DNA of 64,000 bases, taken from positions 1 to 64,000 of the forward strand of contig OZ237754.1 in assembly GCA_965178125.1 (NCBI GenBank). The letters are read 5' to 3'. The translations under genes were made by a program, and so were the position numbers. The notes below the pieces were generated by a model. The model ran no database searches and was not told the origin of the DNA. It saw nothing but the letters and a program-made list of their open reading frames with translations. Position 1 is the first letter of the stretch, and the number at the start of each line of letters is the position of its first letter. Positions 1 through 64,000 of the stretch are shown here, in pieces. Origin of the DNA: Bilabrum cf. latius (lineage: Eukaryota).

Positions 1-613
1 ACCCTAACCCTAACCCTAACCCTAACCCTAACCCTAACCCTAACCCTAACCCTAACCCTAACCCTAACCCTAACCCTAACCCTAACCCTAACCCTAACCC
101 TAACCCTAACCCTAACCCTAACCCTAACCCTAACCCTAACCCTAACCCTAACCCTAACCCTAACCCTAACCCTAACCCTAACCCTAACCCTAACCCTAAC
201 CCTAACCCTAACCCTAACCCTAACCCTAACCCTAACCCTAACCCTAACCCTAACCCTAACCCTAACCCTAACCCTAACCCTAACCCTAACCCTAACCCTA
301 ACCCTAACCCTAACCCTAACCCTAACCCTAACCCTAACCCTAACCCTAACCCTAACCCTAACCCTAACCCTAACCCTAACCCTAACCCTAACCCTAACCC
401 TAACCCTAACCCTAACCCTAACCCTAACCCTAACCCTAACCCTAACCCTAACCCTAACCCTAACCCTAACCCTAACCCTAACCCTAACCCTAACCCTAAC
501 CCTAACCCTAACCCTAACCCTAACCCTAACCCTAACCCTAACCCTAACCCTAACCCTAACCCTAACCCTAACCCTAACCCTAACCCTAACCCTACCCCCC
601 CCCTAACCCCTAA
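1..613. repeat. Telomere, (CCCTAA)n / (TTAGGG)n
   Basis: Perfect CCCTAA array from base 1 to ~594, then degenerate units (cctaccccccccctaacccctaa). The C-rich strand at the 5' end marks a left chromosome end. Confidence 0.99.
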
Positions 614-1293
614 AGCATGTATTGGCAGATTTAAATGCAATATTGCAGTCCCCGGCAGTTAAGCTACATTTTACATCCACATTCACATGTTTGAGCTTGC
701 ATTTGACTTCAATTTCTTCGTATCTGCTTACCAGGGGCTGGTTCTGTTGAAGTCTGGCTAGCGCCCAACTCGCAGACCAAAATTTCATAGACAGCATTTC
801 TCGACGTTGGTGTAGAACTGGCCGGACGCTAATTTATATTTTATTATTATATCAATAAATAATGTATTGGTTGTATTATTATTACAATTACATATCCATG
901 GAGTAAGAATATGAGCTTCCAAAAAACCGTGTCGCGGTCAGAGCAAAATTATTGAGGCCCCATGTAATTCATCAATGAAGCCACCTAGCGAATTCACAGC
1001 CGGCTATTACGTAGTTAATGAAGTTGATTTACTATTTCAACTATCAAAAGTAAAATTGGCATTCGTTATGCCTTTGAATTTTGACACGATTCGGAGGGGT
1101 ACCAACCGATGAAATCCCGGAACTGCCGAAAGTTGGGTTTTCGCCGGGTCGGGTATGTGGTGTGTGAGAGATGCCATCCTGGCGCTGGATGAGTCGAAGC
1201 TGCCCATCGTTTTACTGACCGCGCTTGACAGCAGGCTAGCACCTGGCCCATCAGCCAGGAGCTCCAGCTCACCAGGTTAGCTTAACCTAAAAA

Positions 1294-1965
1294 AGTTGGG
1301 AAGTGAGATGGAAGTGCGGCGGATGGATGCGATAGGGCATGGTTGCCATAGTTGGAAAGTGAGATGGAAGTGCGGCGGATGGATGCGATAGGGCATGGTT
1401 GCCAAAGTTGGGAAGTGAGATGGAAGTGCGGCGGATGGATGCGATAGGGCTTGGTTGCCATAGTTGGGAAGTGAGATGGAAGTGCGGCGGATGGATGCGA
1501 TTGGGCATGGTTGCCAAAGTTGGGAAGTGAGATGGAAGTGCGGCGGATGGATGCGATTGGGCATGGTTGCCATAGTTGGAAAGTGAGATGGAAGTGCGGC
1601 GGATGGATGCGATAGGGCATGGTTGCCATAGTTGGGAAGTGAGATGGAAGTGCGGCGGATGGATGCGATTGGGCATGGTTGCCATAGTTGGAAAGTGAGA
1701 TGGAAGTGCGGCGGATGGATGCGATAGGGCATGGTTGCCAAAGTTGGGAAGTGAGATGGAAGTGCGGCGGATGGATGCGATAGGGCATGGTTGCCAAAGT
1801 TGGGAAGTGAGATGGAAGTGCGGCGGATGGATGCGATTGGGCATGGTTGCCATAGTTGGAAAGTGAGATGGAAGTGCGGCGGATGGATGCGATTGGGCAT
1901 GGTTGCCAAAGTTGGAAAGTGAGATGGAAGTGCGGCGGATGGATGCGATAGGGCATGGTTGCCAT
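1294..1965. repeat. Subtelomeric minisatellite, 12 x 56 bp
   Basis: Unit AGTTGG(G/A)AAGTGAGATGGAAGTGCGGCGGATGGATGCGAT(A/T)GGGCATGGTTGCCA(T/A). The span of 672 bp is exactly 12 units. Confidence 0.97.
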
Positions 1966-2036
1966 GGCTGAAAAGTGCAAACAAAGTAGCTGCAAATAGA
2001 ATGTCATTTCAATTGTAGCAAGACAAAATGTCTGCA

Positions 2037-5000
2037 TCAAATGCTGCCTTGCTTGCGCGGCGGCTTCACATCGCGTCGCATCGACTGGATTTCCTGGGTT
2101 CTCTCCAGTGTTGAATCTGACCAAAGGAACCAGCAAACCGCAGCTACAAGAAGACTGATCAAACCAAGAGATATCAAGCCGGCACCCCCGAGTCGAGTGC
2201 CATGAATGTAGGAGGGGGCCTGGTAGTCGTCTTGTTCGCAATCATTTGTTCCACCATCCCCACCACAATCTTCAATATATCGAGCTATCTCGCCACCACC
2301 AATACCAAGCATACCAACAACTACGAGAACGACCCCTACAAGAGCTAGCCAAAGTGGACACGAGCTGTCGCCACCACGATCTGTTTCCTCAAGGCTTGAG
2401 TCGTAGACCTGCTTCATATTGTCATTGAATTGATGCGCCTGGTTCAAATGACTACGAGACGGCGTCGCCTGAATCTTGTCTACCTGTGCTGCCAATGCGC
2501 GAGATGCACTGTCAGATGCATCACCCACAATAGCAAATGATTCATGCGCAAGACCAAATGCCGTGACGACAACCCCGGCTGCAAGAGAAGTCGTGCCGGC
2601 TAAATCAGTGCTGACTGCAGCCAAAGAGCTTGTTGCGCCACCCTCACCCTAGCCTTTCCCGAGATCTGGTCCAACCTGTACATGCTATGGGCCGCACATG
2701 GACTACACTTCGATGGAGCCACTGCGACCCCTTCCGTGCTGCTAAGTGACTGCCCGCACGACCTGTGGGATGCTGAGTATCGATGTACGACACATACCTC
2801 CACTCTGCCCGTCGCCTTCTGTGATTTTCAGTTGAGAAACTTGGTGTATAGACCCATCTGGAAGTTGGGTAACCACAATCTCTGCATCACGGTCCCACAG
2901 AAACCCATCAAGCTCGAAAGTGGCTACCAGCTCGCCAGATGAATCAGTAAGCAAAACGCCAGGTGGCTTGTTCAGGACGTCGGGCGATTCAGCAATACTG
3001 GAGGGTACAAGCTGAATTGTACCAAGTGGAACAGCTTCCAAGCCTGGTACGCTGACAGAAACGCTCAAGCTCGCTTGCGCTCGCCAGAGGTCCAATCCAG
3101 ACATGCTAGCCGGCTTGGGAGCCCTGTACTTCAACGTCAGTGCCTGGTGCACGAATCTATTGGTACTTGCGGAACCGCGCGAGTTCAAGGTTTGCGAGGA
3201 CCGGGAATGGAAGGGCTTCAGTATTGCAGAAGCTGTTCCAACTGCCTGGAGAGTTGAGACAGGTTTGATCCTGCAGCCCCCTTGCATCGCAAACACAACG
3301 CAGGATCTGTGAAGATCCGAACTCACCGACTCGAGATGTACAGCCAGGCGGGGGTCCTGCTTGCCAGTGGATCCGAATGACAGATCTACGACGAGTGAAG
3401 CTGCCAGGGCCATCTAGTTGCTTGTCCCGCTAGGGCTCTACCACGCCTCCAGCAAGACGTGATCAAAGGCACCCAAAGAGTCGTAGCCCTGGCCAAGGGT
3501 GGGAGTCGAGTCGTTCAGGTTGACCGGACCGCACAGCTCGAATGTTCCCGGCGAGGCGCACCGATCCATCGGCGTCATGATGCACGGACTCCCTGAGTGG
3601 GAATAATCGCCCGCATCAATTGCAGTCGCAACCCATACATAGTTCGCAGGTTCCATTAGCACGTCTGCACCTCGTTCATTGATGCAAATCTTAAGGGATG
3701 CAAGGCAAGCTTGTTCGATCGGATTGAGCTCAGTGGCAACCAACCAGCCGACTGCATCTCGTGTTCCCCCTGCCACTGCAGTCTGAACCTGCACGCACAC
3801 GCCAGTTGCATGGGACAAGGAAGTGCTCTGAGAAAAATCGTTTAACGCCATGTCCAAAGCTGTGGCACTTGGTACATCCGACAGACCTGTAATCCCTGCA
3901 GCACGAAGTGTGGAATGCAAAGCCCCAAGCCTGCTGCTCTTGGCGCTTAGTATTTGACTCATCGCGATACGTGGCTCTCGCAGAGTAGGAACCCAGCCAA
4001 GCTACTGGACCCTGCTAGCATCAGGATGCGACTCAATTGTCGACAAAATCAGGCAAGGTCCTACCAGCATTTTGGTGCCTTGACCCGGAAGCTATGAGAC
4101 CGATTGCAGTCTGCGTACTTCTTGATTGCCAGATCCAGCAGTGCTGGTCAACAGCTTGCGCGTCGCGAGAAATGCGTCAGCTCTGCTCGCCAGAGTATGA
4201 ACAGCGATGTCCTTGGCATCAAAATCAACTCTTGCGGGGATGAATGCCACTGGGTATGGCGAAGATACTCGATCTCGGACACCGAGCTTCCGGCTCTAGC
4301 CAGCTTGTAGTTCTGCGAAAGTCTTTGCTACGCGAATCTGCACCACTACTGAGCGATTGCTTGGGGTAGGAACCGGGCAACTTCTAGCAAGCTGAACCAT
4401 AGCATTGCCTACTCGTGAAATGGTTTGCCTCGCTGCTGCAACGTCGCTCTAGCCACTTCGCGCCAGGTCCCACGCACGCTACGTTGCAGCAACTGCGCTC
4501 ATAGTGACAAGATCCATACGTGACTACGCACCAAGAGCTGTTCTTCCGGCAACTGACATGGGTAAAAGGAATGTTTCTTCCAGTATCCCACTTCTAGTGC
4601 TTGCATGCTCGTCATCATCGGCGCCACTAGAAGGGTCATTCAGTTTTCTGACGAGAGGCCACAACCAATCAGACATATCAGCAATGGCCACCGTGTGCCT
4701 CGAAGTAGCCTACATTGATGACATCCCTCCACTTCTTGCCGGTGAAGGTAGACGCTACTCGATGCCCAACACAGCCCGCATAGCAGTGTGCCTGGCTGCT
4801 GCGCCCGGCCAGGATGGATCTTCACCGAGAATGCTCGTTGACAGGAGTAGCGGCCCAGTAGAGCAGCCATCAATACTTGCATCTGTCATAGGTTGTTCAG
4901 CAAGACGATATGCGCAGCGTCCCAACGAGAAGACGGCATAGGGCTACGCCTGCGATGAGGACGGATCGTACCGGTGCGCTTCCAAGTGCTGCCCAAATGC

Positions 5001-8000
5001 GTCTTTGCCTCGCTGATGTGCCTCAAGCGCAAAGGCATCAAAGCCACCACCAAGCACCCTGACCTGCGCCCAGAACTAGGTTTCGCTTGGGTGGTTACGA
5101 TTTCCAGCAGCAGTCTCAAGGTCATCTGAACTGAAATCTGGGTCAAAGGATGGTTGCATCTCGTTCGAAATGCTGTCGACAGGAAGGCTCCTTGCGCGGT
5201 CATCCAAGAGGCGACCCACGGCCTTAGGCGAAACGTTTAGATCCTTGTCTGAGAGAATGAGGCTAGCAGCCTTTGCAACTACCTCAAATGCCTTAGAGGG
5301 ATCAAGCAGCACGTCGCCAGCAGGAGCCTAGGTGGGGTGGCCAGGCACATTGTCGTTGCCTCCTGTTCCAGCAATCGCTGCTCCATCTTCGGAGCGGGTG
5401 ACACCCGTGAGCCCAGGCTAGGCACCGCTATTATCAGGCAGAACATCAACACTGAGCAGTAGAGATGGGTGACCAACCTCAGAAACTAGATCCTATCGGC
5501 CGTCTTTGGAATGCACGTCGCAATCCGGCACTAGATTCACCCAAGCTGGTGCCCGAAGCCCAAATCGTCGGGTGGTCAAGCTGTGGCTAGATTGTGTTCT
5601 TTGGTCAGGCACAAGGCGAACGAGAGAAGCAGCAGGCAATCGGCGGAAGAATCGTCGCTCCAGAGATGGCCTCTTCAAGCCTCGCGCCCGAGCCCCAGTG
5701 CTTCGGTTACTTTCATCATCAGCAGAGAACCTGGTATACAAGTACACACAAACATCAGGTAGAGCCTCATGTCCGCCGACAACTGTAACCGGCTCGCTGG
5801 TCGCTTCAATTGGTTCTCGCAGCGCTTGAAACGTTTGAGCCGCACTTGAAAGCTCATCTCCAACACGTTGGTCGTGTGCCTAGGTCGAACTGGAAAAATT
5901 GGGGGGTGGGATTGGCTTGCCAGCATCATGATCTTGCCCAGCAAGCATAGGCTGCGTGAAAGCACCTACACTTGAAGTCAAGCTAGCAAGGATGCCATGC
6001 AAGCCAGGCGGGATCCCGCTGACGGCGTGCAATACAATCCGCACCCTCCATGACTGCACGGCTCCGTATACTACTGGACGGAGCGAAGGAGCACTTGGAA
6101 GCAACGGATCAGACATTGTTTCCCACATAGCATGTAGCACTTGGCTCATCGCCTCGGCTGAAGGGATAACAACCTATCTTGCAAGCTATGCACCGTCAGG
6201 ACCTGCTTCATCCAATTGCTGCTCGGCTCTCTTGGTCTTCACCACCGATAGCAGCGCATCATGCTAGGAGAATACGCCAGGTGGTGCACCAAGGCACGCT
6301 GCAACTTGCTATGAAACGTCTGACTCAGCCGATATTGCTCTGGAGGCCGGCTAGCGAGCAACTCGAGACATGACGGTAGCCATGTCTTCCATCGGGCTTT
6401 GCAGACACGATGCCAAGACTGGCAGAATCTATGGTTTATGCAGTTTGCGACTGAAGACCACATGTTCATAGGCGGTGCCGGCTTGGTTTGTGCGTGTTCT
6501 GCCGCTGCGAGCTGCTTGGATGACACACGCCTGGACAAGAGCTACACCTCGCGTGTGAGACCTGACAGAGTAGTCTGTTACAGTATCGACTCCACCATAC
6601 ATGGCCACCCACGTGGGTTTGCACATAGACACGCTAAGATCATAGTCTTGGCTTTCGAAGGCACGCTACGCGTCACTACCGTTTGACTGAAGTAACGGGC
6701 AGATGTCGAGGTGTCCATCACAGATTGGCACTGCGGAGCCGCCGCTTCCGCCCCCCACCCCGAGCGAAATACGAACGGGCTTCCTTGAAGCCTCAGGGTC
6801 GGACTCGTGTATCAGGACTGGGAGAATACAACTGTTGTCTTTGCGCCAGGAGGCACAGATGGGCTTCTACGCCTGGTTAACTCCTCCCTCGTGGTGTCGT
6901 ACCTAGATTCTTCCTAGGTCCCTCGAATCCGAAGCCATGTGTTGCATCCGTTGCTCCTACATGGGCTAGAATCGAGTTTTCCACGCATCACTGAAGGCCT
7001 TTGCAATCGCTTGGGCTCGCAGGGAGCCGCCATATGAGATCGAAGCCGCAATGTGCAGCGGATTCCTGGACTTGCGCGAATCTAGGACGGCAGGCACAGC
7101 TACATGCTCAATTCGCAGCAACCGGAGTTTCACAAACGCAAGTCTCATTCCATTCGATGGCTATGCCACAGTGTCCTACAAAAATCTCTCCAAGAAGGGC
7201 TCATCTACATTGCTCCAGGGTAGCCGAATGGGCCGAGGAATAGCGGCTGACCACCGGTCTGCGGCCATGCCCTGCAGACTTGCAAGGTCTTCGTGTTTCA
7301 CGGAGGACACAGGGATGACTACTGGCCCTGGGATTCCTGACAGCGGCATACTAGGAGCATCATGCCCATGCGAAGCTTGCCCCCTCATTCCAGATGCAGA
7401 TGTCAAACCAGGCGTCGATGCACCACCCTTGACTGCTCGCACACCATGATCCTGGTGGTCTTGCAAAGGCCGCGGCTTCGGCACAACTGCCACTCGAACC
7501 AACGCCATCCACTTAACTATCGGAGAGAGAGTATCATTCGAGTCACTGCAAGCCACCCATGACATGTGAGCGGGTAGTTCTGGCGAGGACAAATCGATTC
7601 GGGCGAGGGAAGCACTCGTTGATTGAGAGGGCGGGTGCAATGGTATCCAGCACTGAGCCGTACACCCCGTGGCGCCATTGGCTACAATCGGGAGATCGAG
7701 CAAGACTGTCGACTTGTGCTCAACGATACCGTCATCGACGCTGACGCTAACAGTGAGTGCTTTCGACATGCAGTGCGGGCCAAGCTGTGCCACACCTCGG
7801 GTGTCGATAGCTAGCAGTGGCCCTCCAGAGGAAGCAAACGCTGCCAGCTATGAGTTTCTGCTAGCTGTCCTCCTGTATGTCGATGTGACATTGCCAGACT
7901 GGGAACGATGCCCGCCTGCCAGTGCCCAATGATCCCGGGACCCAGCCGTAGATGATATCCAGGCGTGATTGCAGATGACTTGACTGCTACTTGAGCTAGT

Positions 8001-11000
8001 GGGTTCTACGCGGACGAGTTCAACGAGTACGTCGGGAGCAAATACACTGGACCTTGCAGCTCGATCTAAAGATCGCGATACCGCGCAGAGACGCAGAACG
8101 TTATGCGCGTCTTGCACCAGCCTCTACACAGCGAGGACAAGCCTTGAAGCTGAGGGGTCAAACCGCACAACTGTAGCTGGCATTGCATGGCCAGCAACAC
8201 CATCCCGTGAATCCTCATCACGGACTGTTGCAGACATCAATCCCAACAGAGCGAGTGGACGCGCTCGCAAAAGTACTTCGGGGTGCTGCATCAGTTCCGC
8301 GATGGCAAGCCTCACCACTAGCGCTAGTGCATGTGCAGACGAAGCTGCTCCAGCGAAATGGCTGTGCCGGCTTGACTACGACTTGGGGGGCTGCGCCCCA
8401 TCTTCGGAGCTGCGTACCCCTCCAGGGGATGCACTGGTCACCGTGCTCGGGACGCTATCGCTACCAGCTCCAGAATGCGCATGGGCGAGTTGATCGTGGT
8501 CAACTGGTGGATCTGGTTGCGAAATCGAGGCCTCTGCCCTTGTGACTCGATCTACTGGCTGTTCCACCGATCTCCAATCAAGAAGCACATCAATTTCACC
8601 TCTATGCTTCTATCCTGGGGTAATACAGTCCTTCTCAAATAACTATAGGGTTGCACGCTCGGTACCCTGCTGCAGCCCCAAGCCTGACTGTGTGGAAAGC
8701 GAAGCTCGCCGAGCGGTGCTACCTGCCTCCTAACCTACATTGCCATGACCAGGTTCGATGTACGGCAAGTAAATGAATGCACTCCCGAGGAAGTTGTTGG
8801 ACATCATGACGTTCTTGTTCTCCAGCGTCACTCTAGCGATTGGGACGCTGGGTCTAGCAAGATGAGCGAGGGGGTCCTGGTGCTGGCCCTTGCCAACATG
8901 AACCAGGGGGCTCGTCGCTCTCTAGTACTTTCGTGACTGCTACCGTGCTAGCAGTGCCGTCTGCAATACATCCATGGGAATTGGGATGTGAAAGACTTCC
9001 GAGCTGGAATCGAAAGTGATTGCATCCGTTGATCCGTCCACCACTGAGGTGGAAGCAATGGACCCCCAAGCAGACACCCCAACCTTGGTCGGCGAGCTCG
9101 GCGAACTGGTCAAACTACCCATGCTGCCGAAGCTACCATTTCCCCGAATTGAGGCAGGTGTTCCGGCAGCTGTTGTCTGCGATTCAATGGCGCTTGCAAT
9201 TTGCGGCAGCACTGCTTGCACACGAGCCATGACGTGGTTCTTTCCGCCTGACCCCTTAATCTCCAGGTCCTGCGCTCTAAGCAAGGTCAGTCGCACTTCA
9301 TTGACTGTACTCCGCAGAAGCATAGGGCTTGCGTTTACGCCCACTTGCTAGCTGCGTTGCGGAAGCGTCGCTGGACCAGCTGCAGCTGGGTCATGCACCC
9401 AACCGAACACCAGGCCTGTACTTGGAGGTGGCATTCTGCGTGGGGACATAGACAGCGGCCTTGCTGTGGAGGCACCTGCACTTCCTTCCTTGGAATCGGA
9501 CGGACCCATCATTGGGCTACCTGCTAATCCGCTGGGTTCATCGACTTTCCCGGAAGCGGTAACCTCTACCCGATCCAGCACCTCGGCCTTGCCGTCCTTC
9601 CTAACAGCAACCCGGATCAGAGGCGCAGGTGGCGGCAGCATCCTACTGGGAATCACAGTCATCATTGCTGGGGCCTCCTCGCAAAAGTCAAACTGACACT
9701 GTAAGTCGCATTGTCCTCGGACTTTACTGCTTGTTTGTGGCAAACCGTCCCGCTCGTTCAGTGCAACGGTAATTCTACGTCTAGTGACACCAACGAAGTC
9801 ACCGGCACGTACTAAAAATGCACCCAAGAAGCGCTGCCTGTACTTTCCGGCATGCCAAATGGTAAACTTCGCGACCGAGTCAGGGTTCTGCAAGGGCAAG
9901 ACGAAAGTTTCATCGCTGAAGTCAGGTGTCAGTGTCTTGGATCTCGGCTTGGTCGAAACCGGCTGCTACTACATTACAGCTTCCCCCCCATCAATTACGT
10001 TGCACTCGACTTTTGGGGTACTGGTGAGCCCTTTGGCCCCTTTTGCCTCAATCCCATGTACCCCGAGGACGGTTGCAACGAACCGATTCGGAGCTGCTTG
10101 CATGCGAAGCTAGGAAGGTGGAGTAGCCTGCGGCTGAGCAGGGGCATCAGCGAGGCCTGCACTCGCGTTGGGGCGTTGGATCTTGTCAGGAACAGCGGGA
10201 GGTTTTTTTCGCGCCGGCAATGACTTAGACGGAGCAGCGTGATCCTCGCCTGCAGTGCCACTCTCCGCATGCCCAGAGCTCTCGCCAATGGTCTCCATCA
10301 GCGGTGTCTTGATGTCCTCGTCTCGTGGATGAAGGCCATCCTTCATCCTGTTCAGCATACCGGGACTAAACGATGACCGTCCAGCTCTACCGCGACCTCT
10401 ACCTCTACCTCTGCCTGCTCCCATTGGAGACATGCCTCGGCCTGACGATGCCGTGCTTGCACGGCGGCCCTGATTTAGTCGCTTCTTTGCCAGTGGGTTG
10501 CCAGAGGAAGACCCAAATCCATTCAGTAAGCTCTCGGTGGCACCATCGCTCGCAGCATCTTTTGACTCTCCTTTGACCTGCGGCAATCCTAGTGACTCAC
10601 CGCCGCCACCCTTGTGAAATGAAACGCTTGCACCTGCACCAGCTGAACCGGCATGCTTAGCAGCTGCTGCGATCATGCCACGTCTACTATGATCCCCAGT
10701 TGCTTTGTCTGAATGCTCATGGATAGATGCGGCAGGTTTATCACTGCCAACCTCAGCCTCAGCCTCAGCATCTGCCGGCGACACAGCAGCGTCGGCATCT
10801 GTTGGCGATCCAGCAGGCTCAGCGCTGCCAGCCTCAGCCTCAGCCTCAGCCTCAGCATCTGCATCTGCCGGCGACACAGCAGCGTCGGCATCTGTTGGCG
10901 ATCCAGCAGGCTCAGCGCTGCCAGCCTCAGCCTCAGCCTCTGTCGGTGACACGGCAGCGTCGGCATCTGTTGGCGATCCAGCAGGCTCAGCGCTGCCAGC

Positions 11001-12270
11001 CTCAGCCTCAGCGTCAGCCTCAGCATCTGCATCTGCCGGCGACACAGCAGCGTCGGCATCTGTTGGCGATCCAGCAGGCTCAGCGCTGCCAGCCTCAGCC
11101 TCAGCATCTGCTGGCGATCCAGCAGCGTCGGCATCTGCTGGCGATCCAGCAGGCTCAGCGCTGCCAGCCTCAGCCTCAGCCTCAGCCTCAGCATCTGCCG
11201 GCGACACACCGGCGTCGGCATCTGCTGGCGATCCAGCAGCCTCAGCATCTGCCGACCTTCCGCCAGATTCACGGTAATCTGACCCGGAAGTGGCGTTACT
11301 ACCGTCGCCCTGGGAAGGCGCCGGGCGGAGCTTGTGCGGGTCCTCACCGGCCCCACTGCTTGGACCGCCCTCAGTCTCTGGTGGTGGCGAAGGGGGCGGG
11401 CTCACGGCGCGCTCGCCGTCTTGGGTAGCCTCGCCCTCGCGCACTTCTGCGGACAACGGTGGATTCTACCGCGTCTACCCATTGACTGTAACGCTTCTCG
11501 TGCTCTCCAGAGGGCTGCCTAATGCCGCGTTCGATGCAGTGGCTGCATGCCCAGCTGCATCCTCCACACTGGCATCAGTTGCGGCCTTCACCGGCTTCTT
11601 GCGCTTTGGTTTTACCGCTTTTCTGGATTTCTTCTTCTTAAGTTTGGAAGGGGGTGCCGAACTGGGCGGCTTCTTCTTAACCGTGCGCCTTGTGGACTCT
11701 GGAGCCAGGTCCCATCCACCTGGTTCAACTTTAGTCGGCCCATCTAGTACGATTGGAACACGTTCCCAAGCCGCCTATAACATGAGCGCCCCCCGCTATT
11801 TCTCAGCAACTCCTCCACCTTTTTCTGTTAGCTGTATCGTCGCCATTTTCCTGTAGGCTTCTGTTCCATCGGCGACTTGGCTGGCGGCTAGCCTCGCCTC
11901 GCCCAAAAATCTAGTTCGAAATACCTACGGCGATACCAACGTGAGAACAAGTTCATGATCAGGTGTCTCGGCTGGAAACCAGAATTCCTCCCCGATGCTT
12001 ATGGCACTCCCAATCTGCGACTCGTTCGGAAGGGTAGTCGATGCAATTTTGCATTCCGATCTGAGACTGTGCGTGGTCCGCACCAAGAATGGGCATACTC
12101 GTGGGATCGAGCAAATATCTTACAGGAATTACGCTTGACTTCAAGGTCTTCAGCTTTTCACCGCTGCGAAATAACTACACCTTTAGCTGTATATCACCTT
12201 TTCTCTCGAGCCCGTTTGCCGCCACCACATGAAGCCTGAACACGTCTTGTCCGCTCCCTGCGCTCGCCAT
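2037..12270 (-). CDS. Giant (~3370 aa) multi-C2-domain protein with C-terminal transmembrane helices (ferlin/MCTP-like architecture)
   Basis: ATG 12270, GT-AG intron 12123-12015, then one frame to TGA at 2037 with ~50 in-frame TAG and no TAA/TGA (traced by hand). C2-like segments include LHVVAANGL, FLGEARL, FTIWHAGKYRQRFLG and LTLLRAQDLEIK. Two hydrophobic helices lie near the C-terminus. Confidence 0.8.
10745..11250 (-). repeat. Coding tandem repeat (acidic Ala-rich SP(A/T)DAD(AE)nAGSAEPAG units) inside the C2 protein
   Basis: Near-identical nucleotide units with a variable number of GCCTCA hexamers, all in frame. Confidence 0.9.
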
Positions 12271-12503
12271 ACCACAAATTCAATGTAGACACTACGGTTG
12301 AGCGAATTGAGGGCTCTGCTCGTTGTTGTGTGCCAAGTGTACCCGTCACAAACGACATTGTGGTGTGCTGTCTTCATCTTGAAAAATGATCCGGTCGCAA
12401 CCTTGACGTGCCTTGACTTGCTGTGGCAGGCTTCCAAGTTGGTGGCCCGTCTGGTGTTAGACCCTCCCAGGCCGTGTCATGCGAGCACCTGCTTGTACAC
12501 AGG

Positions 12504-14591
12504 TCAATTTGACGCAATATGCCCACTGATCAACTGGCCTCCATGGGCGGCCACAGCTGCACCACCGTCTTGTTTGAGGAAGCAAATCTTCCGTCCGACG
12601 TCATAGGTGAAATGCGAGCACCTACGGTCTCTTTCGCAGTGCTTGCAGCATTCATCAACTGTTGCTGTCTGGACATCTCTGATATCGGTATTGCAGCTCG
12701 GACAGCCTCGCCAGTCCATCGCGATCTGCAGACCGCAAGATTTCCGACGCTTGGACCCTGCTGCATCTGCTAGACCCTCCAACTCTCGATTCTCTCCCAC
12801 AAGCCAAGGAAGCTGCGACAGGACGGTGTCTGTCTCGCGGCACGTCTGGGACGACCAGAACGGCTGCGTGCAAGTGAACCCACTCGCAACCGCGACTGCA
12901 CCACTACCCGCGCGTGCACCGTCTCCTGCCACGTACCCAAACCTCCTAAGGCCATCCTTCGCGGCCTGATCCAGAGCTTCAAACTCTGAGGCTCGCTGGG
13001 TCGCGGGACCGTCCTGCCCAGAGGCCACCCCGTACTCGACTCGCCACTTCCCAAAGCGGCTCTGCACCCCTCTGGCGAACCGAGCCGAGGCTTCCTGGAT
13101 TGATGCCGGGGAGAACTTGTCCCCGGGCCCGGCTCCTGCAGCTTCTTCAAGTTGTGCAGGATTGCTCCCCCCGGTGAACCCCTGCGAGTGGGAGCCCTGG
13201 GACTGCCAGTAGTGCGGGGACAGCATGCAGCACAGCTACTCATCCGACCTTGGGCTCCCCACCAGATCGGCCAGGCGCTTCAGAGCCGCCCATCGAGCGC
13301 TCACCGAACCCAGCAGCAAGTCCTCCACGCGAACCACTGCATACTCCGACAAGCGCCTAGGGTGGCCTTGCACATTCAGGCCGGAGCCGACAGCCACGCT
13401 AGGCGCGCTGAAGGCAGACACGATGACCTGGGGCTCTTTGCTTCCGGCGCTCTGGCTCCGGCGCTGCATAGCCCAATCAAGCGTGGCAGTGTTCCAGCGA
13501 GACCAAAGCAAGGCGGCCTTGGCTCGTTGACCTGCCCGGGCAGCCTCAGCGGTTTCCAGCGAGTTGTCTGACCCGAACAGAGGGCCCCAGAACTTCTGCA
13601 CCGGGCTCGTGTTGCCGCTCATTGCTATGTCCCTTCCGTCTCGGACCACGTGAATAAGGCGGACCGGTGCATGCCATCGAGCAAGCATGGGGAATATGGA
13701 CAGGCTAGCTGGGGCCTTGAACCCCCACGGCGCACCTACGGCTAAACCACGCGTCTCGCTGGTCTAGCGAGAGCCAGACTGCGCAGCTGCTTGGAGCAAC
13801 TCCTGGCCCTTGCCTCTAGCCTTGCGCATGAGTCGGTCAACCATGGCGCGGGAGGACTCACGCACGCCGGGTGCTAGCTTATCAGGGTCGTACTGCAGCG
13901 TTCCTGCCGCCCGTAGGAGCGGATCTACCAGTGCGGGCCACCCGCCCGTGCCAATCTCGTCGGGAGCATCTCCATGCAAATCAAGTGTAGTGATGTCAGA
14001 ATGGACTAACGGGCACCCGAGCAACTAAAGCAGATTTGCAACCATTCGAGTGCCGCTTCCATCGCTTCCGCCAACAACGTACGGCATTGCTTCGGCTAGC
14101 GCAGGGCGTTCTACCCTTGAGGGACCCTACTAAGCCAAATACGCATCTTTATTGCCAGCCTTATGCTCCTGCCTTTTTCCTTGTGATCTGTCACTTGTTC
14201 CTACGGCCGTGTCGACTTTGGGCGCCGATATCGAATTGTCATTGCCAGTGGCAGGCGCATCAACACGATCTTGCGACCCACTTCGATCTGGTCTATCCAA
14301 GTTAATCTCCATCTTGGGTTTGCTCAGGCCTCCTTGCATCACACGGGGCTGAACAGGGTTGCCAGTAGTGCGAATCGGAGTAGGCGCTGGGATCCACGCT
14401 TTGGCGAGCTACTGGCGCGCGACTCCAGCCCGCGGCCGCCCAACAAGATGATTAGTAGAAGATTCGTGAGAAGGCAGCAACCCGGCCACAAGCAGAGCCA
14501 GGACAACCCCTGTCAATATTGCAGCAACAGCTGCAAGCGTTGCCCTCGAGTTGCAATTGAACTGGCGAGCTGAATGTCGGCTATGCTACAT
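12504..14591 (-). CDS. Type II membrane sulfotransferase with C-terminal PAN/Apple domain (~695 aa)
   Basis: Four same-frame ORFs join through TAG. N-terminal TM (LAAVAAILTGVVLALLVAGLL), PAPS loop VVGGSDGSGTR, WGFKAP, IHVVRDGRDIAMS, Apple-type ECCKHCERDRRCSHFTY...CFLK. Ends TGA. Confidence 0.85.
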
Positions 14592-14755
14592 GTTTCCATT
14601 AGCAGCTGTGCTTCCTTTCCTTGACATCTGATATATGCGAGATGTGGCTTAAGATTATGTCGTACTTGACAGGTCCACCACACCACAAATGTGCAGTGCA
14701 ATAAATCACCATCACAACTTGAACGACCCACTGGCAACTAAAACTTCTAAGCTTG

Positions 14756-16732
14756 TTAAGCTTTCGGCTATAATTTTGGGGCCCTGGTGCATGCCTACAC
14801 AGAATTTCCCGCAAGGGATTGCTGCGTGTGCTCGCCGAGCATGCCTGAGGCGAGCAGTGGCCAGGAGCCCCAGCCGCTCGGGGGTAGCCCAACGCCAAGT
14901 CTAGCGCGGCCCATCCGCGCCCCATCGGCAGTATGGTTCACAGCAGTTTCCGGAAGCTATGTACCTCGGTCGAATCCGTTGAGTACATCTACTGCGTGCC
15001 TCTCCTCGAACCCCTGGTCCATAGCACCTTGCCTGCCCTTGCCGAGCAACCCAGCCTGCTTCTGCAGGCCGGTTTCAGCAGCGTGCGCCGCTTCCACGAC
15101 CTTGGGGTCCGCAGGATCCTCGCCAGACAGCCCATGCCCCGCGATAGAAAACCCCTGGAAAGCTGCGTGCCACCATGCATAGCACCTCTCCAGCGCGGCG
15201 CACATGGGCTTGGATGCCGTGGATATGCGCTGGGGCCCTGCTGGCCCGCACTCTTCCCTCATTTCAGTGGCGATCTGCGAGTGGGTGAGGCTGTCTGCGA
15301 TCGATGCACTGACACTCAGTGTCTCGTCCAGGCTCTCTGTCTGATGCCACCAGTCCATCGGGTAGTACAGCGCATCCCCGGGGCCAACTGTGTCCAGGTA
15401 GCACCGCGCCTACCGGAAGCGAGGGGCTCGCGAGTAGTCTGGCTTAAAAGCGTCTACTCTTCCGGCGTCATACATGAAGGACCGCTGGGCAGGCGCGCAT
15501 ATGTGCCACCGCTTGTGCCCCATCACCTGCACCTGCCACGAGGAGGTCCTGATCACATCCCAGTGGTTGAACATGCCCGCCCCGCGGCTGCCGATGAGAG
15601 CCATCTTCCAGTGGGTGCTGCGCAGAAACTCGTTCCTCAGCTGGTCATCGGGGAAACAGGCCCGCAGCCAGGACTGGTCCGCCTCAAACCTCGCCGGCAG
15701 CACCCCGAGCAAAGCGCGCACACTCTGCCACTGCTCCCAGGCCAGGTTCAGCTACAGATACACGGACCCGGGGCGGCGAGGCGAGCGCCTCAGCATAGTC
15801 TTCTCCGGTGGTCGCCTGAACTCATCTGCCGCTTGCCAGAGAGGCACCATCCAGGGTGACACGGCCGTGGCCTCCATGTTGTGCGGGTAGGCGTCTACCG
15901 GCATGTCGGGGAAGCGCTCCAGAAACCACGCCAGGCTGAGGTTGCGCCACCCGCCTGCCTCCGTAGACCCCACAGATGCGTGTTCATGCGGCCCGCGCCA
16001 CCCCATAGAGAGTTCGTCCTCATCGGATATGCCTTCGATCCCAGGTCCGCCCCAGCTACGTAGCTGTGACAAGCCCGTCAGACGGAATGGGATTGTGCCG
16101 CCGCGGAAGGGGGCAGCTTTCGATCCTCCCAGAATAAATTCCTTAACATGAATAATCGGAAGCGGAAGCACCACATGTTCGAATTTTTCGGGGTTGTTAA
16201 GGTCAGGATCGTCGAAATAGTTCAGATCCTCAGCTTTAGACTAGTTGACAGTGCTTGCCATCGCCTAGACCAGCTCTTCGTCTTTTTGTGGCCTACGGAG
16301 CCTCACTGCTGGAGGAAATGGTTTGCTTGGAACCGATTGATTACTGGTCCCGCGAGCTTGCTGCCGAGATCGGCCCGCGGCGTGCCTTCGCTGGTCGTTT
16401 CGAGCAGCTCTGGTCTCCATGTATTTCTCAAGGTCATCCTTGTTTCTACGAGCATCTTCGTTTGCAGGATCCTTCACAAGGGCCAACTCAAATCGAGCCA
16501 TTGCTTCTTCTAGCTTGCCTTGACGCATCAGCACGACGCCATAATTATTGTTGAGTAGCGCGTTGCTCGGATACAGTTCGAGGCCCTCAAGGAAGACTGC
16601 GGCCGCTTGTGACATCTACCCCGATTTTGCAAAGCTCAGTCCTTTATCATTCATATCCTTCGGCGGAGCTACGATTGCAGTGCCGAGGCACGAGGCGTGG
16701 GCTAGTAACAGTGCCACGTAAAACAGCCGCAT
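14756..16732 (-). CDS. Signal peptide + TPR + JmjC 2-oxoglutarate/Fe(II) oxygenase (JMJD8-like, ~658 aa)
   Basis: MRLFYVALLLAHASCLG signal, TPR (NNYGVVLMRQGKLEEAMARFELALVKDP), JmjC FNHWD...QVMGHKRW...GDALYYPMDWWHQT. Joined through TAG, ends TAA. Confidence 0.85.
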
Positions 16733-16903
16733 TGCTGCCTGCCAATGGTGAAGTGTTCAGTCAGAATGCCCTTTAGACCAGAGAGAAACAATGCAAAAGT
16801 CTCGACGATAAAACAACAAATATACCGCAGTTCTGGCGAAATATGCCACGACAATGACCAGATGTTCGCGTGACTGGGTGCGCTCGTCACATGAGGCGAT
16901 GAG

Positions 16904-19900
16904 TCACTGCCACCCCACGGCTCGCCGAATCGGCTATTGCTGACCAGACGGGGTCCCATACGAGCCGCGGTCTGCATACCGTGCACCTGGCAGCAGCCCT
17001 GCCACGCCGTTCTGCTAGCCAGTGGCAGCAGCCACGGCATTTCCAGCGTACCTGCCTGCAGCGCGGCCGCCTCCTCCAGCCCTTGCGTGCGAGAAGCTGG
17101 CGGATTGTGGCTGCTCGTCGCTTGCACCTCCCTGTGCCCACCGAAGCCCAGGCCCAACCACAGCCTCCTGGCCAGCCACCTGCCCACTCCCCACGCGCCC
17201 CCTTAGTCCAGGCAGCGGCTTGCTCCCTCCACCGCGACCCCCGTAGCCTCCCACTTGCCACCTGCTACCGCCAGCCACGCTCCCGCTCCCGCTCCCGCTC
17301 CCGCTCCCGCTCCCTACCCCAGCCCCAGCCCCAGCGCCCGGCCGAGGCCCTGTCCTACCAATCGCCCCTGGCGTCGACGAAAATCCTAGCGCTCGGAAGC
17401 GGCCCGCTTCGGCATCTGCGCCACGACCAGGAGCCGAGCCCTCCCCCTGGCCCTTCCTGCCGTTTCCCGCTCTACCCTCGCCCGAAGCTGCTGCAGGCTG
17501 GGGCGAGCTTGCCCACCCGCCAGGACTGGCGCGCCCAAGACCCATGTGGCCCTAGTACCCGCTAATCCCACTTCCGTACCGGCCCCTCTGCTCTGCGACA
17601 GACCCGTCCAGGAGCTCAGCCATGGTGGTCGCGCTGCGGTCCCTGTCGCTGGCCCCGGCTGCATGCCGCCGCTGGTCATGCTGGATCGACCTGCGCAGCA
17701 GAGGAGGCAGTGCAGCATCATCCCAACCGGCGCCATTGGAGCTAGTAGCCCCAGAGCCCGCTCGCAGCCCCCCCGCAGCTCTGCTCCTGGCTTGGCCAGC
17801 TGCTGCCGCGGCCGGAGATGGTACTCTGGCTGGCACGTGCTCTCCAGCGCCTGGTGTCGCCTAATCCTGGAAAAATTGCTCGAAGGGATCGTCACTTTTG
17901 CTGCGACCGCTGCCGGGAGTCCCCGCGGCAGCGTGCCGTAGGAGGCTCTAGACGCCCCCGGCCCCTGCCCCCCCGGCAGTCGGATGCCTCTGCTACTGCC
18001 GAACGGACTGCACCCTGGGCGCGGCTGACCCGGCCCGGCGCCTAGCGAGAGCCTCAGCACCAGCCTGATCTCCGATGTTGCTGCGCTTCCGGGGTCTGCC
18101 TGCCGCCCCGCCAGCTCTTTTAGCGTAAGGGCTACTCTGCGGGTACCGCGAGGGGTCGGGTCGCATGCCTGGGGGCTCGCCTGCCCTGCCCCTGCGAGTC
18201 CTGCCCTGGTTAGACACAGAGGCAGACCGCACACCTCCCCGCAAACCTCGCTGCCTCGCCCCCCCGTGGCCGCTCGAGTCCCTGGGTCTCCCCGCCGCTG
18301 GCCCGTGCTCCTCCCCGCTTGGCGACTCTCCTGCAAATGCCGGTCCAGGGGCCATACCGAGTCCGTTCCGCTGCAGCACACCACCGGGCCCGGGGCTTGC
18401 ATGCAGCCCGCGCACTGGCTGGGCCTAGCCACCGCTGGCGGTGCCGGTCCGCCTGCCTCCACGGGCATTCCGTGATCGCTGCTACCGGCCCCTAGTCAGC
18501 CGTGACTCTGCCTCTCGGCCAAAGGCGGCCGCACCAGCGCGCTGGTGCTGGTGTTGCTGCTTCCCATCGGGGGTGAATGACCACGTGGGCTCCTATCCCG
18601 CGATGCCCCCGCCGTCTGCTGTGCCTCCCATGCGTGCCGCGGCTGCTGCTCTGTACCTACTGGCGGCAGCCCCACCGCCTCCGAACTGCGTCCGTGGTCT
18701 CGCCACTGCCCTCCTTGGGGGCAAGCCGTTGCGCTGGCGAGGACGCGCCGATGCTCGGGGCGCGGAAGAGCCGCCCCTGGGCGCGCCCGCTCCTGCTCCT
18801 GCTGCTCCTGCCCCCTGGTCCTGCAGGGTGAGAGGGGACGGAGCGATCGGTCTGCCCTTCCCCTATCGCAAGCCCCCGTCCATGTCACTCGCAGATGAGG
18901 AAGTGCTATCCCGAGGCGGCGCTGCCTTGGATGGGCCAACCGTGGAGGTTGCGTGCCCCGGTGCCCGCCCTCCTACCCCTAGCTGCACGATGGCCAGCGT
19001 CATGTTGTCCCTGCTGCCAAGCTCCAGGCAGTGGTCCAGCATGCAGGAGGCCGCACGGGCCAGGGGTGCAGCTGCAGGGGTAGCGGCAGCAGTGCCTGCT
19101 GGCAGAGCCACCCCCTTGTGCGCCTGCTGCCCGGCCGGTCCGTGGCCCTGTCGTGCCCCTTTGGGCACACCGCCCTTTGACCGGCATGCCTCCCGCGCAA
19201 ACCCAACCCCTTCTTCGGAGCTCATGACGTCCCATATGCCATCGCAAGCAAGCACCAGAAACTCATCAGATGGGTGGCGCGGCAGCGAGCGCACATCCGG
19301 CGCAGCTGTCACTGCCTGCGCTTCCGCCTCCAGGTCCGACCGGCCCTTGTACTCGTAGTCGCCCAGAGCTCGGCTGACAGCTAGTTCACCATTTACGCGC
19401 CCATTCGCAACCATCAGGCCAGCTCTCTGGATCCTCCTCCTCTCAGAGGGCGTGTCAGGTTTGTGGTCCTCGCTCATGGCGACCGCCCGGCCCGCGCGGC
19501 ACAGCACGGCCCGACTATCACCAGTGTTTGCAACCAGGATGTCTCGCGGCGTGATGAGACCAACGACTGCCGTGGAGCCAGCGTGCTCTACAGATGGCCG
19601 ATACAGGCGTTTTCGCAGCACTGCATCGATTTTCAGCATGGCTTTGTACAGCACCTCGCTCCACTCCTATGCCGACGACGCAGTCTTGTAGCCAGGAACA
19701 GAAGCCATCACAGAAACAAAATCAAGTGCGCTGCGATGTATCGATTCAGACGTCAGTAAAGGACACGGTCTCGAGACGCTACAGTCGGACAGCAGTGTAA
19801 CGGTATGGTGCCCAGCGCGAATTGCGTACACACCGCAAGGTATTAGTCGGCAAGAGGGTCAGGATGCGTGCATGTTTGCACGACCATCGATGCTCGGCTA

Positions 19901-20298
19901 AATCAATAGGATTGTGCATGCGCAATGGAGTGAGTCTTGCAAAGCCAGGCATGTCGCTCGTGCGGCTCGCTGGGGCATGATCTCACGCGGCTTGGGCCAC
20001 ACTAGCCCCACCATGCCCATCGAAGACCCCGAATATACTTGTGTCAGGGTGGTCAGGGATACCGATCACCGCACAGTGCGCATCCTGCGAGGTAAGCGGG
20101 ACTTCATCCGAAATCAACATTTTGTGCTGAGGGTCGCAGCACGCACCAACTGCTTCAGCGCAGCGCAAGACCCAGTAATGATCATACCTCCATTTCTCTC
20201 CGCCAGCCTTGCATGGATGCGACTCCACAGGCCAGGTCATGACCTTGCCTGCAGTCAAACTGCTTGTCGGTCTCTGGCTTGTCCAAAAAGTTGCCCAT
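16904..20298 (-). CDS. Protein phosphatase 2C (PPM family) with long Gly/Arg/Ala-rich C-terminal tail
   Basis: MGNFLDKP...SMQGWRREME|DAH, FGVFDGHGG, ANTGDSRAVL, DHKP, LAVSRALGD, ACDGIWDV, GSRDNMT. Introns 20187-20085 and 19986-19731. The tail reads through several TAG to TGA 16904. Confidence 0.92.
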
Positions 20299-20522
20299 AC
20301 CTGCACTCGGACTGCAATCGTTCCACAGACGCGATAAAAATTTAATTGGATTTTAAGCTACCGGCCTGCGGTCGTCCAAAATAGTCACTGCTTGAGTGCA
20401 AGGCTGGGAGATCGGCAACCAATTCGGCGATGAAAAAAGCACCCAACTTTAGGAAGTTCAAGCCTGATCCTTGAGTGGCTCCACTCGCTCTATTTGCAAG
20501 ATACTGAGGCTGCGTGTCTCAC

Positions 20523-23500
20523 ATGAGTTGCAGATGGCTATTGGTAAGTTTCCTCCTGCTTGATCATTGTGTTGATTCGACCTTCGAGCATTTCTTACGT
20601 GCATACCACTCCCGACCGTTTGATTTTCACTGGGTGTTGCTCACAGGGCAAAGACGCGTACGTTCCGGTGCTTCATCAAGAGTTAAACCGTCAAGATGCA
20701 TCTGCCGAAAAAGGATCATCATCCGGAGAGGACACAACTGAGCGTGGCGTTGGCTCTATGGAACTGCTCGCCATAGCAAGCGTTGATACCGGGGGGCCTG
20801 TCTAGAAGCAGTTCGTCCATTCTGCGCCGCAAAATGTAGAGGACCATACCCGTCGATCTCAATCGTATTGTGTTGCAGGTCGATGGGTTCCGGCAGGCCA
20901 AGCATCGGCATCTGGCCCAAAGCACGCAACTGCTCACTAGCTGCATTGCATTCTTGGAGCTGACAGAGTCCACATTATGAGGACATTCCATAGCCAGGAT
21001 GACCACCACATCTAGAGTGCTGACGATCTAGCCGCAGAAGAAGCAGACTTGCAGCGCGAAGTAGCAGTTGTGAAGTTGGGCTCTCCCCCGACTGCAGCAT
21101 CCTTCAGTCCCAACGGAGATTTGCTCATTGTTGGCGATGCGGAAGGACGAATTCACTTTGTTCTGAGCAGTGGAACTTTGCTTTTTACTTAGGACATCTT
21201 TGGGTCCCAAGGCCGGGGAAAATCCAAGAAGAAGCTCAAGGAGAGCGAGTAGGCCACCAGTGTTGTCGATGTCTCCTTCTTGTGCCCTCCTCCCATGGAG
21301 GCGTCGTAGATGCCCACTGCTCCCCTGCTTGTGGTAGGTGCTGGTGCTAAGGCATTGCTTCTGTCTGGAATCCGTCCCGCCCAGCTTATTCGGGCGGCCA
21401 CCCAAGGAGACGTGGAGCGACTGCGGGCCCTGCGGTCTCAGGTCAAAGTGGCCTCTGTGAGGCCTGACATCCTGCGGGACGATGCTGATAAAGGGGATGT
21501 AGGAACTGATTCGCAACCCGTCAAATCAGAAGCAAACATTCGGGCCCGTTTTCATTGGACGGACAATGGCCCAGTCGTGCTTGCAACCGTGCAAGGGCCG
21601 CATAGTGAGTCGGTCCGGGTCTTCTCGTTCGATGATGGGCAATACCCCGCGCTGGATGCTGGGGGCGACAATCGCGGCGGAAAATCTAGCGATGCAGGCC
21701 TGGGGCTAGGCCTGGGCCTTGGTCTTGGCCTAAGTGAGGATGATGCGGATGAGGCAAGCGCGGCCGAGGGGCGCAGCATGGCACCTGGGGCAGCGGCACC
21801 TGGGGTGTCAACTTTGAGTTTTCTTTTTGAGGTCGGGTCGCTGGGGGGCATTTGCAGGCATGCCCGCTTGAATCGTACCGGGGATCGCGTGTTAGTAGTG
21901 CATGGAGACAAGCCAGGTTGCTAGATAATGCCTATTGGATCGGGTGGTGCAGCTAGCGCCAGCGCAGGCGAGGGCGACGTATGGTCGTACGTTCCACCGG
22001 AAGGGTACTTTGTGGTGCAAGCCGAACCTTCGAATCAAGTGGCCGAAGCATGCATGGCACGCGTGCAGGCTGGTGCGTCCTCGCCAGATTCTGCCGGCAG
22101 GCAGCTCGTTGCTCTGGCCATAGTGAGTCGCTCCCCAGGCGCAGACAAGCCCGAGCCATCGTTTTGGATAGTTGGTCTGGCCGCACCTGAGCATGGCAGC
22201 TCGAAGCTTGTGCCAATTGACTGTGTGGCCATTCCTGCGATTGGCACCGAACCGGATGTCCACTCGCAGGCATCACAGCGAGCTATGCGTTAGGCCCCGC
22301 TGGCGATCCACGTAGAGCAGTCATCTGGGTGCCAGTTCGGTAGCATATGCCTGGCATCTTTGGCAAGATCGCCAGCAACTCTTTCAGACGACGCCGAGAC
22401 AGATGATCAGGGTCGCGATTGGGTGGTTCTATCAGATCTGGTAGAGACGGACCCAGTGGCACGGTTGGAGTTTCTGGCTTGCCAGGACATGGTGCCCAGG
22501 GCAGCGCTCGCTTCTTTAAACGTGTCCAACGGATCAGTAGTATCTCCCTGCATTGGCGAGACATTGGATAGTCCTACGGCAGCTGAGTGGGCAGAGTAGC
22601 TTGGCATTGACGATCTTGATGTGTGCCGAGCGAAGGCTGCAGTGGCAGCCCGCTGCGTGTCTCTGGCTACAATTGTCCGAGCTGGTAATTCGGGGCCCCA
22701 CATAAGTGCACTAGATGACATGCCAACGATGCGTGACCTCGCAGAAATGCTGGATCACCTATCAGGCGACCCTCTGTTTGTAGCGGAAGTGTGCACCTCT
22801 GCAATCGGCAGTTCGAGGGAAGACGTTCGAAACATTTTGGACTACGCCGTGGCTGCATGCGAAGCGTAGGCGAGAGAGCGGCGAGATGCTCCGAAGGCTG
22901 GAGCCGAGGACGAGACGTCTGAACTTTTTGGAGCCTCTGATGGCCTTTCTTTCGCTCTTGATATGCGACAGCGATGGCAAGCGTTTGAGAAAGCGTTCGC
23001 GGCAGCGCCTGCTGGCACGTCGCCGGATTTCGATGTCTATCGCTGGCAGCGCTGGTCCAAAGGCACACTTGTGGATGCATTTGCAGACGTTAGTCGTGTC
23101 GGCAATGCAAGCGGTATGATTGAATTTTGGAATTTGTGTGGATCCACCGGACTAGCTACGACTCCTGGGTTCCACCAAGCCGTCTGTGCGTGGCCTCGAA
23201 GTGCCAGCCCGGTACCAGCCGCTTGGTTGCAATGGTTTTCATTGAGTATTCTTCCAGTCATTTCGAAGGAATCCGCACCTGAAGTAGCTAGCTGGCTCGT
23301 TGAGCATGGTCTGGCAGCCATCGAGGCGCAGGATCCCACCCTGGCGGTTGCTTGCCTCAGAGCCGCTAAGGGAATCGCGTAGCCGATACGTAGGGGCGCA
23401 TCGTCATGCGCTGCTGCCATCACGTCATCGTCTTGCTTGGACGTACTCAATGTTGTGTCTTGTCATGCTTCTCCGCTGCTCCTGAGTGACGATATTTCGC

Positions 23501-26500
23501 TTGAAGCTAGCGAGGTCAACGAAGTGCGGTCCTCAGCGATGGGCCCGTCGCTGCTGGTTGACGACGACGGGACGGAGCTGAAATCGCCGACCTAGCTCTG
23601 TGCACAAGTTGAGATGGAGTTGCGCGCTCCATAGGGACACGGACACAGCGAAGTCCTCGAACAGCTTTCCGACTGCGTGGATGACCTCTGCTGGCTGGTA
23701 GAGAAAATATCCATGGACTGCAGCCTAGCTGAATTAGCTTCGTCCAGTGCTAGAGATGTTGGTGTCGAACTGATTCACAGAGCTTTGGAATCAAATAGTC
23801 GTTCAAACGTGCTCGACAGTGCACGGCAATGGAGTACCCGGAAGTCTACGTCGATGGACGCTGTGCTCGCAGCCTACATTCGAGACATTGGTCGAGCCTC
23901 CGAGATTGCAAGCGAGGCCGAGGCAGAGCAGCACCCCAATGCTGCAGGCCAGGGTGCACCAAATGGTGCCTGGTCCAAGCCTGCAGCAGGAGGTACTGGA
24001 GATAATAGTCATGCTCCCATGAGAAGCAATGCTGATCATCCTGGCTGGCGGACGCTATTCATGGCTTGCGGCACCACACTTGAGCGCCAGGTATTCGTTC
24101 GTGGCCTCTTCGAAAATCTTTCAGTTGAGGTCGCTTCTATAGTTGCCGCGTAGAACGGTGACTTGTGGCACAGCGGTGGTCATGACCTGTCAATCATTAA
24201 GGCATCCAATTCGACTCGGCATACGCATACCCACTTCTTGGATTCGTACTTTGCGCTGAGCCGTCGAATGAGCAACATTTATGCGCCATCACAGCTCCAC
24301 CAGTGGGTAATGAGGGCAAGGACAGATCCCGCGGTGCTATCGGCTGTGCTCCGCACGTTGGCCGCTCGCGAGGCGGCCTCCATGAAAAGTTCAGCGGGCG
24401 TAGCGGTGCTGCAAGGGGTTTTGCATAAGACTGCTGTGGCAATTGGGATGCCCTTGTTTTCACTAGCCACAGCTGACACATCTAAGTCGCACGCCTCAGC
24501 TTCTATGGAAAGGCTACTGTCAAGAGCTGCGTGTGATCGAGTTGCCCTCGCGGCAATTGATGTACAACGCGCCAACACGGCTGGGGTGGTTGCTCGCCTG
24601 ACGAATTCCGACCGGCAGTGCGGCAAAGCAGCAGAGTAGCAGGTGCAGGCAACTTTGGGCCAGTTTAGGAGTATTTCTCGGGACCCTCTCCACCGCACAC
24701 GATCAGACTCGAGCATTGCTGCCGGTTTACAGAGATTGCAGCGAATTTCGATGTTGAAGCTCTCGGCAAGACCGCAGTGTGTCAATGCCCGAGAGCAGCC
24801 AGGCGAGGCCCGCGCTGGCGGTGAGTGTATGGGCCATGATTCGCAAGAACTGTTTGCCATGCTTCGGTTTGGGCGCGGTGCGCTGCAGCTCTCCGCCAAA
24901 GGGGTTGCAACAACTGCAAGATCCGTAACAGATTTCAAGCGCTTCGATGGCTCCGGTGCTACGAGGCACCACCTTTGCCAGGATATGCGATCTGCAGGCT
25001 GCGAGGTAGACGTCTTGCAGCTAACCGAAGAGGGAGAGTACGGGGTCTCCCTCGTGCGATCGGGCAGTGGCACTCAGATGCCAGCCTCTTCTGAAAGCAG
25101 TGGCGCCGTAGCTCGCAGCATCAGCAGCAGCAGCAGCAGCAGCAGTAGACGCGGGCTGAGTTCGAAGATATTTGCGGGGCGACCCAAGCCATCGGCACCC
25201 AAGAAAATACCGACGGAGGAGCGCTCTAGACCGGTGGCGGAGTATCGACGAGGATCAGAGTCTGCTGACACCGCCCACACAACGAAACGTGGTGGTACTC
25301 CGGCACTAGCACCTGCCATACCGAGACTTCGAGCGGTGTCCTGCGGCTACGAGACCACCAGGTTGCTCCGGCGGTACAAGCCAGGTGCTCTGGTTTTGCC
25401 GTCTCGATTGGCTCGCAACTTGCTGTCCAAAGTGTCCGCACGGTTCGGACAACTCGGTAACGCGAGACTGTGCAGTCCTACGGGGTCGGTTTCACCATCT
25501 TGGATGCAACTGTCGTCTCAACTGGCCAAGCACGGAGCCGTCCAACTGGCTGCTCGGGCAAGTGTTTCCGCAGCGCTCACTACGACAGTAGCCATTTCTG
25601 ACGAGGACGACCGTGTGCTGACTAACCACTGGGGTAATGAGGCCAGTGCAGAGTTGACGGAGCATCTTAAGGTTGTGCACGACCACATGGATGGCGATGG
25701 TGGGGTGGCAATGCCGGCTAGTCTAGTAGGAGCCCTCCTTGAGATGTTTCATGCTGAGTATAGCACCGCTGGTGGTTTCGAGATGAATGATAACGACGCC
25801 TGTGTACAATTTGCTTGCTTTGAAGCCGCTACTCGCGCTGGTGATCCCGCTGCAGCCGAGCAAGCAGCTCGGTCCAATAGATTGGCTCGCTGGGTTCCTC
25901 GACTTCGCGCCGTTGGGCTAGACACTGAAGCACTCCTCGACGCGTATAGGGGTGGCATTGATGCTGATTCAAGCGTGCTCAGTGTCCCTGTCTCAGCTTC
26001 AGGTCACACCATCGTGGGAACAGGCGAAATGCGAGAGCTTTCTGCAGCCCAACTCCAGTTGCTATTCCGAGGCGCAGGCTTCAACTTTCGGGCTGTGCGG
26101 CAGTACCTGCAGACACTAGGGGCAGACGAGGTAAGGTCGCGGAGGGCATTCTTGGATTCACTTCTTGCTGGGACAGAGTCGCAGAGTGCCAATGCAAGCC
26201 TGCAGGTTGACGGCGTGGGCGGGGAGGCGCATCTCGTAGCATGGCGACGACGAGCCACCGAGGCGATGTCAAGCATGCTGATTCCTGATGCAGTTGCCTG
26301 CCTTGGGGAGAGACTGCCTGGAATCAATCCGACTGATTACTCAAGACTCGTGTTTGCAATGGGTTCCGTGCACGAACTGCGCCCACGGGACGCACAGATT
26401 CGAAAGGCGCTTGCCGTCGGTCGGCTTGCAATGGCTATTCGCCCTTTGCGCCGCGTGACAGCACAACGTCAAGCGGTTCGATTGTAGTCTCTCGTGCAAG

Positions 26501-29500
26501 AAATAATGAACGCTACTCGAAAGGTTGGAGGCAGCTGCGATGCTATTGCGGGTTCTGTTGGCGATGACGAACGTAGCGAGGTTGGCACTGGGCAGGAGCC
26601 AGCTTCAAGTTAGAAGGCAGTGGATGCACTCTGCGAACTACTCGCTCAGTCATTCACCGATTCCTACGTGGCAGGTAATATGAATGGTGCAGTGGGGCAG
26701 GGAATCGACAATCAATCCGACTGGTTCCTGCCCCTCCCGCAGCTCCTGGCTGAGCCCTTGGAAACGCTGGTGCCGCAGCTACACCCAAGCGGTATCACAC
26801 AGCTGTTACCGCTTGCGAGCATCCTGGGGATCGATCCAGATGAGCTGCATGCTGCGCTAGCAGTGCGCATGTGTAGATGCATCGTCAGGCATAGAGTTTT
26901 TACAGCCCAAGCCAACGCGATACTTGCGCGGCTTGCAGCCGACCAAGATTACGGTGCGCGCGAGAGCTTTGCTGCAATAGCAGCAGTGGTTGCAGATACC
27001 CCTGGGATAGCTGCGGAGTCGATTGGGTTCGAAGATGTGCAGCAGGTGTTGGGTGGCATCTAGGATCAGGCGTACTTGGTCGAAGCCGTCATTTCGTGCT
27101 GCAGGGAGGTACCCAGTGACTACGCAGACCTGGCAGAGATATGTCCAGAAGTTTACGACGCCGCGAATGCTTTCTGTGTCTTTGGTTCCATTGTTGCAGA
27201 CGAGTTCGACAAGGTGGTCGCAGACAGAACTTCTGACGCGGTCACCGCGTAGTCAAGCCATGCGCTGCAACACCGACGGTTTGAGCGGCTGGATGATGAT
27301 GCACTTCCTCAGATTGACAGCGCGTTCTTGTCGATTGGCAAACAACCCGCTGTCGACAATCAAAGCTCTGAAGTACGAACGATTGTGTCTGACACAATAG
27401 TCACGGCGCATTTGCAGACACTTGATTCTGCTCGTTCGCGCGAGAGCCACAGTGATTCTGCCACTGAGAGTTTGTCAAGCTCATTTCGCGCTGCAATTCG
27501 GGCATGCGGTTCAATCGAAGGTATACTAGCGCTCCGAATCGCTTTATCTACCATGGCCCACTCTGGCGCGTCGAAGGAACTCGAAGACTTGGACAGCGAA
27601 AGCAAGGGCGGGGACTCCATGCCCAGCGATGAGGACGATTTCAGGATGCTCAGTGCTGCTAGAGACAGCCAGGATCGACACCTGAAGGCCCTTGTGTCCA
27701 AGCTGGAGGTGGCACTCATGGGGCCGAACGTATACGCGGCCTGCGTTGGAGATCTCGGACAGCTTTGGACTTCGGCGATATCAGTGGATGAGCACCTGGA
27801 AGAGACTGATGGCGCTCTGCTCCAGGACGGAGTTGATTTGAGCGCAGTACCGGAAGAAAGTGCCGATGGGGAGGGGAACAAGTACAGCCATCGGCCGAGA
27901 GAAGTTCGACCGGACCTCAGTGCCAAGGATACTCAGGCTGCAGCATAGCTCATACGGCGATTGGGCCGTCTGCTGGCTCCTGCTGAGCATCAGAGCACCT
28001 CCGGCTCGTAGCGTAGCGGCAGCGGGTGGATCAGGCACATGCAGCTGCATCACGTGTTGTGTTCGATATCCGCAAGGTTTGGAGTGGACTTACAGCAAGT
28101 GGCCATGTTGTATGCGAATGAGGCCCTCGGCGCAAATGCCGCGGAGCGCTGCCACCAGCGAGCAGTTGAACTTGGGTCTGGACAGGCCGCTAGTAGCACC
28201 ATCGGCACTGTGGTTGAAGATGAGGACGCCGAGGTGCAGCTGGAGTTCGAGCTGGCGTGGCTGTTGGGGAGACCAAGACGAGACCCAGCGGGGTACTGGC
28301 AGATGTACAAGGCGCTGGCAAGCCCAGAGGCGTGCTACCGAGCTCTGCTCAAGGTGGCGTTTGCTCCTGAGCCCGAGGCTGAAGCCGGAGGTGCCTCTGT
28401 TCGCGCGACACGTGCCGGGTCCAGGCGATCCTAGGCAAAGGTTGTGCCCCCATCCAAGCGCGGGCGGGCTCCGACCCCGATTATGCGAGCCCGTGCCTTG
28501 CGAGTGGCCTTGCGGATCGCGAGTGCCACAGAGCTGGAGACCGCATGCCCCGGTGGCCTGAGGTCGCTTGTAGCTCAGTTGCTGTCATGTGGGCACGTAG
28601 CCAGGTTGTGTGCCCTAGGCGGGTCAGACACGGCGAAGGGTGCCGGGGCTAGGGCGACAGGCCGTGCAGACGGTAGGAAGTCAGGCCGTCGAGATGGCAT
28701 GCGGTGGGATCACGCCACCACCGTGCGAGATTTTGTGGCTTGCGATAAGGGATCGTTGGCCAGGGGGCTGTGGAGGGACATGCGAACATCCAGGGCGGCG
28801 GTACGAGAGGTGGTCAGCTTGGTGATCGACTTCGGGGCCGGCGATGAGGTGCTGCTCGAGTCTGCTCTGAGACAGGCGCTGTCGCTCGGGGACCACCGCT
28901 TCCTGCTGGACGTTTGCCTGTGCCTCCAGGAGCTTTCAGCTTCGGCTGACTCGGCGCTGGAAGCAGCCATCCAGGAGGCGGAGTAGGAGGCAGAGGTACA
29001 CAATGACGAGCATGCGGTGGATATCTGGATGCTGGGCGCTTCCCGCAGCCCGGCAGCAGTGCTGAAGTTAGCAGCAAGCGGACTAGCGGCTGTCGAGCAA
29101 AGCGAGGGGTCTGAGGAGTCCGTACGGGGGATACAGACTCCTGTTCTGACGGCCCAGAAGTCGCGGTTGGTGGATGGCCGGCTGGGTGTGCTGGAGGTCT
29201 TCCTGTCAGCCGCGGGAGAGAGCCTGGAGGCGCTGCTGCAGGCGCTGAGGGCGCGGCGGGAGGAGGAGCAGGGGAGTCCATGGGCAGGGTGGGTTGCTTA
29301 GCGGCTGGAAGCAGTGTGCCGGTGCATGTCTTTGTGTTCTGCAGATATGCCTGATGCTGCCCCTAAGCCAATGGGGACTGCGGCAGAGCGCTTGGCAACG
29401 CTAGCAGAGTAGCTTTTGTGTCTGCCAGCGGCCCGTGCGACGGAGGCCGGAGGTGAGGCTGCAACTCGTAAGTCTGGACAGGAGGGAGACGGGCTGCGGG

Positions 29501-29562
29501 AGCACTTGTCAGGGCTAGCTGATCGATTGTGGCGAGTATGTTGCGCGCTGCGTCAGCTGTAA
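20523..29562 (+). CDS. KNTC1: Kinetochore protein ROD/KNTC1-like (~2980 aa)
   Basis: One frame 20647-29562 with 25 TAG and no internal TAA/TGA, ending TAA. Putative short first exon from ATG 20523 with intron 20544-20646. The C-terminal RARALRVAL...FVACDKGSLARGLWRD...AVREVVSLVIDF resembles the Rod_C motif, and the N-terminal LLIVGDAEGRIHFV is propeller-like. Confidence 0.75.
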
Positions 29563-29983
29563 CGGTGATGAGGCTATGACAGTAAGGGGGGGGCAAATAG
29601 TTTGTGATTCTACTCAAAGGTGCACGTTATCATGAATGAACACGTTTGTTGACAAGACAGACCACACTGGGGCTCTTCCACGCAGACAATGGCGGGCAGA
29701 TGGCGGAGGCAGCTTGTACTTCTGCTGCATCTAGACACATGGGCGCCATGGCTGGCCGACGGCCGCTAAGCTGCCACGCCCTGCTTGGTGCCTGCCTTCT
29801 GCGGTACATCCCCATCCATTCGCCAAGTTGTTTACATTTCCCGGCTTGGCTAGTGGGTCCAGCACCCAATCCAAAATGAGGTGAGCCTTTGCCCTAGAAT
29901 TAGAAGTAGCGTGCACATTACTCGAATAATGGTTATTGTGCTTGCATATCAATATCGCCTCTAGATCACACGAACTTTGCACT

Positions 29984-32065
29984 ATGTCATCTGCAAAGAA
30001 GCTACAAGGTACGAATATTACACTCTATAGGACGAATGCCTCTTGAATGAAATGCGAGGCACGGTATGACTGCGAAACGCTATCGTTGCTGAGGAGCCCA
30101 CCGTATTCTATCTCGCAGCGGACATTGACAAGACACTGAAGAAGATCAATGATGGCATCGATGCATACGAGCAGAAATGGGAATTGGTAAGGAAACTGCG
30201 TCGAGTGCGCTGCGGTCACTGGATATTTGTAGCCACTACGGGTGGTCGGACGTCCCTGCTCAATTATTTCGCAGCTCATGGACACTGACGCTCCTCATCT
30301 CAAGGAGAAGTACGAAAGTGACTTGAAAAAGGAGCTGAAACGCCTGCAGAAACTGCGAGAATTGGTCAAAAATTGGGCGAACTCGTCAGATGTCAAGCAG
30401 AAAGAGCCTTTGTACGAAGCTAGATCGAAAATCGAGCGTCGCATGGAGCGATTTAAGGCTCTAGAGCGAGAGAGTAAAACTAAAGCGTACAGCAAGTAGG
30501 GACTCATGCGAGAAGACGAGCCGGATGACCCCGAAAAGGCCGCCACACGAGAGTGGCTGAATGATATGCTGCGGCAGCTCGCCACGCAGACCGACGAGAT
30601 GGAAGCCGAGTTGGAGCAGGAGCAACGCAAGCGCAAACCTGATGCAGACACTGAGGAAGAACTCGAGTCATGCATAAACACGAACCGCTGGTACACAGAG
30701 CGCCTGGAGCAGCTGGTGCGTCTGCTGGACAACGACGCAGTGGAGCCCCCTTCCCTGGAGGACTTGCAGGACCTGGTGGCCGACCATTTGGATAGGGGCA
30801 GGGACGCAGACTACGTCCCGGACATGACAGTCTTCGAGGACTTCGAGAGCCTCTTCGTGTTCGACGATGATGACGATGACGACGAGGATGACGACGAGGA
30901 CGGAGGCGTCGGGGCTGCGGCAGATCCGAGCCAGGGGGCTGCCGCAGGCGGAGCTGGGGCGGGCGAGTCGTCGGCGTCCAGTGCAGGGGCCAGCAAAGCC
31001 AAGAAGTCGAAGGCAGAAGAGGCAGAGGAGGCAGCTGCCAGTGCTCGCCGGTCGAAACTCAAGAAAAAGGCTGCCAAGAAAGAGAAGGAGAGACAGCAAG
31101 CATTGGCAGCCAAGCGAGCAGTTCCGGTTCCTCCTGTCGATAAGGCTGCGCCCGCATCGACCACAGCTTCAAATCCCACGCCGGCCTCTGCCCAGCCACC
31201 CCGACCCATCGCTGGATTCCGTAGTGCGGTCCGCGGCGCCGCCATGGCCCAGCGAACCACACCGACCCCAGTCACGCCGGCGGCACTCGCCGGGGAGGCA
31301 GCCGCATCCCCCGGGCCCCAGCTCGCAGCAGTAGAGCAAGCTGCCCCCAAGCTGGCCCCCAAGGCGGGGACGGACGGCGGGGGCGTGCGGGGTGCAGCGA
31401 ATGGTGCTGTGAGCATGTCTCCGCTGCAGGGAGGTGCATCGCACGGTGGGGCACCCGACGGCAGCACCGCCAGCAGGGGCGCAGAGGGGTCTGACTTGCG
31501 GGAGGCCAGGAGGGGGCTGGCGCAGTGGACACTCCGAGGTCCACCTGCAGACGCGGGGGGCATGACTCGGGGCATGAGTCTGGAGCACAAGGCAGAGATG
31601 GACCTGCTGCCTGAGCCCATGCCCCTCGAGGCAGCCAGGGAAGCGCTGATCCAGATGCAGGCCACCGCGAGTCGACTGCCCTCCCTCCCCGACGTGGAGC
31701 CCCCTGCGGCGTACATGCCCCGCAGGCCCGCCCCCGGACACTCCTCGTTCCCCTCCAGGCCCTTGGCCTCGCTGGCCACCCCGGCCATGACCTCCAGGAT
31801 GACGACACAGTCGCTTTTCTTCGTCTTCTACATGCAGCAAGGGACCTTTGCGCAGTACCTGGCGGCTAGGGAGCTGAGGAAGAGATCTTGGAGGTTCCAC
31901 CGCAAGTACTTGACCTGGTTCCAGAGGCATGAGAAACCAGAGGTAGCGACCAAGACGTACGAGAAGGGCAGCTACCTGTTCTTTGATTACGAGCAGGGGT
32001 GGTGCCAGAACATCGTGAAGGACTTTGTGTTTGAGTACGCCCATCTGGAGGATGAGCTCAAGTGA
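29984..32065 (+). CDS. CNOT3: CCR4-NOT complex subunit NOT3/NOT5
   Basis: [48 protein letters not shown], and NOT box ([29 protein letters not shown]). Introns 30009-30118 and 30187-30274. Ends TGA. Confidence 0.95.
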
Positions 32066-32187
32066 ATAGATTCAGATTCGTGCATCGTTTGCTACTGGGC
32101 TGTGCTGGTGCCCAGTGCCGGTCCGGATGATCCGATCCAACCGAGCTGCAATTCAACCGCACACACGCAATGCGACTCTAGCAAAGC

Positions 32188-35100
32188 ATGGGCTGCTGGC
32201 ATAGGCTCACATGCATCGTAATGCTGGGCTGCATGACGCCTCCGCTCGTCAAAGCCTGCGGGGTGACCACGCACTCAATGATCGCTCGCCGCGCAGCCGA
32301 GTACATGAGCGGCAACTCGAGCCTGCAGCGATTTGCAGAGCTTCAGGTAAATAAATCCGAAACTGAAGCCGGCTTCTTGCATCCAAATGGAGCATATGAG
32401 GTAAGCATTCGCCGGTTTGGCAACTCCTTTGCTGCATCTTAAAGGCTTGGTTCAGAATCTTGAGCGATTCTTCACTTACTCTGGCGTATGCAGGCAGGAG
32501 CCCCGTTCCCTGATTACCTCTACGCATGTGGCAACAACCACGATGATGGAGAGTATGCCCATTGGCCGCCGTTTCTGAGGTTTGCCGCCATATACATTCG
32601 AAATGAGACGCTGGATGGCGGAGATCCGGCCGACCCTTCCAGCTGGCCTGAGCACGCACAGCGTCTGTTCGCGTTCATGGCGGGTGTTGCTTCTCACTAG
32701 ACCGCGGATGTCAACTGGCACGGGCTGCGATTCACACCTCCCGGCTACGGCCTCATCGAAACAATTGGGGGGCAGGACTATAACTGCACCGGAAGGCTGG
32801 CCTCAGGCATGCGCTGCTACGAGGCGAACGGGGAGACGTCAGGAGATATTGCCCACACCATGGCAGATGTTGGAGGGGAGTTCCTGGCATCGTTTCAGAC
32901 GCCTCTCAAGTGGTGGCGCCCGGAGGAATGGTGGGTGCCGACCGAGGACCTCGTGAAGATCTTCAACCTTGGTGGACACTTCCCCAACGCTAGCGCTATC
33001 GAGGAGTGTGCGGGGGTCTTCTTTGTAGAGGCACTGGCGATTCGAGACCTGGCTTGGGCCATCGAGACGATCGAGACGCAGCGCTCGCCCACCTTCGTGG
33101 ACGAGTACATGTCGATGCTGCTCGGGGGCGTGGACGACATGGCAGTGTGGAGCGCACGCACGCAAGAGAGGCTCGCCAACTGGACGGCCTATGGCCCACC
33201 CCCCCCGGACAGTCTCCCTCCAGACGTAGCAGAGGGGCCTGCGCCCGGCAGTCGCGCCTTTTAGCCTCGCCCTGAGAGCCTCCGATTCGCCCGCGAGCTG
33301 GTCCGTCGACTGGGCGGGGAGACCGGCGGCGTGGCCCGAGCCCTAGCTGTCCTCGGTTGGAGGACGGAGCGGGATAGTCACGGGGCCACGCGGTTCGTTC
33401 AAGTGCCGCGACAGGGCTAGCTACCGGCGCGAGGGCTGGAGGAGGCTGTGCGTGGGGCATACCGGGCTGCCACGGGGGCAAGAGCGGGGTTGGGCAGCAG
33501 CAGCAGCAGGAGCAGGCAAGGGGGTGAGCCCTGGGCTACTGCCAGAGGCGGTGCTGCAGTTCCCAGCAGGGACCCAGCTGGAGTGGCTGGGGCCGCTGCT
33601 CCTCTGGCGTATGCAGGCGGCGGTGGCATGGCCTGGGTGGATGCAGACGGAGACGGCCTCGTCGATGACCTGGCGGTGGGTGCTCCCGGGCTGTCGGCCA
33701 GGGAGGGAGAAGACCCCGATCGAGTGAGAGGCAGCTGTCCCCAGGGAGGAGGCATCTTTATCATTGTAGATGCGCTGAATGTCTCGGCTTGGGCTAACGC
33801 CAGCATGCGTGGCCCCGCAGACCTGGGGGCATGTGCCGCGGGGCCGCTGGGCCGCGTGGGAGCCACAGTGGCGGCTGCAGATCTTGACGCAGATGGAGCA
33901 GCTGACCTGGTGGTAGGAGCCCCCGGGGCGAAGGCAGGGGACTGGGGACATGTGACGAAAGTGCCTGCGCTGCAGTACCGCGGGGCCATCCTCGTGTTTT
34001 CAACCCTGGCTGCCTCCATCCAAGCTCCAGCCGGTGGTTTGGCGCTACCACCCCGACCCACGGTCGTGGTGGAGGCCCCATCGACGGCTGCCCTCAGTTT
34101 CCTAGGGTCAGGGAGCATGATCGCAGCCGCAGTGCGTGGGACCATGGGCCAGGGTGCGGCGGTGCAGGACGTGCTGGTGGGTGCCAGCACTGCGTACGTG
34201 GACCCCGCCCTCGGAGGCATGGGCTTCTCTGGAGTTGATTGGAGCCACGTGACTGGCTGGAAGGAGTTCGCTGTGCAGCGCGGGGCCGTCGTGGTTGTCA
34301 TGGCCGACGCAGTGCCGACTGTGGCCGGGTTTTGGGAGCAGCAAGCACGGGCGGTAGGCGCATCTACTGACGGTGCACCTGCCTGGATGTCGCTGGATGA
34401 TGCCATGCATGCCGGCGCCGCTGCCCAGTTGCTGCCCTCCTCCCCCACAGAGATCGAGATCGTGACCGCCCCAGCAACTGCCGCAAGGGCCTCCTCATCG
34501 GCTGCTGATACTATTACGCCTCCAGCGAGCGAGGCGTTTCCGTGGGGCACCGGCATGTCTCCCTATGCCAAGTGTGGGTCGTCCCTTGCCGCGACTTCAA
34601 GCCTGCTGCTCATTGGGTGCCCGGGGTGGCGCATGCCCAGCACCGGGGAGCCCATTGGGGCGGCTCTGGCTCTACCATTGCCTCTCCCTCTGTCCCTGTA
34701 GGATGCAAGTGGCTTCTCTGTGGTCGGCAACAGCACCATTGCAGGCAAGGCCCTATACGGCCCGCACGCCTTGTCGCAGGCAGGGTACAGCCTGGCAGTG
34801 ACGCAAGGCACCAATACCACAACCACCGGCACTGGCAGTCAGATCGTGCTGATGGGGGCCCCTGCTGCCGACCAGCCGGGCGTGCCTCCATCCCCCATCA
34901 GCAACACCACAGCGGGCAGCGGGCCATCAGCGCATGGCCAGGTGTTGGCCATACCAGCTGCTGCAGTCGCCTCGCTCCCGCCTGGGGCATGGAGGAATGC
35001 AAGCGCGCTGTCTCTGACGTTTGGAGGGGCCGTGGTGGGCGGTGCTTCTGCTCAGAGCAGGCTAGGTCATGCTATCGGGGCTCTGTGCGGGGGCCAGGCG

Positions 35101-35460
35101 GGTTGCTCGAGGGCCAATGCAGGTGCAGGTGCCAGTGGTGCGATTTTGCTGGGAGCCCCGCTTGCCACCAGCCTGCCCACTGGAGAACAAGGAGCGCTTC
35201 CAGAGGGCGGTGCAAACGCTGGCAAGGTATTTTCTGTTGACAGTAGCAGTCTACGGGGCGGATCCGTCCACGCGAGCATCGAGACAGTGGCGCAGTGGGC
35301 TGCCGCCCCCAGTGAGGAGTACGCCCGCTTCGGGGAGGGCCTGCTGGGTGGGTGCGGCGAGTCCGGCCAGTGCACATGGGTGGCTGCTGCTCCTCGGTCT
35401 AGTAGGGGAAGCGTGACCGCAGGGGGCATGTCAGGGTCTTTGTATGCGATTTCAAGTTGA
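32188..35460 (+). CDS. GPLD1: GPI-specific phospholipase D-like (Zn-dependent N domain + FG-GAP propeller)
   Basis: Signal peptide, CGVTTH, AGAPFPDY, AHWPPFL, GVASH*TADVNWH, HTMADVGGEF, FG-GAP repeats (DADGDGLVDDLAVGAP, DLDADGAADLVVGAP). Intron 32401-32493, 4 TAG, ends TGA. Confidence 0.88.
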
Positions 35461-35539
35461 TGCTGCCTGCCACACAAAAACCGGAACTCATCTACTGCAG
35501 ATCGGTCAGAAATCACTTTGCTGCGACTGATCGCAGCTT

Positions 35540-37534
35540 ATGCTGGCAAAAAGAGCACTCAAGTATGATTGTTTGATAATCGGCGCGGGTGTTGTTGGCT
35601 GCAGTACGGCGAGAGTGCTGTAGGCACTTGGTGCCAGGTGTGCAGTCGTGGATTCAGCAAGATTCCCTCTTGGATCCGCCTCAGGAGGCAACTCTGGGAT
35701 ATTGTGTACGGGATATGATGCACCAGAGAAAAGTATCGAACGATTTTGTCTTGAATTAGGATAGGCATCCATCCGTCGAGCAGCAACTGGGCTTGGCACG
35801 CCAGCGTTGAACACGGGAGCGATTGTATTGTCTGGCGGGGTTTCACAAATTGCGGATGCCAGCGATGGATTCATCGAAACACTCAATGCGCTCGGTACTG
35901 CCAATGAGCCGCACCTCAAGCTGTCAAGGGAGACCCTAGAAGCACTGCAACCACATATCAATACCAAAGACTTTGCGGCAAATGGAGGCATTCACGTCGA
36001 TACGGAGTGCGTTATCGATTCGTATAGTCTAGCATCATCGTGGCTCAATGCTGCTATGCGCAGTGGAACCGATTTATTGCTGGGATACGATACGGAGTCC
36101 GTGGAGCCTGTGGCATCGGACGAGCTCGCTGAAGACGGTTGGGTGGTCAAACTTAGGAACCGAAACGCTGCTGAGAGTAGCATAGACGTGTCCACAACGT
36201 CGATCATTGGTTGCGCGGGGAATTCATCCGATGCTCTCCTCAAGCTATTGCCGCTGGGAGGTGAGCGTGAGGGTGCAGCCCAGTCCCCGCAGTCCCCGAG
36301 GAAGGGCCAGTACGTCGTGTTTGGCCCTGCAAACAGAGAGCCAGGAGAACAAAGACATTTGCCGATAGATCGACCGTTGTAGCCACCACCTACCCAAACG
36401 AGCAAAGGAGTGTTTGTGTTTCCATCTGCCTGCCAGCGCATGATCGTGGCGGGCCCCACGGCCCTTGACACCCACGAGACCAGCAGACCCACGAGCTCGC
36501 TGCAGACTGCGAGCCAGCTGGCTGATCACGCCAGGCGCATGCTTCCAGGCTGCCTGTCCCGCAGGTCGAGCCCGTCTGCGGGGTCCGTCCAGCCCGACCG
36601 AGGCCTGGTCCCTTGGTTCACGTACTCTGGGCTGCGGCCTGCTCTGGGGGACCGGAGGGACTACCGCTTTCTGTCGCTGCAGGGCGTAAATGCCAGTGGC
36701 AAGAGTCGAGCTCGATGGCTGAGCATAGATGGCATCAGGTCGACCGGCCTCAGCGGCTCGCAGGGCATCGCGGGACTGGCCGGGCTCTGGTGGCTGGCAG
36801 GACTGCAGGATGCAGACTGGAACAGGCTCGCGGGGCATGGGCATGGGCGTGGGCGTGGGCAAGGTGCAGGCGGCTAGAAGCAGCTATCGAGCAATAACTT
36901 AGAGTGGCCGCCCGCGGCTGGCGCAAAGTTCAAGCAAGCAAGGCTTTTGTTCGGGCTGGCCGGCTCTGAAGCTGGCAAGGCCGGGGTGCATGAGCTGGGG
37001 CTGGGTGACAGCAGCTACTGGGAAGCATCAGGGACAGGCGACGGGTATGTCTCGCCATTGCAACGTATAAAGTAGCAGTGCGCACGGCTGCTTGATGTCG
37101 TTGATGCTGTTGCACCCGCTAGACAGGTGCCGCTTCGGGTTAGAACCAAGGGAGGGCAGGAGCGGTCGCACGCGGGACTGCGCGCGGCTGAGCCAAGCGA
37201 GAGCCGGCGACCTGGCTCGCACGATCCGGATGGCTGGCCGCATCACATCACAGACAGTACAGGTGAGCAGGGCGGGGTGGTTTGGGATGACAGCGGGGGG
37301 GCTGGGGCGGGTCTGCCAAACATGCGGTTTGGAAGCGTAGAGGCATTCTTTGAAGGGAGCGTTGTCGGGGTGGTGGGTGAGTGTGAGGGTGAGGGCAGCG
37401 GCAAGGGTGCCTGGCTGCCGGTGACTCACCCCCTGTCTGCCGCCAGTGTTCTGCTCGCGCATGGTGAGATGGATGGTCAAAGTGGACGCCCCCTGTCTGC
37501 CGATCCGGAGGCAGCTCCAGGTCGTAGGCAGTGA
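35540..37534 (+). CDS. FAD-dependent oxidoreductase, DAO / L-2-hydroxyglutarate oxidase / GlpA-like (~664 aa)
   Basis: YDCLIIGAGVVG, ASGGNSGILCTGYDA, PRKGQYVVF, PL*PPPTQTSKGVFVF, YSGLRPA, GIRSTGLSGS. Joined through TAG, ends TGA. Confidence 0.88.
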
Positions 37535-37666
37535 CGTAGGATGTGCCTTGCAGGTTGAACTGGGAGACTAAATCTGATTCCGGATGAACTACTTTTGTCA
37601 GAAAAAGAGCGCGCGTCCTGACGAGACGCTGATCAAGCGCACCTACATGTTTCGTGCGCTACCCCT

Positions 37667-39499
37667 TCACTGGGATCCGCTCCTCTTGTTGGGGTCCAGC
37701 ACAGCCCGGCGCACTCGCAGCTGCAGGCAGCACAGCATCTGATACCAGCTGTTCCCCTCGGTGGTGAGCACCCACTTCTCGGAGGCCCCGGGCATGCACC
37801 CGCAGTACCACCCCTCGCACTGCGCCCACGCCTGCTGCTCGTGGAGCACCTCCTCGTGCAGCTCGTGCGCCGGCTCGTGCTATCTGACGAAGTCACTCGG
37901 CAACGTCCCAGAACCCTCCTCCCCCTCCCCCTCGCCCTCGCCCCGCAGTCCCAGCCCCGGCGAGCCTTGTCCCACTTGCGCAGCCCTGCCCCTCCTGTGC
38001 ATGGGACCGTCCTTGCTGTCCACTCCCAGCTCCGTGCCCTCGCCGGCGCCTAGCAGTGGCTGGTGCAGCGCCACGCCGGGGCCGTGCTCGTTGCCTGGAG
38101 GAGCACCTGCTGGCGCACTCCGGGATGGGATATGCGCCTACTTGCCAGCTGCCGTGTCGTGACTATGCCATCCTGCATCAGATCCGCCCCAAGCTCTGTC
38201 CCTGCTCCAACCTTCGTCACTGTGAGATCCTTGCGATGCGCCAGGCAGAGGCGAGCAACCGCACACGATGCCTAAGACAACGCGCAGGGGCGCGCACGGG
38301 CCGCGGATCGACGCCCGCCTCGTCTTGTACCCACCCAGCTTGCTCCCACCAATCCTATGTTGCTATACTTGCTACCATCCCCCCAAACCAACACTATGCT
38401 CCGCATCATGGAATGCACTGTCTCCTGCTACTCCCTTGCCAACCCGCCCGGCTCCATTGCCAGCCCCTGCCCCGTTCTGATACCCGCTACCGTGTCCAGA
38501 ATCAGAACCACCGCCTGTCCAGCCCCCGTCCTCCATGCCCACATCCACGCCGCGCACCGCATCCCTGGCCCTTCGTCCCGTCAGCCGGTAGTACAGCGAC
38601 TGTCTCCGCGCCAGCCACTGCACCACATCTGCAAATATGGGCACCACTCCGATCCCGAATATGAGGCCCAGGATGCCACCCATCTCTGCCCCCAGGTCGA
38701 GCCACGTGTAGGGCCGCAGCTCCTGGATGGAGGTCTCTGCCAGGCTCGAGTAGTGGAAGCCCAGCACCACGGTGTCCTGCTCGGGGCCGAACTGGCTGCG
38801 AAACTGAAACGCACCCGCATCTCCGTGTTGCGCCTCGTACTGGGTCTCCTGGGTGCCGTTCAGGAACACGTACGACACGCGCCGCATGCGGTAGAACCGT
38901 GGCCTGCCCGGGGATGCCACCAGCACGCTGTTCAGCTCCTCGGGGCACTCCCCCTTGGCGTGGGAACAGCGAGGGTGCAGGCTAACATGCACTCCGCTAA
39001 AGCGCTCAGAGACCGGGTACTGGTCCGTGTTGAGCCTGAGGGCAACCAGGAGGGTGTCCGCCAGGCCGGTCTTCGAGGTTGTGTACACAGTCTGGTTGAG
39101 GTCGTTGTTGACCGAAACACAGTTAGACAGCCCGTCACGAGCTTTCTGAGGAAAGCAAAGGGATGTGTTTGTGTACGTACCGCAGTACACCGGATCCAGC
39201 GGCACAGTCCTGGCCATATTGCAGATGGTGATTGCAGGGAAAGGTAGCTCTTTGGCGTATCTCATTCGAACAGCAGTTGTCACGTCCTCCTGACGAATCT
39301 ACTACACACGCGATGGAATGACTACACTGAGCCACGTAGAAACTAGGACTGTGCCCGCCAACGCTACCAGCAGGAGCAATCGATCGATCCAGACCGACGG
39401 CGAGCCAATTTGGCACTGGCACTCCCAACCTTTGCAGCACATCGGGCGAAATCCGTCGTCGTCATCCCAATTTTTATTTGACAGTTGTGCACCCCGCAT
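37667..39499 (-). CDS. DEG/ENaC (amiloride-sensitive sodium channel)-like protein with short ectodomain (~610 aa)
   Basis: TM1 (LLLLVALAGTVLVSTWLSVVI), post-M1 signature LPFPAITICN, pre-M2/TM2 YTWLDLGAEMGGILGLIFGIGV, long low-complexity C-tail. Ends TGA. Confidence 0.8.
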
Positions 39500-39939
39500 G
39501 CTAACTTTGTGCTGAACTGGCACCGCGGTCGAGAGCCTTTGCGTTTGCAACTCGGCCTCCAGGTGCAAGTGAGTAAGAATGCCCTCTTACGGATCAAACG
39601 ATTAAATATCAGAGTATCAACCAATCATGGGTACAAATAGAAACCAATTAATGTAAGAGATCGTGTAGCAGCCCGGTTAACAATCCAGCGGCAGGTTGAG
39701 ACTGGACACAAAAAACGAAAGCCGGCGTCACTCATCACACAACCGGATAAATACACTGTTCGTTTTAAAATCAGATTCCTGCAATTGAAAGAATACCATA
39801 TTCCCGCAAATAAAGTAGTGTGTCGTTTGGCATTAACGGCTCTGCCGACCCCAACCACCATTCAAGGAATACTGCCCATCAAAAGCAGCCTCTTCTTTGA
39901 AGCTTAAGCCTTTCGCTAATAAAGCCCAGTTAACTTATA

Positions 39940-41614
39940 ATGCGCGAGATCATCCTTATTCAGCTTGGTCAGGCCGGTGTGCAGATCGGAAATGCTTGCT
40001 GGGAGCTTTTCTGCCTGGAGCATGGCATCCAGCCCGATGGGCAGCAGCGTAAGATGGTTTGACGCCCTTTCAGATTATTGTTCACTGTGTTTTACAGAAG
40101 GCGTGCAGCTAGTTGATCATGGAATACTGTTTCATGAGCATGCTATACCTCCTGCGAAGATGAATCCGTTGCGCATGCTAGCCAACTGCCACGCCACCCT
40201 CTGCTCCTATTGATACAATGTTAACCCTCTTTCGCAGCGTGAGAACAAATTCAGAATTATTCAGCTCGTAGCTTGTATTAACAGCATTCATTCGCTGCAG
40301 TGCTAGGCATCCAGGTCAGTTCGCGCGAGGATTTCACCGTTGCACGTTTTCGATTCCACACACATCACCCATCGCAGCGAGGGAGCCGCCATCGAGGACG
40401 ATTCTTTCAACACCTTCTTCTCGGAGACTGGTGCTGGCAAGTTCGTGCCCCGGTGCCTGCACGTGGACCTTGAGCCCACCTGCGTGGACGAGATCCGTAC
40501 CGGAACCTACAGGAACCTGTACCACCCCGAGCAGCTGATCTCCGGCAAGGAGGACGCCGCCAACAACTACGCCCGTGGTCACTACACCATCGGCAAGGAG
40601 GTTGTGGACCTGGTCCTGGACCGGACTCGCAAGCTGGCCGACAACTGCACCGGCCTGCAGGGATTCATGATCTTCCACTCCTTCGGTGGCGGTACCGGGT
40701 CCGGCTTCGGCTCGCTGCTGCTGAACCGCCTGTCTATCGACTACGGCAAGAAGACCAAGGTTGAGTTCGCGGTGTTCCCCGCCGCCCAGATCTCCACCGT
40801 GGTGGTGGAGCCCTACAACGCGGTGCTGTGCGCCCACGGCATGCTCGAGCACTCGGACGTGGCCTTCCTGGTGGACAACGAGGCCCTGTACGACATCTGC
40901 AGGCGCAACCTCGACATCGAGCGCCCCACGTACACTAACCTGAACAGGCTGCTCGCCCAGTGCGTGTCTTCCATCACCGCCTCGCTGCGTTTCGATGGCC
41001 AGCTGAACGTGGACCTGACCGAGTTCCAGACCAACCTGGTGCCCTACCCCCGGATCCACTTCCCCCTGTGCACGTACGCGCCCATCATCCCCGCCGAGAA
41101 GGCGTACCATGAGTCCCTGACCGTGTCAGAGATCACCAACGGCGTGTTCGAGCCCGCCAACTCCATGGTGAGGTGCGACCCCCGCCACGGCAAGTACATG
41201 GCATGCTGCATGATGTACCGCGGTGACGTGGTGCCCAAGGACGTAAACGCCTCCATCACCACCATCAAGAGCAAGCGGACCATCCAGTTCGTGGACTGGT
41301 GCCCCACTGCCTTCAAGGTCGGTATCAACAACCAGGCCCCCACCGTGGTGCCCGGCGGCGACCTCGCCAAGGTGCAGCGCTCCGTGTGCATGATCTCCAA
41401 CACGACGGCCATCGCCGGCGTGCTGGCTCGCATGGACTCCAAGTTCGACCTCATGTACTCCAAGCGCGCCTTCGTGCACTGGTACGTTGGTGAGGGTATG
41501 GAGGAGGGTGAGTTCCTCGAGGCCCGTGAGGACCTGGCGGCTATGGAGAAGGACTACGAGGAGATCTCGGCTGACACCGCCGAGGGTGAGGGCGAGGAGG
41601 AGGAGGAGATGTGA
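39940..41614 (+). CDS. TUBA: Alpha-tubulin (divergent), exons 39940-40048, probably 40238 (1 nt), and 40378-41614
   Basis: [55 protein letters not shown]. No in-frame TAG, ends TGA. Confidence 0.97.
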
Positions 41615-41838
41615 GTAAGCATCCACCCAGTGAGTGTCTCTGCTAGGGTTCTTTGCCGCTCTTGTGTGAGTGACTGCCCAAGACACGGATGAACATGAAA
41701 CAAACTCTTTACAGACAGTAGTCATTGCCAAAAAGAAGAAAACAGCCAACCAGTTTCTTGAGCCAGGCTCAACTTTCAATCCAAGCAATGCTACGTCTCC
41801 TTTAGTCTCCCACTAACTATCAAACGGGACTAAAGCGC

Positions 41839-42315
41839 TCAGGTTCTCCTGCTTATGTATAGCACTGCGGCATGGGCGGCGGATTGCAAACAGGTCGGCG
41901 TTGCAGACGGGAAAAGTGCACATGATCCTGTAGCGAAAGCGCACGAGTTTAAGCCTCACCATTGTTGCCTCTGACGAACGCGTCGCCATACTTTGCCTAC
42001 AATTCTCCATTCGCATACTCTTCCGCCTACTCAAGCACGACATTCATGAATCCATCCATGCATGTGAGAATGCCTGCGTCCTTCGGAGGCGCACAATTAA
42101 GGGCGGCATGATACTCTAAAGCAATACATGCAGACCATTTCCATGTTGCCGCCTTGTGCAATCTTACCCCTAAATTCTGTTCCGGTGTTCAACTTTACCA
42201 CGATAGGCCTGCCAATCGCCGACTTCAAGAAGTCGTCCGGACTTCGCCGTTCTGTGCCTTCCTTTGCTTTTGCTGCCTCTGACGTCGCTGTAGATGCAGT
42301 TTGTACTGCGGCCAT
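41839..42315 (-). CDS. LSM6: U6 snRNA-associated Sm-like protein LSm6
   Basis: SPDDFLKSAIGRPIVVKLNTGTEFR|GILTCMDGFMNVVLE*AEEYANGEL*AKYGDAFVRGNN|VLYIS. Introns 42167-42074 and 41959-41865, ends TGA. Confidence 0.95.
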
Positions 42316-42375
42316 ACTAGACGTGACTCTCTAGCTGAAGTTTGAGGCCAGATACTGCCGAATAGCTGCCGCAAA

Positions 42376-43582
42376 CAGACCTGAGAGGGGGGGGGGGGGG
42401 ACACTGTCCCCCCCCCTTCGGCGATGAGGGGGGGGGGGGACACGTGGAGCGGATTTCCGGATCCCCTGAGAAGGGGTGTCCCCCCCCCCCCCCCCCTGCC
42501 CTCCCAAGCCGGCCAGGCGGCCTCAGCAACGTACAGGCCCTGATGCACCCTCCTTAGACCCTATGGCAGCACCTACGTGCATGCCATACCCGATTTAGGC
42601 TCGCTTGGATGCCTAGCAGTGCTAACCTAGCACCAACAGAGCCATACCGTGTGAGGCTTGCAAGTTGCAACCGCTCGTCTTCCGATGGCTGTCCCAGCTC
42701 ATCGCTGACTACAAGCAGGCAGCGTTTGCTGCGGCTCTTGCTGCTGGTGCTGCTGCTATGGATGAGACAGACGAGGCACGTCGAGGTGTAGGGTAAGTAT
42801 GAGCTGCAAGTCATCACCGAGGTGCAGGTGGGGGCTGCCATCGCCGGTACCGAGTTCATCCACGTCGCGAGGCTGTCGTCAGCGGAGGTGGAGCGGGTCT
42901 TCTCCGTGGCAAAGGCGGTGGGGGATTTGCGCAGGGTGAGCCTGAGCGTGACACAGCAGCAGTTTGAGACCAAGTGCCGCGTGGGGCGGCGACTGTGCCT
43001 GCGGCTGCTCGCAGTGCTCGGCAAGTACCTTCGGGAAGGAGGAGTACGTGACCCAGAGGCAACCGTGGCGTAGATTGCTGACGTGCTCGATCAGTGCCTG
43101 CCACGCCACGACCTGGCGATGCAAGGCGAAGCCTATGAGGGTGAAGAGATGCTGGACGGGATGGAGGAGGGTGACGCAGACGGGGCTGCGGCTGGGGAGG
43201 GTGGTGGTGACGGCGAGCTCTGAGCGGTATGGTGGTGAATCGACTGTGCTGGGGCAGCTGGTTCCTGGAGTTCAACTAACTGAATGATTTTCCATCTTTT
43301 CTTTCTTCCATTTCACGGCAAGTAGCCGATGGCCAAGAAATCGAGTAATACAGATTTATTGGTTACGTTACGTTTTTGCGAACTCTCCGGCATCGGCCTG
43401 AAGAGAGTAGAAAATGGCACAATGTTACTCAAAATCATCTGAAAAGCACGAATATGCCCTTAGATTTTATATTTGATGAGTGGAAGTGCCTTTTCTTGGG
43501 GGGGGGGGACCAGGGGGTCTCAGGGAGGTGTCCCCCCCCCTGTCCCCCCCCCTGTCCCCCCCCCCCCCCCCTCTCAGGTCTG
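42376..43582 (+). mobile_element. Non-autonomous (internally deleted) hAT DNA transposon, 1207 bp
   Basis: TIRs CAGACCTGAGA-G(14-16)-ACA at both ends. Perfect 8-bp target-site duplication GCCGCAAA (42368-42375 and 43583-43590). Internal hAT dimerisation motif. Confidence 0.93.
42609..43223 (+). pseudogene. hAT transposase C-terminal remnant
   Basis: LSSAEVERVFSVAKAVGDLRRVSL matches the hAT C-terminal SSAxxERxFS...RxxL motif. The frame is open through two TAG to TGA 43223. No N-terminal or catalytic core is present. Confidence 0.75.
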
Positions 43583-43689
43583 GCCGCAAATTTCTTTTCC
43601 CTATTTCGGGGCCTACAGGTTCGTGAACGTTCGACACGGTTTGCTTCTTCGGTCGGGGCTTCGTGCAGACCACCCTTCCACTTGAGCGC

Positions 43690-46539
43690 ATGTCGCTTGC
43701 ATCGGCGTACTTGAATGCGTTTGTTCAGGGAGCGGCAAGGCGCCTGCATGCAAAAGTGATTCGACACGTTCCACACGCTCCTCAGAACTAGCGCATGAAT
43801 ATTGCGCAGGTCTCCATGCGTAACTTTGCGTCGTTGAGCAAGCGTGGTGCCGCTAGGTCAGTTTGTTAGTCACGATAGTCGCACTCATAGGTACTGAAGC
43901 GCGCGCGTGAGTGGGCAACGTGGGGTAGGCCGGCGAGCTGGTCTCGAGCTGCTTCAGGGCAGGCGGCGAAGCCTTTAAGATAGCGCGGGCCTTCGCGAAG
44001 GGCAGCTGCCATGTCTATCGACGGAATTAGTATCAATTTAGCAGCATCCCTGAGCTCGGGGCCGTCTGCACCGCTTAGCATCTTGCTATCGGCTGGTGAG
44101 CCGCCGATCGAAGCATACGGGCTCTCTGCAAATCAATAGGCAGCTTCATCCCCAGGCGCAGCTCACCGTCAAATAAGACCGGATTCTCGATTTCAAATGC
44201 TTCTTCAAGAAGCGGCAACCGCTGCTGTGAGCGCGGCACGGCCAGAAAAGGATCCACAGCGGTCCCCGCAGACACCAGCCGGGAATGCGGCCGGTGCTGG
44301 CAAGGACAGCCCGCAGCAGACCAGTGACAGCCCTTCTCCTCCTTCAGGGGGTGGCAGTGGCAAGCAGGGCAGCGACAGCAAGGGCAAAAGCAACGGCCCG
44401 TCTGGCCCTGGGGAGGCCCTGCTGGACATGGTCCTGGAGAACCCGCACTACGTGCTGCTGGCGCTGCTTGGGGCCCTCGTCGTGTGGTTCTACAGGGGTT
44501 TCGCGGATGGCAGCGCCAGGTCGGAGCAGGTGGATCTGGACGAGCAGGAGAGGGCAGTGGCCCCGGTAGAGTTCAGGCAGCTGCGGGACCTGAACGCGCT
44601 GACGACTGCCGAGCTGATGCTGGTGGCGGCTGCTGCGCTCGAGGCCTTCGGAGGCAGCGAGGCGGGGGGCGAGGGGGACGGAAACGATGCGGTACCCACA
44701 GCTCCTGCGGGGGAGTTTCTTGACATTGCAGAAGCAGTGGTGCGCAGGGTGCGGCAGGCGCGGCGTGCTGTTGTGGCGAAGGCAGCTGCGGCGGCATTCG
44801 AGCGAGCCGAGGAGGAGAGAGAGAAGCAGAGGGCGGAACGGGGTGCCAGGGATGAGGGTGCTGCGGGTGCATCTGGGTGGGGCGGGTGGTTCAGTGGAGG
44901 GAGCGGCGCCTCGGGGCGGGACTCGGCCGAGGCTGAGGCCCGTGCAAGGGCTGGCCGACGGCGGGAGGCCTTACGTGCCGCGCTGGCTCTGCACCCGGAG
45001 GCAGAGGGACTCAGGGGCAGGCACCACCTGGAGCGGTGGGCTCTTGCCACCGCGGCTCGTAGACGGGGCCTGAAGCCTGCCCCAGTGGGCGAGGAGGAGG
45101 CAGCCAAGGCGGAGGGCAGGGAGCCCTGGATGCTGGGGCTCAAGCCAGAGGCACTGGGGCTCAGGAAGAAAGCACAGGCACAGAGTGAGAGTGGGCAGAC
45201 GAGCACGAGCACCAGTTCCAGTGCTCAGCGCGATTCGGGCTCCGTGGACGGGGCCCGGGGTGCACGGGAAGCGATGGCGAACCTGGGCTCGACGGGGTCC
45301 ATGCTGGGCGTGCGGGCCTCTGGTATGGACGCGGGGGGCTCTGGCAAGGGGCTGCAGCGGGAGCGCTTCCCTCTGGGGGAGCTCATGGTGGTGCTATGCT
45401 CGGGATTGGGGGGCAGCGTGGACGAGAAGGCCGACCTGGTGCTGGCGCTGGCGACCTGTCCCGAGCTAGGGGTGGCACCGTCGCTGGCGGCTCGTCGCGG
45501 TGAGTCCTCGACGCAGGGAGTGGGAGGAGGAGGACCCGTGCTGCCGCCCGACTACGAGGGCCTGCAGGCAGCTTTCGCCCAATTCAAGAAAGTTACCCGG
45601 TCCCAAGCTGCAGGTGAGGACGGGTCGGAGACACCGGAGGGGACCATCGGGCTGGGGCTGGAGAAGGGAGGCGAGGACGGGTCGGTCCATCGAGCCTCTG
45701 CCGTGCTGGCGCGAGCCAGGTCCCTGCTACCCCTGTTGTTCCCCGAGGGAGGACTGCACTTCCTGCGCGAGGGCGTGCGGAACCAGGGGGGTGGCGGCAC
45801 TGGCAGCGAGGGCATTGGCATGGACATGGGAAAGGGGCTGGATGCTCAACTGCCCGCCCCAGGCGAGGTGGACGCGCGGCTGGCTCCTGCCGGCCTGGTG
45901 AAGGCCCTCGAGCAGCACTTGCCAGTGGAGCTCCCGGAGGGCGCGGTCACGTCGGACAACAGCGCCGCCCGGCTCGCCGCGGATCCGCTGCAGGCTGCTG
46001 TGGCGCTGCAGCACCCGCTCACTCCCCGGTCTCTATGGAGGGGCGAGCTGCGAGGGGCTGTGGCTCTCCTTGTGGCGGGCGGGCAGATTCCCAGCGACCA
46101 GCGCACTCGACGCGCGGGCATCTGGCCCATGCCTCGCTGGAGGCGGTGCTCGCCGGGCCTGCATTTGGTTGGCGGGCAGGAGGAGGCGGCCGTGCTGCCA
46201 GCACCCGCCGCGGATACGAGTAGCAGCGCCGACGGGGGCAAGCTGCAGGCAGCGGCGCGCGACTCCACCGGGGCCTGGGATGCCCGAGGGCTGCACGAGG
46301 CCCTGGAGGAAGAGGCAAAGCAGGAGGCGGAGGAGCTCGAGAAGAGGCAGGCCGGGGAGGCTGGCGATGGTGCGCCCGTCACGGCCGTGGAGCTCGCGGT
46401 ACCACGCGTGCCGCTGGCCCCGCTGCCATCCGACACGCTGGTGCTGAGCAGGGAGGATGCTTTGAGGATGATGTGGACGGACTCGGTGTGCGCATGGGGC
46501 GAGTGTCCCGCCTTCCGAGCTCCGGACTTTTACGACTGA
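43690..46539 (+). CDS. Hypothetical single-TM protein (~949 aa), possibly mitochondrial
   Basis: The 780-aa ORF extends upstream through TAG to ATG 43690. Arg/Ser/Ala-rich acid-free N-terminus, TM YVLLALLGALVVWFY, C-terminal SVCAWGEC. Ends TGA. Confidence 0.7.
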
Positions 46540-46660
46540 GTCTGACGTGGGGGGCCTAGAATTGGTATCTGCTTGGTCTGGGGTTCGAGGGCATAGATGT
46601 ACAGCACTCTACTATTTTTTAGTCCTCATTTGCACGCAATAGTTCCGTTCGCCGTGTACG

Positions 46661-48192
46661 TCACACCCTCTTCGCAAGGGAGAAGCCGATTGCAGCCAGT
46701 CCCGCCACCGCTGCCCCGCACCGCACCACCCACCGCCCCCAGCGATTGCTCGGCTCCTTCGCACTACCCCTGTCAGAGCTACCAGCTGCAGCACCTTTTC
46801 CGTCATCCCTGGCCGATCCGACATTCCCCAACGGCTCCGTGAAGCTGTCAAAGTCCATGGGAAGCTCCACTCCGGCCTGCTTGCCCCCCAAGTAGGCCGC
46901 CCCCGCTGCCGAGCTGACCACGGGCAGCACGAGCCGGGCCCCAGTCAGCTGCACCCAGACATCGCCGGCACCGCTTGCCGCTGCCGCCCCCGCCCCTGCC
47001 TTGACCTTCACGGGGGCAGTCGCAGCGGCCTCGAAGCCCTCCTCCAGCAGGTCCCACGACTTGAACACGCTCCCAACTGCCGTCACTGAGAGCACTGGCA
47101 ACCGGACAGCCGACTTCCGAGATGAACCTGCCCCCGCCGGTGCACCTGCCTTGCTCCCTCGCTGCTCCACAAAATGCTTGCCCGCCAGCGTCCTGGCCAT
47201 GGCCCCCAGCATGGCCCCCGCCTCCCGGAAGATGCCCTTGAGGAACAAGTCCCCTTGCTCCCTCGCAGCCCGCGCCAGCTCCTTGGTGGCCCCGGCGATG
47301 TCTGCCTTCACAAACCCGTCCCCGTAGAATATAGGGACTAGGTCGTGCGTGCTCACCGTGCGCCAATCCAGTGTCTGCTCCCCATCGGGTACCCCTTCGT
47401 CTGCACCCCCACTGCTCTTGGCCCTCTGGATGATGGGCGCCAGGTGCCTCCGCAGCACCTCCCACGCCACGTCGACGTCCTTGAGCCCCCACACATCCGA
47501 TTCGGTCCCTGTGCTGCAAGCAACCGCAGCATCGGCAGGTCCCCTGCACGGGCCGGGGGCCTGGAAGCCATCGAGCGCCCACACGACCCGCTGAATGGCC
47601 TGGGCCGTGATCCAGTAGGCACCTGCCTCATCGCCGAGCATGTGGCCCCAGCCTCCAGTGCGCACGTCCACGCCGTCTGCAGAGACAAGCTGTCCAATCG
47701 AACCAGTGCCAGCAATCAAGACGGCGCCTCCTTCGGGGTTCGACGTGAAGATGGATCCCTTGGAGTCCTCCATGATATGGATCGGACAGGAGTCCGACCA
47801 AACGTGCTACGCTTTGTTGCGGTCTCGCAGAGCTTCGCACAGGCGAATTTGCATCGCTTCCTAGCCGCACCCACTCATGCATAGCCCTAGGGCCTCGATT
47901 TTGGCAGAAATAAAGTCATCTCCAAGCTTTGACCGAGCATCTCTGAACAGCGAATGAATGATATCCGCGGCAGTGTCGAGGCCAGAGAGGTATGGGTTGG
48001 AGCCAGCACCTCGACTGCTTGCTAGAAGCTTACCGTTATCGGAATATATATGCGCAATCGTGTTTGTACCACCTCTGCGCGATGTAGATGCGATAAAAAC
48101 TTTGATCACCTTGTGCGACGAGCGATGCTCCATGGAATGACAGGGTATACCTACGTCACGCACCCTTCTATGCCACCAAACAGTCGAACCAT
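46661..48192 (-). CDS. NAGK: N-acetyl-D-glucosamine kinase (BadF/BcrA-type ATPase family)
   Basis: MVRLFGGIEG|GGTNT, GSNPY, LGLCMSGCG*E, GAVLIAGTGS, GGWGHMLGDEAGAYWI, VGSVFKSWDLL. Intron 48163-48075, ends TGA. Confidence 0.93.
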
Positions 48193-48340
48193 TTGATTCA
48201 CTGGCACAATCGACAAATGCGCCGGCTTGTGATGCAAAATTTAGCTTGACTATGCCGATTTTGCGAACGAAGAAGATAAAAAGCACACTTCGTTCGTACA
48301 TTCACCCTGACGGTATTATAATTACCAGGCATATACTTTG

Positions 48341-51300
48341 ATGAATGGGTAGGGTCCTGTCACGAGCTATGCTGACTACAAGAAGCGCATGACCAGCCAG
48401 ATGCCACTGCAGCAGACGCCGCAGATGCATGCCAGTGGCTAGCAGTTCGCGCATCAAGTACAACCTCAGTGGCTAGTGCACCAGCCGCCAGCGGCACGCT
48501 TTGTTTAGTAGCCAACGCAACCTGCGCTCGCGCAAGGGCACCTCGAGTAGCTCAGCCCTGGCGGGCAGGTGCCTGGAGTGCATGCAACACACACGCAGTA
48601 TGGAACTGCAACATAGTTCAGCGCGCACGACTGGCAAGTACGCTGCAGCAACTACGTGGAATCACTAGCATAGAGAGCAGAGACGGCATTCGGAGCAGAG
48701 CGAGCGGCTCAAATGGGATACTCTCGAGACATCTTGCACGGCAGTATGAGCCAGGCCTGCAGCTCAGTTATGCACGGTGTTACGCGGGATAATAGATTCT
48801 TTGAAGTTAACTGGTCCTAGTAGCCGATACCACCGACCGATGTCACCACCAGACTTGCAAAGCAGTTGGAAGCACGAGATGCTTTGCTTGGCCCTGCCTC
48901 ATCGCATGCTGCGGTGGCTCCAGGGGCTGTGCCCCCACAGCACGCCTTTCCTAGCTCCAGCTCAAGCTCAAATGTGGCTGCATCGTAGTGTTTGTCGGGT
49001 GCACCCGTGCGCACAGACGCAACGACGGGACACGCCGCGGTAGCACCAACCCCAGCGGCGACCCCGTCAGTTCATGCAGGCCCAACAGCGCCCTCGACGC
49101 ATAACAAGCACGTGGCACCATCCATTGGCAAGCTCTAGCTCTTTGGGGCGCCGAACAATACCTCTTTGGGCGGGTCCACCATTCATGGTGGCGGAGCTTC
49201 TGCCGCTAGCAGCAACAGCAGCAGCAGCAGTAGCACTGGCGCTGGCACCGGTCCTGGGTGGGCCCCGGCAGCCAGTGCGCCGCACCCAGCCGCCTCCTCG
49301 CGCGCACCCGATTTCCTCTCCATTGACCCCTCGCAGGATAGAGCCCGGCATGGCCCGCATACTGCCGCACAGCCATCTGCCGGGCTCACGTACGGCAGCG
49401 GCACCCTCCAGACCTACGGTGGTGCTGGCAGCTCCGACACCGCGACCTCGCAGGGAACCAAAAAGGGTGGTCAAAGTCGCAAGAGAAAGCGGGGGCAGGA
49501 CCAGGAGAGCGCTGACTTGGATGCATCCATTTCCTAGGTGTCCTCGAAGAAGAACTCGAAGAAGAAGAGGCGCGCTGAGCGGCTGGCTCGCTTCTCAGAT
49601 CAGCAGCCAGCGGATGGAAACTCAGGGGATGCCGCTGCAGCTGGTAGTGACGTCACCGCTCTGATGGCGAGGGGCATTGGGCTGGGCACCTCTGCCGGCC
49701 AAGCGGCGCCCGATGCGCAGCAGCCGGAACGGCGGGTGGAAGGCAGCAGCAGCTCTGCTCTCAAGCCGTACTTCCGTCTCACGGGAGCCGTGGATGAATC
49801 CAAGGTGCGCCCGCTGGCAGTGCTTCGAGAATCACTGGCCCTCGCTCTCTCTGCCTATGCTACAGGGGCCCGCAACTACGTATGGGCGTGGTCGTAGCTG
49901 AAGAGCATCCGCCAGGATTGCGTTGTGCAGCGGTTCGATGAGCACGCGACGCACCCGGGCGATAGGGGTGGCTAGGACAAATCGAAGGGCTGGGACGATG
50001 GGGGCAGGTCTCGCCTGCTGTTCCTAGTGAGAGCATACGAGGCACATGCACGAGTGGCAGCCGAGCAAGGAGACATCACCGAGTTCAACCAGTGCCAGAC
50101 GCAGCTGCTGCGGACCTACTAGAGAATCAGAGAAGCAGGCATTGCGCGAAAGGGGAGCGATGAAACCACTGCACTGGGTGCTTGGGTACGTGATGGGCGC
50201 ACTGGTGCAGCGCCAGGTGCGGCAGCGCTGGCCCCGACGATGCCTCGACAGGAGGAAGGTCTCGAGTTCCCCAGCGCAGCTCCTGATCGTCTGCTCACCA
50301 TGCTGCAGGAAAGCGACCTGCTGGCCTTCGAGCCGGAGTTCGTGGCCCTCCGCATCCTCTACGCGGTGTACGCCGCCGTGGCCGCTCTGTCCTCCTCGCG
50401 CACCAGCCGCACCATGCGCCTGGACGCCTCGGACCAGTCGGCGGCTGCCGCTGCGCGAGCCACGCTGCTGCCGCTGCTCAGGGAGATCTCGCCGGAAGTC
50501 CTGCGAGCCCCCGCGGTCCAGGCAGCCCTTGATGCACACCGCGCCGCGACCACAGGTGACTTTGTTTCTCTGTTCAGGACCATTCCGCAGCAGCCCGGGG
50601 TCGGCGGCAGGGTGCTCCTGCTGGCGGCGCATGCACACAGGGTCAGGGCCATCGCCGCGGTGTGCTCCTCCCTGCGGCCTGGTTTGCCGGTGGCATCGCT
50701 AGCCGGCGCCTTGGGCTACCGGTGCAACGAGCACCAAGGAGGCGACAGGCCTGCACCTGGGACAGGGTCTGGGTCTGGTGACGCGGTTCGCGTGCACTGC
50801 TGCCTGCCAGTCTCCGTTGACTACCCCGCGCCGTGTTCCCTGGAGCTGGTGGAGCTTCTGGCATCATGCGGGGCAGTGGTACAGCCAGTGGGCAGCGACA
50901 AGAGCGGTGCGGCGAGCGGCGACGGCAGGGGTGCTGCCCCGGTGGTGCGCTCGTTGGCAGCGGAGGAGCGGTCGTGTCACGAGCGTGAAATCGCGGTGCA
51001 GAGCATGCAGGCAGGATCCAATGCGGGTGCATCGTTCGGGCCTGACTCTGCCTCGTCATCGTCATCCTCCTGGCTGGACCAGCCGTTGATGGCGCAGTCT
51101 CAGGCCAGTGCGGGGAAACAAAGCAAAGGCAAGGGAAAAGGCAAGAAGAAAAACAAGAACAAGAAGAAGGGGAAAGGGAAGAACAGCGCAGGGGCTGTCG
51201 AGAGCCCGCAGACGATGCAGTCCTCTGCTGAACAGGGACACGAGTTGCCGTTGGAAAGCCAGGACGTGCCGGTGCTGGACGGCCTAGCCACGTGCAGCAG

Positions 51301-51772
51301 GACTCTCCTGTCGCATGGAATGGACTGGGTGCGGCCGCCCGTGGGTGCAGGCAGCTATGCCAAGGGTCACCCCGGCCTGCAGTCAGCCGGCCTGCCGGAG
51401 GGCTGGGTGCAGACTGGATGGGGCACCGGCCAGGATGCCACCGGACAGCTGCTGATGGCCACAGAGAATGGGCAAGCAACGCGACTGGAGCGCACGAGCA
51501 TCGGGGCAGCTGTAGCTCTGGCGGCAGGAGGTGCTAGTCCTGAGCTGTAGCGTGCCGCCCTTGCGTGGGTGCTGCCTGCGGATGCCTCCTCCAAGGCAGC
51601 AGAAGCAGTGGTGGCCAGGTCCGACGAGCGTTGCTTTTCCCCGCAAGAGAGATGTAGGGTACTGCTGGCGGCCGGCGAGCCGCCTTCCCTTGCTGATCTC
51701 ATGCTGCTGAGTGGACCCTCCCAGGTGGACATCCACGGCCCGTCGCCCATCGCCATGGACAAGAACGGATGA
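48341..51772 (+). CDS. LENG8: SAC3/GANP-family protein THP3/LENG8 (~1140 aa)
   Basis: [73 protein letters not shown]. Gln-rich N-terminus, ends TGA. Confidence 0.88.
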
Positions 51773-52024
51773 TGCACACGTCAATGCTTTGCCAGCAGCG
51801 AGTTGACAGCTCCATTTTACATTAAAGTCACAATTACAAGTAGTTCTAAATGCAGTACAGCTACATGTGCGGTGCAGCTACGCATGCAGTGCAGTCACCG
51901 CTCCAGAATGTAGATCGGCCCCACGGAAGTGCTCTAACGGATGCTTGCACACGGCAAAAGGCATCGCGAGGGTACCATGGAGACGGGTCACCTAATGGGC
52001 TGCGTGCTCTGGCTGGCTCAGTCT

Positions 52025-53243
52025 TCACAGTTCATCTCCGTGCGAATGCCCCGGGCGGCGCACCTGCCCCTCTCCCTGCTGGAGCAAATGCTCCACGTCG
52101 TCTGCCTGGCCCGGCACCTTGCGTTGGGATTCGTCCTTGTGGTGCTCGTGCTCGTGCGGCCCATCCTCGTGCTCAAAGGTTGCGGGGCTGTCGTGGCCCT
52201 GGGCCCACACGGATCTAGGAGGCTTCCCCGGGAGCTGGATTTGCTTGAGCGAGCACAATGCCCTGACCGCCCGCTGGCACTTGTTGTGCTGCGAGTAGGC
52301 CCGCCAGTCCATACTCGCCACGTCACACTTCCCGAAGGCCTTGCAGAGCGAGTGCTCGCCTCCGTTATGGCAAGTACCCTCCACAAATCGTTCCACCTCC
52401 CTGAAGCACCGGGGGGAGTTGTGCCCGTGGAAGTCGCACTCGTGGCACATGGCCAGCTCCTCGGTGGGCAGGCGGACCGGTTCAGGGGGTGGCGCGTGTG
52501 CCTCCCGCATGCTCGCCTCATGAGCCTCGGCGGACAGCTGAATGTGCTCGCACGATGCGTGCACAGCGACGAGACACCCCGGCGCGAGCTGGTCGTCTCC
52601 CTTGAGCCCGTACTCGCACTCGTCCAGGTGCATGGGCTCGTCCGTGCTGCCTGCGTTGTGCATGGCCGGCAAGTAGCAGTCGGGGTGCGCCTCCGCCTCG
52701 GGATTGGGATCAAACCGTCTGCAAGCCTGCGCGAGACAACTAGCAACGCGGTGATAGCATCGGAAGAGAGATGTGGGTTGTATTCAGAATACACACTGGC
52801 ACGTCGGTTGCGAGCCCTGCTCTCACCACTTTGGCCCAGTTCTCCCTGGCAACGCGACAATTATGGGGAGTGTGGTGATTTTCGATTCCATCGTCTGCAT
52901 ACTGATGGCCCGACCAATAGCAAATTACGCAATGCTTCGCGTAGGGACTGTGGACAGGGTGGCTGACGGGGTCTGTTGATGTCAACCCTGTGATATCAAG
53001 CTTATCGTCACCGTCGATCGCGTACGTTCGTCCAGTAATAGAGTCATGATGAACAGGGAACTTGATGACCAAGTCATCGGGAGGAAGGTCCGCACCGCCG
53101 TGCTGCTCGTGGAGTCCAGCGTTGTGATGAGCCTGATGGAGGTCCATGTGGGCGTTTGCCTTCGTGTGAAGCTCAGTGGCTTGCGCGTACCATCCTTCAA
53201 CTATACTTAATCCGATACACACAACAAACGTGCTTTGCTGCAT
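52025..53243 (-). CDS. His/Cys-rich secretory protein ending in GDEL (putative ER-luminal)
   Basis: Signal-like N-terminus MQQSTFVVCIGLSIVEGWYAQA. Intron 52826-52727 (GTGAGA...CGCAG) joins two ORFs in phase. Ends HSHGDEL-TGA. Confidence 0.72.
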
Positions 53244-53578
53244 CTTTTCTGCAGCAGTAAGTGCGCGATTGCACTTCGAGTCCACACGTGGATTTAAGTG
53301 TCACGCAACATTAATGACTCGGCGCCGCGCAAAATCGGTATTTTTCACTGCGGAACATACCGGCTCATTGACGAACGGACAAGCTGCAATAGCCGTCCTA
53401 GGGGACTTGATTGCGAGATCAACTCGTTCTTTGGGGAAGAGTTGTACGAATCTACAATTGACGACCGATTTGTAGTCTAGCATTACCCGTTCACCGTACG
53501 ATTCGTTCCCTTCAGTGGCCGTTGCGTGCAACATCAAGGAGAGCAATCTGCTTTTCTTTTCTCCTTGCCTCCCTGTGG

Positions 53579-54589
53579 ATGGCTGGTAGGGGTAGTAGCA
53601 AGTTTGCCTCAGGATCACCTTTTGGCAAGTAGCAACCGCAACCGTTTGCCTCCCCCGCGTACCAACCCGGAGACCTCCAGCAGGGCCACGACCACGGGTC
53701 GCGCAGCAACGCCGGAAAGTTGGGTGGCCCGTGGAATCCCGGTCAATCAAAAGCTGGAATTGGAGAAGGTTTCGCAGGACTGCACGGTTTGGCCGCATAG
53801 GAGCAGCATTCTGACCGAAGTGGGCGCGGAGTGGCATACGACGCATCCGATCCTCGGCACGTTGCTGATAGCAAGAGCGGGCTAGGCCGAAGCGGGGCGA
53901 TGCAAAATGGAGGCTAGGGGGCTGGATTGGGTGCGCACGGTGCGTAGGCTTGGGGAGGTGGCGACGGCTTTCACGCGAGTGGCAGCCGTGGTGGAGCCAG
54001 CGGGCTGGACGGTGGCCAGGCCTGGCATCAGGGGCAGGGGCAGTAGGGGGGCATGCACGGGGGTGGGGATGCAGGGGATGATAGGTTTCGCGCAACAGAT
54101 TCCCACGGGGGTGGAAGCGGTGCTAGCCGGAAGCGACGAGGCAGCAGAGCTGGCGAGGGTGGGACCGGGGAGGGGGGTGGTAGGCGGGGGAGTGGGGCAG
54201 TGCCGGTGCAGGGGGGTGCTTGGGAGGAGTAGAGAGGCGGGGGTCATGCGGGTGCGGGTGCAGGTGAAGAACACTGGTAGGGCGGCGGGGGTGGTGCAGG
54301 CGCTAGGTACGGGGACGGTAGTGGCGGGGGGCCCGGCGCGGGGGTAGGCAGCAGCGCGGCGGTGGCTCCTGCGGGGGGGGGTGCCGTCGGCGCCGGTGGG
54401 CCGATGGATGCGGCCATGGGGGCTGGGCCGCAGAACGGGGAGGTCCCGTACGATAATCGTGTGACTTGGTCTGACCAGCACGGCTATGCCCTGGTTGAGG
54501 TGAACTACAGCGAGAAGCTGCACTACTCGGCGGACTCGATCGACGAGTCGCAGATGCAGAGGAGCTCCCAGTGCTGCGTCATCTCCTGA
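53579..54589 (+). CDS. Gly-rich protein (~336 aa) with RVTW motif and C-terminal CaaX (CCVIS)
   Basis: One frame from ATG 53579 to TGA 54589 through ~7 TAG. C-terminus NRVTWSDQHGYALVEVNYSEKLHYS...QCCVIS. Confidence 0.7.
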
Positions 54590-54956
54590 CTGGGCGCACC
54601 TATGATACCGCGCACGTATCAATGGCGGCATCGGCCCTTATTTTCGTGCCACAATAGATGGGAGTTGCCCTGGCAGCCGAGCCGACTGGGGGTGCTGGCA
54701 GCGAGGCCGCGCGCGAGTGCTCCGGGCCGGAGGCCCCAACGCACGCACGTGCGCACGGCCATGCGCGCCGTTGCATCGACCATGTCGGTGGCGCTGGGCG
54801 AATTGACAACTGTAACTGCACGAGGCTTTGCTTGCTACACACGAGTTCATACAAACAGAAAAAAATATTCAGCATCTTCATGTCGACCCGAGGCACCCGA
54901 CGAGCCTGCTTGCCATTGGCCGCCAGACCTGGCCTCTCACCACACATCAAGTCAGC

Positions 54957-56328
54957 TCACTGGTTCTTCTTGTTCTCAGCCGACCCTCCCGACGCACCGC
55001 TAGGCGCGAAGAGCGGATCCCCCGCCAGCGGGGCCAGCACCTCGGACCCGATGACCACCCCTGCCACCACGTTGAGCACCCTGGTCACCGACATGAGGGG
55101 CCAGAACAGGTACACGAACAGGCCCAGCCCCGCCGCCACCGCCAGCATGGCGGGCCATGCCTTGGCACCCTCCTCCTCCTGTTCATCGCCCTCCTTCTCT
55201 TCCTCGCTCTCGCTGCCCGCTGCAGCCGCGAAGGACCGCACCAGCGCGCTGGCCTTGCCCACCGACACGCGGACCCCCTTGGAGCACAGAGCCGCCGCGC
55301 TGCCGGCCTTGGGCACCCACGGGGCGACGAACTGGGACACGACGCGGTCCACGTCGTTGCGGAACATCCTGTACCCGGTCGCGGCGCCCACGGCGAGCGC
55401 CAGCAGCACGAGAAGACTCAGGCGGCCGGTGACCATCCACAGGTACGAGTATGCCAGCCAGCAGACGCACACAGCGCGCAGGCTCCGGTGGGGGTCCTGC
55501 CAGGAGGCGGCCTTGTCCACGGCCTTGATACCGCTCGAGAGGAAGCTGGCGAGCCCGTCTGCTGCCCACGAAAGCGTGTCGGCGGGGAGCATCTCCTGCA
55601 GCTTGGGCGGCTGAGCGGAGCCTGCCACGCCGGCAGCTCCGGCGGCTGCAGGGTCTGCCTCTGCACTTGCCACGCCAGGAATGAAGCTCGTCACATCCAC
55701 CCCGAAGCTAGACAGCAGTCGAATGGTGCCGACGATTGGGATCACGAGGAACACGGCAAGGGCAATCAGCTCAACGGGGCCCAAACCAAACAAGGCCAGG
55801 GCGATTGCCACACCGAACAGCGGCGCGAGGAACACTGCCGACTCGGCAGGGTGCTTTAGCGCCAAAATTTGCACAGCTGCGGAAATTGTAGAGATGACGC
55901 TGTCTAGATGGTGCCTAGTTGGAGAACCAACCGGCAAAACTCGAGCGTGATGTTTCTTAATCTGGCTACGACTTACCGTGAACACTCCAAAATCGCTCAA
56001 ACTCGGCTTGGAGGGACTGAATTACAGCTTGGTCACTTCCGCCTACCGGAGCTACGCTCACGTTCGCTCGTTTGTACCCAGTCACGGAATCGTCTCCGCT
56101 TGTGGGGGAAGATGGCGACTGCTTCGCAGGCGGCCCACTTGCAGAAGCATGTCCCGGATCTCCGGCGCTCGTAGTTGGGGACGTATCTCCGAAACCTGGA
56201 ACAACGTTTCGATCGGTATCTGCGGCGAGGAGCACATTACGGGTTACCGAAACGTGAGCTAGCCATTTTTGCAGTCGCATCGAGAGATCAGGGCAGCTGT
56301 GTGCAAATTGAGGTGGGCCAGGCGACAT
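54957..56328 (-). CDS. Reticulon-homology-like membrane protein
   Basis: Two long hydrophobic hairpins (ALKHPAESAVFLAPLFGVAIALALFG and ASWQDPHRSLRAVCVCWLAY...YRMFRNDVD). Intron 55976-55877. Start uncertain (56328, 56280 or 56265). Confidence 0.62.
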
Positions 56329-56472
56329 AGACTAGAATTACAACTCACTTTCCATTATTGTGAAATTTCGTACGCAATGCCCGACACTGTGGCTAGTGCA
56401 CGCACAGCCAAGAACGGCTGCGAAGTTTGCCGGGTTCACCGCCGGCGTCGAAAGTTCGTTCAGTGCCAGTGG

Positions 56473-56854
56473 CATGATGGTTGGTAATGTGGATCTGTCG
56501 ATCAACCGCTCAATGCTTCGCTCCCCCAGCACTCTCCCTCTCCCGCCACGCGCCACTCGTGCGCCGCTACCCACCGTCGCCCACTCGTCTGTCGCTAGCA
56601 CGGCCGTCTCCGTGCCGCCTAGGCCCGGCTGGCCGCTTTGTCCTGCCCTCAGCTTCCACTCTCGTACCTAGTACCTGCTCCTCGTAATCTCCTCCTTCCG
56701 TGGCGCTTTGGTTTTGGCTGGTGCTTCCCCGGGCACTGGGCAGGCGGCACGGACCTTTCAAGCCGCTATGGGGACTACCTGCCACTGGCCACGGGATCTA
56801 CACTGGGCCCCCCTTTTGGCTGTTCGCCCATCGAACGCCGCAAGGAACACCCAC
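56473..56854. repeat. 382-bp direct repeat (B2, element terminus)
   Basis: Apparently identical to 58291-58672 (CATGATGGTTGG...GGAACACCCAC). Confidence 0.95.
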
Positions 56855-58290
56855 GCCGCCCCGACCTAGGGGACGCCACCACGCAAAAAGAAGAAAAAAT
56901 CTTGAACTCGATCGAGTTAGGGCATCACCGCTCGCACATCCCGCCCAGCCCACCACGCTCGACACGGTCCTGTATGCTCACCGCAGCCCCAGCACAGTCG
57001 TCACCCGGTCCGCTCCTATTCAGGCTCCCATTGCCTTACCCTCTGTGAGGATACGGGGTCCGGCTGCTGTCCGCACGTTGCCGTGCCTCTTGCAGCACCA
57101 CAGTGGTCCTCCACTGCAGCGTACGCTGTGCAGGATCTCGCCTCGCTCTCTCGGTGGGTGTCGCCGGTGCGACTGTCCCAGGGTCGATCCGAGATTCAGG
57201 CTCTCCTCTCGGCTGTGCAGGTCACTCTGTCCCCCTTCGGCCACGGAGCCATCCAAAGGACAGAAGTTTCCTGGGCCCGCAACGCGGTTCTTTGTGCTTC
57301 CAGAAAAACAGAGGTGCTCCACATGGGGGATTTTACGGCACGGACCACACCTCTGCTCCCAGTCTCATGACCACCTCACGCGTGGCCACCTCACACCCGT
57401 CCCCACTGTTGCAACCGGGAGGGTGGGTTGCTTCCGACCTATAGCCGGATTTACAGCGATCAACATGAGGCACGGACCTCATACTGACCGCACCCACCCC
57501 TACTCCCACGCCTACTTGACTCAGCCAAGTCCCTGGCCCCCCAAGCCACCCACCAACGGTCCTGCTAACAGTGGCCATCGGCACCAGATGCGACCACGGA
57601 GCCTCATCTGGTTGGTGAAATGGGATGGTGGCAAAGGCCACCACCAGTTCGTCCACGTGTTCTAGATGGCTAGACGCACGCAGCTTCCCTGGCCCCGTTC
57701 CGTTGCCCTCCGCAACGCTTAAATGTTGGTAGCTAGGTATGAGTGTTGGTACCCTCCGAATCTGCGCCGCCATCCTGCGTGGGTGCCACGTGGTCCCCCC
57801 GTTGTCAGGGGGTCCACATGAACAGAAAAGAGGGCTGGTTCATGCTGGTACTGAGTGCGGAGGGAGGAGGAGCGGTCTGCCTCCGCCCCCCTCCCAAGAG
57901 AATATTACACACACTACCGGGCAGCAGTGACACACACACACTTACCCGCCCCTAAGACGCCCTGTCTCGCTGAGTAAACCTTATCCGCCTGGCACCCCTC
58001 CCTTCAGCTGTAGGCCCCTCTGTTGTCCGCCAACTACTGGTCCCCCCTCACCTCCCGGCCTCCGCCGCGATGCCGCCCCATCCATATCCGAAGGAAATGG
58101 GGCCAACAAGACAAGAAACAATTCTATAAAAGTAAAAATTATTTCCTTTATCTTCTTCTGAATTCCCCTAAGTGAGAGCGCTGGTCTCGCTCAGCTCGTA
58201 CTCGGAATTGATCCGATCAGTATACCACTATCGGCCCAAACATCACTGTACATGGATGCTCTGTATTCGTCAGTAGGGGTGCCATTGAAT

Positions 58291-58672
58291 CATGATGGTT
58301 GGTAATGTGGATCTGTCGATCAACCGCTCAATGCTTCGCTCCCCCAGCACTCTCCCTCTCCCGCCACGCGCCACTCGTGCGCCGCTACCCACCGTCGCCC
58401 ACTCGTCTGTCGCTAGCACGGCCGTCTCCGTGCCGCCTAGGCCCGGCTGGCCGCTTTGTCCTGCCCTCAGCTTCCACTCTCGTACCTAGTACCTGCTCCT
58501 CGTAATCTCCTCCTTCCGTGGCGCTTTGGTTTTGGCTGGTGCTTCCCCGGGCACTGGGCAGGCGGCACGGACCTTTCAAGCCGCTATGGGGACTACCTGC
58601 CACTGGCCACGGGATCTACACTGGGCCCCCCTTTTGGCTGTTCGCCCATCGAACGCCGCAAGGAACACCCAC
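58291..58672. repeat. 382-bp direct repeat (B1)
   Basis: Second copy, beginning 8 nt after the YR stop codon on the minus strand. Confidence 0.95.
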
Positions 58673-58680
58673 TGGCCCAG

Positions 58681-60024
58681 TTAGAGCCCTGAATCCCGTT
58701 CACCCCCACCACTGCTCACTGGGCTCCGGTGAAGCTCCCTGCGTTGGGATTCCCAAGTCTTCAGAAGTTCTGGGATGGAGCCAGCTCCCACCATAGCCCG
58801 AAGAATCCCACTCCTCGTAACCCTTGCCGCTTCCATCAATGAGTAACGATCATACACCGCTGGCATGTTGGGCAGAGACCACCCAGCCTGGCCGTGCACG
58901 TACTTCTCGTCCTTGGTTGGGTCCGTCTGGCGCAATGCTGACACTCCCGCACTCTTGAAGGCGTACACACCCTCCCCCTTGCGGTGCACAGGAATCCCTT
59001 GCGCTGTTATCCACTGCAGCGTGGCACTGTGCGCAGCCCGTGTTCGAGAGGCGAATACTTCCCCGCGCTGCCCTTGTGTTGGCTACCGAACTGATACCCA
59101 CCACTTCAGCCACCGATACGGGCACAACTCCTCGAATCCATCCGGCAAGCATGGAATGACCGCTGGCGGGCGCTGCTCGGGGTTGCCGCCGAGCACCCGC
59201 GACTTGTACCGCTGCCACCCAATCAGTGCCACGGGAACAACCTCGTTGTCATCAGACGCTGCAGTCCACTCTATCTCCCCTATTGCCAGATGCACCAGAT
59301 CTGGCCACCGGGCCAAGCCACAGAATGTCCCCACATAGCAGCACATAAATGTATCGAGAACCGCTGGTGTTGAGTTGTAGTCCGCACGGGCCAGCGCAGC
59401 TGGGCCTTGCCACATCGAATCCCACTCTGCCTGCAGCTACCAGGCCATCATCACTAGTGCTCGCAACGTTACAGGGTTGTCCACCAGGACACGTAGGGCA
59501 CGTACCGCGTCCGGATCCGTCGCCCCGGCACATCTACGCTTGTAGCCGAGCAGGGCCAGTTTGACCTGCCTGTACTCCACGTCTGCGAGTGGGGTACGCG
59601 GGAACTCCGCTGACCTGAACCACGCCGTTTGCGCTTGGAACAATCGCAACACTGTGGCATACTTCAACCCGGCGGCGCACTACTCCGTCAGCAAAGCCCA
59701 CATGGCCTCCACCGGATCCCCGACCTCAAGTTCCGCCTGCATGGTCAGATTCCGCCTGCGCGCGTCCAGAGCTCCCTTGCCGAGCTGCTGACTCTCCTAC
59801 AGCATCAGGGTCCTAGTCGCCGCCACCGCTGCTCGCCGTTGTGCCGCAGCACTTGAGCCTGCTCGTCCAGTCACTGGGATCAGCTCCCCAAATGGTCCTG
59901 CGAAGATGAAATGGTGCATGAAAAGTTGAGTCAGATGTCGCCCTTGCCGCCGAGACAAACCCCGTTTTGCCCACGCGCTGCCCCGCCGTCTACACCAGTT
60001 GACCAGCACCGTCCTCCACCCTGC
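58681..60024 (-). CDS. Tyrosine recombinase of the retroelement
   Basis: Frame open 60024-58681 through 4 TAG, ending TAA. Motifs FCGLARWPDL, RYKSR, LCPYRWL, GVYAFKSAG, QAGWS, MPAVY. Start uncertain. Confidence 0.8.
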
Positions 60025-62383
60025 TCAATCTATCGCATGCCACCATGATCGGTGTACTTCGCCTCTACCACACGGGGAAGATCACGTATCCCAAGTTCTC
60101 AGCCAGCCTTCCAATCTCTCGCAGCTCATCTCGCTACCCAGCCTTCATCGAGCCGCCCTTCCGCAGCAAATTTGGCAGGGCTTGATTGTCTGACAGCACG
60201 AAGAGCGCCTCTGGGCAAGTCTGGCTCCTCGCCAACTAGCCTGGTCCTGACAAAAAAGCTCGTAGTGATGCTAGTTCGCGTGCCGTACTGGATAGTAACT
60301 GCATGTCCTCGTGGAAACCCATTTGCATCAAGCCAGAATCACCATTGCCTCGGCGCCACATTGCACCCAGTCCATGGGCTGACGCGTCAGCACAAAACAC
60401 GGATGCTCTCCCCTCCGGCAACGGGTATATCGGTGCAGCTGCTGCCGCTGTCAAGATACCGCGGTCCCTACATGTCAGCCACCACTCAAATTCCTCGTTG
60501 AACTCTGCCGTCCAGATGTGCCTACCACCTTTGCGAGCCTTTGCAGCCGCCTAGTATATCGCAAACACGTGCTGCGAAGCGTGGGGGATTACTGCCGCAG
60601 CCGCGCCCAACTGTCCTGCCAGTTTCTCCACAGCCTTGACCGCCAGCGCACTCGTTGCTAGCATGTTGAAAGCTCGCATTCGCTCAACGGTCCTCAGCAC
60701 TGCGTGGATCCGTGGCCATCGATCCGAGCGCAGTGTCACCTTCAAGTGGGCTCCCAGGGTAATCTTTAGCCCAAGGAACTCAATCACCTATGTTGGAAAG
60801 GTAAGTTTGCTAGGCTATATCCTCATGCCAATCCCCCGCGCTACAAGCACGGCACACCACAACAACTACATAGTGCGGGCCTCCGTACGTGCTGACAGAA
60901 AGCCATCATCAATGTACCCAAAAGCCCAATGTGCGGTGCGCAGTCGCACCCCCGCTAAACACTCTGCCAACACTACTGATGCGACAAAACAGCCCATTCT
61001 GCAACCAAACGACAAGACCACAAACTAAAACATGCTGCCACCCACTCCGCGAACTGCCATCCATCGCTGCAGCCCCGGTGCCAGCGCTATACTATGATAT
61101 GCCGCCTTGAAATCGAAGGCTGCCCCCCATTCGTGCCTGTCACGTCCCACGCGCTCTGCTAAATGCCGAGCAAAATCACCATACCGGAAACGCAAGTCAA
61201 GAAATGCCTCGTTCGCGCCCGAGCGCTTCATATCCGTGACTAGGCGCTGCTTGCCAGTCGTGTCCTCCCGCTGCACCAAGCGTGGTGTCTGACCCTCCCG
61301 CTGCTGTACCTCGATTGCGGTCCTCTTGGCAACGAACATAGGCGTCACCTAGACCGCGGCGCCCTCCACCGGTCGAATCTTGCCTGCACTCGCTGCTGCT
61401 TCCACGAACGGGACTACATCCTCCTCGTCCGCCGGCAAGTCCTTCGGGTCAGCCCGTACCGGCTGCGCCCCCAACACCTTCAAGACTGCCTCCGCCCGAA
61501 GCCCATGTCGTGCCAGTCCAACAAACCCCCGGCCCGCTACACAATCGGGCTCCACTGCGCCCCGCGCCCCGCAGCGTCGACAACGAGCCAAATGTGCCTG
61601 CCATGCTCCACGAGGTGACAGCGTACACGGCTAGCGTGCTGCCCATCGCTCCCCCTGCTGCAGTTCGCCCCTACGCTCCCAGTGTGACAACGTTCCATAC
61701 CAGACGTCCAAAGCAGATGATGGTGCCTAGCCCGGTGGGAATGACCGCAAGTCAATCTTGTCCCGCTTTGCCAGGCATCGTGCCCAAGCCTACCACATCC
61801 CGTCCGCACCCAATGCTGACGGCGCATCCCCAGTCATCCCCGCTCCCGCATCACCGTCATTGTCCACAGAATAGCCGGCTGCTTCCATCTGCACCTCGTG
61901 CCATCGTCTCGAGGGGCCTGCAGATGCAACCTAGTCCAACAATTCGTCCGCGTGTTCCATGATGTCCGTCACAATGCACCGCCCATCCAGTGTCCGCAGG
62001 CTCGGCTCACCACGCTGTAGGGTCGGAGTCTTCTGCTGAGCCAGGATTTTTTGCGCTGCTTCCGAAGATAGTGCACATGCCTACACTACTGCAGCCCTTC
62101 CCCTGGCTCGGGCCGCGTCACCCATTCCCCGCTAGTCGGCCACTTCGTCTTGGGGAGGTACGGTGCTCCGCCTACGTTTTGGGCCCCGATGTCGTCCCTT
62201 TTTGGCGCTCTGACTCCTGCTGCGACTCTTGTCCACCCGCACTCGCGCTACTGCTGCTGCTGCTGCTGCTGCTGGCCTTCGCTGACTACCGTTTTGCCGC
62301 TGCCCCCGCTCCTCCAGCTGCGGCCCCATGCTCCTTTGCCACCCGCTTCGCTCGCTCCAATGCTGACTTGTCTATCGCGGCTG
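59726..62383 (-). CDS. Reverse transcriptase - RNase H (pol)
   Basis: KQRLVTDMK, FDFKAAYHSIAL, F*FVVLSFG, GYIDDG, PT*VIEFLG. RNase H FCADAS, ARELASL, LSDNQA, ACDRLSR. Open between TGAs at 62384 and 59726, first ATG 62329. Confidence 0.92.
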
Positions 62384-64000
62384 TCACATCCTCCCACGCC
62401 ATAGCGCTATGGTTGCCTGCCGGATTCAGTCCCAGTAATTCCCACGTGGGCCCCACCTGAGTCTGCGTCATCCGCAGCGGGGTCTCGTTCTCGCTCCGCA
62501 ACTACCACAGTCGAAGCACCGCAGGAGTATCCATTCTCCCCACTGGTGCCACCCTATGTATCAAAATCATGCGCAGAGCAGTTGCTAACACGAAATGCTG
62601 ACCCGTATTGGCTGTGTCCCCGTTGCCTCCACCTGCCGTGCGGACTGCTGCCGCATGAAGGACCATCCCCAAGCCCAAGAACATTCTTCGCACTGCAATC
62701 TCCAACGCCTCGTGAAGCTTGCTCATTACTGCCCTGGCTTCCGCATGCTTATCCTGGTGCAGCAGTGTCGCAAGTGTGATAACCACCTTCAGCAACGACG
62801 TGCTCCCTGCCACGACCCACTCGAGCGCCCCACACACCGATCTGGTCAATATCGTGGGTAATCGAAAAATGTTGCCTTGTTCCAGTTCTGCCACTCCCGA
62901 CAACACGTGCTACCCGCACTTACTCGCAAATTGCCTGATCCCGTCCGGCATGAGCAAATCACCCGCCTCCTCCAGCACCGGTGCCACATGAAAGCTGCGG
63001 CCAGATCCTGACTCCCGGCGAAAACCAGCCGCACTCGCCATAGAAGCGAACATTATCTGCGCGGGGCGTTCAATCCGAAGCAACGAAATCTTTGCCTTGT
63101 CCGCACTCGTCAGCGCCACTGAGGCCAAGTCCTTAGCTCTCTCGCCTTCCTCCCCGAGTTCGGCCAAATACCGTGCACTGTCCCTAAATTGAAGCACCTC
63201 CTAAGACCGTACGGTGTCGTAGAACAAAGAGTCAACTCCCTTCGCCGTGGGAATGGAATTATGCACTTCCTTGGCGCCGTCTCCATCGTCTGCTCCGACC
63301 TGGCCCTGGTATGGTGACTTCTTGCAGGCGCCGGCTGACGACTTAATCGCCTGGGTGGAGTGCTCGGGCCGGGCATTTAACTCAAGCGCAAGGGCACGGA
63401 GCAACTACAACGTACCATTGGGCTCACCCGATGCCATGGCCGCAACCGCCTGTTGAATTCGCTTGTCGATCGCGTCACTCGCGGTCGCCTCTCCTGCTCC
63501 CGCGGATGCTCCCTCGACCTCTTGCTCGCGCCTTGCCGCCTTGGTGCGACGTTCCGAATCCGCCACAATGGCCTCCCAGGGAGCTTGTGCTTCCCCCACC
63601 TCTTCCGCTCTCCCCCTTTTTCCCAGCGTTGCGCCCGAGATGGTGCCCATCGACGCCTGCGCCCCAAACACCGCGCTGGCACCGCGGCTTGCCGTTGGAC
63701 CTCCCGCTGGTTTGCCACCCGCCCCAGCATCGGCCGCAGTCACTCCACCATGGCTGAATCCGCCCCCAAAATCAAAGAGGCCCAGCTCGCTCGGCGGATG
63801 GCCTGAGGTAGCAGTCGCCCCTGCACCGGCCCCCCCGCTTGGGGCAGGCAGTTTCCACCCAAACCCGCCACCGTCCATGATGCCCCGGCCCAGTGAGTGC
63901 GCTCCCATCGGCCCCCCGGCTACACGTTCAGGCCTTGACCCCGTGAATGGTGCTGTTGTTGATGCCCCGGATGGTACCGGGATCACCGGTGCTCCCCAGA
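62118..64000 (-). CDS. ORF1 / gag-like protein (5' partial)
   Basis: Five same-frame ORFs join through TAG, open from the window edge to TGA 62118. Position is upstream of and overlapping pol. Confidence 0.7.

Follow-up and report, generated by a model that had tools for sequence, protein, structure and literature searches.

Gene content of the window

The stretch of DNA analysed here, called the window throughout, is 64,000 nucleotides long. Its G+C content is 52-66%, and it carries 101.7 copies of the repeat ACCCTA, which is of the TTAGGG type. The genes and other features are collected in Table 1. The names that a sequence-only reading of this DNA had given to the two longest ORFs found no backing. 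The 3004-codon ORF called 'KNTC1' matched no Pfam family and no PDB sequence at E<=0.1. The giant ORF, called 'C2', has a single sub-threshold Pfam match (20 bits, where the cut-off is 22), and a search with nearly its entire length found no homologue. The Cys/His-rich gene ending in ...GDEL gave no match in an Atlas search. Three cluster look-ups, covering 30 proteins, gave no close relative with a name; the names they did give belong to distant matches of the reverse transcriptase (RT), namely ORF3 of a plant badnavirus, a protein from a pseudoscorpion and a Ty3 polyprotein from a lizard. No relative was found among the viral contigs scanned with the RT.

Rfam detected no rRNA in the window, and ARAGORN found no tRNA gene in the window or in five further loci (L001-L005). 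The window does not encode eRF1. The DNA of the window, or a nearly identical stretch, apparently also occurs in public sequencing runs labelled with other organisms; runs in which its share is small are uninformative on habitat.

Table 1. Genes, ORFs and individual TAG codons of the window
Feature	Position	Strand	Details
Giant ORF, 3360 codons	2040..12119	-	50 TAG, no TAA/TGA; stop TGA; weak C2 match only
Giant-ORF TAG, residue 1332	8124..8126	-	Lys in P0155, not Gln
Giant-ORF TAG, residue 1248	8376..8378	-	Gln in 87%-identical fragment P0155
PAN-domain protein	12507-14648	-	7 TAG
TPR+JmjC	14759-16756	-	8 TAG
PP2C	16907-19858	-	11 TAG
3004-codon ORF	20548..29559	+	25 TAG; stop TAA
Not3/5	30191-32062	+	TAG-103 (30497..30499) aligns to Glu in CNOT3 chains
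GPI-PLD-like	32464-35457	+	4 TAG
DAO oxidoreductase	35531-37531	+	5 TAG
ASC channel	37670-39586	-	6 TAG
Alpha-tubulin	39931..41614	+	exon 1 from ~39931, intron, exon 2 40307-41611; stop TGA
LSM6 exon 2	41961..42062	-	two TAG
N-acetylglucosamine-kinase-like (NAGK-like) gene	46664-48301	-	TAG at 47861..47863
SAC3/GANP-family (LENG8-like) ORF	48311..51769	+	16 TAG; stop TGA
LENG8-like TAG-529	49895..49897	+	Gln in 4/4 orthologues: L001 (CAA), L003, L004, Diacronema P0154
LENG8-like TAG-604	50120..50122	+	CAG (Gln) in L001; Gln in 91%-identical fragment P0151
Cys/His-rich gene ending ...GDEL	52028..53300	-	two frames, intron or frameshift between
Gly-rich ORF	53462..54586	+	7 TAG, including QGQGQ-x-GG near 54040
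Retroelement ORF (RVT_1)	59729..62383	-	18 TAG, no TAA/TGA
RT TAG-532	60788..60790	-	strongest Gln column of the RT profile, +3.55 bits
RT TAG-453	61025..61027	-	Gln best in family profile, +2.24 bits; four closest fragments Cys (3), Val (1)
Upstream ORF, overlapping the RVT_1 ORF	62121-63998	-	6 TAG

TAG is a sense codon

ORFs that run from stop to stop over 500 aa or more were counted in the 64-kb window under four codes. The standard code gives 3 such ORFs, TAG as sense 20, TAA as sense 3 and TGA as sense 13, and the longest ORF measures 799, 3360, 799 and 842 aa, respectively. The two longest TAG-sense ORFs, of 3360 and 3004 codons, thus compare with a maximum of 799 codons under the standard code; their 50 and 25 TAG agree exactly with earlier hand counts.

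Fifteen ORFs with a total of 16,271 codons contain 166 TAG, 0 TAA and 0 TGA in frame, in line with the sequence-only reading, which had described genes with in-frame TAG and no internal TAA or TGA. Since the set was defined as stretches free of TAA and TGA, the two zeros arise by construction, and the real test is ORF length. The remaining two frames of the same 15 stretches contain 165 and 147 TAG, 38 and 73 TAA, and 230 and 402 TGA. TGA and TAA together make up 1.6-2.9% of these off-frame triplets, so that gaps of 3000 codons are impossible by chance. TAG is spread over the full length of the long ORFs and occurs in frame in conserved genes (LSM6, Not3, PP2C and the SAC3 family); exon 2 of alpha-tubulin has none in 435 codons. 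The Gln-rich tracts with TAG that had been pointed out earlier are real, one at 48420-48530, as seen in translation, and the other in the Gly-rich ORF. The genes of the window are open only with TAG as sense, and the structure of the ORFs, both in the window and in the genomes of two relatives, establishes TAG as a sense codon, as had been proposed.

Related genomes share the pattern

The two related genomes with the same TAG pattern are represented by protein fragments that are 85-92% identical and by a metagenome contig from JGI (L001), whose proteins are about 47% identical. L001 contains a LENG8-like ORF of 1170 codons with 22 TAG; with the standard code, no ORF of this contig is longer than 237 codons. 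Between the related genomes, TAG swaps with CAG or CAA. At TAG-604 and TAG-1248, fragments P0151 and P0155 carry Gln and continue. P0152, P0155 and P0156, 85-92% identical, stop directly before TAG-529, TAG-1424 and TAG-1648. Public gene callers split the genes of this organism at every TAG; its database proteome is therefore mis-annotated and needs re-prediction with table 15. The ...GDEL gene is syntenic with 3788-4957 on the minus strand of L001, and where the L001 copy has two of its TAG, the window has Gln (YWSGH-Q-Y) and Asn. The trait is common to at least two related genomes.

Outside the distant RT matches, the one match with a name is a haptophyte protein that is 33-36% identical. 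An Atlas search with the tubulin returned generic tubulin clusters only and pointed to no taxon.

UGA and UAA end the genes

TGA terminates 13 of the 15 ORFs, conserved C-termini included, and TAA the other two. Six C-termini were checked against a homologue or the end typical of the family, and each is followed by TGA or TAA, never by TAG. These checks cover Not3 against CNOT3, tubulin, exon 3 of LSM6 (TGA) and the LENG8-like protein, whose last residues match those of L001 (stop TGA here, TAA in L001). The ...GDEL gene stops with TGA both here and in L001. Termination at UAA is seen in the two ORFs and in the LENG8-like gene of L001, which is a small sample of gene ends.

We considered a dual meaning of UAG, with Gln inside genes and a stop near some 3' ends, comparable to what is reported for Condylostoma, the karyorelicts and the UAA of Blastocrithidia. 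This is the alternative that survives best, and we regard it as unlikely. TAG lies at residues 600, 654 and 663 of the 666 of the JmjC ORF and at residues 948 and 975 of the 984 of the PP2C ORF. If such a TAG were the true stop, chance could account for the short open frame left over behind it, and the 3' ends of the ORFs are known from sequence alone. With three TAG in the last 67 codons of JmjC, TAG may occasionally serve as a stop. Against a dual meaning stand the distribution of TAG over entire long ORFs and the six C-termini, all of which end in TGA or TAA.

UAG very probably encodes glutamine

The amino acid was sought at orthologous sites. At the 13 well-aligned TAG sites, defined by identity at 6 or more of the 12 flanking residues, the partner is Gln in 6, G in 2, N in 2, and K, A and E in one each. 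At a Gln frequency of 3.8-6%, the probability of at least 6 Gln among 13 is 4e-6 to 6e-5. The scores of these sites are 14.0 bits for Gln, 6.5 for Glu, 3.5 for Lys and 1.5 for Arg. When all 37 aligned TAG sites are taken, Gln (8) again comes first, followed by A (6) and G (5), and in the BLOSUM62 sum Gln leads by 11.5 bits. Among the 13 sites, the Gln that faces TAG is encoded by CAG or CAA where the DNA sequence of the partner was available. LENG8-like TAG-529, which had been proposed to fall on a conserved Gln, is matched by Gln in all four orthologues.

The RT gives a second line of evidence. In a family profile of 147 homologues, 10 of the 18 TAG of the retroelement ORF fall in match columns. 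Over these ten columns Gln scores +10.8 and His +2.9 bits, and every other residue at most +1.2 (Lys 0.8, Glu 0.5, Arg 0.3). The 150 RT homologues were chosen with a query bearing Gln at the TAG positions, so that a slight enrichment in Gln is possible, but the query was kept masked while the profile was being built and aligned. Of the two RT positions singled out beforehand, TAG-453 has Gln as the best family residue, and TAG-532 lies on the strongest Gln column. Among the 28 residues that the closest RT fragments align with TAG, Gln accounts for 8, Arg for 7 and Cys for 6.

The five TAG positions quoted in the sequence-only reading, which had set them against family motifs, all exist, but Gln does not occupy every one of these columns. 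In LSM6, the TAG at 42027-42029 (LE-x-AEEY, compared with LEQTEEY) faces Gln in some solved LSm6 chains and Arg in others. The NAGK-like TAG (SGCG-x-E, compared with SGGDQE) faces Gln in NAGK 2ch5_A and Asn in 1zc6_A. Further sites lack Gln: Not3 has Glu, residue 1332 of the giant ORF Lys, and the second LSM6 TAG, at 41997-41999, Lys or Thr in solved LSm6 chains. In the PDB matches of the DAO gene, the TAG sites fell on variable columns (S/A, K, M).

A small Codetta-like test, of the kind suggested earlier, was made with Pfam score scans of ten TAG meanings in seven families, Not3 being left out (about 15 TAG sites). It rejected Leu (389.4 bits) and Trp (378.4 bits) clearly, and Ala, Ser and Tyr less strongly, but it did not separate Gln (405.2), Arg (404.3), Lys (401.9), Glu (399.7) and His (399.1). 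Combining the RT-family profile, the 13 orthologue sites and the seven Pfam scans for the ten residues scanned yields +24.8 bits for Gln, +1.5 for Glu, +1.0 for Lys and +0.9 for Arg.

UAG could also be a sense codon for another polar residue, namely Arg, Lys, Glu or His. The Pfam scans, which put Arg 0.9 and Lys 3.3 bits from Gln, the second rank of Arg, with 7 of the 28 residues, among the closest RT fragments, the Glu opposite the Not3 TAG and the Lys opposite TAG-1332 point in this direction. However, the orthologue sites prefer Gln to Glu and the RT profile prefers Gln to Lys (14.0 against 6.5 and 10.8 against 0.8 bits), Gln leads by about 23 bits when the sources are combined, and in high-context DNA comparisons in which one partner residue recurs, it is always encoded by CAG or CAA. 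Changes from Gln to Arg, Lys or Glu are, besides, ordinary substitutions. Another residue is thus improbable, more so than a dual meaning of UAG. Glutamine, the assignment first proposed, is very probably the amino acid, as supported by the combined lead, the orthologue sites, the RT profile and LENG8-like column 529.

Interpretation of the code

We read the window as a chromosome end from the nuclear genome of a protist in which UAG would be translated as Gln in the cytoplasm and UAA and UGA would be stops, UGA being the usual one; this is NCBI table 15, and we put its probability at about 85%. The equivalence to table 15 had been suggested before, and it agrees with the checked C-termini and with the count of TAA.

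Joint reassignment of UAA and UAG (table 6, more common than any other variant), TAA being scarce only because the genome is rich in G+C, would fit the fact that TGA ends 13 of 15 ORFs and TAA only two, but it is very improbable: no TAA is found in frame in the 16,271 codons against 179 CAA and 166 TAG (giant ORF alone: 51 CAA, 50 TAG, no TAA), none of the ten longest ORFs gets longer when TAA is read as sense, and the LENG8-like gene of L001 stops with TAA at a conserved C-terminus. It is just as improbable that the TAGs are not translated as such, owing to pseudogenes, assembly or sequencing errors, UAG-to-CAG RNA editing or low-level readthrough, since decay or errors would yield all three stops and not 166 TAG with 0 TAA and 0 TGA, the pattern is repeated in independently assembled relatives (Logan fragments, JGI contig), housekeeping genes are hit (LSM6, Not3, LENG8-like), and editing would be needed at about 1% of all codons.

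Decoding of UAG as Gln would involve a dedicated tRNA-Gln with the anticodon CUA, because CUA is the sole anticodon that reads UAG and not UAA, as has been argued for Iotanema (PMC5304391). The eRF1 of this organism would, in turn, lack efficient recognition of UAG.

Comparison with known code variants

Nuclear reassignment of stop codons is rare, and a split between UAG and UAA is rarer still. In the available text of the papers concerned, different meanings of the two codons are reported for a handful of lineages only (PMC11687900, PMC5304391). UAG alone is reported as Gln in Iotanema spirale, Protocruzia tuzeti, Hartmannula sinica and Trochilia petrani (PMC11687900). Because Iotanema and three ciliate lineages are known to use this variant, the window probably represents a new lineage and not a new code. 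The full-text literature searched, with few subscription journals in it, yielded no account of reassigned UAG from a stramenopile or an unplaced flagellate, although one may have been overlooked.

We give even odds to a further reading, namely that this is a protist lineage with no earlier reported nuclear code change, in which the trait holds at the level of a clade, in three or more divergent genomes, of which one is represented by metagenomes only, with UAG fully Gln (about one fifth of Gln codons), UAA a stop and UGA the main terminator. If so, the decoupling of UAG from UAA, which is rare, would have one more independent origin, outside the ciliates, and DNA of the source organism would apparently be present in several public data sets. 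Should the earlier guess of a Cafeteria-like stramenopile be right, it would be the first such code change in stramenopiles. Another independent lineage would offer a natural experiment on how eRF1 loses UAG yet keeps UAA and on the origin of tRNA-Gln(CUA), and a chromosome-scale assembly and relatives at 85-92% and about 47% protein identity are at hand as resources.

Iotanema spirale (Fornicata) shares with the window UAG as Gln and UAA and UGA as stops; a tRNA-Gln(CUA) is predicted there, and a T32G change in the GTS motif of its eRF1 has been proposed (PMC5304391). In contrast to the window, it is an anaerobic metamonad, its main stop is UAA (PMC5304391) where the window has TGA in 13 of 15 ORFs, and UAG makes up about 8% of its Gln codons (PMC5304391), compared with a TAG share of about 21% among TAG, CAG and CAA in the window.

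The codon table of the ciliates Hartmannula sinica, Trochilia petrani and Protocruzia tuzeti is that of the window (NCBI table 15, misnamed 'Blepharisma'), and 58-70% of their internal UAG are reported to lie on conserved Gln positions (PMC11687900). The window differs from these UAG-only ciliates in its G+C content, its long multi-gene chromosome end, its TTAGGG-type repeats and its retroelement. Ciliates are known for telomeres of the TTGGGG or TTTTGGGG type.

In the rhizarian exLh and in Scotinosphaera, UAG alone is reassigned, to Leu or Ser (PMC5304391; PMC11687900). They share with the window a nuclear genome and the decoupled meanings of UAG and UAA, but here Leu scores at least 43 bits and Ser 36 bits below Gln. 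The table 6 lineages (many ciliates, hexamitin diplomonads, Ulvophyceae, Streblomastix and Amoeboaphelidium) read UAG as Gln, as here, yet they read UAA as Gln too, whereas TAA is a stop in the window. The crAss-like phages with code 15 also use TAG for Gln, with proteomic support (PMC9523058); theirs is a phage-encoded suppressor system working in bacteria, in contrast to the nuclear code of the window.

UAG is read as a sense codon

When TAG was translated as sense, the number of ORFs of at least 500 amino acids in the whole window rose from 3 under the standard code to 20, and the longest ORF from 799 to 3360 amino acids. Treating TAA as sense gave 3 such ORFs and a maximum of 799 amino acids; for TGA the values were 13 and 842. 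Fifteen ORFs (16,271 codons) contain 166 in-frame TAG codons, and their lack of in-frame TAA and TGA (0 each) is a by-product of how ORFs were cut, so that the evidence is ORF length. The two off-frames of these ORFs contain 38 and 73 TAA and 230 and 402 TGA. The sequence-only reading had counted 50 and 25 TAG codons in the two giant ORFs, which is exact; the five TAG codons it quoted lie where it placed them, and both Gln-rich tracts that it named exist. UAG is read through as a sense codon and exchanges with CAG and CAA.

Coordinates of features in the window and in metagenome contig L001
Feature	Position	Strand	Remark
Telomeric array	1-609		ACCCTA, 101.7 copies, 98% matches
Subtelomeric satellite	1294-1965		56-bp unit, 12 copies, 96% matches
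Giant ORF	2040-12119	-	3360 codons; contains TAG-1248, -1332, -1424, -1648
Tandem repeats in giant ORF	10751-11254		in frame, periods 75, 93, 168
Second giant ORF	20548-29559	+	3004 codons
Alpha-tubulin gene	39931-41614	+	split
LENG8-like ORF	48311-51769	+	SAC3/GANP family
TAG-529 of LENG8-like ORF	49895-49897		
TAG-604 of LENG8-like ORF	50120-50122		
GDEL gene	52028-53300	-	Cys/His-rich product
GDEL gene in L001	3788-4957	-	Cys/His-rich product
Retroelement	59729-63998	-	two ORFs, overlap 263 nt
Upstream retroelement ORF	62121-63998	-	6 sense TAG
Reverse transcriptase (RT) ORF	59729-62383	-	18 sense TAG
RT-532	60788-60790		
RT-453	61025-61027		

UAA and UGA remain stop codons

The 15 ORFs end in TGA (13) or TAA (2), and hold 179 CAA and 435 CAG codons in frame against no TAA; the 3360-codon ORF alone has 51 CAA, 50 TAG and no TAA. 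A few genes may nevertheless terminate in TAG, since TAGs occur near the ends of some ORFs. Every C-terminus open to checking ends in TGA or TAA: that of Not3 when compared with CNOT3, tubulin after its acidic tail, LSM6 at exon 3, and both copies of the GDEL gene (window and L001). The last residues of the LENG8-like protein also match those in L001, with a TGA stop in the window and TAA in L001. The retention of TAA and TGA as stops, as first proposed, is thus upheld.

Relatives share the trait

Protein libraries store the genes of the window's organism as fragments starting and ending at TAG codons, because these genes were predicted with the standard or a bacterial code; RT fragments of 95-100% identity stop exactly at the window's TAG positions. 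A close relative has 85-92% protein identity to window genes. Its fragments P0152, P0155 and P0156 end directly before TAG-529 of the LENG8-like ORF and TAG-1424 and TAG-1648 of the giant ORF, while P0151 and P0155 continue through TAG-604 and TAG-1248, with Gln there, and through TAG-1332, with Lys. A metagenome scan with fragment P0153 (63% identical) as query retrieved L001, a 5.9-kb contig of 55% G+C that is syntenic with the window, with a LENG8-like gene that is followed, on the opposite strand, by the GDEL gene (L002 is an identical piece of this sequence). The L001 ORF spans 1170 codons with 22 TAG if TAG is sense, and at most 237 codons under the standard code. As the TAG pattern is the same in the window, the close relative and L001, three or more genomes, spanning very different degrees of relatedness, have the trait.

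The GDEL gene encodes a conserved protein whose C-terminal GDEL or HGEL resembles an ER-retention signal. The protein matches neither a Pfam family nor an Atlas entry, and in the window its gene is spread over two frames with an intron or frameshift between them. Locus L003, a 19.4-kb portion of a metagenome contig 50.7 kb in length, also has a LENG8-like gene; identity over the conserved part is 37-43%, and column 529 is Gln. Because L003 has long ORFs (1860 aa) when the standard code is applied, it is a candidate standard-code outgroup.

UAG most probably encodes glutamine

Orthologue pairs were drawn from a global alignment of the LENG8-like genes of the window and L001 (1258 columns, 495 of them identical), the GDEL gene and giant-ORF fragments. 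For 37 TAGs of either genome a residue stands opposite: Gln in 8 cases, Ala in 6, Gly in 5, Asn and Lys in 3 each, and others in 1-2 each; a further 6 are opposite a gap. Thirteen sites have 6 or more identical residues among their 12 neighbours, and there Gln is found 6 times (P = 4e-6 to 6e-5 for at least 6), Gly and Asn twice each, and Lys, Ala and Glu once each; with at least 9 of 12, all three sites are Gln, encoded by CAA or CAG. BLOSUM62 sums over orthologue sites reach 14.0 bits for Gln, 6.5 for Glu, 5.0 for Asn and 3.5 for Lys.

For the RT, a full-library search gave 374 homologues, and a profile with the query masked was built from the 147 aligning sequences among the best 150. Ten of the 18 RT TAGs fall in match columns, with summed log-odds of +10.8 bits for Gln, +2.9 for His, +1.2 for Asn, +0.8 for Lys, +0.5 for Glu, +0.3 for Arg and negative values for the others, subject to a small bias since matches were selected by a query with Gln at TAGs. 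By contrast, the closest fragments among these best 150 offer 28 residues opposite TAGs, of which 8 are Gln, 7 Arg and 6 Cys. The retroelement's more remote relatives include RTs of Ty3-like elements and of badnaviruses. Both overlapping retroelement ORFs, which lie in different frames in an arrangement resembling that of gag-pol frameshifting, use sense TAG, and the retroelement is thus adapted to the code of its host.

The sequence-only reading had placed several TAGs on conserved Gln columns. This holds for LENG8 column 529 (Gln in all four orthologues, that of Diacronema lutheri among them) and for RT-532, one of the two top columns of the profile. The other, RT-453, is a Gln column in the profile, but the four nearest fragments carry Cys or Val there, which counts against Gln. 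In comparisons with solved structures, the first LSM6 TAG aligns to Gln in the 3jcr_6 LSm6 sequence and to Arg in 4emk_B, 6ppn_F and 3swn_B, and the NAGK TAG to Gln or Asn. The second LSM6 TAG aligns to Lys or Thr, the Not3 TAG to Glu, and the DAO TAGs to Ser/Ala, Lys and Met.

Pfam bit scores were compared over seven domain regions with TAG translated as each of ten residues. The totals were Q 405.2, R 404.3, K 401.9, E 399.7, H 399.1, Y 396.3, S 395.6, A 394.4, L 389.4 and W 378.4. These seven-region scans do not separate Gln from Arg; they rule out Leu and Trp. Summing orthologues, RT profile and Pfam scans puts Gln about 23 bits above the runner-up, which bears out the glutamine assignment made from the sequence.

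Chromosomal context

The 64-kb window is eukaryotic nuclear DNA (G+C 52-66%). It starts with a repeat complementary to TTAGGG and is therefore a telomere-bearing chromosome end from a chromosome-scale assembly. A zf-RAG1 Pfam match in the satellite was attributed to chance and the ORF there is spurious. Both strands are densely gene-packed and introns are few, LSM6 being split like alpha-tubulin. Pfam families comprise PP2C, TPR with JmjC/Cupin_8, PAN, Not3/5, DAO, ASC channel, alpha-tubulin, GPI-PLD-like (Zn_dep_PLPC with FG-GAP), BadF/NAGK-type kinase, SAC3/GANP and reverse transcriptase. Neither tRNA genes nor Rfam matches were found in the 64-kb window.

GC skew tracks gene orientation, being negative (down to -0.22) over minus-strand genes (1-20 kb, 56-64 kb) and positive (up to +0.12) over plus-strand genes (20-36 kb); coding strands thus carry more G than C. 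Towards its N-terminus the giant ORF contains the tandem repeats, which encode an acidic stretch rich in Ala, Glu, Asp, Ser and Pro. Alpha-tubulin usually starts MRECISIH and has a C-terminal Tyr; here the N-terminus is unusual (13 residues, not shown) and the tail ends EEEEM. Its exon 2 has no TAG in 435 codons, with 12 CAG and no CAA. Between 40000 and 49900, 60-98% of sampled words were present in 8 public runs from 4 studies with 4 organism labels; the window's organism may be a protist that was co-cultured or a contaminant, or else the labels could stand for strains related to one another.

Comparison with known codes

The data give good support to a real non-standard nuclear code of known type, UAG=Gln (NCBI table 15), in a small clade. 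In the openly accessible literature, no report of UAG reassignment was found for a stramenopile, the candidate placement (Cafeteria-like) proposed by the sequence-only reading. The window differs from ciliates in G+C content and chromosome form, and ciliate telomere repeat types differ from its repeat. From established knowledge, UAG would be decoded by a tRNA-Gln with anticodon CUA, the sole anticodon reading UAG and not UAA, and eRF1 would have weakened UAG recognition (PMC5304391). Published work describes UAG-only reassignment to Gln in Iotanema spirale, Protocruzia tuzeti, Hartmannula sinica and Trochilia petrani, and to Leu or Ser in a rhizarian, some ciliates and Scotinosphaera (PMC11687900; PMC5304391). 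The code itself is not of a new kind; the window's lineage is most likely a new one for table 15, a finding of interest to specialists that matters for annotation. Compared with Iotanema, the main stop is TGA instead of UAA, and TAG makes up 21% of Gln codons in the window against about 8%.

Follow-up and report, generated by a model that had tools for sequence, protein, structure and literature searches.

UAG probably read as glutamine, with UAA and UGA retained as stops, at a GC-rich telomere-bearing chromosome end

Introduction

UAA and UAG nearly always change meaning jointly. A sequence-only reading of the stretch of DNA analysed here (the window, a 64-kb telomere-bearing chromosome end of 59% GC) had proposed that the two have parted, UAG being reassigned while UAA remains a stop. 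The question raised by this locus is whether that is so, and if so what UAG encodes. About 20 genes from this one chromosome end were examined. In the nuclear code UAG is very probably a full glutamine codon, with UAA and UGA as the sole terminators and UGA the commoner of the two, as base composition predicts. The code itself is already known from a few other protists and the window probably represents a new lineage with a known code.

Results

Open reading frames in the window

Under the standard stops the longest open reading frame (ORF) in the window is 799 codons. Freeing TAG gives longest ORFs of 3360, 3004 and 1153 codons, whereas freeing TAA instead of TAG leaves the longest ORF at 799 codons, a gain of zero. 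With TGA as the sole stop the two largest ORFs merely become 3367 and 3013 codons long, an extension of 7 and 9 codons respectively. Every long gene of the window reads through TAG. The features are as follows (coordinates, strand, description).

1..610, no strand: telomere repeat (CCCTAA)n, read directly, marking the chromosome end
2037..12119, minus: 3360-codon ORF, weak C2 domain match, 50 TAG, 0 TAA, TGA end
12504..14648, minus: 714-codon ORF, PAN domain, 7 TAG, TGA end; the orthologue in the relative L001 (below) also has a weak sulfotransferase match
14756..16756, minus: TPR and JmjC/cupin ORF, 666 codons, 8 TAG, TAA end at 14756-14758
16904..19730, minus: last exon of a PP2C phosphatase, long low-complexity tail, 11 TAG in the ORF, TGA end
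19731-19986 and 20084-20186, minus: PP2C introns
20646..29562, plus: large exon of a gene of ~3000 codons, 25 TAG, ending TAA CGG TGA TGA; 3004-codon ORF at 20548-29562, intron at 20543-20645, TAA at 29560-29562
30007-30116 and 30186-30273, plus: Not3 introns
30274..32065, plus: last exon of Not3/CNOT3, a single TAG in the exon, TGA immediately following the conserved C-terminus
32464..35460, plus: Zn-dependent phospholipase C and FG-GAP ORF, 4 TAG, TGA end
35531..37534, plus: FAD-dependent oxidoreductase (DAO) ORF, 5 TAG, TGA end
37667..39586, minus: ASC (DEG/ENaC-type channel) ORF, 6 TAG, TGA end
40385..41614, plus: main exon of alpha-tubulin, conserved part without TAG, TGA after ...EEEEM
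43627..46539, plus: 970-codon ORF of no known family, 6 TAG, TGA end
46661..48301, minus: N-acetylglucosamine-kinase-like (NAGK-like) ORF (BcrAD_BadFG), 2 TAG, TGA end
48311..51772, plus: SAC3/GANP-domain ORF, 16 TAG, TGA end
58681..60024, minus: last ORF of a retroelement, 447 codons, 4 TAG, TAA end at 58681-58683
59726..62383, minus: reverse-transcriptase ORF of the same retroelement, 18 TAG, 0 TAA or TGA in frame, TGA end
62118..63998, minus: first ORF of the retroelement, running off the window, 6 TAG, TGA end

In-frame TAG thus occurs within Pfam-supported JmjC, PP2C, Not3, DAO and NAGK-like genes. Two gene names given in the sequence-only reading were not confirmed. The 3004-codon ORF, called KNTC1, matches Pfam once, below threshold (ARM_KNTC1_1st, 17.5 bits where the cut-off is 27.3, E 0.0038), and was without a match in a search of the PDB, as was the phospholipase/FG-GAP ORF. 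For the 447-codon ORF, called YR, Pfam and PDB searches were both without a match. The repeat reported beside this ORF is present: two copies of 300 nt in direct orientation (56473-56772 and 58291-58590), 100% identical to each other. A DIRS/Ngaro-like tyrosine-recombinase retroelement would have a reverse-transcriptase ORF, a tyrosine-recombinase ORF and terminal or split repeats; this element shows RVT_1 matches in 59726-62383, a last ORF unmatched in Pfam and the PDB, and the direct repeat adjoining that ORF. A protein search with the reverse-transcriptase ORF was empty at E 1e-10. Rfam gave no match in the window or L001, and no entry was found in the ESM Atlas for the alpha-tubulin ORF (table 11).

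Codon counts

Codons were counted in 16 stop-to-stop ORFs delimited by TAA and TGA (16,749 codons). In frame, TAG occurs 171 times and TAA and TGA not at all; off frame in the same DNA, TAG, TAA and TGA occur 319, 115 and 652 times. The count of 171 is an upper bound, since a few TAGs at the 5' ends of the ORFs fall in introns or precede the start, for example codon 14 of the Not3 ORF, which is a TAG inside the intron at 30186-30273. Together with 188 CAA and 449 CAG, TAG makes up about 21% of the glutamine codons if it is read as glutamine. That TAA is absent from the inside of genes, as had been claimed, is borne out by these counts, although the zero is partly built in because the ORFs were delimited at TAA and TGA. 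A stronger test than the absence of TAA is that the ORFs delimited in this way are whole genes, the two largest growing by only the 7 and 9 codons given above when TGA is the sole stop.

Where the genes end

The three TAA ends lie where the sequence-only reading had placed them, at 14756-14758 (minus), 29560-29562 (plus) and 58681-58683 (minus), and the remaining 13 long ORFs of the 16 close with TGA, in agreement with that reading. When ORFs are bounded by TGA alone, the TAAs that close these three genes fall 2, 80 and 34 codons short of the next TGA, and all other TAAs in the gene ORFs are upstream of the coding start. In the 3004-codon gene the TAA is followed two codons on by TGA TGA, so this end alone is no proof of termination at TAA; a transcript contig from run X5 ends at 29623, 61 nt beyond the TAA. 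An 80-codon read-through past the TAA of the JmjC gene would enter the start of the next gene.

The JmjC end can also be compared with that of an orthologue in L001, a metagenome contig of a relative with ~58% protein identity and 52% GC. The tail of the protein is conserved and the orthologue stops at TGA, three residues from the TAA in the window (...CTRAPKL-TAG-PKA-TAA in the window, ...CPRAPPSW-TGA in L001). In the PAN-domain gene, TGA falls at the same aligned residue in the window and L001. UGA is seen as a terminator in Not3, alpha-tubulin and the PAN-domain gene, where it falls at the conserved C-terminus, as well as being absent in frame. In all four genes whose conserved C-termini could be checked (these three and JmjC) the terminator is TGA or TAA, never TAG.

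These ends bear on the possibility that TAG has a dual role, being mostly glutamine and a terminator in some contexts as in Condylostoma or Blastocrithidia, so that some of the ORF tails would be 3' untranslated regions. TAGs do occur 67, 13 and 4 codons from the end of the JmjC ORF, and the end of the L001 orthologue lies roughly opposite the final one. The ASC ORF also looks non-coding downstream of its last TAG (71 codons short of the ORF end) in a log-odds measure of codon usage, but this score is noisy and dips within known domains as well. Against a dual role, the JmjC tail is conserved past the TAGs at codons 600 and 654 and TAG is found at none of the four conserved C-termini. In 7 of the 16 ORFs the last TAG comes within 100 codons of the ORF end, where about 10 of 16 would be expected at a density of 1%. 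A dual TAG is considered unlikely. TAA shows no duality of sense and stop, occurring only at the ends in gene ORFs.

The missing in-frame TAA

If UAA and UAG were both glutamine (UAR = Gln, NCBI table 6), the lack of TAA would have to come from GC-richness. A genome of 59% GC, in which TAA is less common than either TAG or TGA, and a sample of only ~16,700 codons would favour such an explanation. However, about 72 in-frame TAAs would be expected from the usage of CAA and CAG (188:449), or about 57 from the off-frame rate, and none is observed. The relative provides a second test at a more even composition. Four ORFs of L001 (2080 codons) hold 20 TAG, no TAA, 31 CAA and 35 CAG, with 33 TAA off frame, and about 18 in-frame TAA would be expected if it were a sense codon. 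Given that CAA is about as frequent as CAG in L001 and TAA is still absent, GC bias cannot explain the missing TAA. The only in-frame TAAs in the window are at ORF ends and the JmjC orthologue has TGA in place of the TAA of the window. Reading the window with table 6 is very improbable and already close to refuted. Thus the claim that UAG is reassigned and UAA kept as a stop is upheld by the codon counts in the window, the relative L001, the TGA end of the orthologue and the transcript contigs bearing TAG described below.

The amino acid at TAG

Sequence comparison indicates that the amino acid read at TAG, which the sequence-only reading had left unnamed, is glutamine. One well-conserved site is the TAG in column 335 of the JmjC alignment, where Q is found in 76 of 109 distant homologues, H in 24, M in 4, R in 2, Y and V in 1 each and a gap in 1. 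Fragments from close relatives have Q at 4 of the 5 window TAGs that they span and K at the other. Comparison with L001 gives a more varied picture: opposite 15 window TAGs L001 has Q five times, R and S twice each, D and I once each, TAG at one shared site and gaps at three, while opposite 17 L001 TAGs the window has Q four times, A three times, S and R twice each, I, P, E and V once each, TAG at one shared site and a gap at one. Q accounts for 9 of these 26 aligned comparisons in which the partner is not TAG and no other residue for more than 4. Human NAGK has Q opposite one TAG of the NAGK-like ORF. Less conserved sites show mixed residues opposite TAG, and in PDB alignments of the PP2C and DAO-family proteins the TAGs fall in unconserved columns.

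Some residues would suit a different amino acid, for which glutamate, lysine or leucine might be considered. At the sole exonic TAG of Not3, human CNOT3 carries Glu rather than Gln, and the Lys in a close relative has already been mentioned. With Q predominant in the conserved JmjC column, in the close relatives and against L001, and with Leu never and Ser rarely found opposite TAG, the probability that TAG encodes any other amino acid is very small.

Transcripts across the TAGs

The contigs of runs X5-X7 show GT..AG joints that are absent from the DNA run X1. The runs are not recorded as RNA and are taken to be cDNA because of these spliced joints; the comparison used X5-X7, leaving out the small-share runs X8-X11. 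The introns are of the GT..AG type and ~90-260 nt long. The long pieces from X5-X7 have no differing letter from the window over the exons bearing TAG. As the transcript contigs are identical to the DNA at the TAGs, the TAGs are not edited away. The notion that the TAGs are untranslated, whether through pseudogenes, assembly errors or removal by RNA editing or splicing, has nothing in its favour beyond TAG normally being a stop and is refuted for practical purposes by these spliced contigs, by 171 TAG against no TAA or TGA in frame, and by TAGs common to relatives with protein conservation spanning them.

Relatives sharing the code

The code is common to relatives at ~95%, ~80-87% and ~58% protein identity. 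Proteins predicted from these relatives with the standard code start or stop exactly at the positions of window TAGs. For example, the relatives' fragments P0151-P0153, which correspond to the 3360-codon ORF, each have a start or an end at a shared TAG and have Q and K at two of the window TAGs. Among 20 JmjC homologues looked up, the only named ones came from Plasmodiophora brassicae and Ploeotia vitrea, which shows a protist-wide family rather than a taxonomic placement. A tentative proposal, to which we give somewhat less than an even chance, is that the window belongs to an undescribed GC-rich non-ciliate lineage with at least three members (extending to ~58% identity), present also in metagenomes, in which UAG is anciently a major glutamine codon with UAA and UGA as stops, and that this is a further independent origin of an uncoupled UAR code.

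Discussion

A possible mechanism

The glutamine reading of UAG would call for a tRNA-Gln with the anticodon CUA, which would decode UAG and be unable to pair with UAA. There would presumably be no tRNA with a UUA anticodon in the organism, and eRF1 would have lost or weakened its recognition of UAG while keeping that of UAA and UGA. Searches found no tRNA gene in the window or L001 and no eRF1 gene within the window. The proposed combination of tRNA and eRF1 changes agrees with published reasoning: for Iotanema and the rhizarian exLh, the codes of which were analysed from transcriptome data, PMC5304391 argues that a CUA anticodon decodes UAG but cannot decode UAA, and reports changes in eRF1 in both.

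Comparison with known codes

The sequence-only reading was right that changes confined to UAG are rare, though several more are now in print (PMC11687900). UAG as glutamine with UAA as a stop is described for Iotanema, Protocruzia and some phyllopharyngean ciliates (PMC5304391, PMC11687900). A close match in code is Iotanema spirale (Fornicata), in which, as in the window, UAG is glutamine, UAA and UGA are stops and neither is reported in frame, and for which the same mechanism of tRNA-Gln(CUA) and an altered eRF1 has been proposed (PMC5304391). The two differ in the main stop, which is UAA in Iotanema (104 UAA against 15 UGA) and TGA in the window (13 against 3), and in the share of UAG among glutamine codons, ~8% in Iotanema and ~21% in the window (figures for Iotanema from PMC5304391). 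The window has 59% GC and telomeres of the TTAGGG type, and the likeness to Iotanema seen here is one of code.

Protocruzia tuzeti and two phyllopharyngean lineages have the same codon table, of the NCBI table 15 type (PMC11687900). Set beside those ciliates, the window differs in being part of a long chromosome arm (64 kb or more) that is dense in genes, has 59% GC, carries GT..AG introns and ends in a (CCCTAA)n telomere. We take it that this does not look like ciliate macronuclear DNA.

The UAR = Gln codes of many ciliates, hexamitin diplomonads, ulvophytes, oxymonads and Amoeboaphelidium protococcarum resemble the present case in that a stop has become glutamine by way of a variant tRNA-Gln (PMC5304391, PMC6299283 and PMC11687900). 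They reassign UAA as well, whereas in the window TAA closes genes and is missing from their coding sequence. Amoeboaphelidium was rejected as a candidate, having ~40% GC (PMC10608142, table 1) against 59% here and being reported to read TAA, too, as glutamine. A third group, in which UAG is sense and UAA a stop as here, consists of exLh with UAG as Leu, Scotinosphaera with UAG as Ser and some phyllopharyngeans with UAG as Leu (PMC5304391, PMC11687900); these differ from the window in the amino acid at UAG. A literature search, with subscription journals and supplements outside it, found no paper on a GC-rich non-ciliate in which UAG is glutamine.

Each natural uncoupling of UAA and UAG shows that eRF1 and the tRNA set can discriminate the two. 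The present case offers telomere-bearing genomic sequence, spliced transcript contigs and relatives sharing the code at several distances, and with these the predicted tRNA-Gln(CUA) gene, the tRNA from which it arose and the changes in eRF1 could be read directly and dated. Both transcript data and an assembly at chromosome scale seem to exist, which is unusual among cases of uncoupled UAR. Gene callers using the standard code break these genes into pieces, as seen in the relatives' database proteins, which are fragments cut at TAG, and annotation of this genome needs table 15.

Reading frames and genes

When all three standard stops applied, no ORF in any of the window's six frames exceeded 799 codons. 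When only TAA and TGA were taken as stops, ORFs of 3360, 3004, 1153, 998, 984 and 970 codons emerged. Freeing TAA in place of TAG left the longest ORF at 799 codons, and freeing TAA besides TAG lengthened the two giant ORFs by just 7 and 9 codons. Sixteen ORFs (16,749 codons) contained no in-frame TAA or TGA and 171 in-frame TAGs, a count slightly inflated since the ORFs run from stop to stop and a few 5' TAGs precede the start or fall in introns. Off frame, the DNA of the same ORFs held 319 TAG, 115 TAA and 652 TGA. TAG therefore occurs equally often in frame and off frame (10.2 and 9.5 per 1000), while the coding frames shut out TAA and TGA. Here TAG acts as a sense codon. Ordinary eukaryotic genes were recognised by Pfam in the TAG-open ORFs:

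12504-14648, minus strand, PAN-domain protein
14756-16756, minus strand, TPR+JmjC/cupin protein (JmjC gene, 666 codons)
16904-19730, minus strand, PP2C
30274-32065, plus strand, Not3/CNOT3
37667-39586, ASC-type channel
40214-41614, alpha-tubulin
Zn-phospholipase-C/FG-GAP protein
DAO-family oxidoreductase
N-acetylglucosamine-kinase-like protein
SAC3/GANP protein
Retroelement with reverse transcriptase

The names KNTC1, for the 3004-codon ORF, and YR, for the last retroelement ORF, proposed in the sequence-only reading, were not confirmed. The retroelement region (56473-64000) holds three overlapping ORFs with TAG as sense in all:

62118-63998+, minus strand, first ORF, running off the window, 6 TAG
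59726-62383, minus strand, ORF with RVT_1, 18 TAG
58681-60024, minus strand, last ORF, 4 TAG, ending at TAA

Judged by the order of its ORFs, the element may be DIRS/Ngaro-like, with a putative recombinase. A 300-nt perfect direct repeat (56473-56772 and 58291-58590) adjoins it. Some ~30-40 conserved residues are missing from the start of the alpha-tubulin ORF, and an intron with a further exon upstream is therefore expected. The C-terminus is ...EEEEM, where the usual alpha-tubulin residue is aromatic.

TAA as a stop codon

The sequence-only reading had UAG reassigned and UAA kept as a stop. The TAA ends that it listed were found at exactly 14756, 29560 and 58681, and the rest did end at TGA (13 of the 16 ORFs). 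This 3:13 ratio is what composition predicts from the off-frame TAA:TGA ratio of 115:652. The absence of internal TAA is partly built in, as the ORFs had been cut at TAA, and the informative test is a scan with TGA as sole stop. The absence held there as well, the TAAs of gene ORFs sitting only at the 5' ends, ahead of the start and within the first 20 codons, or at the 3' ends:

3004-codon gene, TAA 2 codons ahead of TGA (TAA CGG TGA TGA)
JmjC gene, TAA 80 codons ahead of TGA
Last retroelement ORF, TAA 34 codons ahead of TGA

By our own calculation, three sense TAAs would all lie so near the ends of such ORFs by chance about once in 100,000. No internal TAA was seen against ~72 expected if TAA:TAG usage followed CAA:CAG (188:449), or ~57 at the off-frame rate. 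TAA and TGA are kept out of coding sequence and used at gene ends.

A contig from a relative

One metagenome-contig scan with the JmjC protein returned L001, a contig of 8645 bases and 52% GC from a relative. It encodes the orthologue of the JmjC protein (380 of 651 aligned residues identical), followed immediately, in the same arrangement as on the window, by that of the PAN-domain protein (343 of 677). The third gene of L001 does not adjoin the JmjC/PAN pair on the window, and synteny stops at this point:

L001 5404-7608, minus strand, purple acid phosphatase, two exons

The four L001 ORFs (2080 codons) have 20 in-frame TAG, no TAA or TGA, and all close at TGA; off frame they hold 33 TAA. 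About 18 in-frame TAA would be expected were TAA a Gln codon. As CAA (31) and CAG (35) are about equally used, GC bias cannot account for the missing TAA.

The JmjC tail is conserved between the two contigs to its very end, and the TAGs of window codons 600 and 654 lie within the conserved part. The window gene ends ...CTRAPKL-TAG-PKA-TAA and its orthologue ...CPRAPPSW-TGA, which places the L001 TGA three residues from the window TAA. In this alignment the orthologue's TGA is the most direct indication that the JmjC TAA works as a terminator. The PAN-domain genes of both contigs have TGA at the same aligned residue. The observation that UAG is sense and UAA a stop is confirmed, and the core of its interpretation finds support in the in-frame counts (TAG 171, TAA 0) and the orthologue's end at TGA.

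Does TAG ever terminate?

TAG may at times also terminate. The last JmjC TAG lies 4 codons ahead of the TAA, about level with the L001 orthologue's end, and in the ASC ORF the codon-usage signal is lost past its last TAG. However, this score is noisy, no enrichment of TAGs is seen towards ORF ends, and none of four homology-anchored C-termini ends at TAG. The ASC ORF (DEG/ENaC-type) has a low-complexity tail of ~300 codons and its codon-usage signal falls at codons ~400-480 and beyond codon ~560; the model of this gene may have to include an intron or end sooner.

The amino acid read at TAG

HMMER, run over the full library with the JmjC protein as query, found 16,555 matches. Among the best 150 of these, 109 homologues align at codon 335 (...VYL-TAG-LNLAW...), with Q in 76, H in 24, M in 4, R in 2, Y and V in 1 each and a gap in 1. 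The matches include short proteins at 95-96%, 82% and 60% identity, the last two from the L001 lineage. These short proteins are pieces of the same gene, produced by gene calling with the standard code. One begins directly after the TAG at codon 47 and stops before that at 164; another stops just before TAG 449 and has Q at codon 335. When the two giant ORFs (3360 codons, 2037-12119, minus strand; 3004 codons, ending at 29562, plus strand) were searched against short proteins, they gave seven more fragments from relatives (78-95% identity), which start or stop at window TAG positions. Those spanning window TAGs have Q, K, Q and Q; with codon 335 included, four of the five sites so spanned have Q. 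Where the window has Q, one relative's fragment ends.

Opposite window TAGs, L001 has Q at 5 of 11 positions (gaps and the single shared TAG left out), and the window has Q at 4 of 15 L001 TAGs. In PDB alignments Q was opposite TAG in human NAGK and E in human CNOT3, and the TAGs of PP2C and the DAO-family protein fell at unconserved columns. Glutamine alone recurs opposite TAG. These comparisons show that TAG is read through as Gln, making up ~21% of glutamine codons (171 TAG, 188 CAA, 449 CAG), and this code is common to at least three diverged relatives.

Transcripts and introns

Contigs of four sequencing runs (X1, X5-X7) were aligned to 12001-32000. X5-X7 carry no firm RNA label and their cDNA content rests on spliced joints: GT..AG joints absent from the DNA-like X1 indicate that X5-X7 contain cDNA. 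The introns in these transcript contigs were:

19731-19986, minus strand, PP2C, joint 19730>19987
20084-20186, minus strand, PP2C, joint 20083>20187
20543-20645, plus strand, 3004-codon gene, joint 20542>20646
30007-30116, plus strand, Not3, joint 30006>30117
30186-30273, plus strand, Not3, joint 30185>30274

All five are canonical, 88-256 nt long and near gene 5' ends; the long downstream exons are unbroken. Long X5-X7 pieces (e.g. 13569-17259, 20646-25110 and 25157-29623) had no letter differing from the window, so the TAGs of the JmjC and 3004-codon genes are present, unedited, in transcripts. One transcript contig stops at 29623, 61 bases beyond the TAA at 29560, a weak hint only since contigs cannot define ends.

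At 18792, inside the PP2C ORF's low-complexity tail, an X1 contig has a 9-base in-frame insertion (CTGCTCCTG), which is a length variant or repeat collapse. At 22202 and 24992, single low-depth contigs (X7 and X6) show T in place of C in the 3004-codon gene, each at a second codon position; these changes could be alleles or errors and neither make nor destroy a TAG. The Not3 gene has an acidic poly-Asp/Glu repeat of GAC/GAG type at 30862-30903, which draws many unrelated contigs, with a summed depth of 84-707 against ~10-70 in adjacent bins and dozens of loose ends. This peak is a mapping artefact and not high expression.

Proposed mechanism and known codes

Such a code would need a tRNA-Gln with anticodon CUA, which would pair with UAG and not UAA, no tRNA with anticodon UUA, as this would read both codons, and an eRF1 having lost UAG recognition. 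This proposed mechanism agrees with that of the sequence-only reading and with the tRNA-Gln(CUA)/eRF1 argument for Iotanema and the rhizarian exLh by Pánek et al. (PMC5304391). No tRNA gene and no match to an Rfam family were found within the 64-kb window.

The code itself is of a known kind. PMC5304391 and PMC11687900 give UAG as Gln with UAA as stop for Iotanema spirale, Protocruzia tuzeti and two phyllopharyngean lineages, and UAG as Leu or Ser with UAA as stop for a rhizarian, other phyllopharyngeans and Scotinosphaera. The dominant stop is TGA in the window and UAA in Iotanema, and the UAG share of Gln codons is ~21% and ~8% respectively (Iotanema values from PMC5304391). No description of a GC-rich non-ciliate with UAG as Gln was found in the literature outside subscription journals and supplements, and the UAG-Gln/UAA-stop code probably has a new carrier in this lineage. 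Amoeboaphelidium was ruled out, with ~40% GC and TAG and TAA both reportedly read as Gln.

The chromosome end

About 600 bases of (CCCTAA)n, degenerating at 595-612, open the window and mark it as a chromosome end. Next to the telomere the GC content is 49%, and further inward it is 54-68%; a short AT-rich subtelomeric stretch (~830-1100) follows the repeat, and the first gene ORF starts ~2 kb inward of the telomere. Towards its N-terminus (residues ~320-470, ~10700-11150, minus strand), the 3360-codon protein carries a long series of near-identical repeats rich in Ala/Glu/Asp/Ser/Pro (...SPADADA...AEAEAEAGSAEPAG...).

Follow-up and report, generated by a model that had tools for sequence, protein, structure and literature searches.

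A probable constitutive one-nucleotide exon in alpha-tubulin of a marine flagellate with apparent decoding of UAG as an amino acid

The alpha-tubulin gene in the window (the whole stretch of 64,000 nucleotides that was analysed) raises a simple question: how is one protein read from two exons that, between them, lack a single base of the codon they share? Exon 1 ends in phase 1, with ...GGG CAG CAG C (the last base at 40048) directly before a GTAAGA donor that begins at 40049, and unspliced reading past this point meets a stop four codons on. The main exon needs phase 2. Its acceptor, ...CATCGCAG, ends at 40377, the exon opens with C (40378), followed by GAG GGA GCC GCC ATC GAG GAC GAT TCT TTC, and its frame then runs uninterrupted to the TGA at 41612-41614. 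Codon 37 receives one base from exon 1 and one from the main exon, so that the shortfall is exactly one base and a lone intron from 40049 to 40377 would shift the frame. A preliminary description of the locus had pointed out this mismatch and had proposed that the missing base is a C at 40238, standing alone between two introns of 189 and 139 nt. The coordinates and the one-base mismatch were reproduced in the sequence, and both intron lengths were recomputed and are correct. The proposed arrangement of the gene is as follows.

39940 to 40048, forward strand: alpha-tubulin exon 1, with 36 codons from the ATG (39940) and then the first base (C) of codon 37
40049 to 40237, forward strand: intron 1, 189 nt, GTAAGATG ... 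CCTCTTTCGCAG, GC 0.47
40238 to 40238, forward strand: proposed one-base exon, a C that stands in the middle of the Pro-37 codon C/C/C
40239 to 40377, forward strand: intron 2, 139 nt, GTGAGAAC ... CACCCATCGCAG, GC 0.47
40378 to 41614, forward strand: main exon, opening with the third base of codon 37 and continuing for 411 codons to the stop TGA at 41612-41614, GC3 0.91

Both large exons are readily recognized as tubulin. Exon 1 alone matches positions 1-29 of the Pfam Tubulin profile PF00091 (E = 1.5e-8), and the relatives found with the main exon carry both PF00091 and PF03953, the best of them being 90-95% identical to it. P0063 shares 95% identity with the main exon, P0072 93% and P0079 90%, and the N-terminus encoded by exon 1 matches P0063 and P0072. 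Among the 182 sequences of the P0063 cluster are alpha-tubulins that derive from genomes and transcriptomes and bear the names Cafeteria roenbergensis or burkhardae. Likewise, the Cafeteria-type alpha-tubulins P0125, P0135 and the metagenomic locus L001 share 94-95% protein identity with the predicted protein and have the same short loop after the proline. Apart from codon 37, all 18 proline codons of the gene are CCC (17/17 in the main exon and 1/1 in exon 1). It is very probably a functional gene, from an organism closely related to the bicosoecid stramenopile Cafeteria.

Where could the missing base come from? The 329-nt gap between the two large exons contains only one AG-N-GT, namely TCGCAG/C/GTGAGA with the C at 40238. 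The acceptor-C-donor arrangement is as the preliminary description had claimed. The longer string CCCTCTTTCGCAG-C-GTGAGA spans 40225-40244, and the C is followed by GTGAGAAC. Adding this C to the flanking C's gives CCC, a proline codon, and, because there is a C on both sides, only C as the middle base would yield proline. The loose motif YAGNGTRAG is about as frequent in the 64-kb window as expected (9 found on both strands vs 7.8 expected), and its expectation for one 329-nt stretch on one strand is about 0.02. Under a first-order Markov model trained on the gap plus the four reference introns described below, the expected number per 300 nt falls from 0.36 for AGCGT to 0.0145 for CAGCGTRNG, 3.3e-4 for TCGCAG-N-GTRNGR and 1.3e-4 when N is C. 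Allowing at most one mismatch, TCGCAGCGTRAGA occurs once in the window, at the 40238 site, vs 0.19 expected. Internal exons can restore the frame only if they have a length of 1, 4, 7, 10 and so on. The 14-nt candidate at 40301-40314, previously named as an alternative exon, falls in the wrong length class, and joining it to the acceptor at 40377 would leave the frame broken. Other internal exons of frame-restoring length (4, 7, 10 and above) were also considered and rejected, as they have poor donors or would introduce extra residues that are absent from the relatives.

The splice signals around C 40238 can be judged against other introns of the same genome. The consensus rests on four of them, located in two other genes, and two of the four have boundaries that depend partly on frame reading.

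30009 to 30118, forward strand: Not3 (CNOT3-like) intron, 110 nt, GTACGAAT ... TCTCGCAG/C
30187 to 30274, forward strand: Not3 intron B, 88 nt, GTAAGGAA ... TTTCGCAG/C
20187 to 20085, reverse strand: PP2C intron 1, 103 nt, GTATGATC ... CCTCGCAG/G
19986 to 19731, reverse strand: PP2C intron 2, 256 nt, GTGAGATC ... CATCGCAG/C

All four reference introns are supported by homology. The exon between the two Not3 introns corresponds to positions 8-28 of the Pfam Not3 profile (E = 0.0014, under the curated cut-off), and the following exon aligns with human CNOT3 from residue 39, with a numbering that fits without any indel. In the PP2C gene, human PP2C-alpha aligns over residues 1-37 with exon 1 and over residues 38-69 with exon 2, while the third exon holds the remainder of the Pfam PP2C domain. 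TCGCAG is found at the 3′ end and GTRNGR at the 5′ end of each of the four. Both tubulin introns begin with GT, end with AG and are pyrimidine-rich towards the 3′ end, and both of their acceptors (TTTCGCAG/C and CATCGCAG/C) and both donors (GTAAGA and GTGAGA) match this consensus. The resemblance extends to particular introns: intron 1 and Not3 intron B (30267-30275) share one acceptor 9-mer, TTTCGCAG/C, and the donor GTGAGA and acceptor CATCGCAG/C of intron 2 are identical to those of PP2C intron 2. The acceptor and donor around C 40238 conform to the splice consensus of this genome, with TCGCAG and GTRNGR in 4/4 introns of two other genes. Across the window, YYTCGCAG occurs 27 times vs 14.6 +/- 3.6 expected, a number reached by none of 100 shuffles.

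No branch-point motif could be defined in either tubulin intron or in the four reference introns, and YTNAY is absent within 60 nt of the 3′ end in two of the latter. Intron length is uninformative as an argument: the reference introns measure 88, 103, 110 and 256 nt, and since a 256-nt intron is present in the window, a single intron of 329 nt would not be unusual. The mapping of exons and introns by GC3 was too noisy to be used, and RNA folding of 40030-40400 revealed no special structure (z = -0.77).

Comparison with related proteins provides a further line of evidence. Nineteen relatives were compared, four of which (P0082, P0137, P0123 and P0130) are without the N-terminus and thus uninformative here. 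The remaining 15 all have a proline immediately after GQ[QMK], in agreement with the earlier claim that the extra C supplies the proline of codon 37. In the nine closest (P0063, P0072, P0125, P0135, P0131, P0136, P0124, P0133 and P0154), exactly one residue, this proline, lies between the parts encoded by the window's two exons; the other six with the proline are P0079, P0085, P0088, P0089, P0090 and P0107. With C 40238 included, the predicted protein has 448 residues and reads GQQ-P-EGAA, as do the close relatives, with no indel; 423 of the 448 residues are identical to P0063. Against the first 90 residues of P0063 it scores 468, while the best in-frame alternative with a single intron scores 445.

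A metagenome scan, from which 80 loci were kept, identified L001 as the sole close relative (95%), all others being 85% identical or less. L001 was used as an intron-free ruler for this position. Its codon 37 is uninterrupted (...CAG CAG CCG GAG GGC..., CAGCAGCCGGAGGGC), unlike that of the window gene with its two introns, and its own introns are at other positions, one following ATGCG and one following codon 22. The absence of an intron at codon 37 in L001 shows that the codon-37 introns are specific to the lineage of the window.

Searches for the gene in sequence collections gave the following picture. Protein searches with the main exon, and with exon 1 extended to 40 aa, surfaced no transcript-derived protein of this species, the latter search being swamped by long multi-tubulin proteins. 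By exact look-up, the protein collection contains neither the 40-aa ORF that results from reading through the end of exon 1 nor a 37-aa ORF that crosses the micro-exon in antisense, and an exact search with 26 bases around the micro-exon returned 0 matches in genome_contigs and 0 in viral_contigs. Part of the stretch is contained in 20 of the 22 sequencing runs listed. The shares of sampled words, which speak neither for expression nor for the junction, are 0.97 in X1-X4, 0.93 in X5, 0.91 in X6, 0.67 in X7 and 0.65 in X8, and range from 0.12 to 0.30 in the six runs recorded as RNA.

Could the missing base be an error in the sequence instead? An assembly or sequencing indel is the alternative that survives best, and we consider it unlikely. 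In that case the true genome would carry a doubled C (CC) where exon 1 ends or where the main exon begins, one intron of 329-330 nt would separate the two exons, and the internal TCGCAG-C-GTGAGA would be coincidental. The resulting protein would be the same as that produced with the one-base exon, so that protein evidence cannot separate the two. Moreover, the shortening of CC to a single C belongs to the familiar assembly errors, and a single intron of 329 nt fits the range of the window, in which the longest reference intron measures 256 nt. The best run share, 0.97 of sampled words, neither confirms nor excludes a change at 40048 or 40378. Against an indel, however, the composite consensus site would have arisen by chance with an expectation of only 1.3e-4. 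In addition, frames of 3360, 3004 and 1153 codons (with TAG read as a sense codon), more than 22 kb in total, are free of frameshifts. Such frames suggest that indel errors are rare here, with a per-base rate probably below roughly 1e-4, and the indel must also fall in one of two particular two-base runs. By a rough estimate, the product of both factors is at least 100-fold below the per-intron frequency of one-base exons derived from the two published cases. This crude calculation suggests that the one-base exon is favoured over an indel by at least 100 to 1.

It is very unlikely that a single intron spliced through other sites provides an in-frame but altered protein. This was explored by a scan in which all GT and GC donors between 39990 and 40119 were paired with all AG acceptors between 40200 and 40479. 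A GC-AG intron at 40047-40377 would give GQ-H-EGAA (score 445 vs the first 90 residues of P0063), the donor at 40057 with the acceptor at 40381 would give GQQRKM-GAA (score 444), and joining the 40049 donor to the AG at 40384-40385 would give GQQ-P-AIEDD, in which E-G-A is lost (score 440). Sliding both sites by one base (TA-AG or GT-CA) would replace the proline with arginine. These combinations do keep the frame open, and the loop after Pro-37 differs in length among alpha-tubulins. Nevertheless, all of the altered versions score 445 or less vs 468, each loses or replaces the proline or drops residues that are kept by all nine closest relatives, and they need weak or non-canonical sites beside strong consensus ones. 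Furthermore, 40379-40387 encode E-G-A in frame as in the relatives, which would be a coincidence if this segment were intronic.

The least plausible explanation, that this is a non-functional or decaying alpha-tubulin copy, frameshifted after codon 36, while another copy supplies the protein, would be compatible with further copies outside the window, but it is disfavoured by the intact 411-codon main exon with no other defect seen, the extreme codon bias (GC3 0.91, with CCC for 17/17 prolines of the main exon), the 94-95% identity to expressed relatives and the consensus acceptor-C-donor exactly where one base is needed, which is not expected of a decaying copy.

The nucleotide sequence thus suggests that C 40238 of the alpha-tubulin gene is likely a real one-base exon, even though one-base exons are extremely rare and the resulting low prior was counted against this reading. 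The fuller description is also probable: a constitutive one-base exon, in an alpha-tubulin gene with the codon bias of high expression, in a free-living marine flagellate that apparently also reads UAG as an amino acid. From the gene anatomy, the match of the splice signals and the fit to the relatives observed above, we infer that the C is spliced in and that the splicing order and origin of the arrangement are as outlined here. Codon 37 (Pro, CCC) would be assembled from three exons, contributing C 40048, C 40238 and C 40378, with an ordinary GT-AG intron on either side of the single C, 189 and 139 nt long. The intron 1 acceptor and the intron 2 donor would lie one base apart, and the factors recognizing them would cover the same bases. 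Such overlap would make exon definition impossible, so each intron would need to be recognized by intron definition and the two removed sequentially. If intron 1 is removed first, the new junction would again place a C before GTGAGA; if intron 2 is removed first, TCGCAG/C would be kept intact. Either order of removal would leave the remaining splice sites intact.

Stepwise removal of this kind has parallels in recursive splicing and in the fungal stwintrons (spliceosomal twin introns), where an acceptor lies directly beside a donor and no exon base is left in the mRNA. In animals, recursive sites typically occur in introns of great length. The tubulin gene differs from these systems in that one base would stay in the mRNA to complete the frame, and in that its introns measure 189 and 139 nt.

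As for the origin of the arrangement, a relative has no intron at codon 37, and a second intron was most likely gained one base away from an existing intron. The introns themselves offer no clue, since they resemble neither each other nor other DNA of the window. Comparison of intron 1 (entered as 188 nt) with intron 2 gave a score of 17 vs a shuffle mean of 15.7, and no similarity of either intron to the rest of the window, and no repeated intron-generating element, was found.

Two spliceosomal one-base exons were found in the literature searched, one in a plant cell-cycle gene and one in a rarely expressed fungal P450 gene. The first is the single-nucleotide exon of Arabidopsis thaliana APC11, which is described as proven by cDNA, genomic re-sequencing and mutagenesis (Guo and Liu 2015, PMC4674806). 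According to that account, the base lies inside an annotated intron of 422 nt and is included constitutively, between spliceosomal introns of the GT-AG type (PMC4674806). As in the tubulin gene, the neighbouring exons of APC11 are one base out of phase, and the frame depends on a lone base that has AG before it and GT after it (PMC4674806). The base is an A in APC11 (PMC4674806) and a C in the tubulin gene, where the exon is deduced from sequence and relatives. The settings also differ, APC11 being a low-abundance cell-cycle gene of a plant, while the tubulin gene belongs to a stramenopile flagellate and has the codon bias of a highly expressed gene (PMC4674806).

The second case is the one-nucleotide exon of Fusarium CYP621A, for which 20 orthologues, an intron-free relative and SRA reads are reported (Nelson and Syed 2026, PMC12940212). 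The authors count theirs as the second example (PMC12940212). As described there, the evidence has much in common with ours: a phase-1 end facing a phase-2 start, an intron-free ruler, the middle base of a conserved codon and a local splice consensus (PMC12940212). The CYP621A exon, AG-G-GT, is conserved in 20 orthologues and accompanied by SRA reads, whereas the tubulin exon comes from one genome; and, in contrast to CYP621A, intron length gives no signal in the tubulin gene (PMC12940212). A single-base-pair exon is also described in the mitochondrial cox1 gene of placozoans (PMC5436844). That gene is organellar, and its introns are partly trans-spliced and not spliceosomal, unlike those of the tubulin gene (PMC5436844). 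No one-base exon in a protist or in a tubulin gene was found in the main texts of the literature searched. The tubulin exon would thus be about the third spliceosomal one-base exon, and the first found outside plants and fungi.

One-base exons lie beyond exon definition, and therefore every example sets limits on the ways in which the spliceosome can deal with acceptor and donor signals that overlap. If the present one is real, an acceptor and a donor separated by a single base could be joined by the spliceosome with enough efficiency to supply a major cytoskeletal protein. In alpha-tubulin the process would have to be both efficient and constitutive, and the phenomenon would be extended to the stramenopiles, with the first example from a protist. 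It would also mean that such exons can arise by the gain of an intron one base away from an existing one. Because there are close relatives without introns at codon 37, the gene may offer a clean system for comparative work. In practical terms, standard gene finders will break the tubulin gene, and many other genes of this genome as well if TAG is a sense codon.

The latter possibility emerged as a separate observation: TAG appears to be read as a sense codon in this genome. When only TAG is read through, the longest frames of the window grow from 799, 615 and 521 codons to 3360, 3004 and 1153 codons. Reading through TGA gives a longest frame of at most 842 codons, and reading through TAA produces no change. 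The frame of 3360 codons contains 50 TAG, 0 TGA and 0 TAA codons, while the other two frames of the same region contain 55 and 126 TGA codons. The Pfam domains DAO, BadF/BadG and Zn-dependent PLC all continue across TAG codons. One TAG stands at the position of the E of human CNOT3 in the conserved KAYSK-E-GL, another at a Q of human NAGK, and others at K or S/A positions. Since the TAG sites match E, Q, K and S/A, no one amino acid is indicated. No tRNA genes were found in the 64-kb window, no signal of TAG as a sense codon was seen in the relative L001, and no report of TAG as a sense codon in bicosoecids or in stramenopile nuclei was found in the literature searched. At the gene ends that were checked, the stop codon is TGA in 5 of 5. 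The tubulin gene itself contains zero TAG codons, and the apparent reassignment of TAG leaves its reading unchanged.

Apparent sense TAG codons are seen across the whole window, for example at 30497-30499 and in the following frames:

2037-12119, - strand, frame read through TAG: 3360 codons, 50 in-frame TAG, no TGA, no TAA
20548-29562, + strand, frame read through TAG: 3004 codons, 25 in-frame TAG, no TGA, no TAA
48311-51772, + strand, frame read through TAG: 1153 codons, 16 in-frame TAG, no TGA, no TAA

The nuclear genome of Bilabrum cf. latius appears to use TAG as a sense codon. No comparable long frames are obtained in the window by read-through of TGA or of TAA, and TGA is the stop at the gene ends checked in the window. 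Pfam domains of the window's genes span TAG codons. In alignments, a TAG lies opposite the E of the conserved KAYSK-E-GL of human CNOT3 and opposite a Q of human NAGK, and DAO-type proteins have K or S/A opposite TAG codons. Our literature search found no published report of TAG being read as sense in bicosoecids or in stramenopile nuclei.

The 3360-codon frame matched no Pfam family. Near-repeats rich in Ala/Asp/Glu/Ser/Pro (AGSPADADA...) form a long run within it, and its C-terminal end has a hydrophobic stretch; it probably encodes a giant protein that is secreted or lies at the surface.

Four introns of the window, two in a Not3/CNOT3-like gene (+) and two in a PP2C gene (-), are supported by homology:

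30009-30118, + strand, intron with TCGCAG acceptor and GTRNGR donor
30187-30274, + strand, intron with TCGCAG acceptor and GTRNGR donor
20187-20085, - strand, intron with TCGCAG acceptor and GTRNGR donor
19986-19731, - strand, intron with TCGCAG acceptor and GTRNGR donor

The acceptor consensus TCGCAG, unusually long, is present in all four, and it is also found in both alpha-tubulin introns (40049-40237 and 40239-40377); C follows it in 5 of these 6 introns. The donors of these introns fit GTRNGR. With 27 occurrences in the window, YYTCGCAG is enriched over the 14.6 expected. Introns in this genome seem to be few and located toward the 5′ ends of genes.

In L001, a metagenome locus with a 95%-identical alpha-tubulin, the coding part of the first exon consists of only 5 bases, ATGCG (3251-3255), and is directly followed by a long intron (3256-3778); a second intron follows codon 22. 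At the place of these introns, the public Cafeteria alpha-tubulin P0125 lacks about 13 residues, which looks like a mis-annotation caused by the introns seen there in L001. In the window's tubulin gene, third-position GC is about 0.69 (hand count) in exon 1 (39940-40048), lower than the 0.91 of the main exon (40378-41611).

Finally, a perfect tandem repeat of 3 copies of TGTCCCCCCCCC occupies 43529-43564, in an intergenic or 5′ region.
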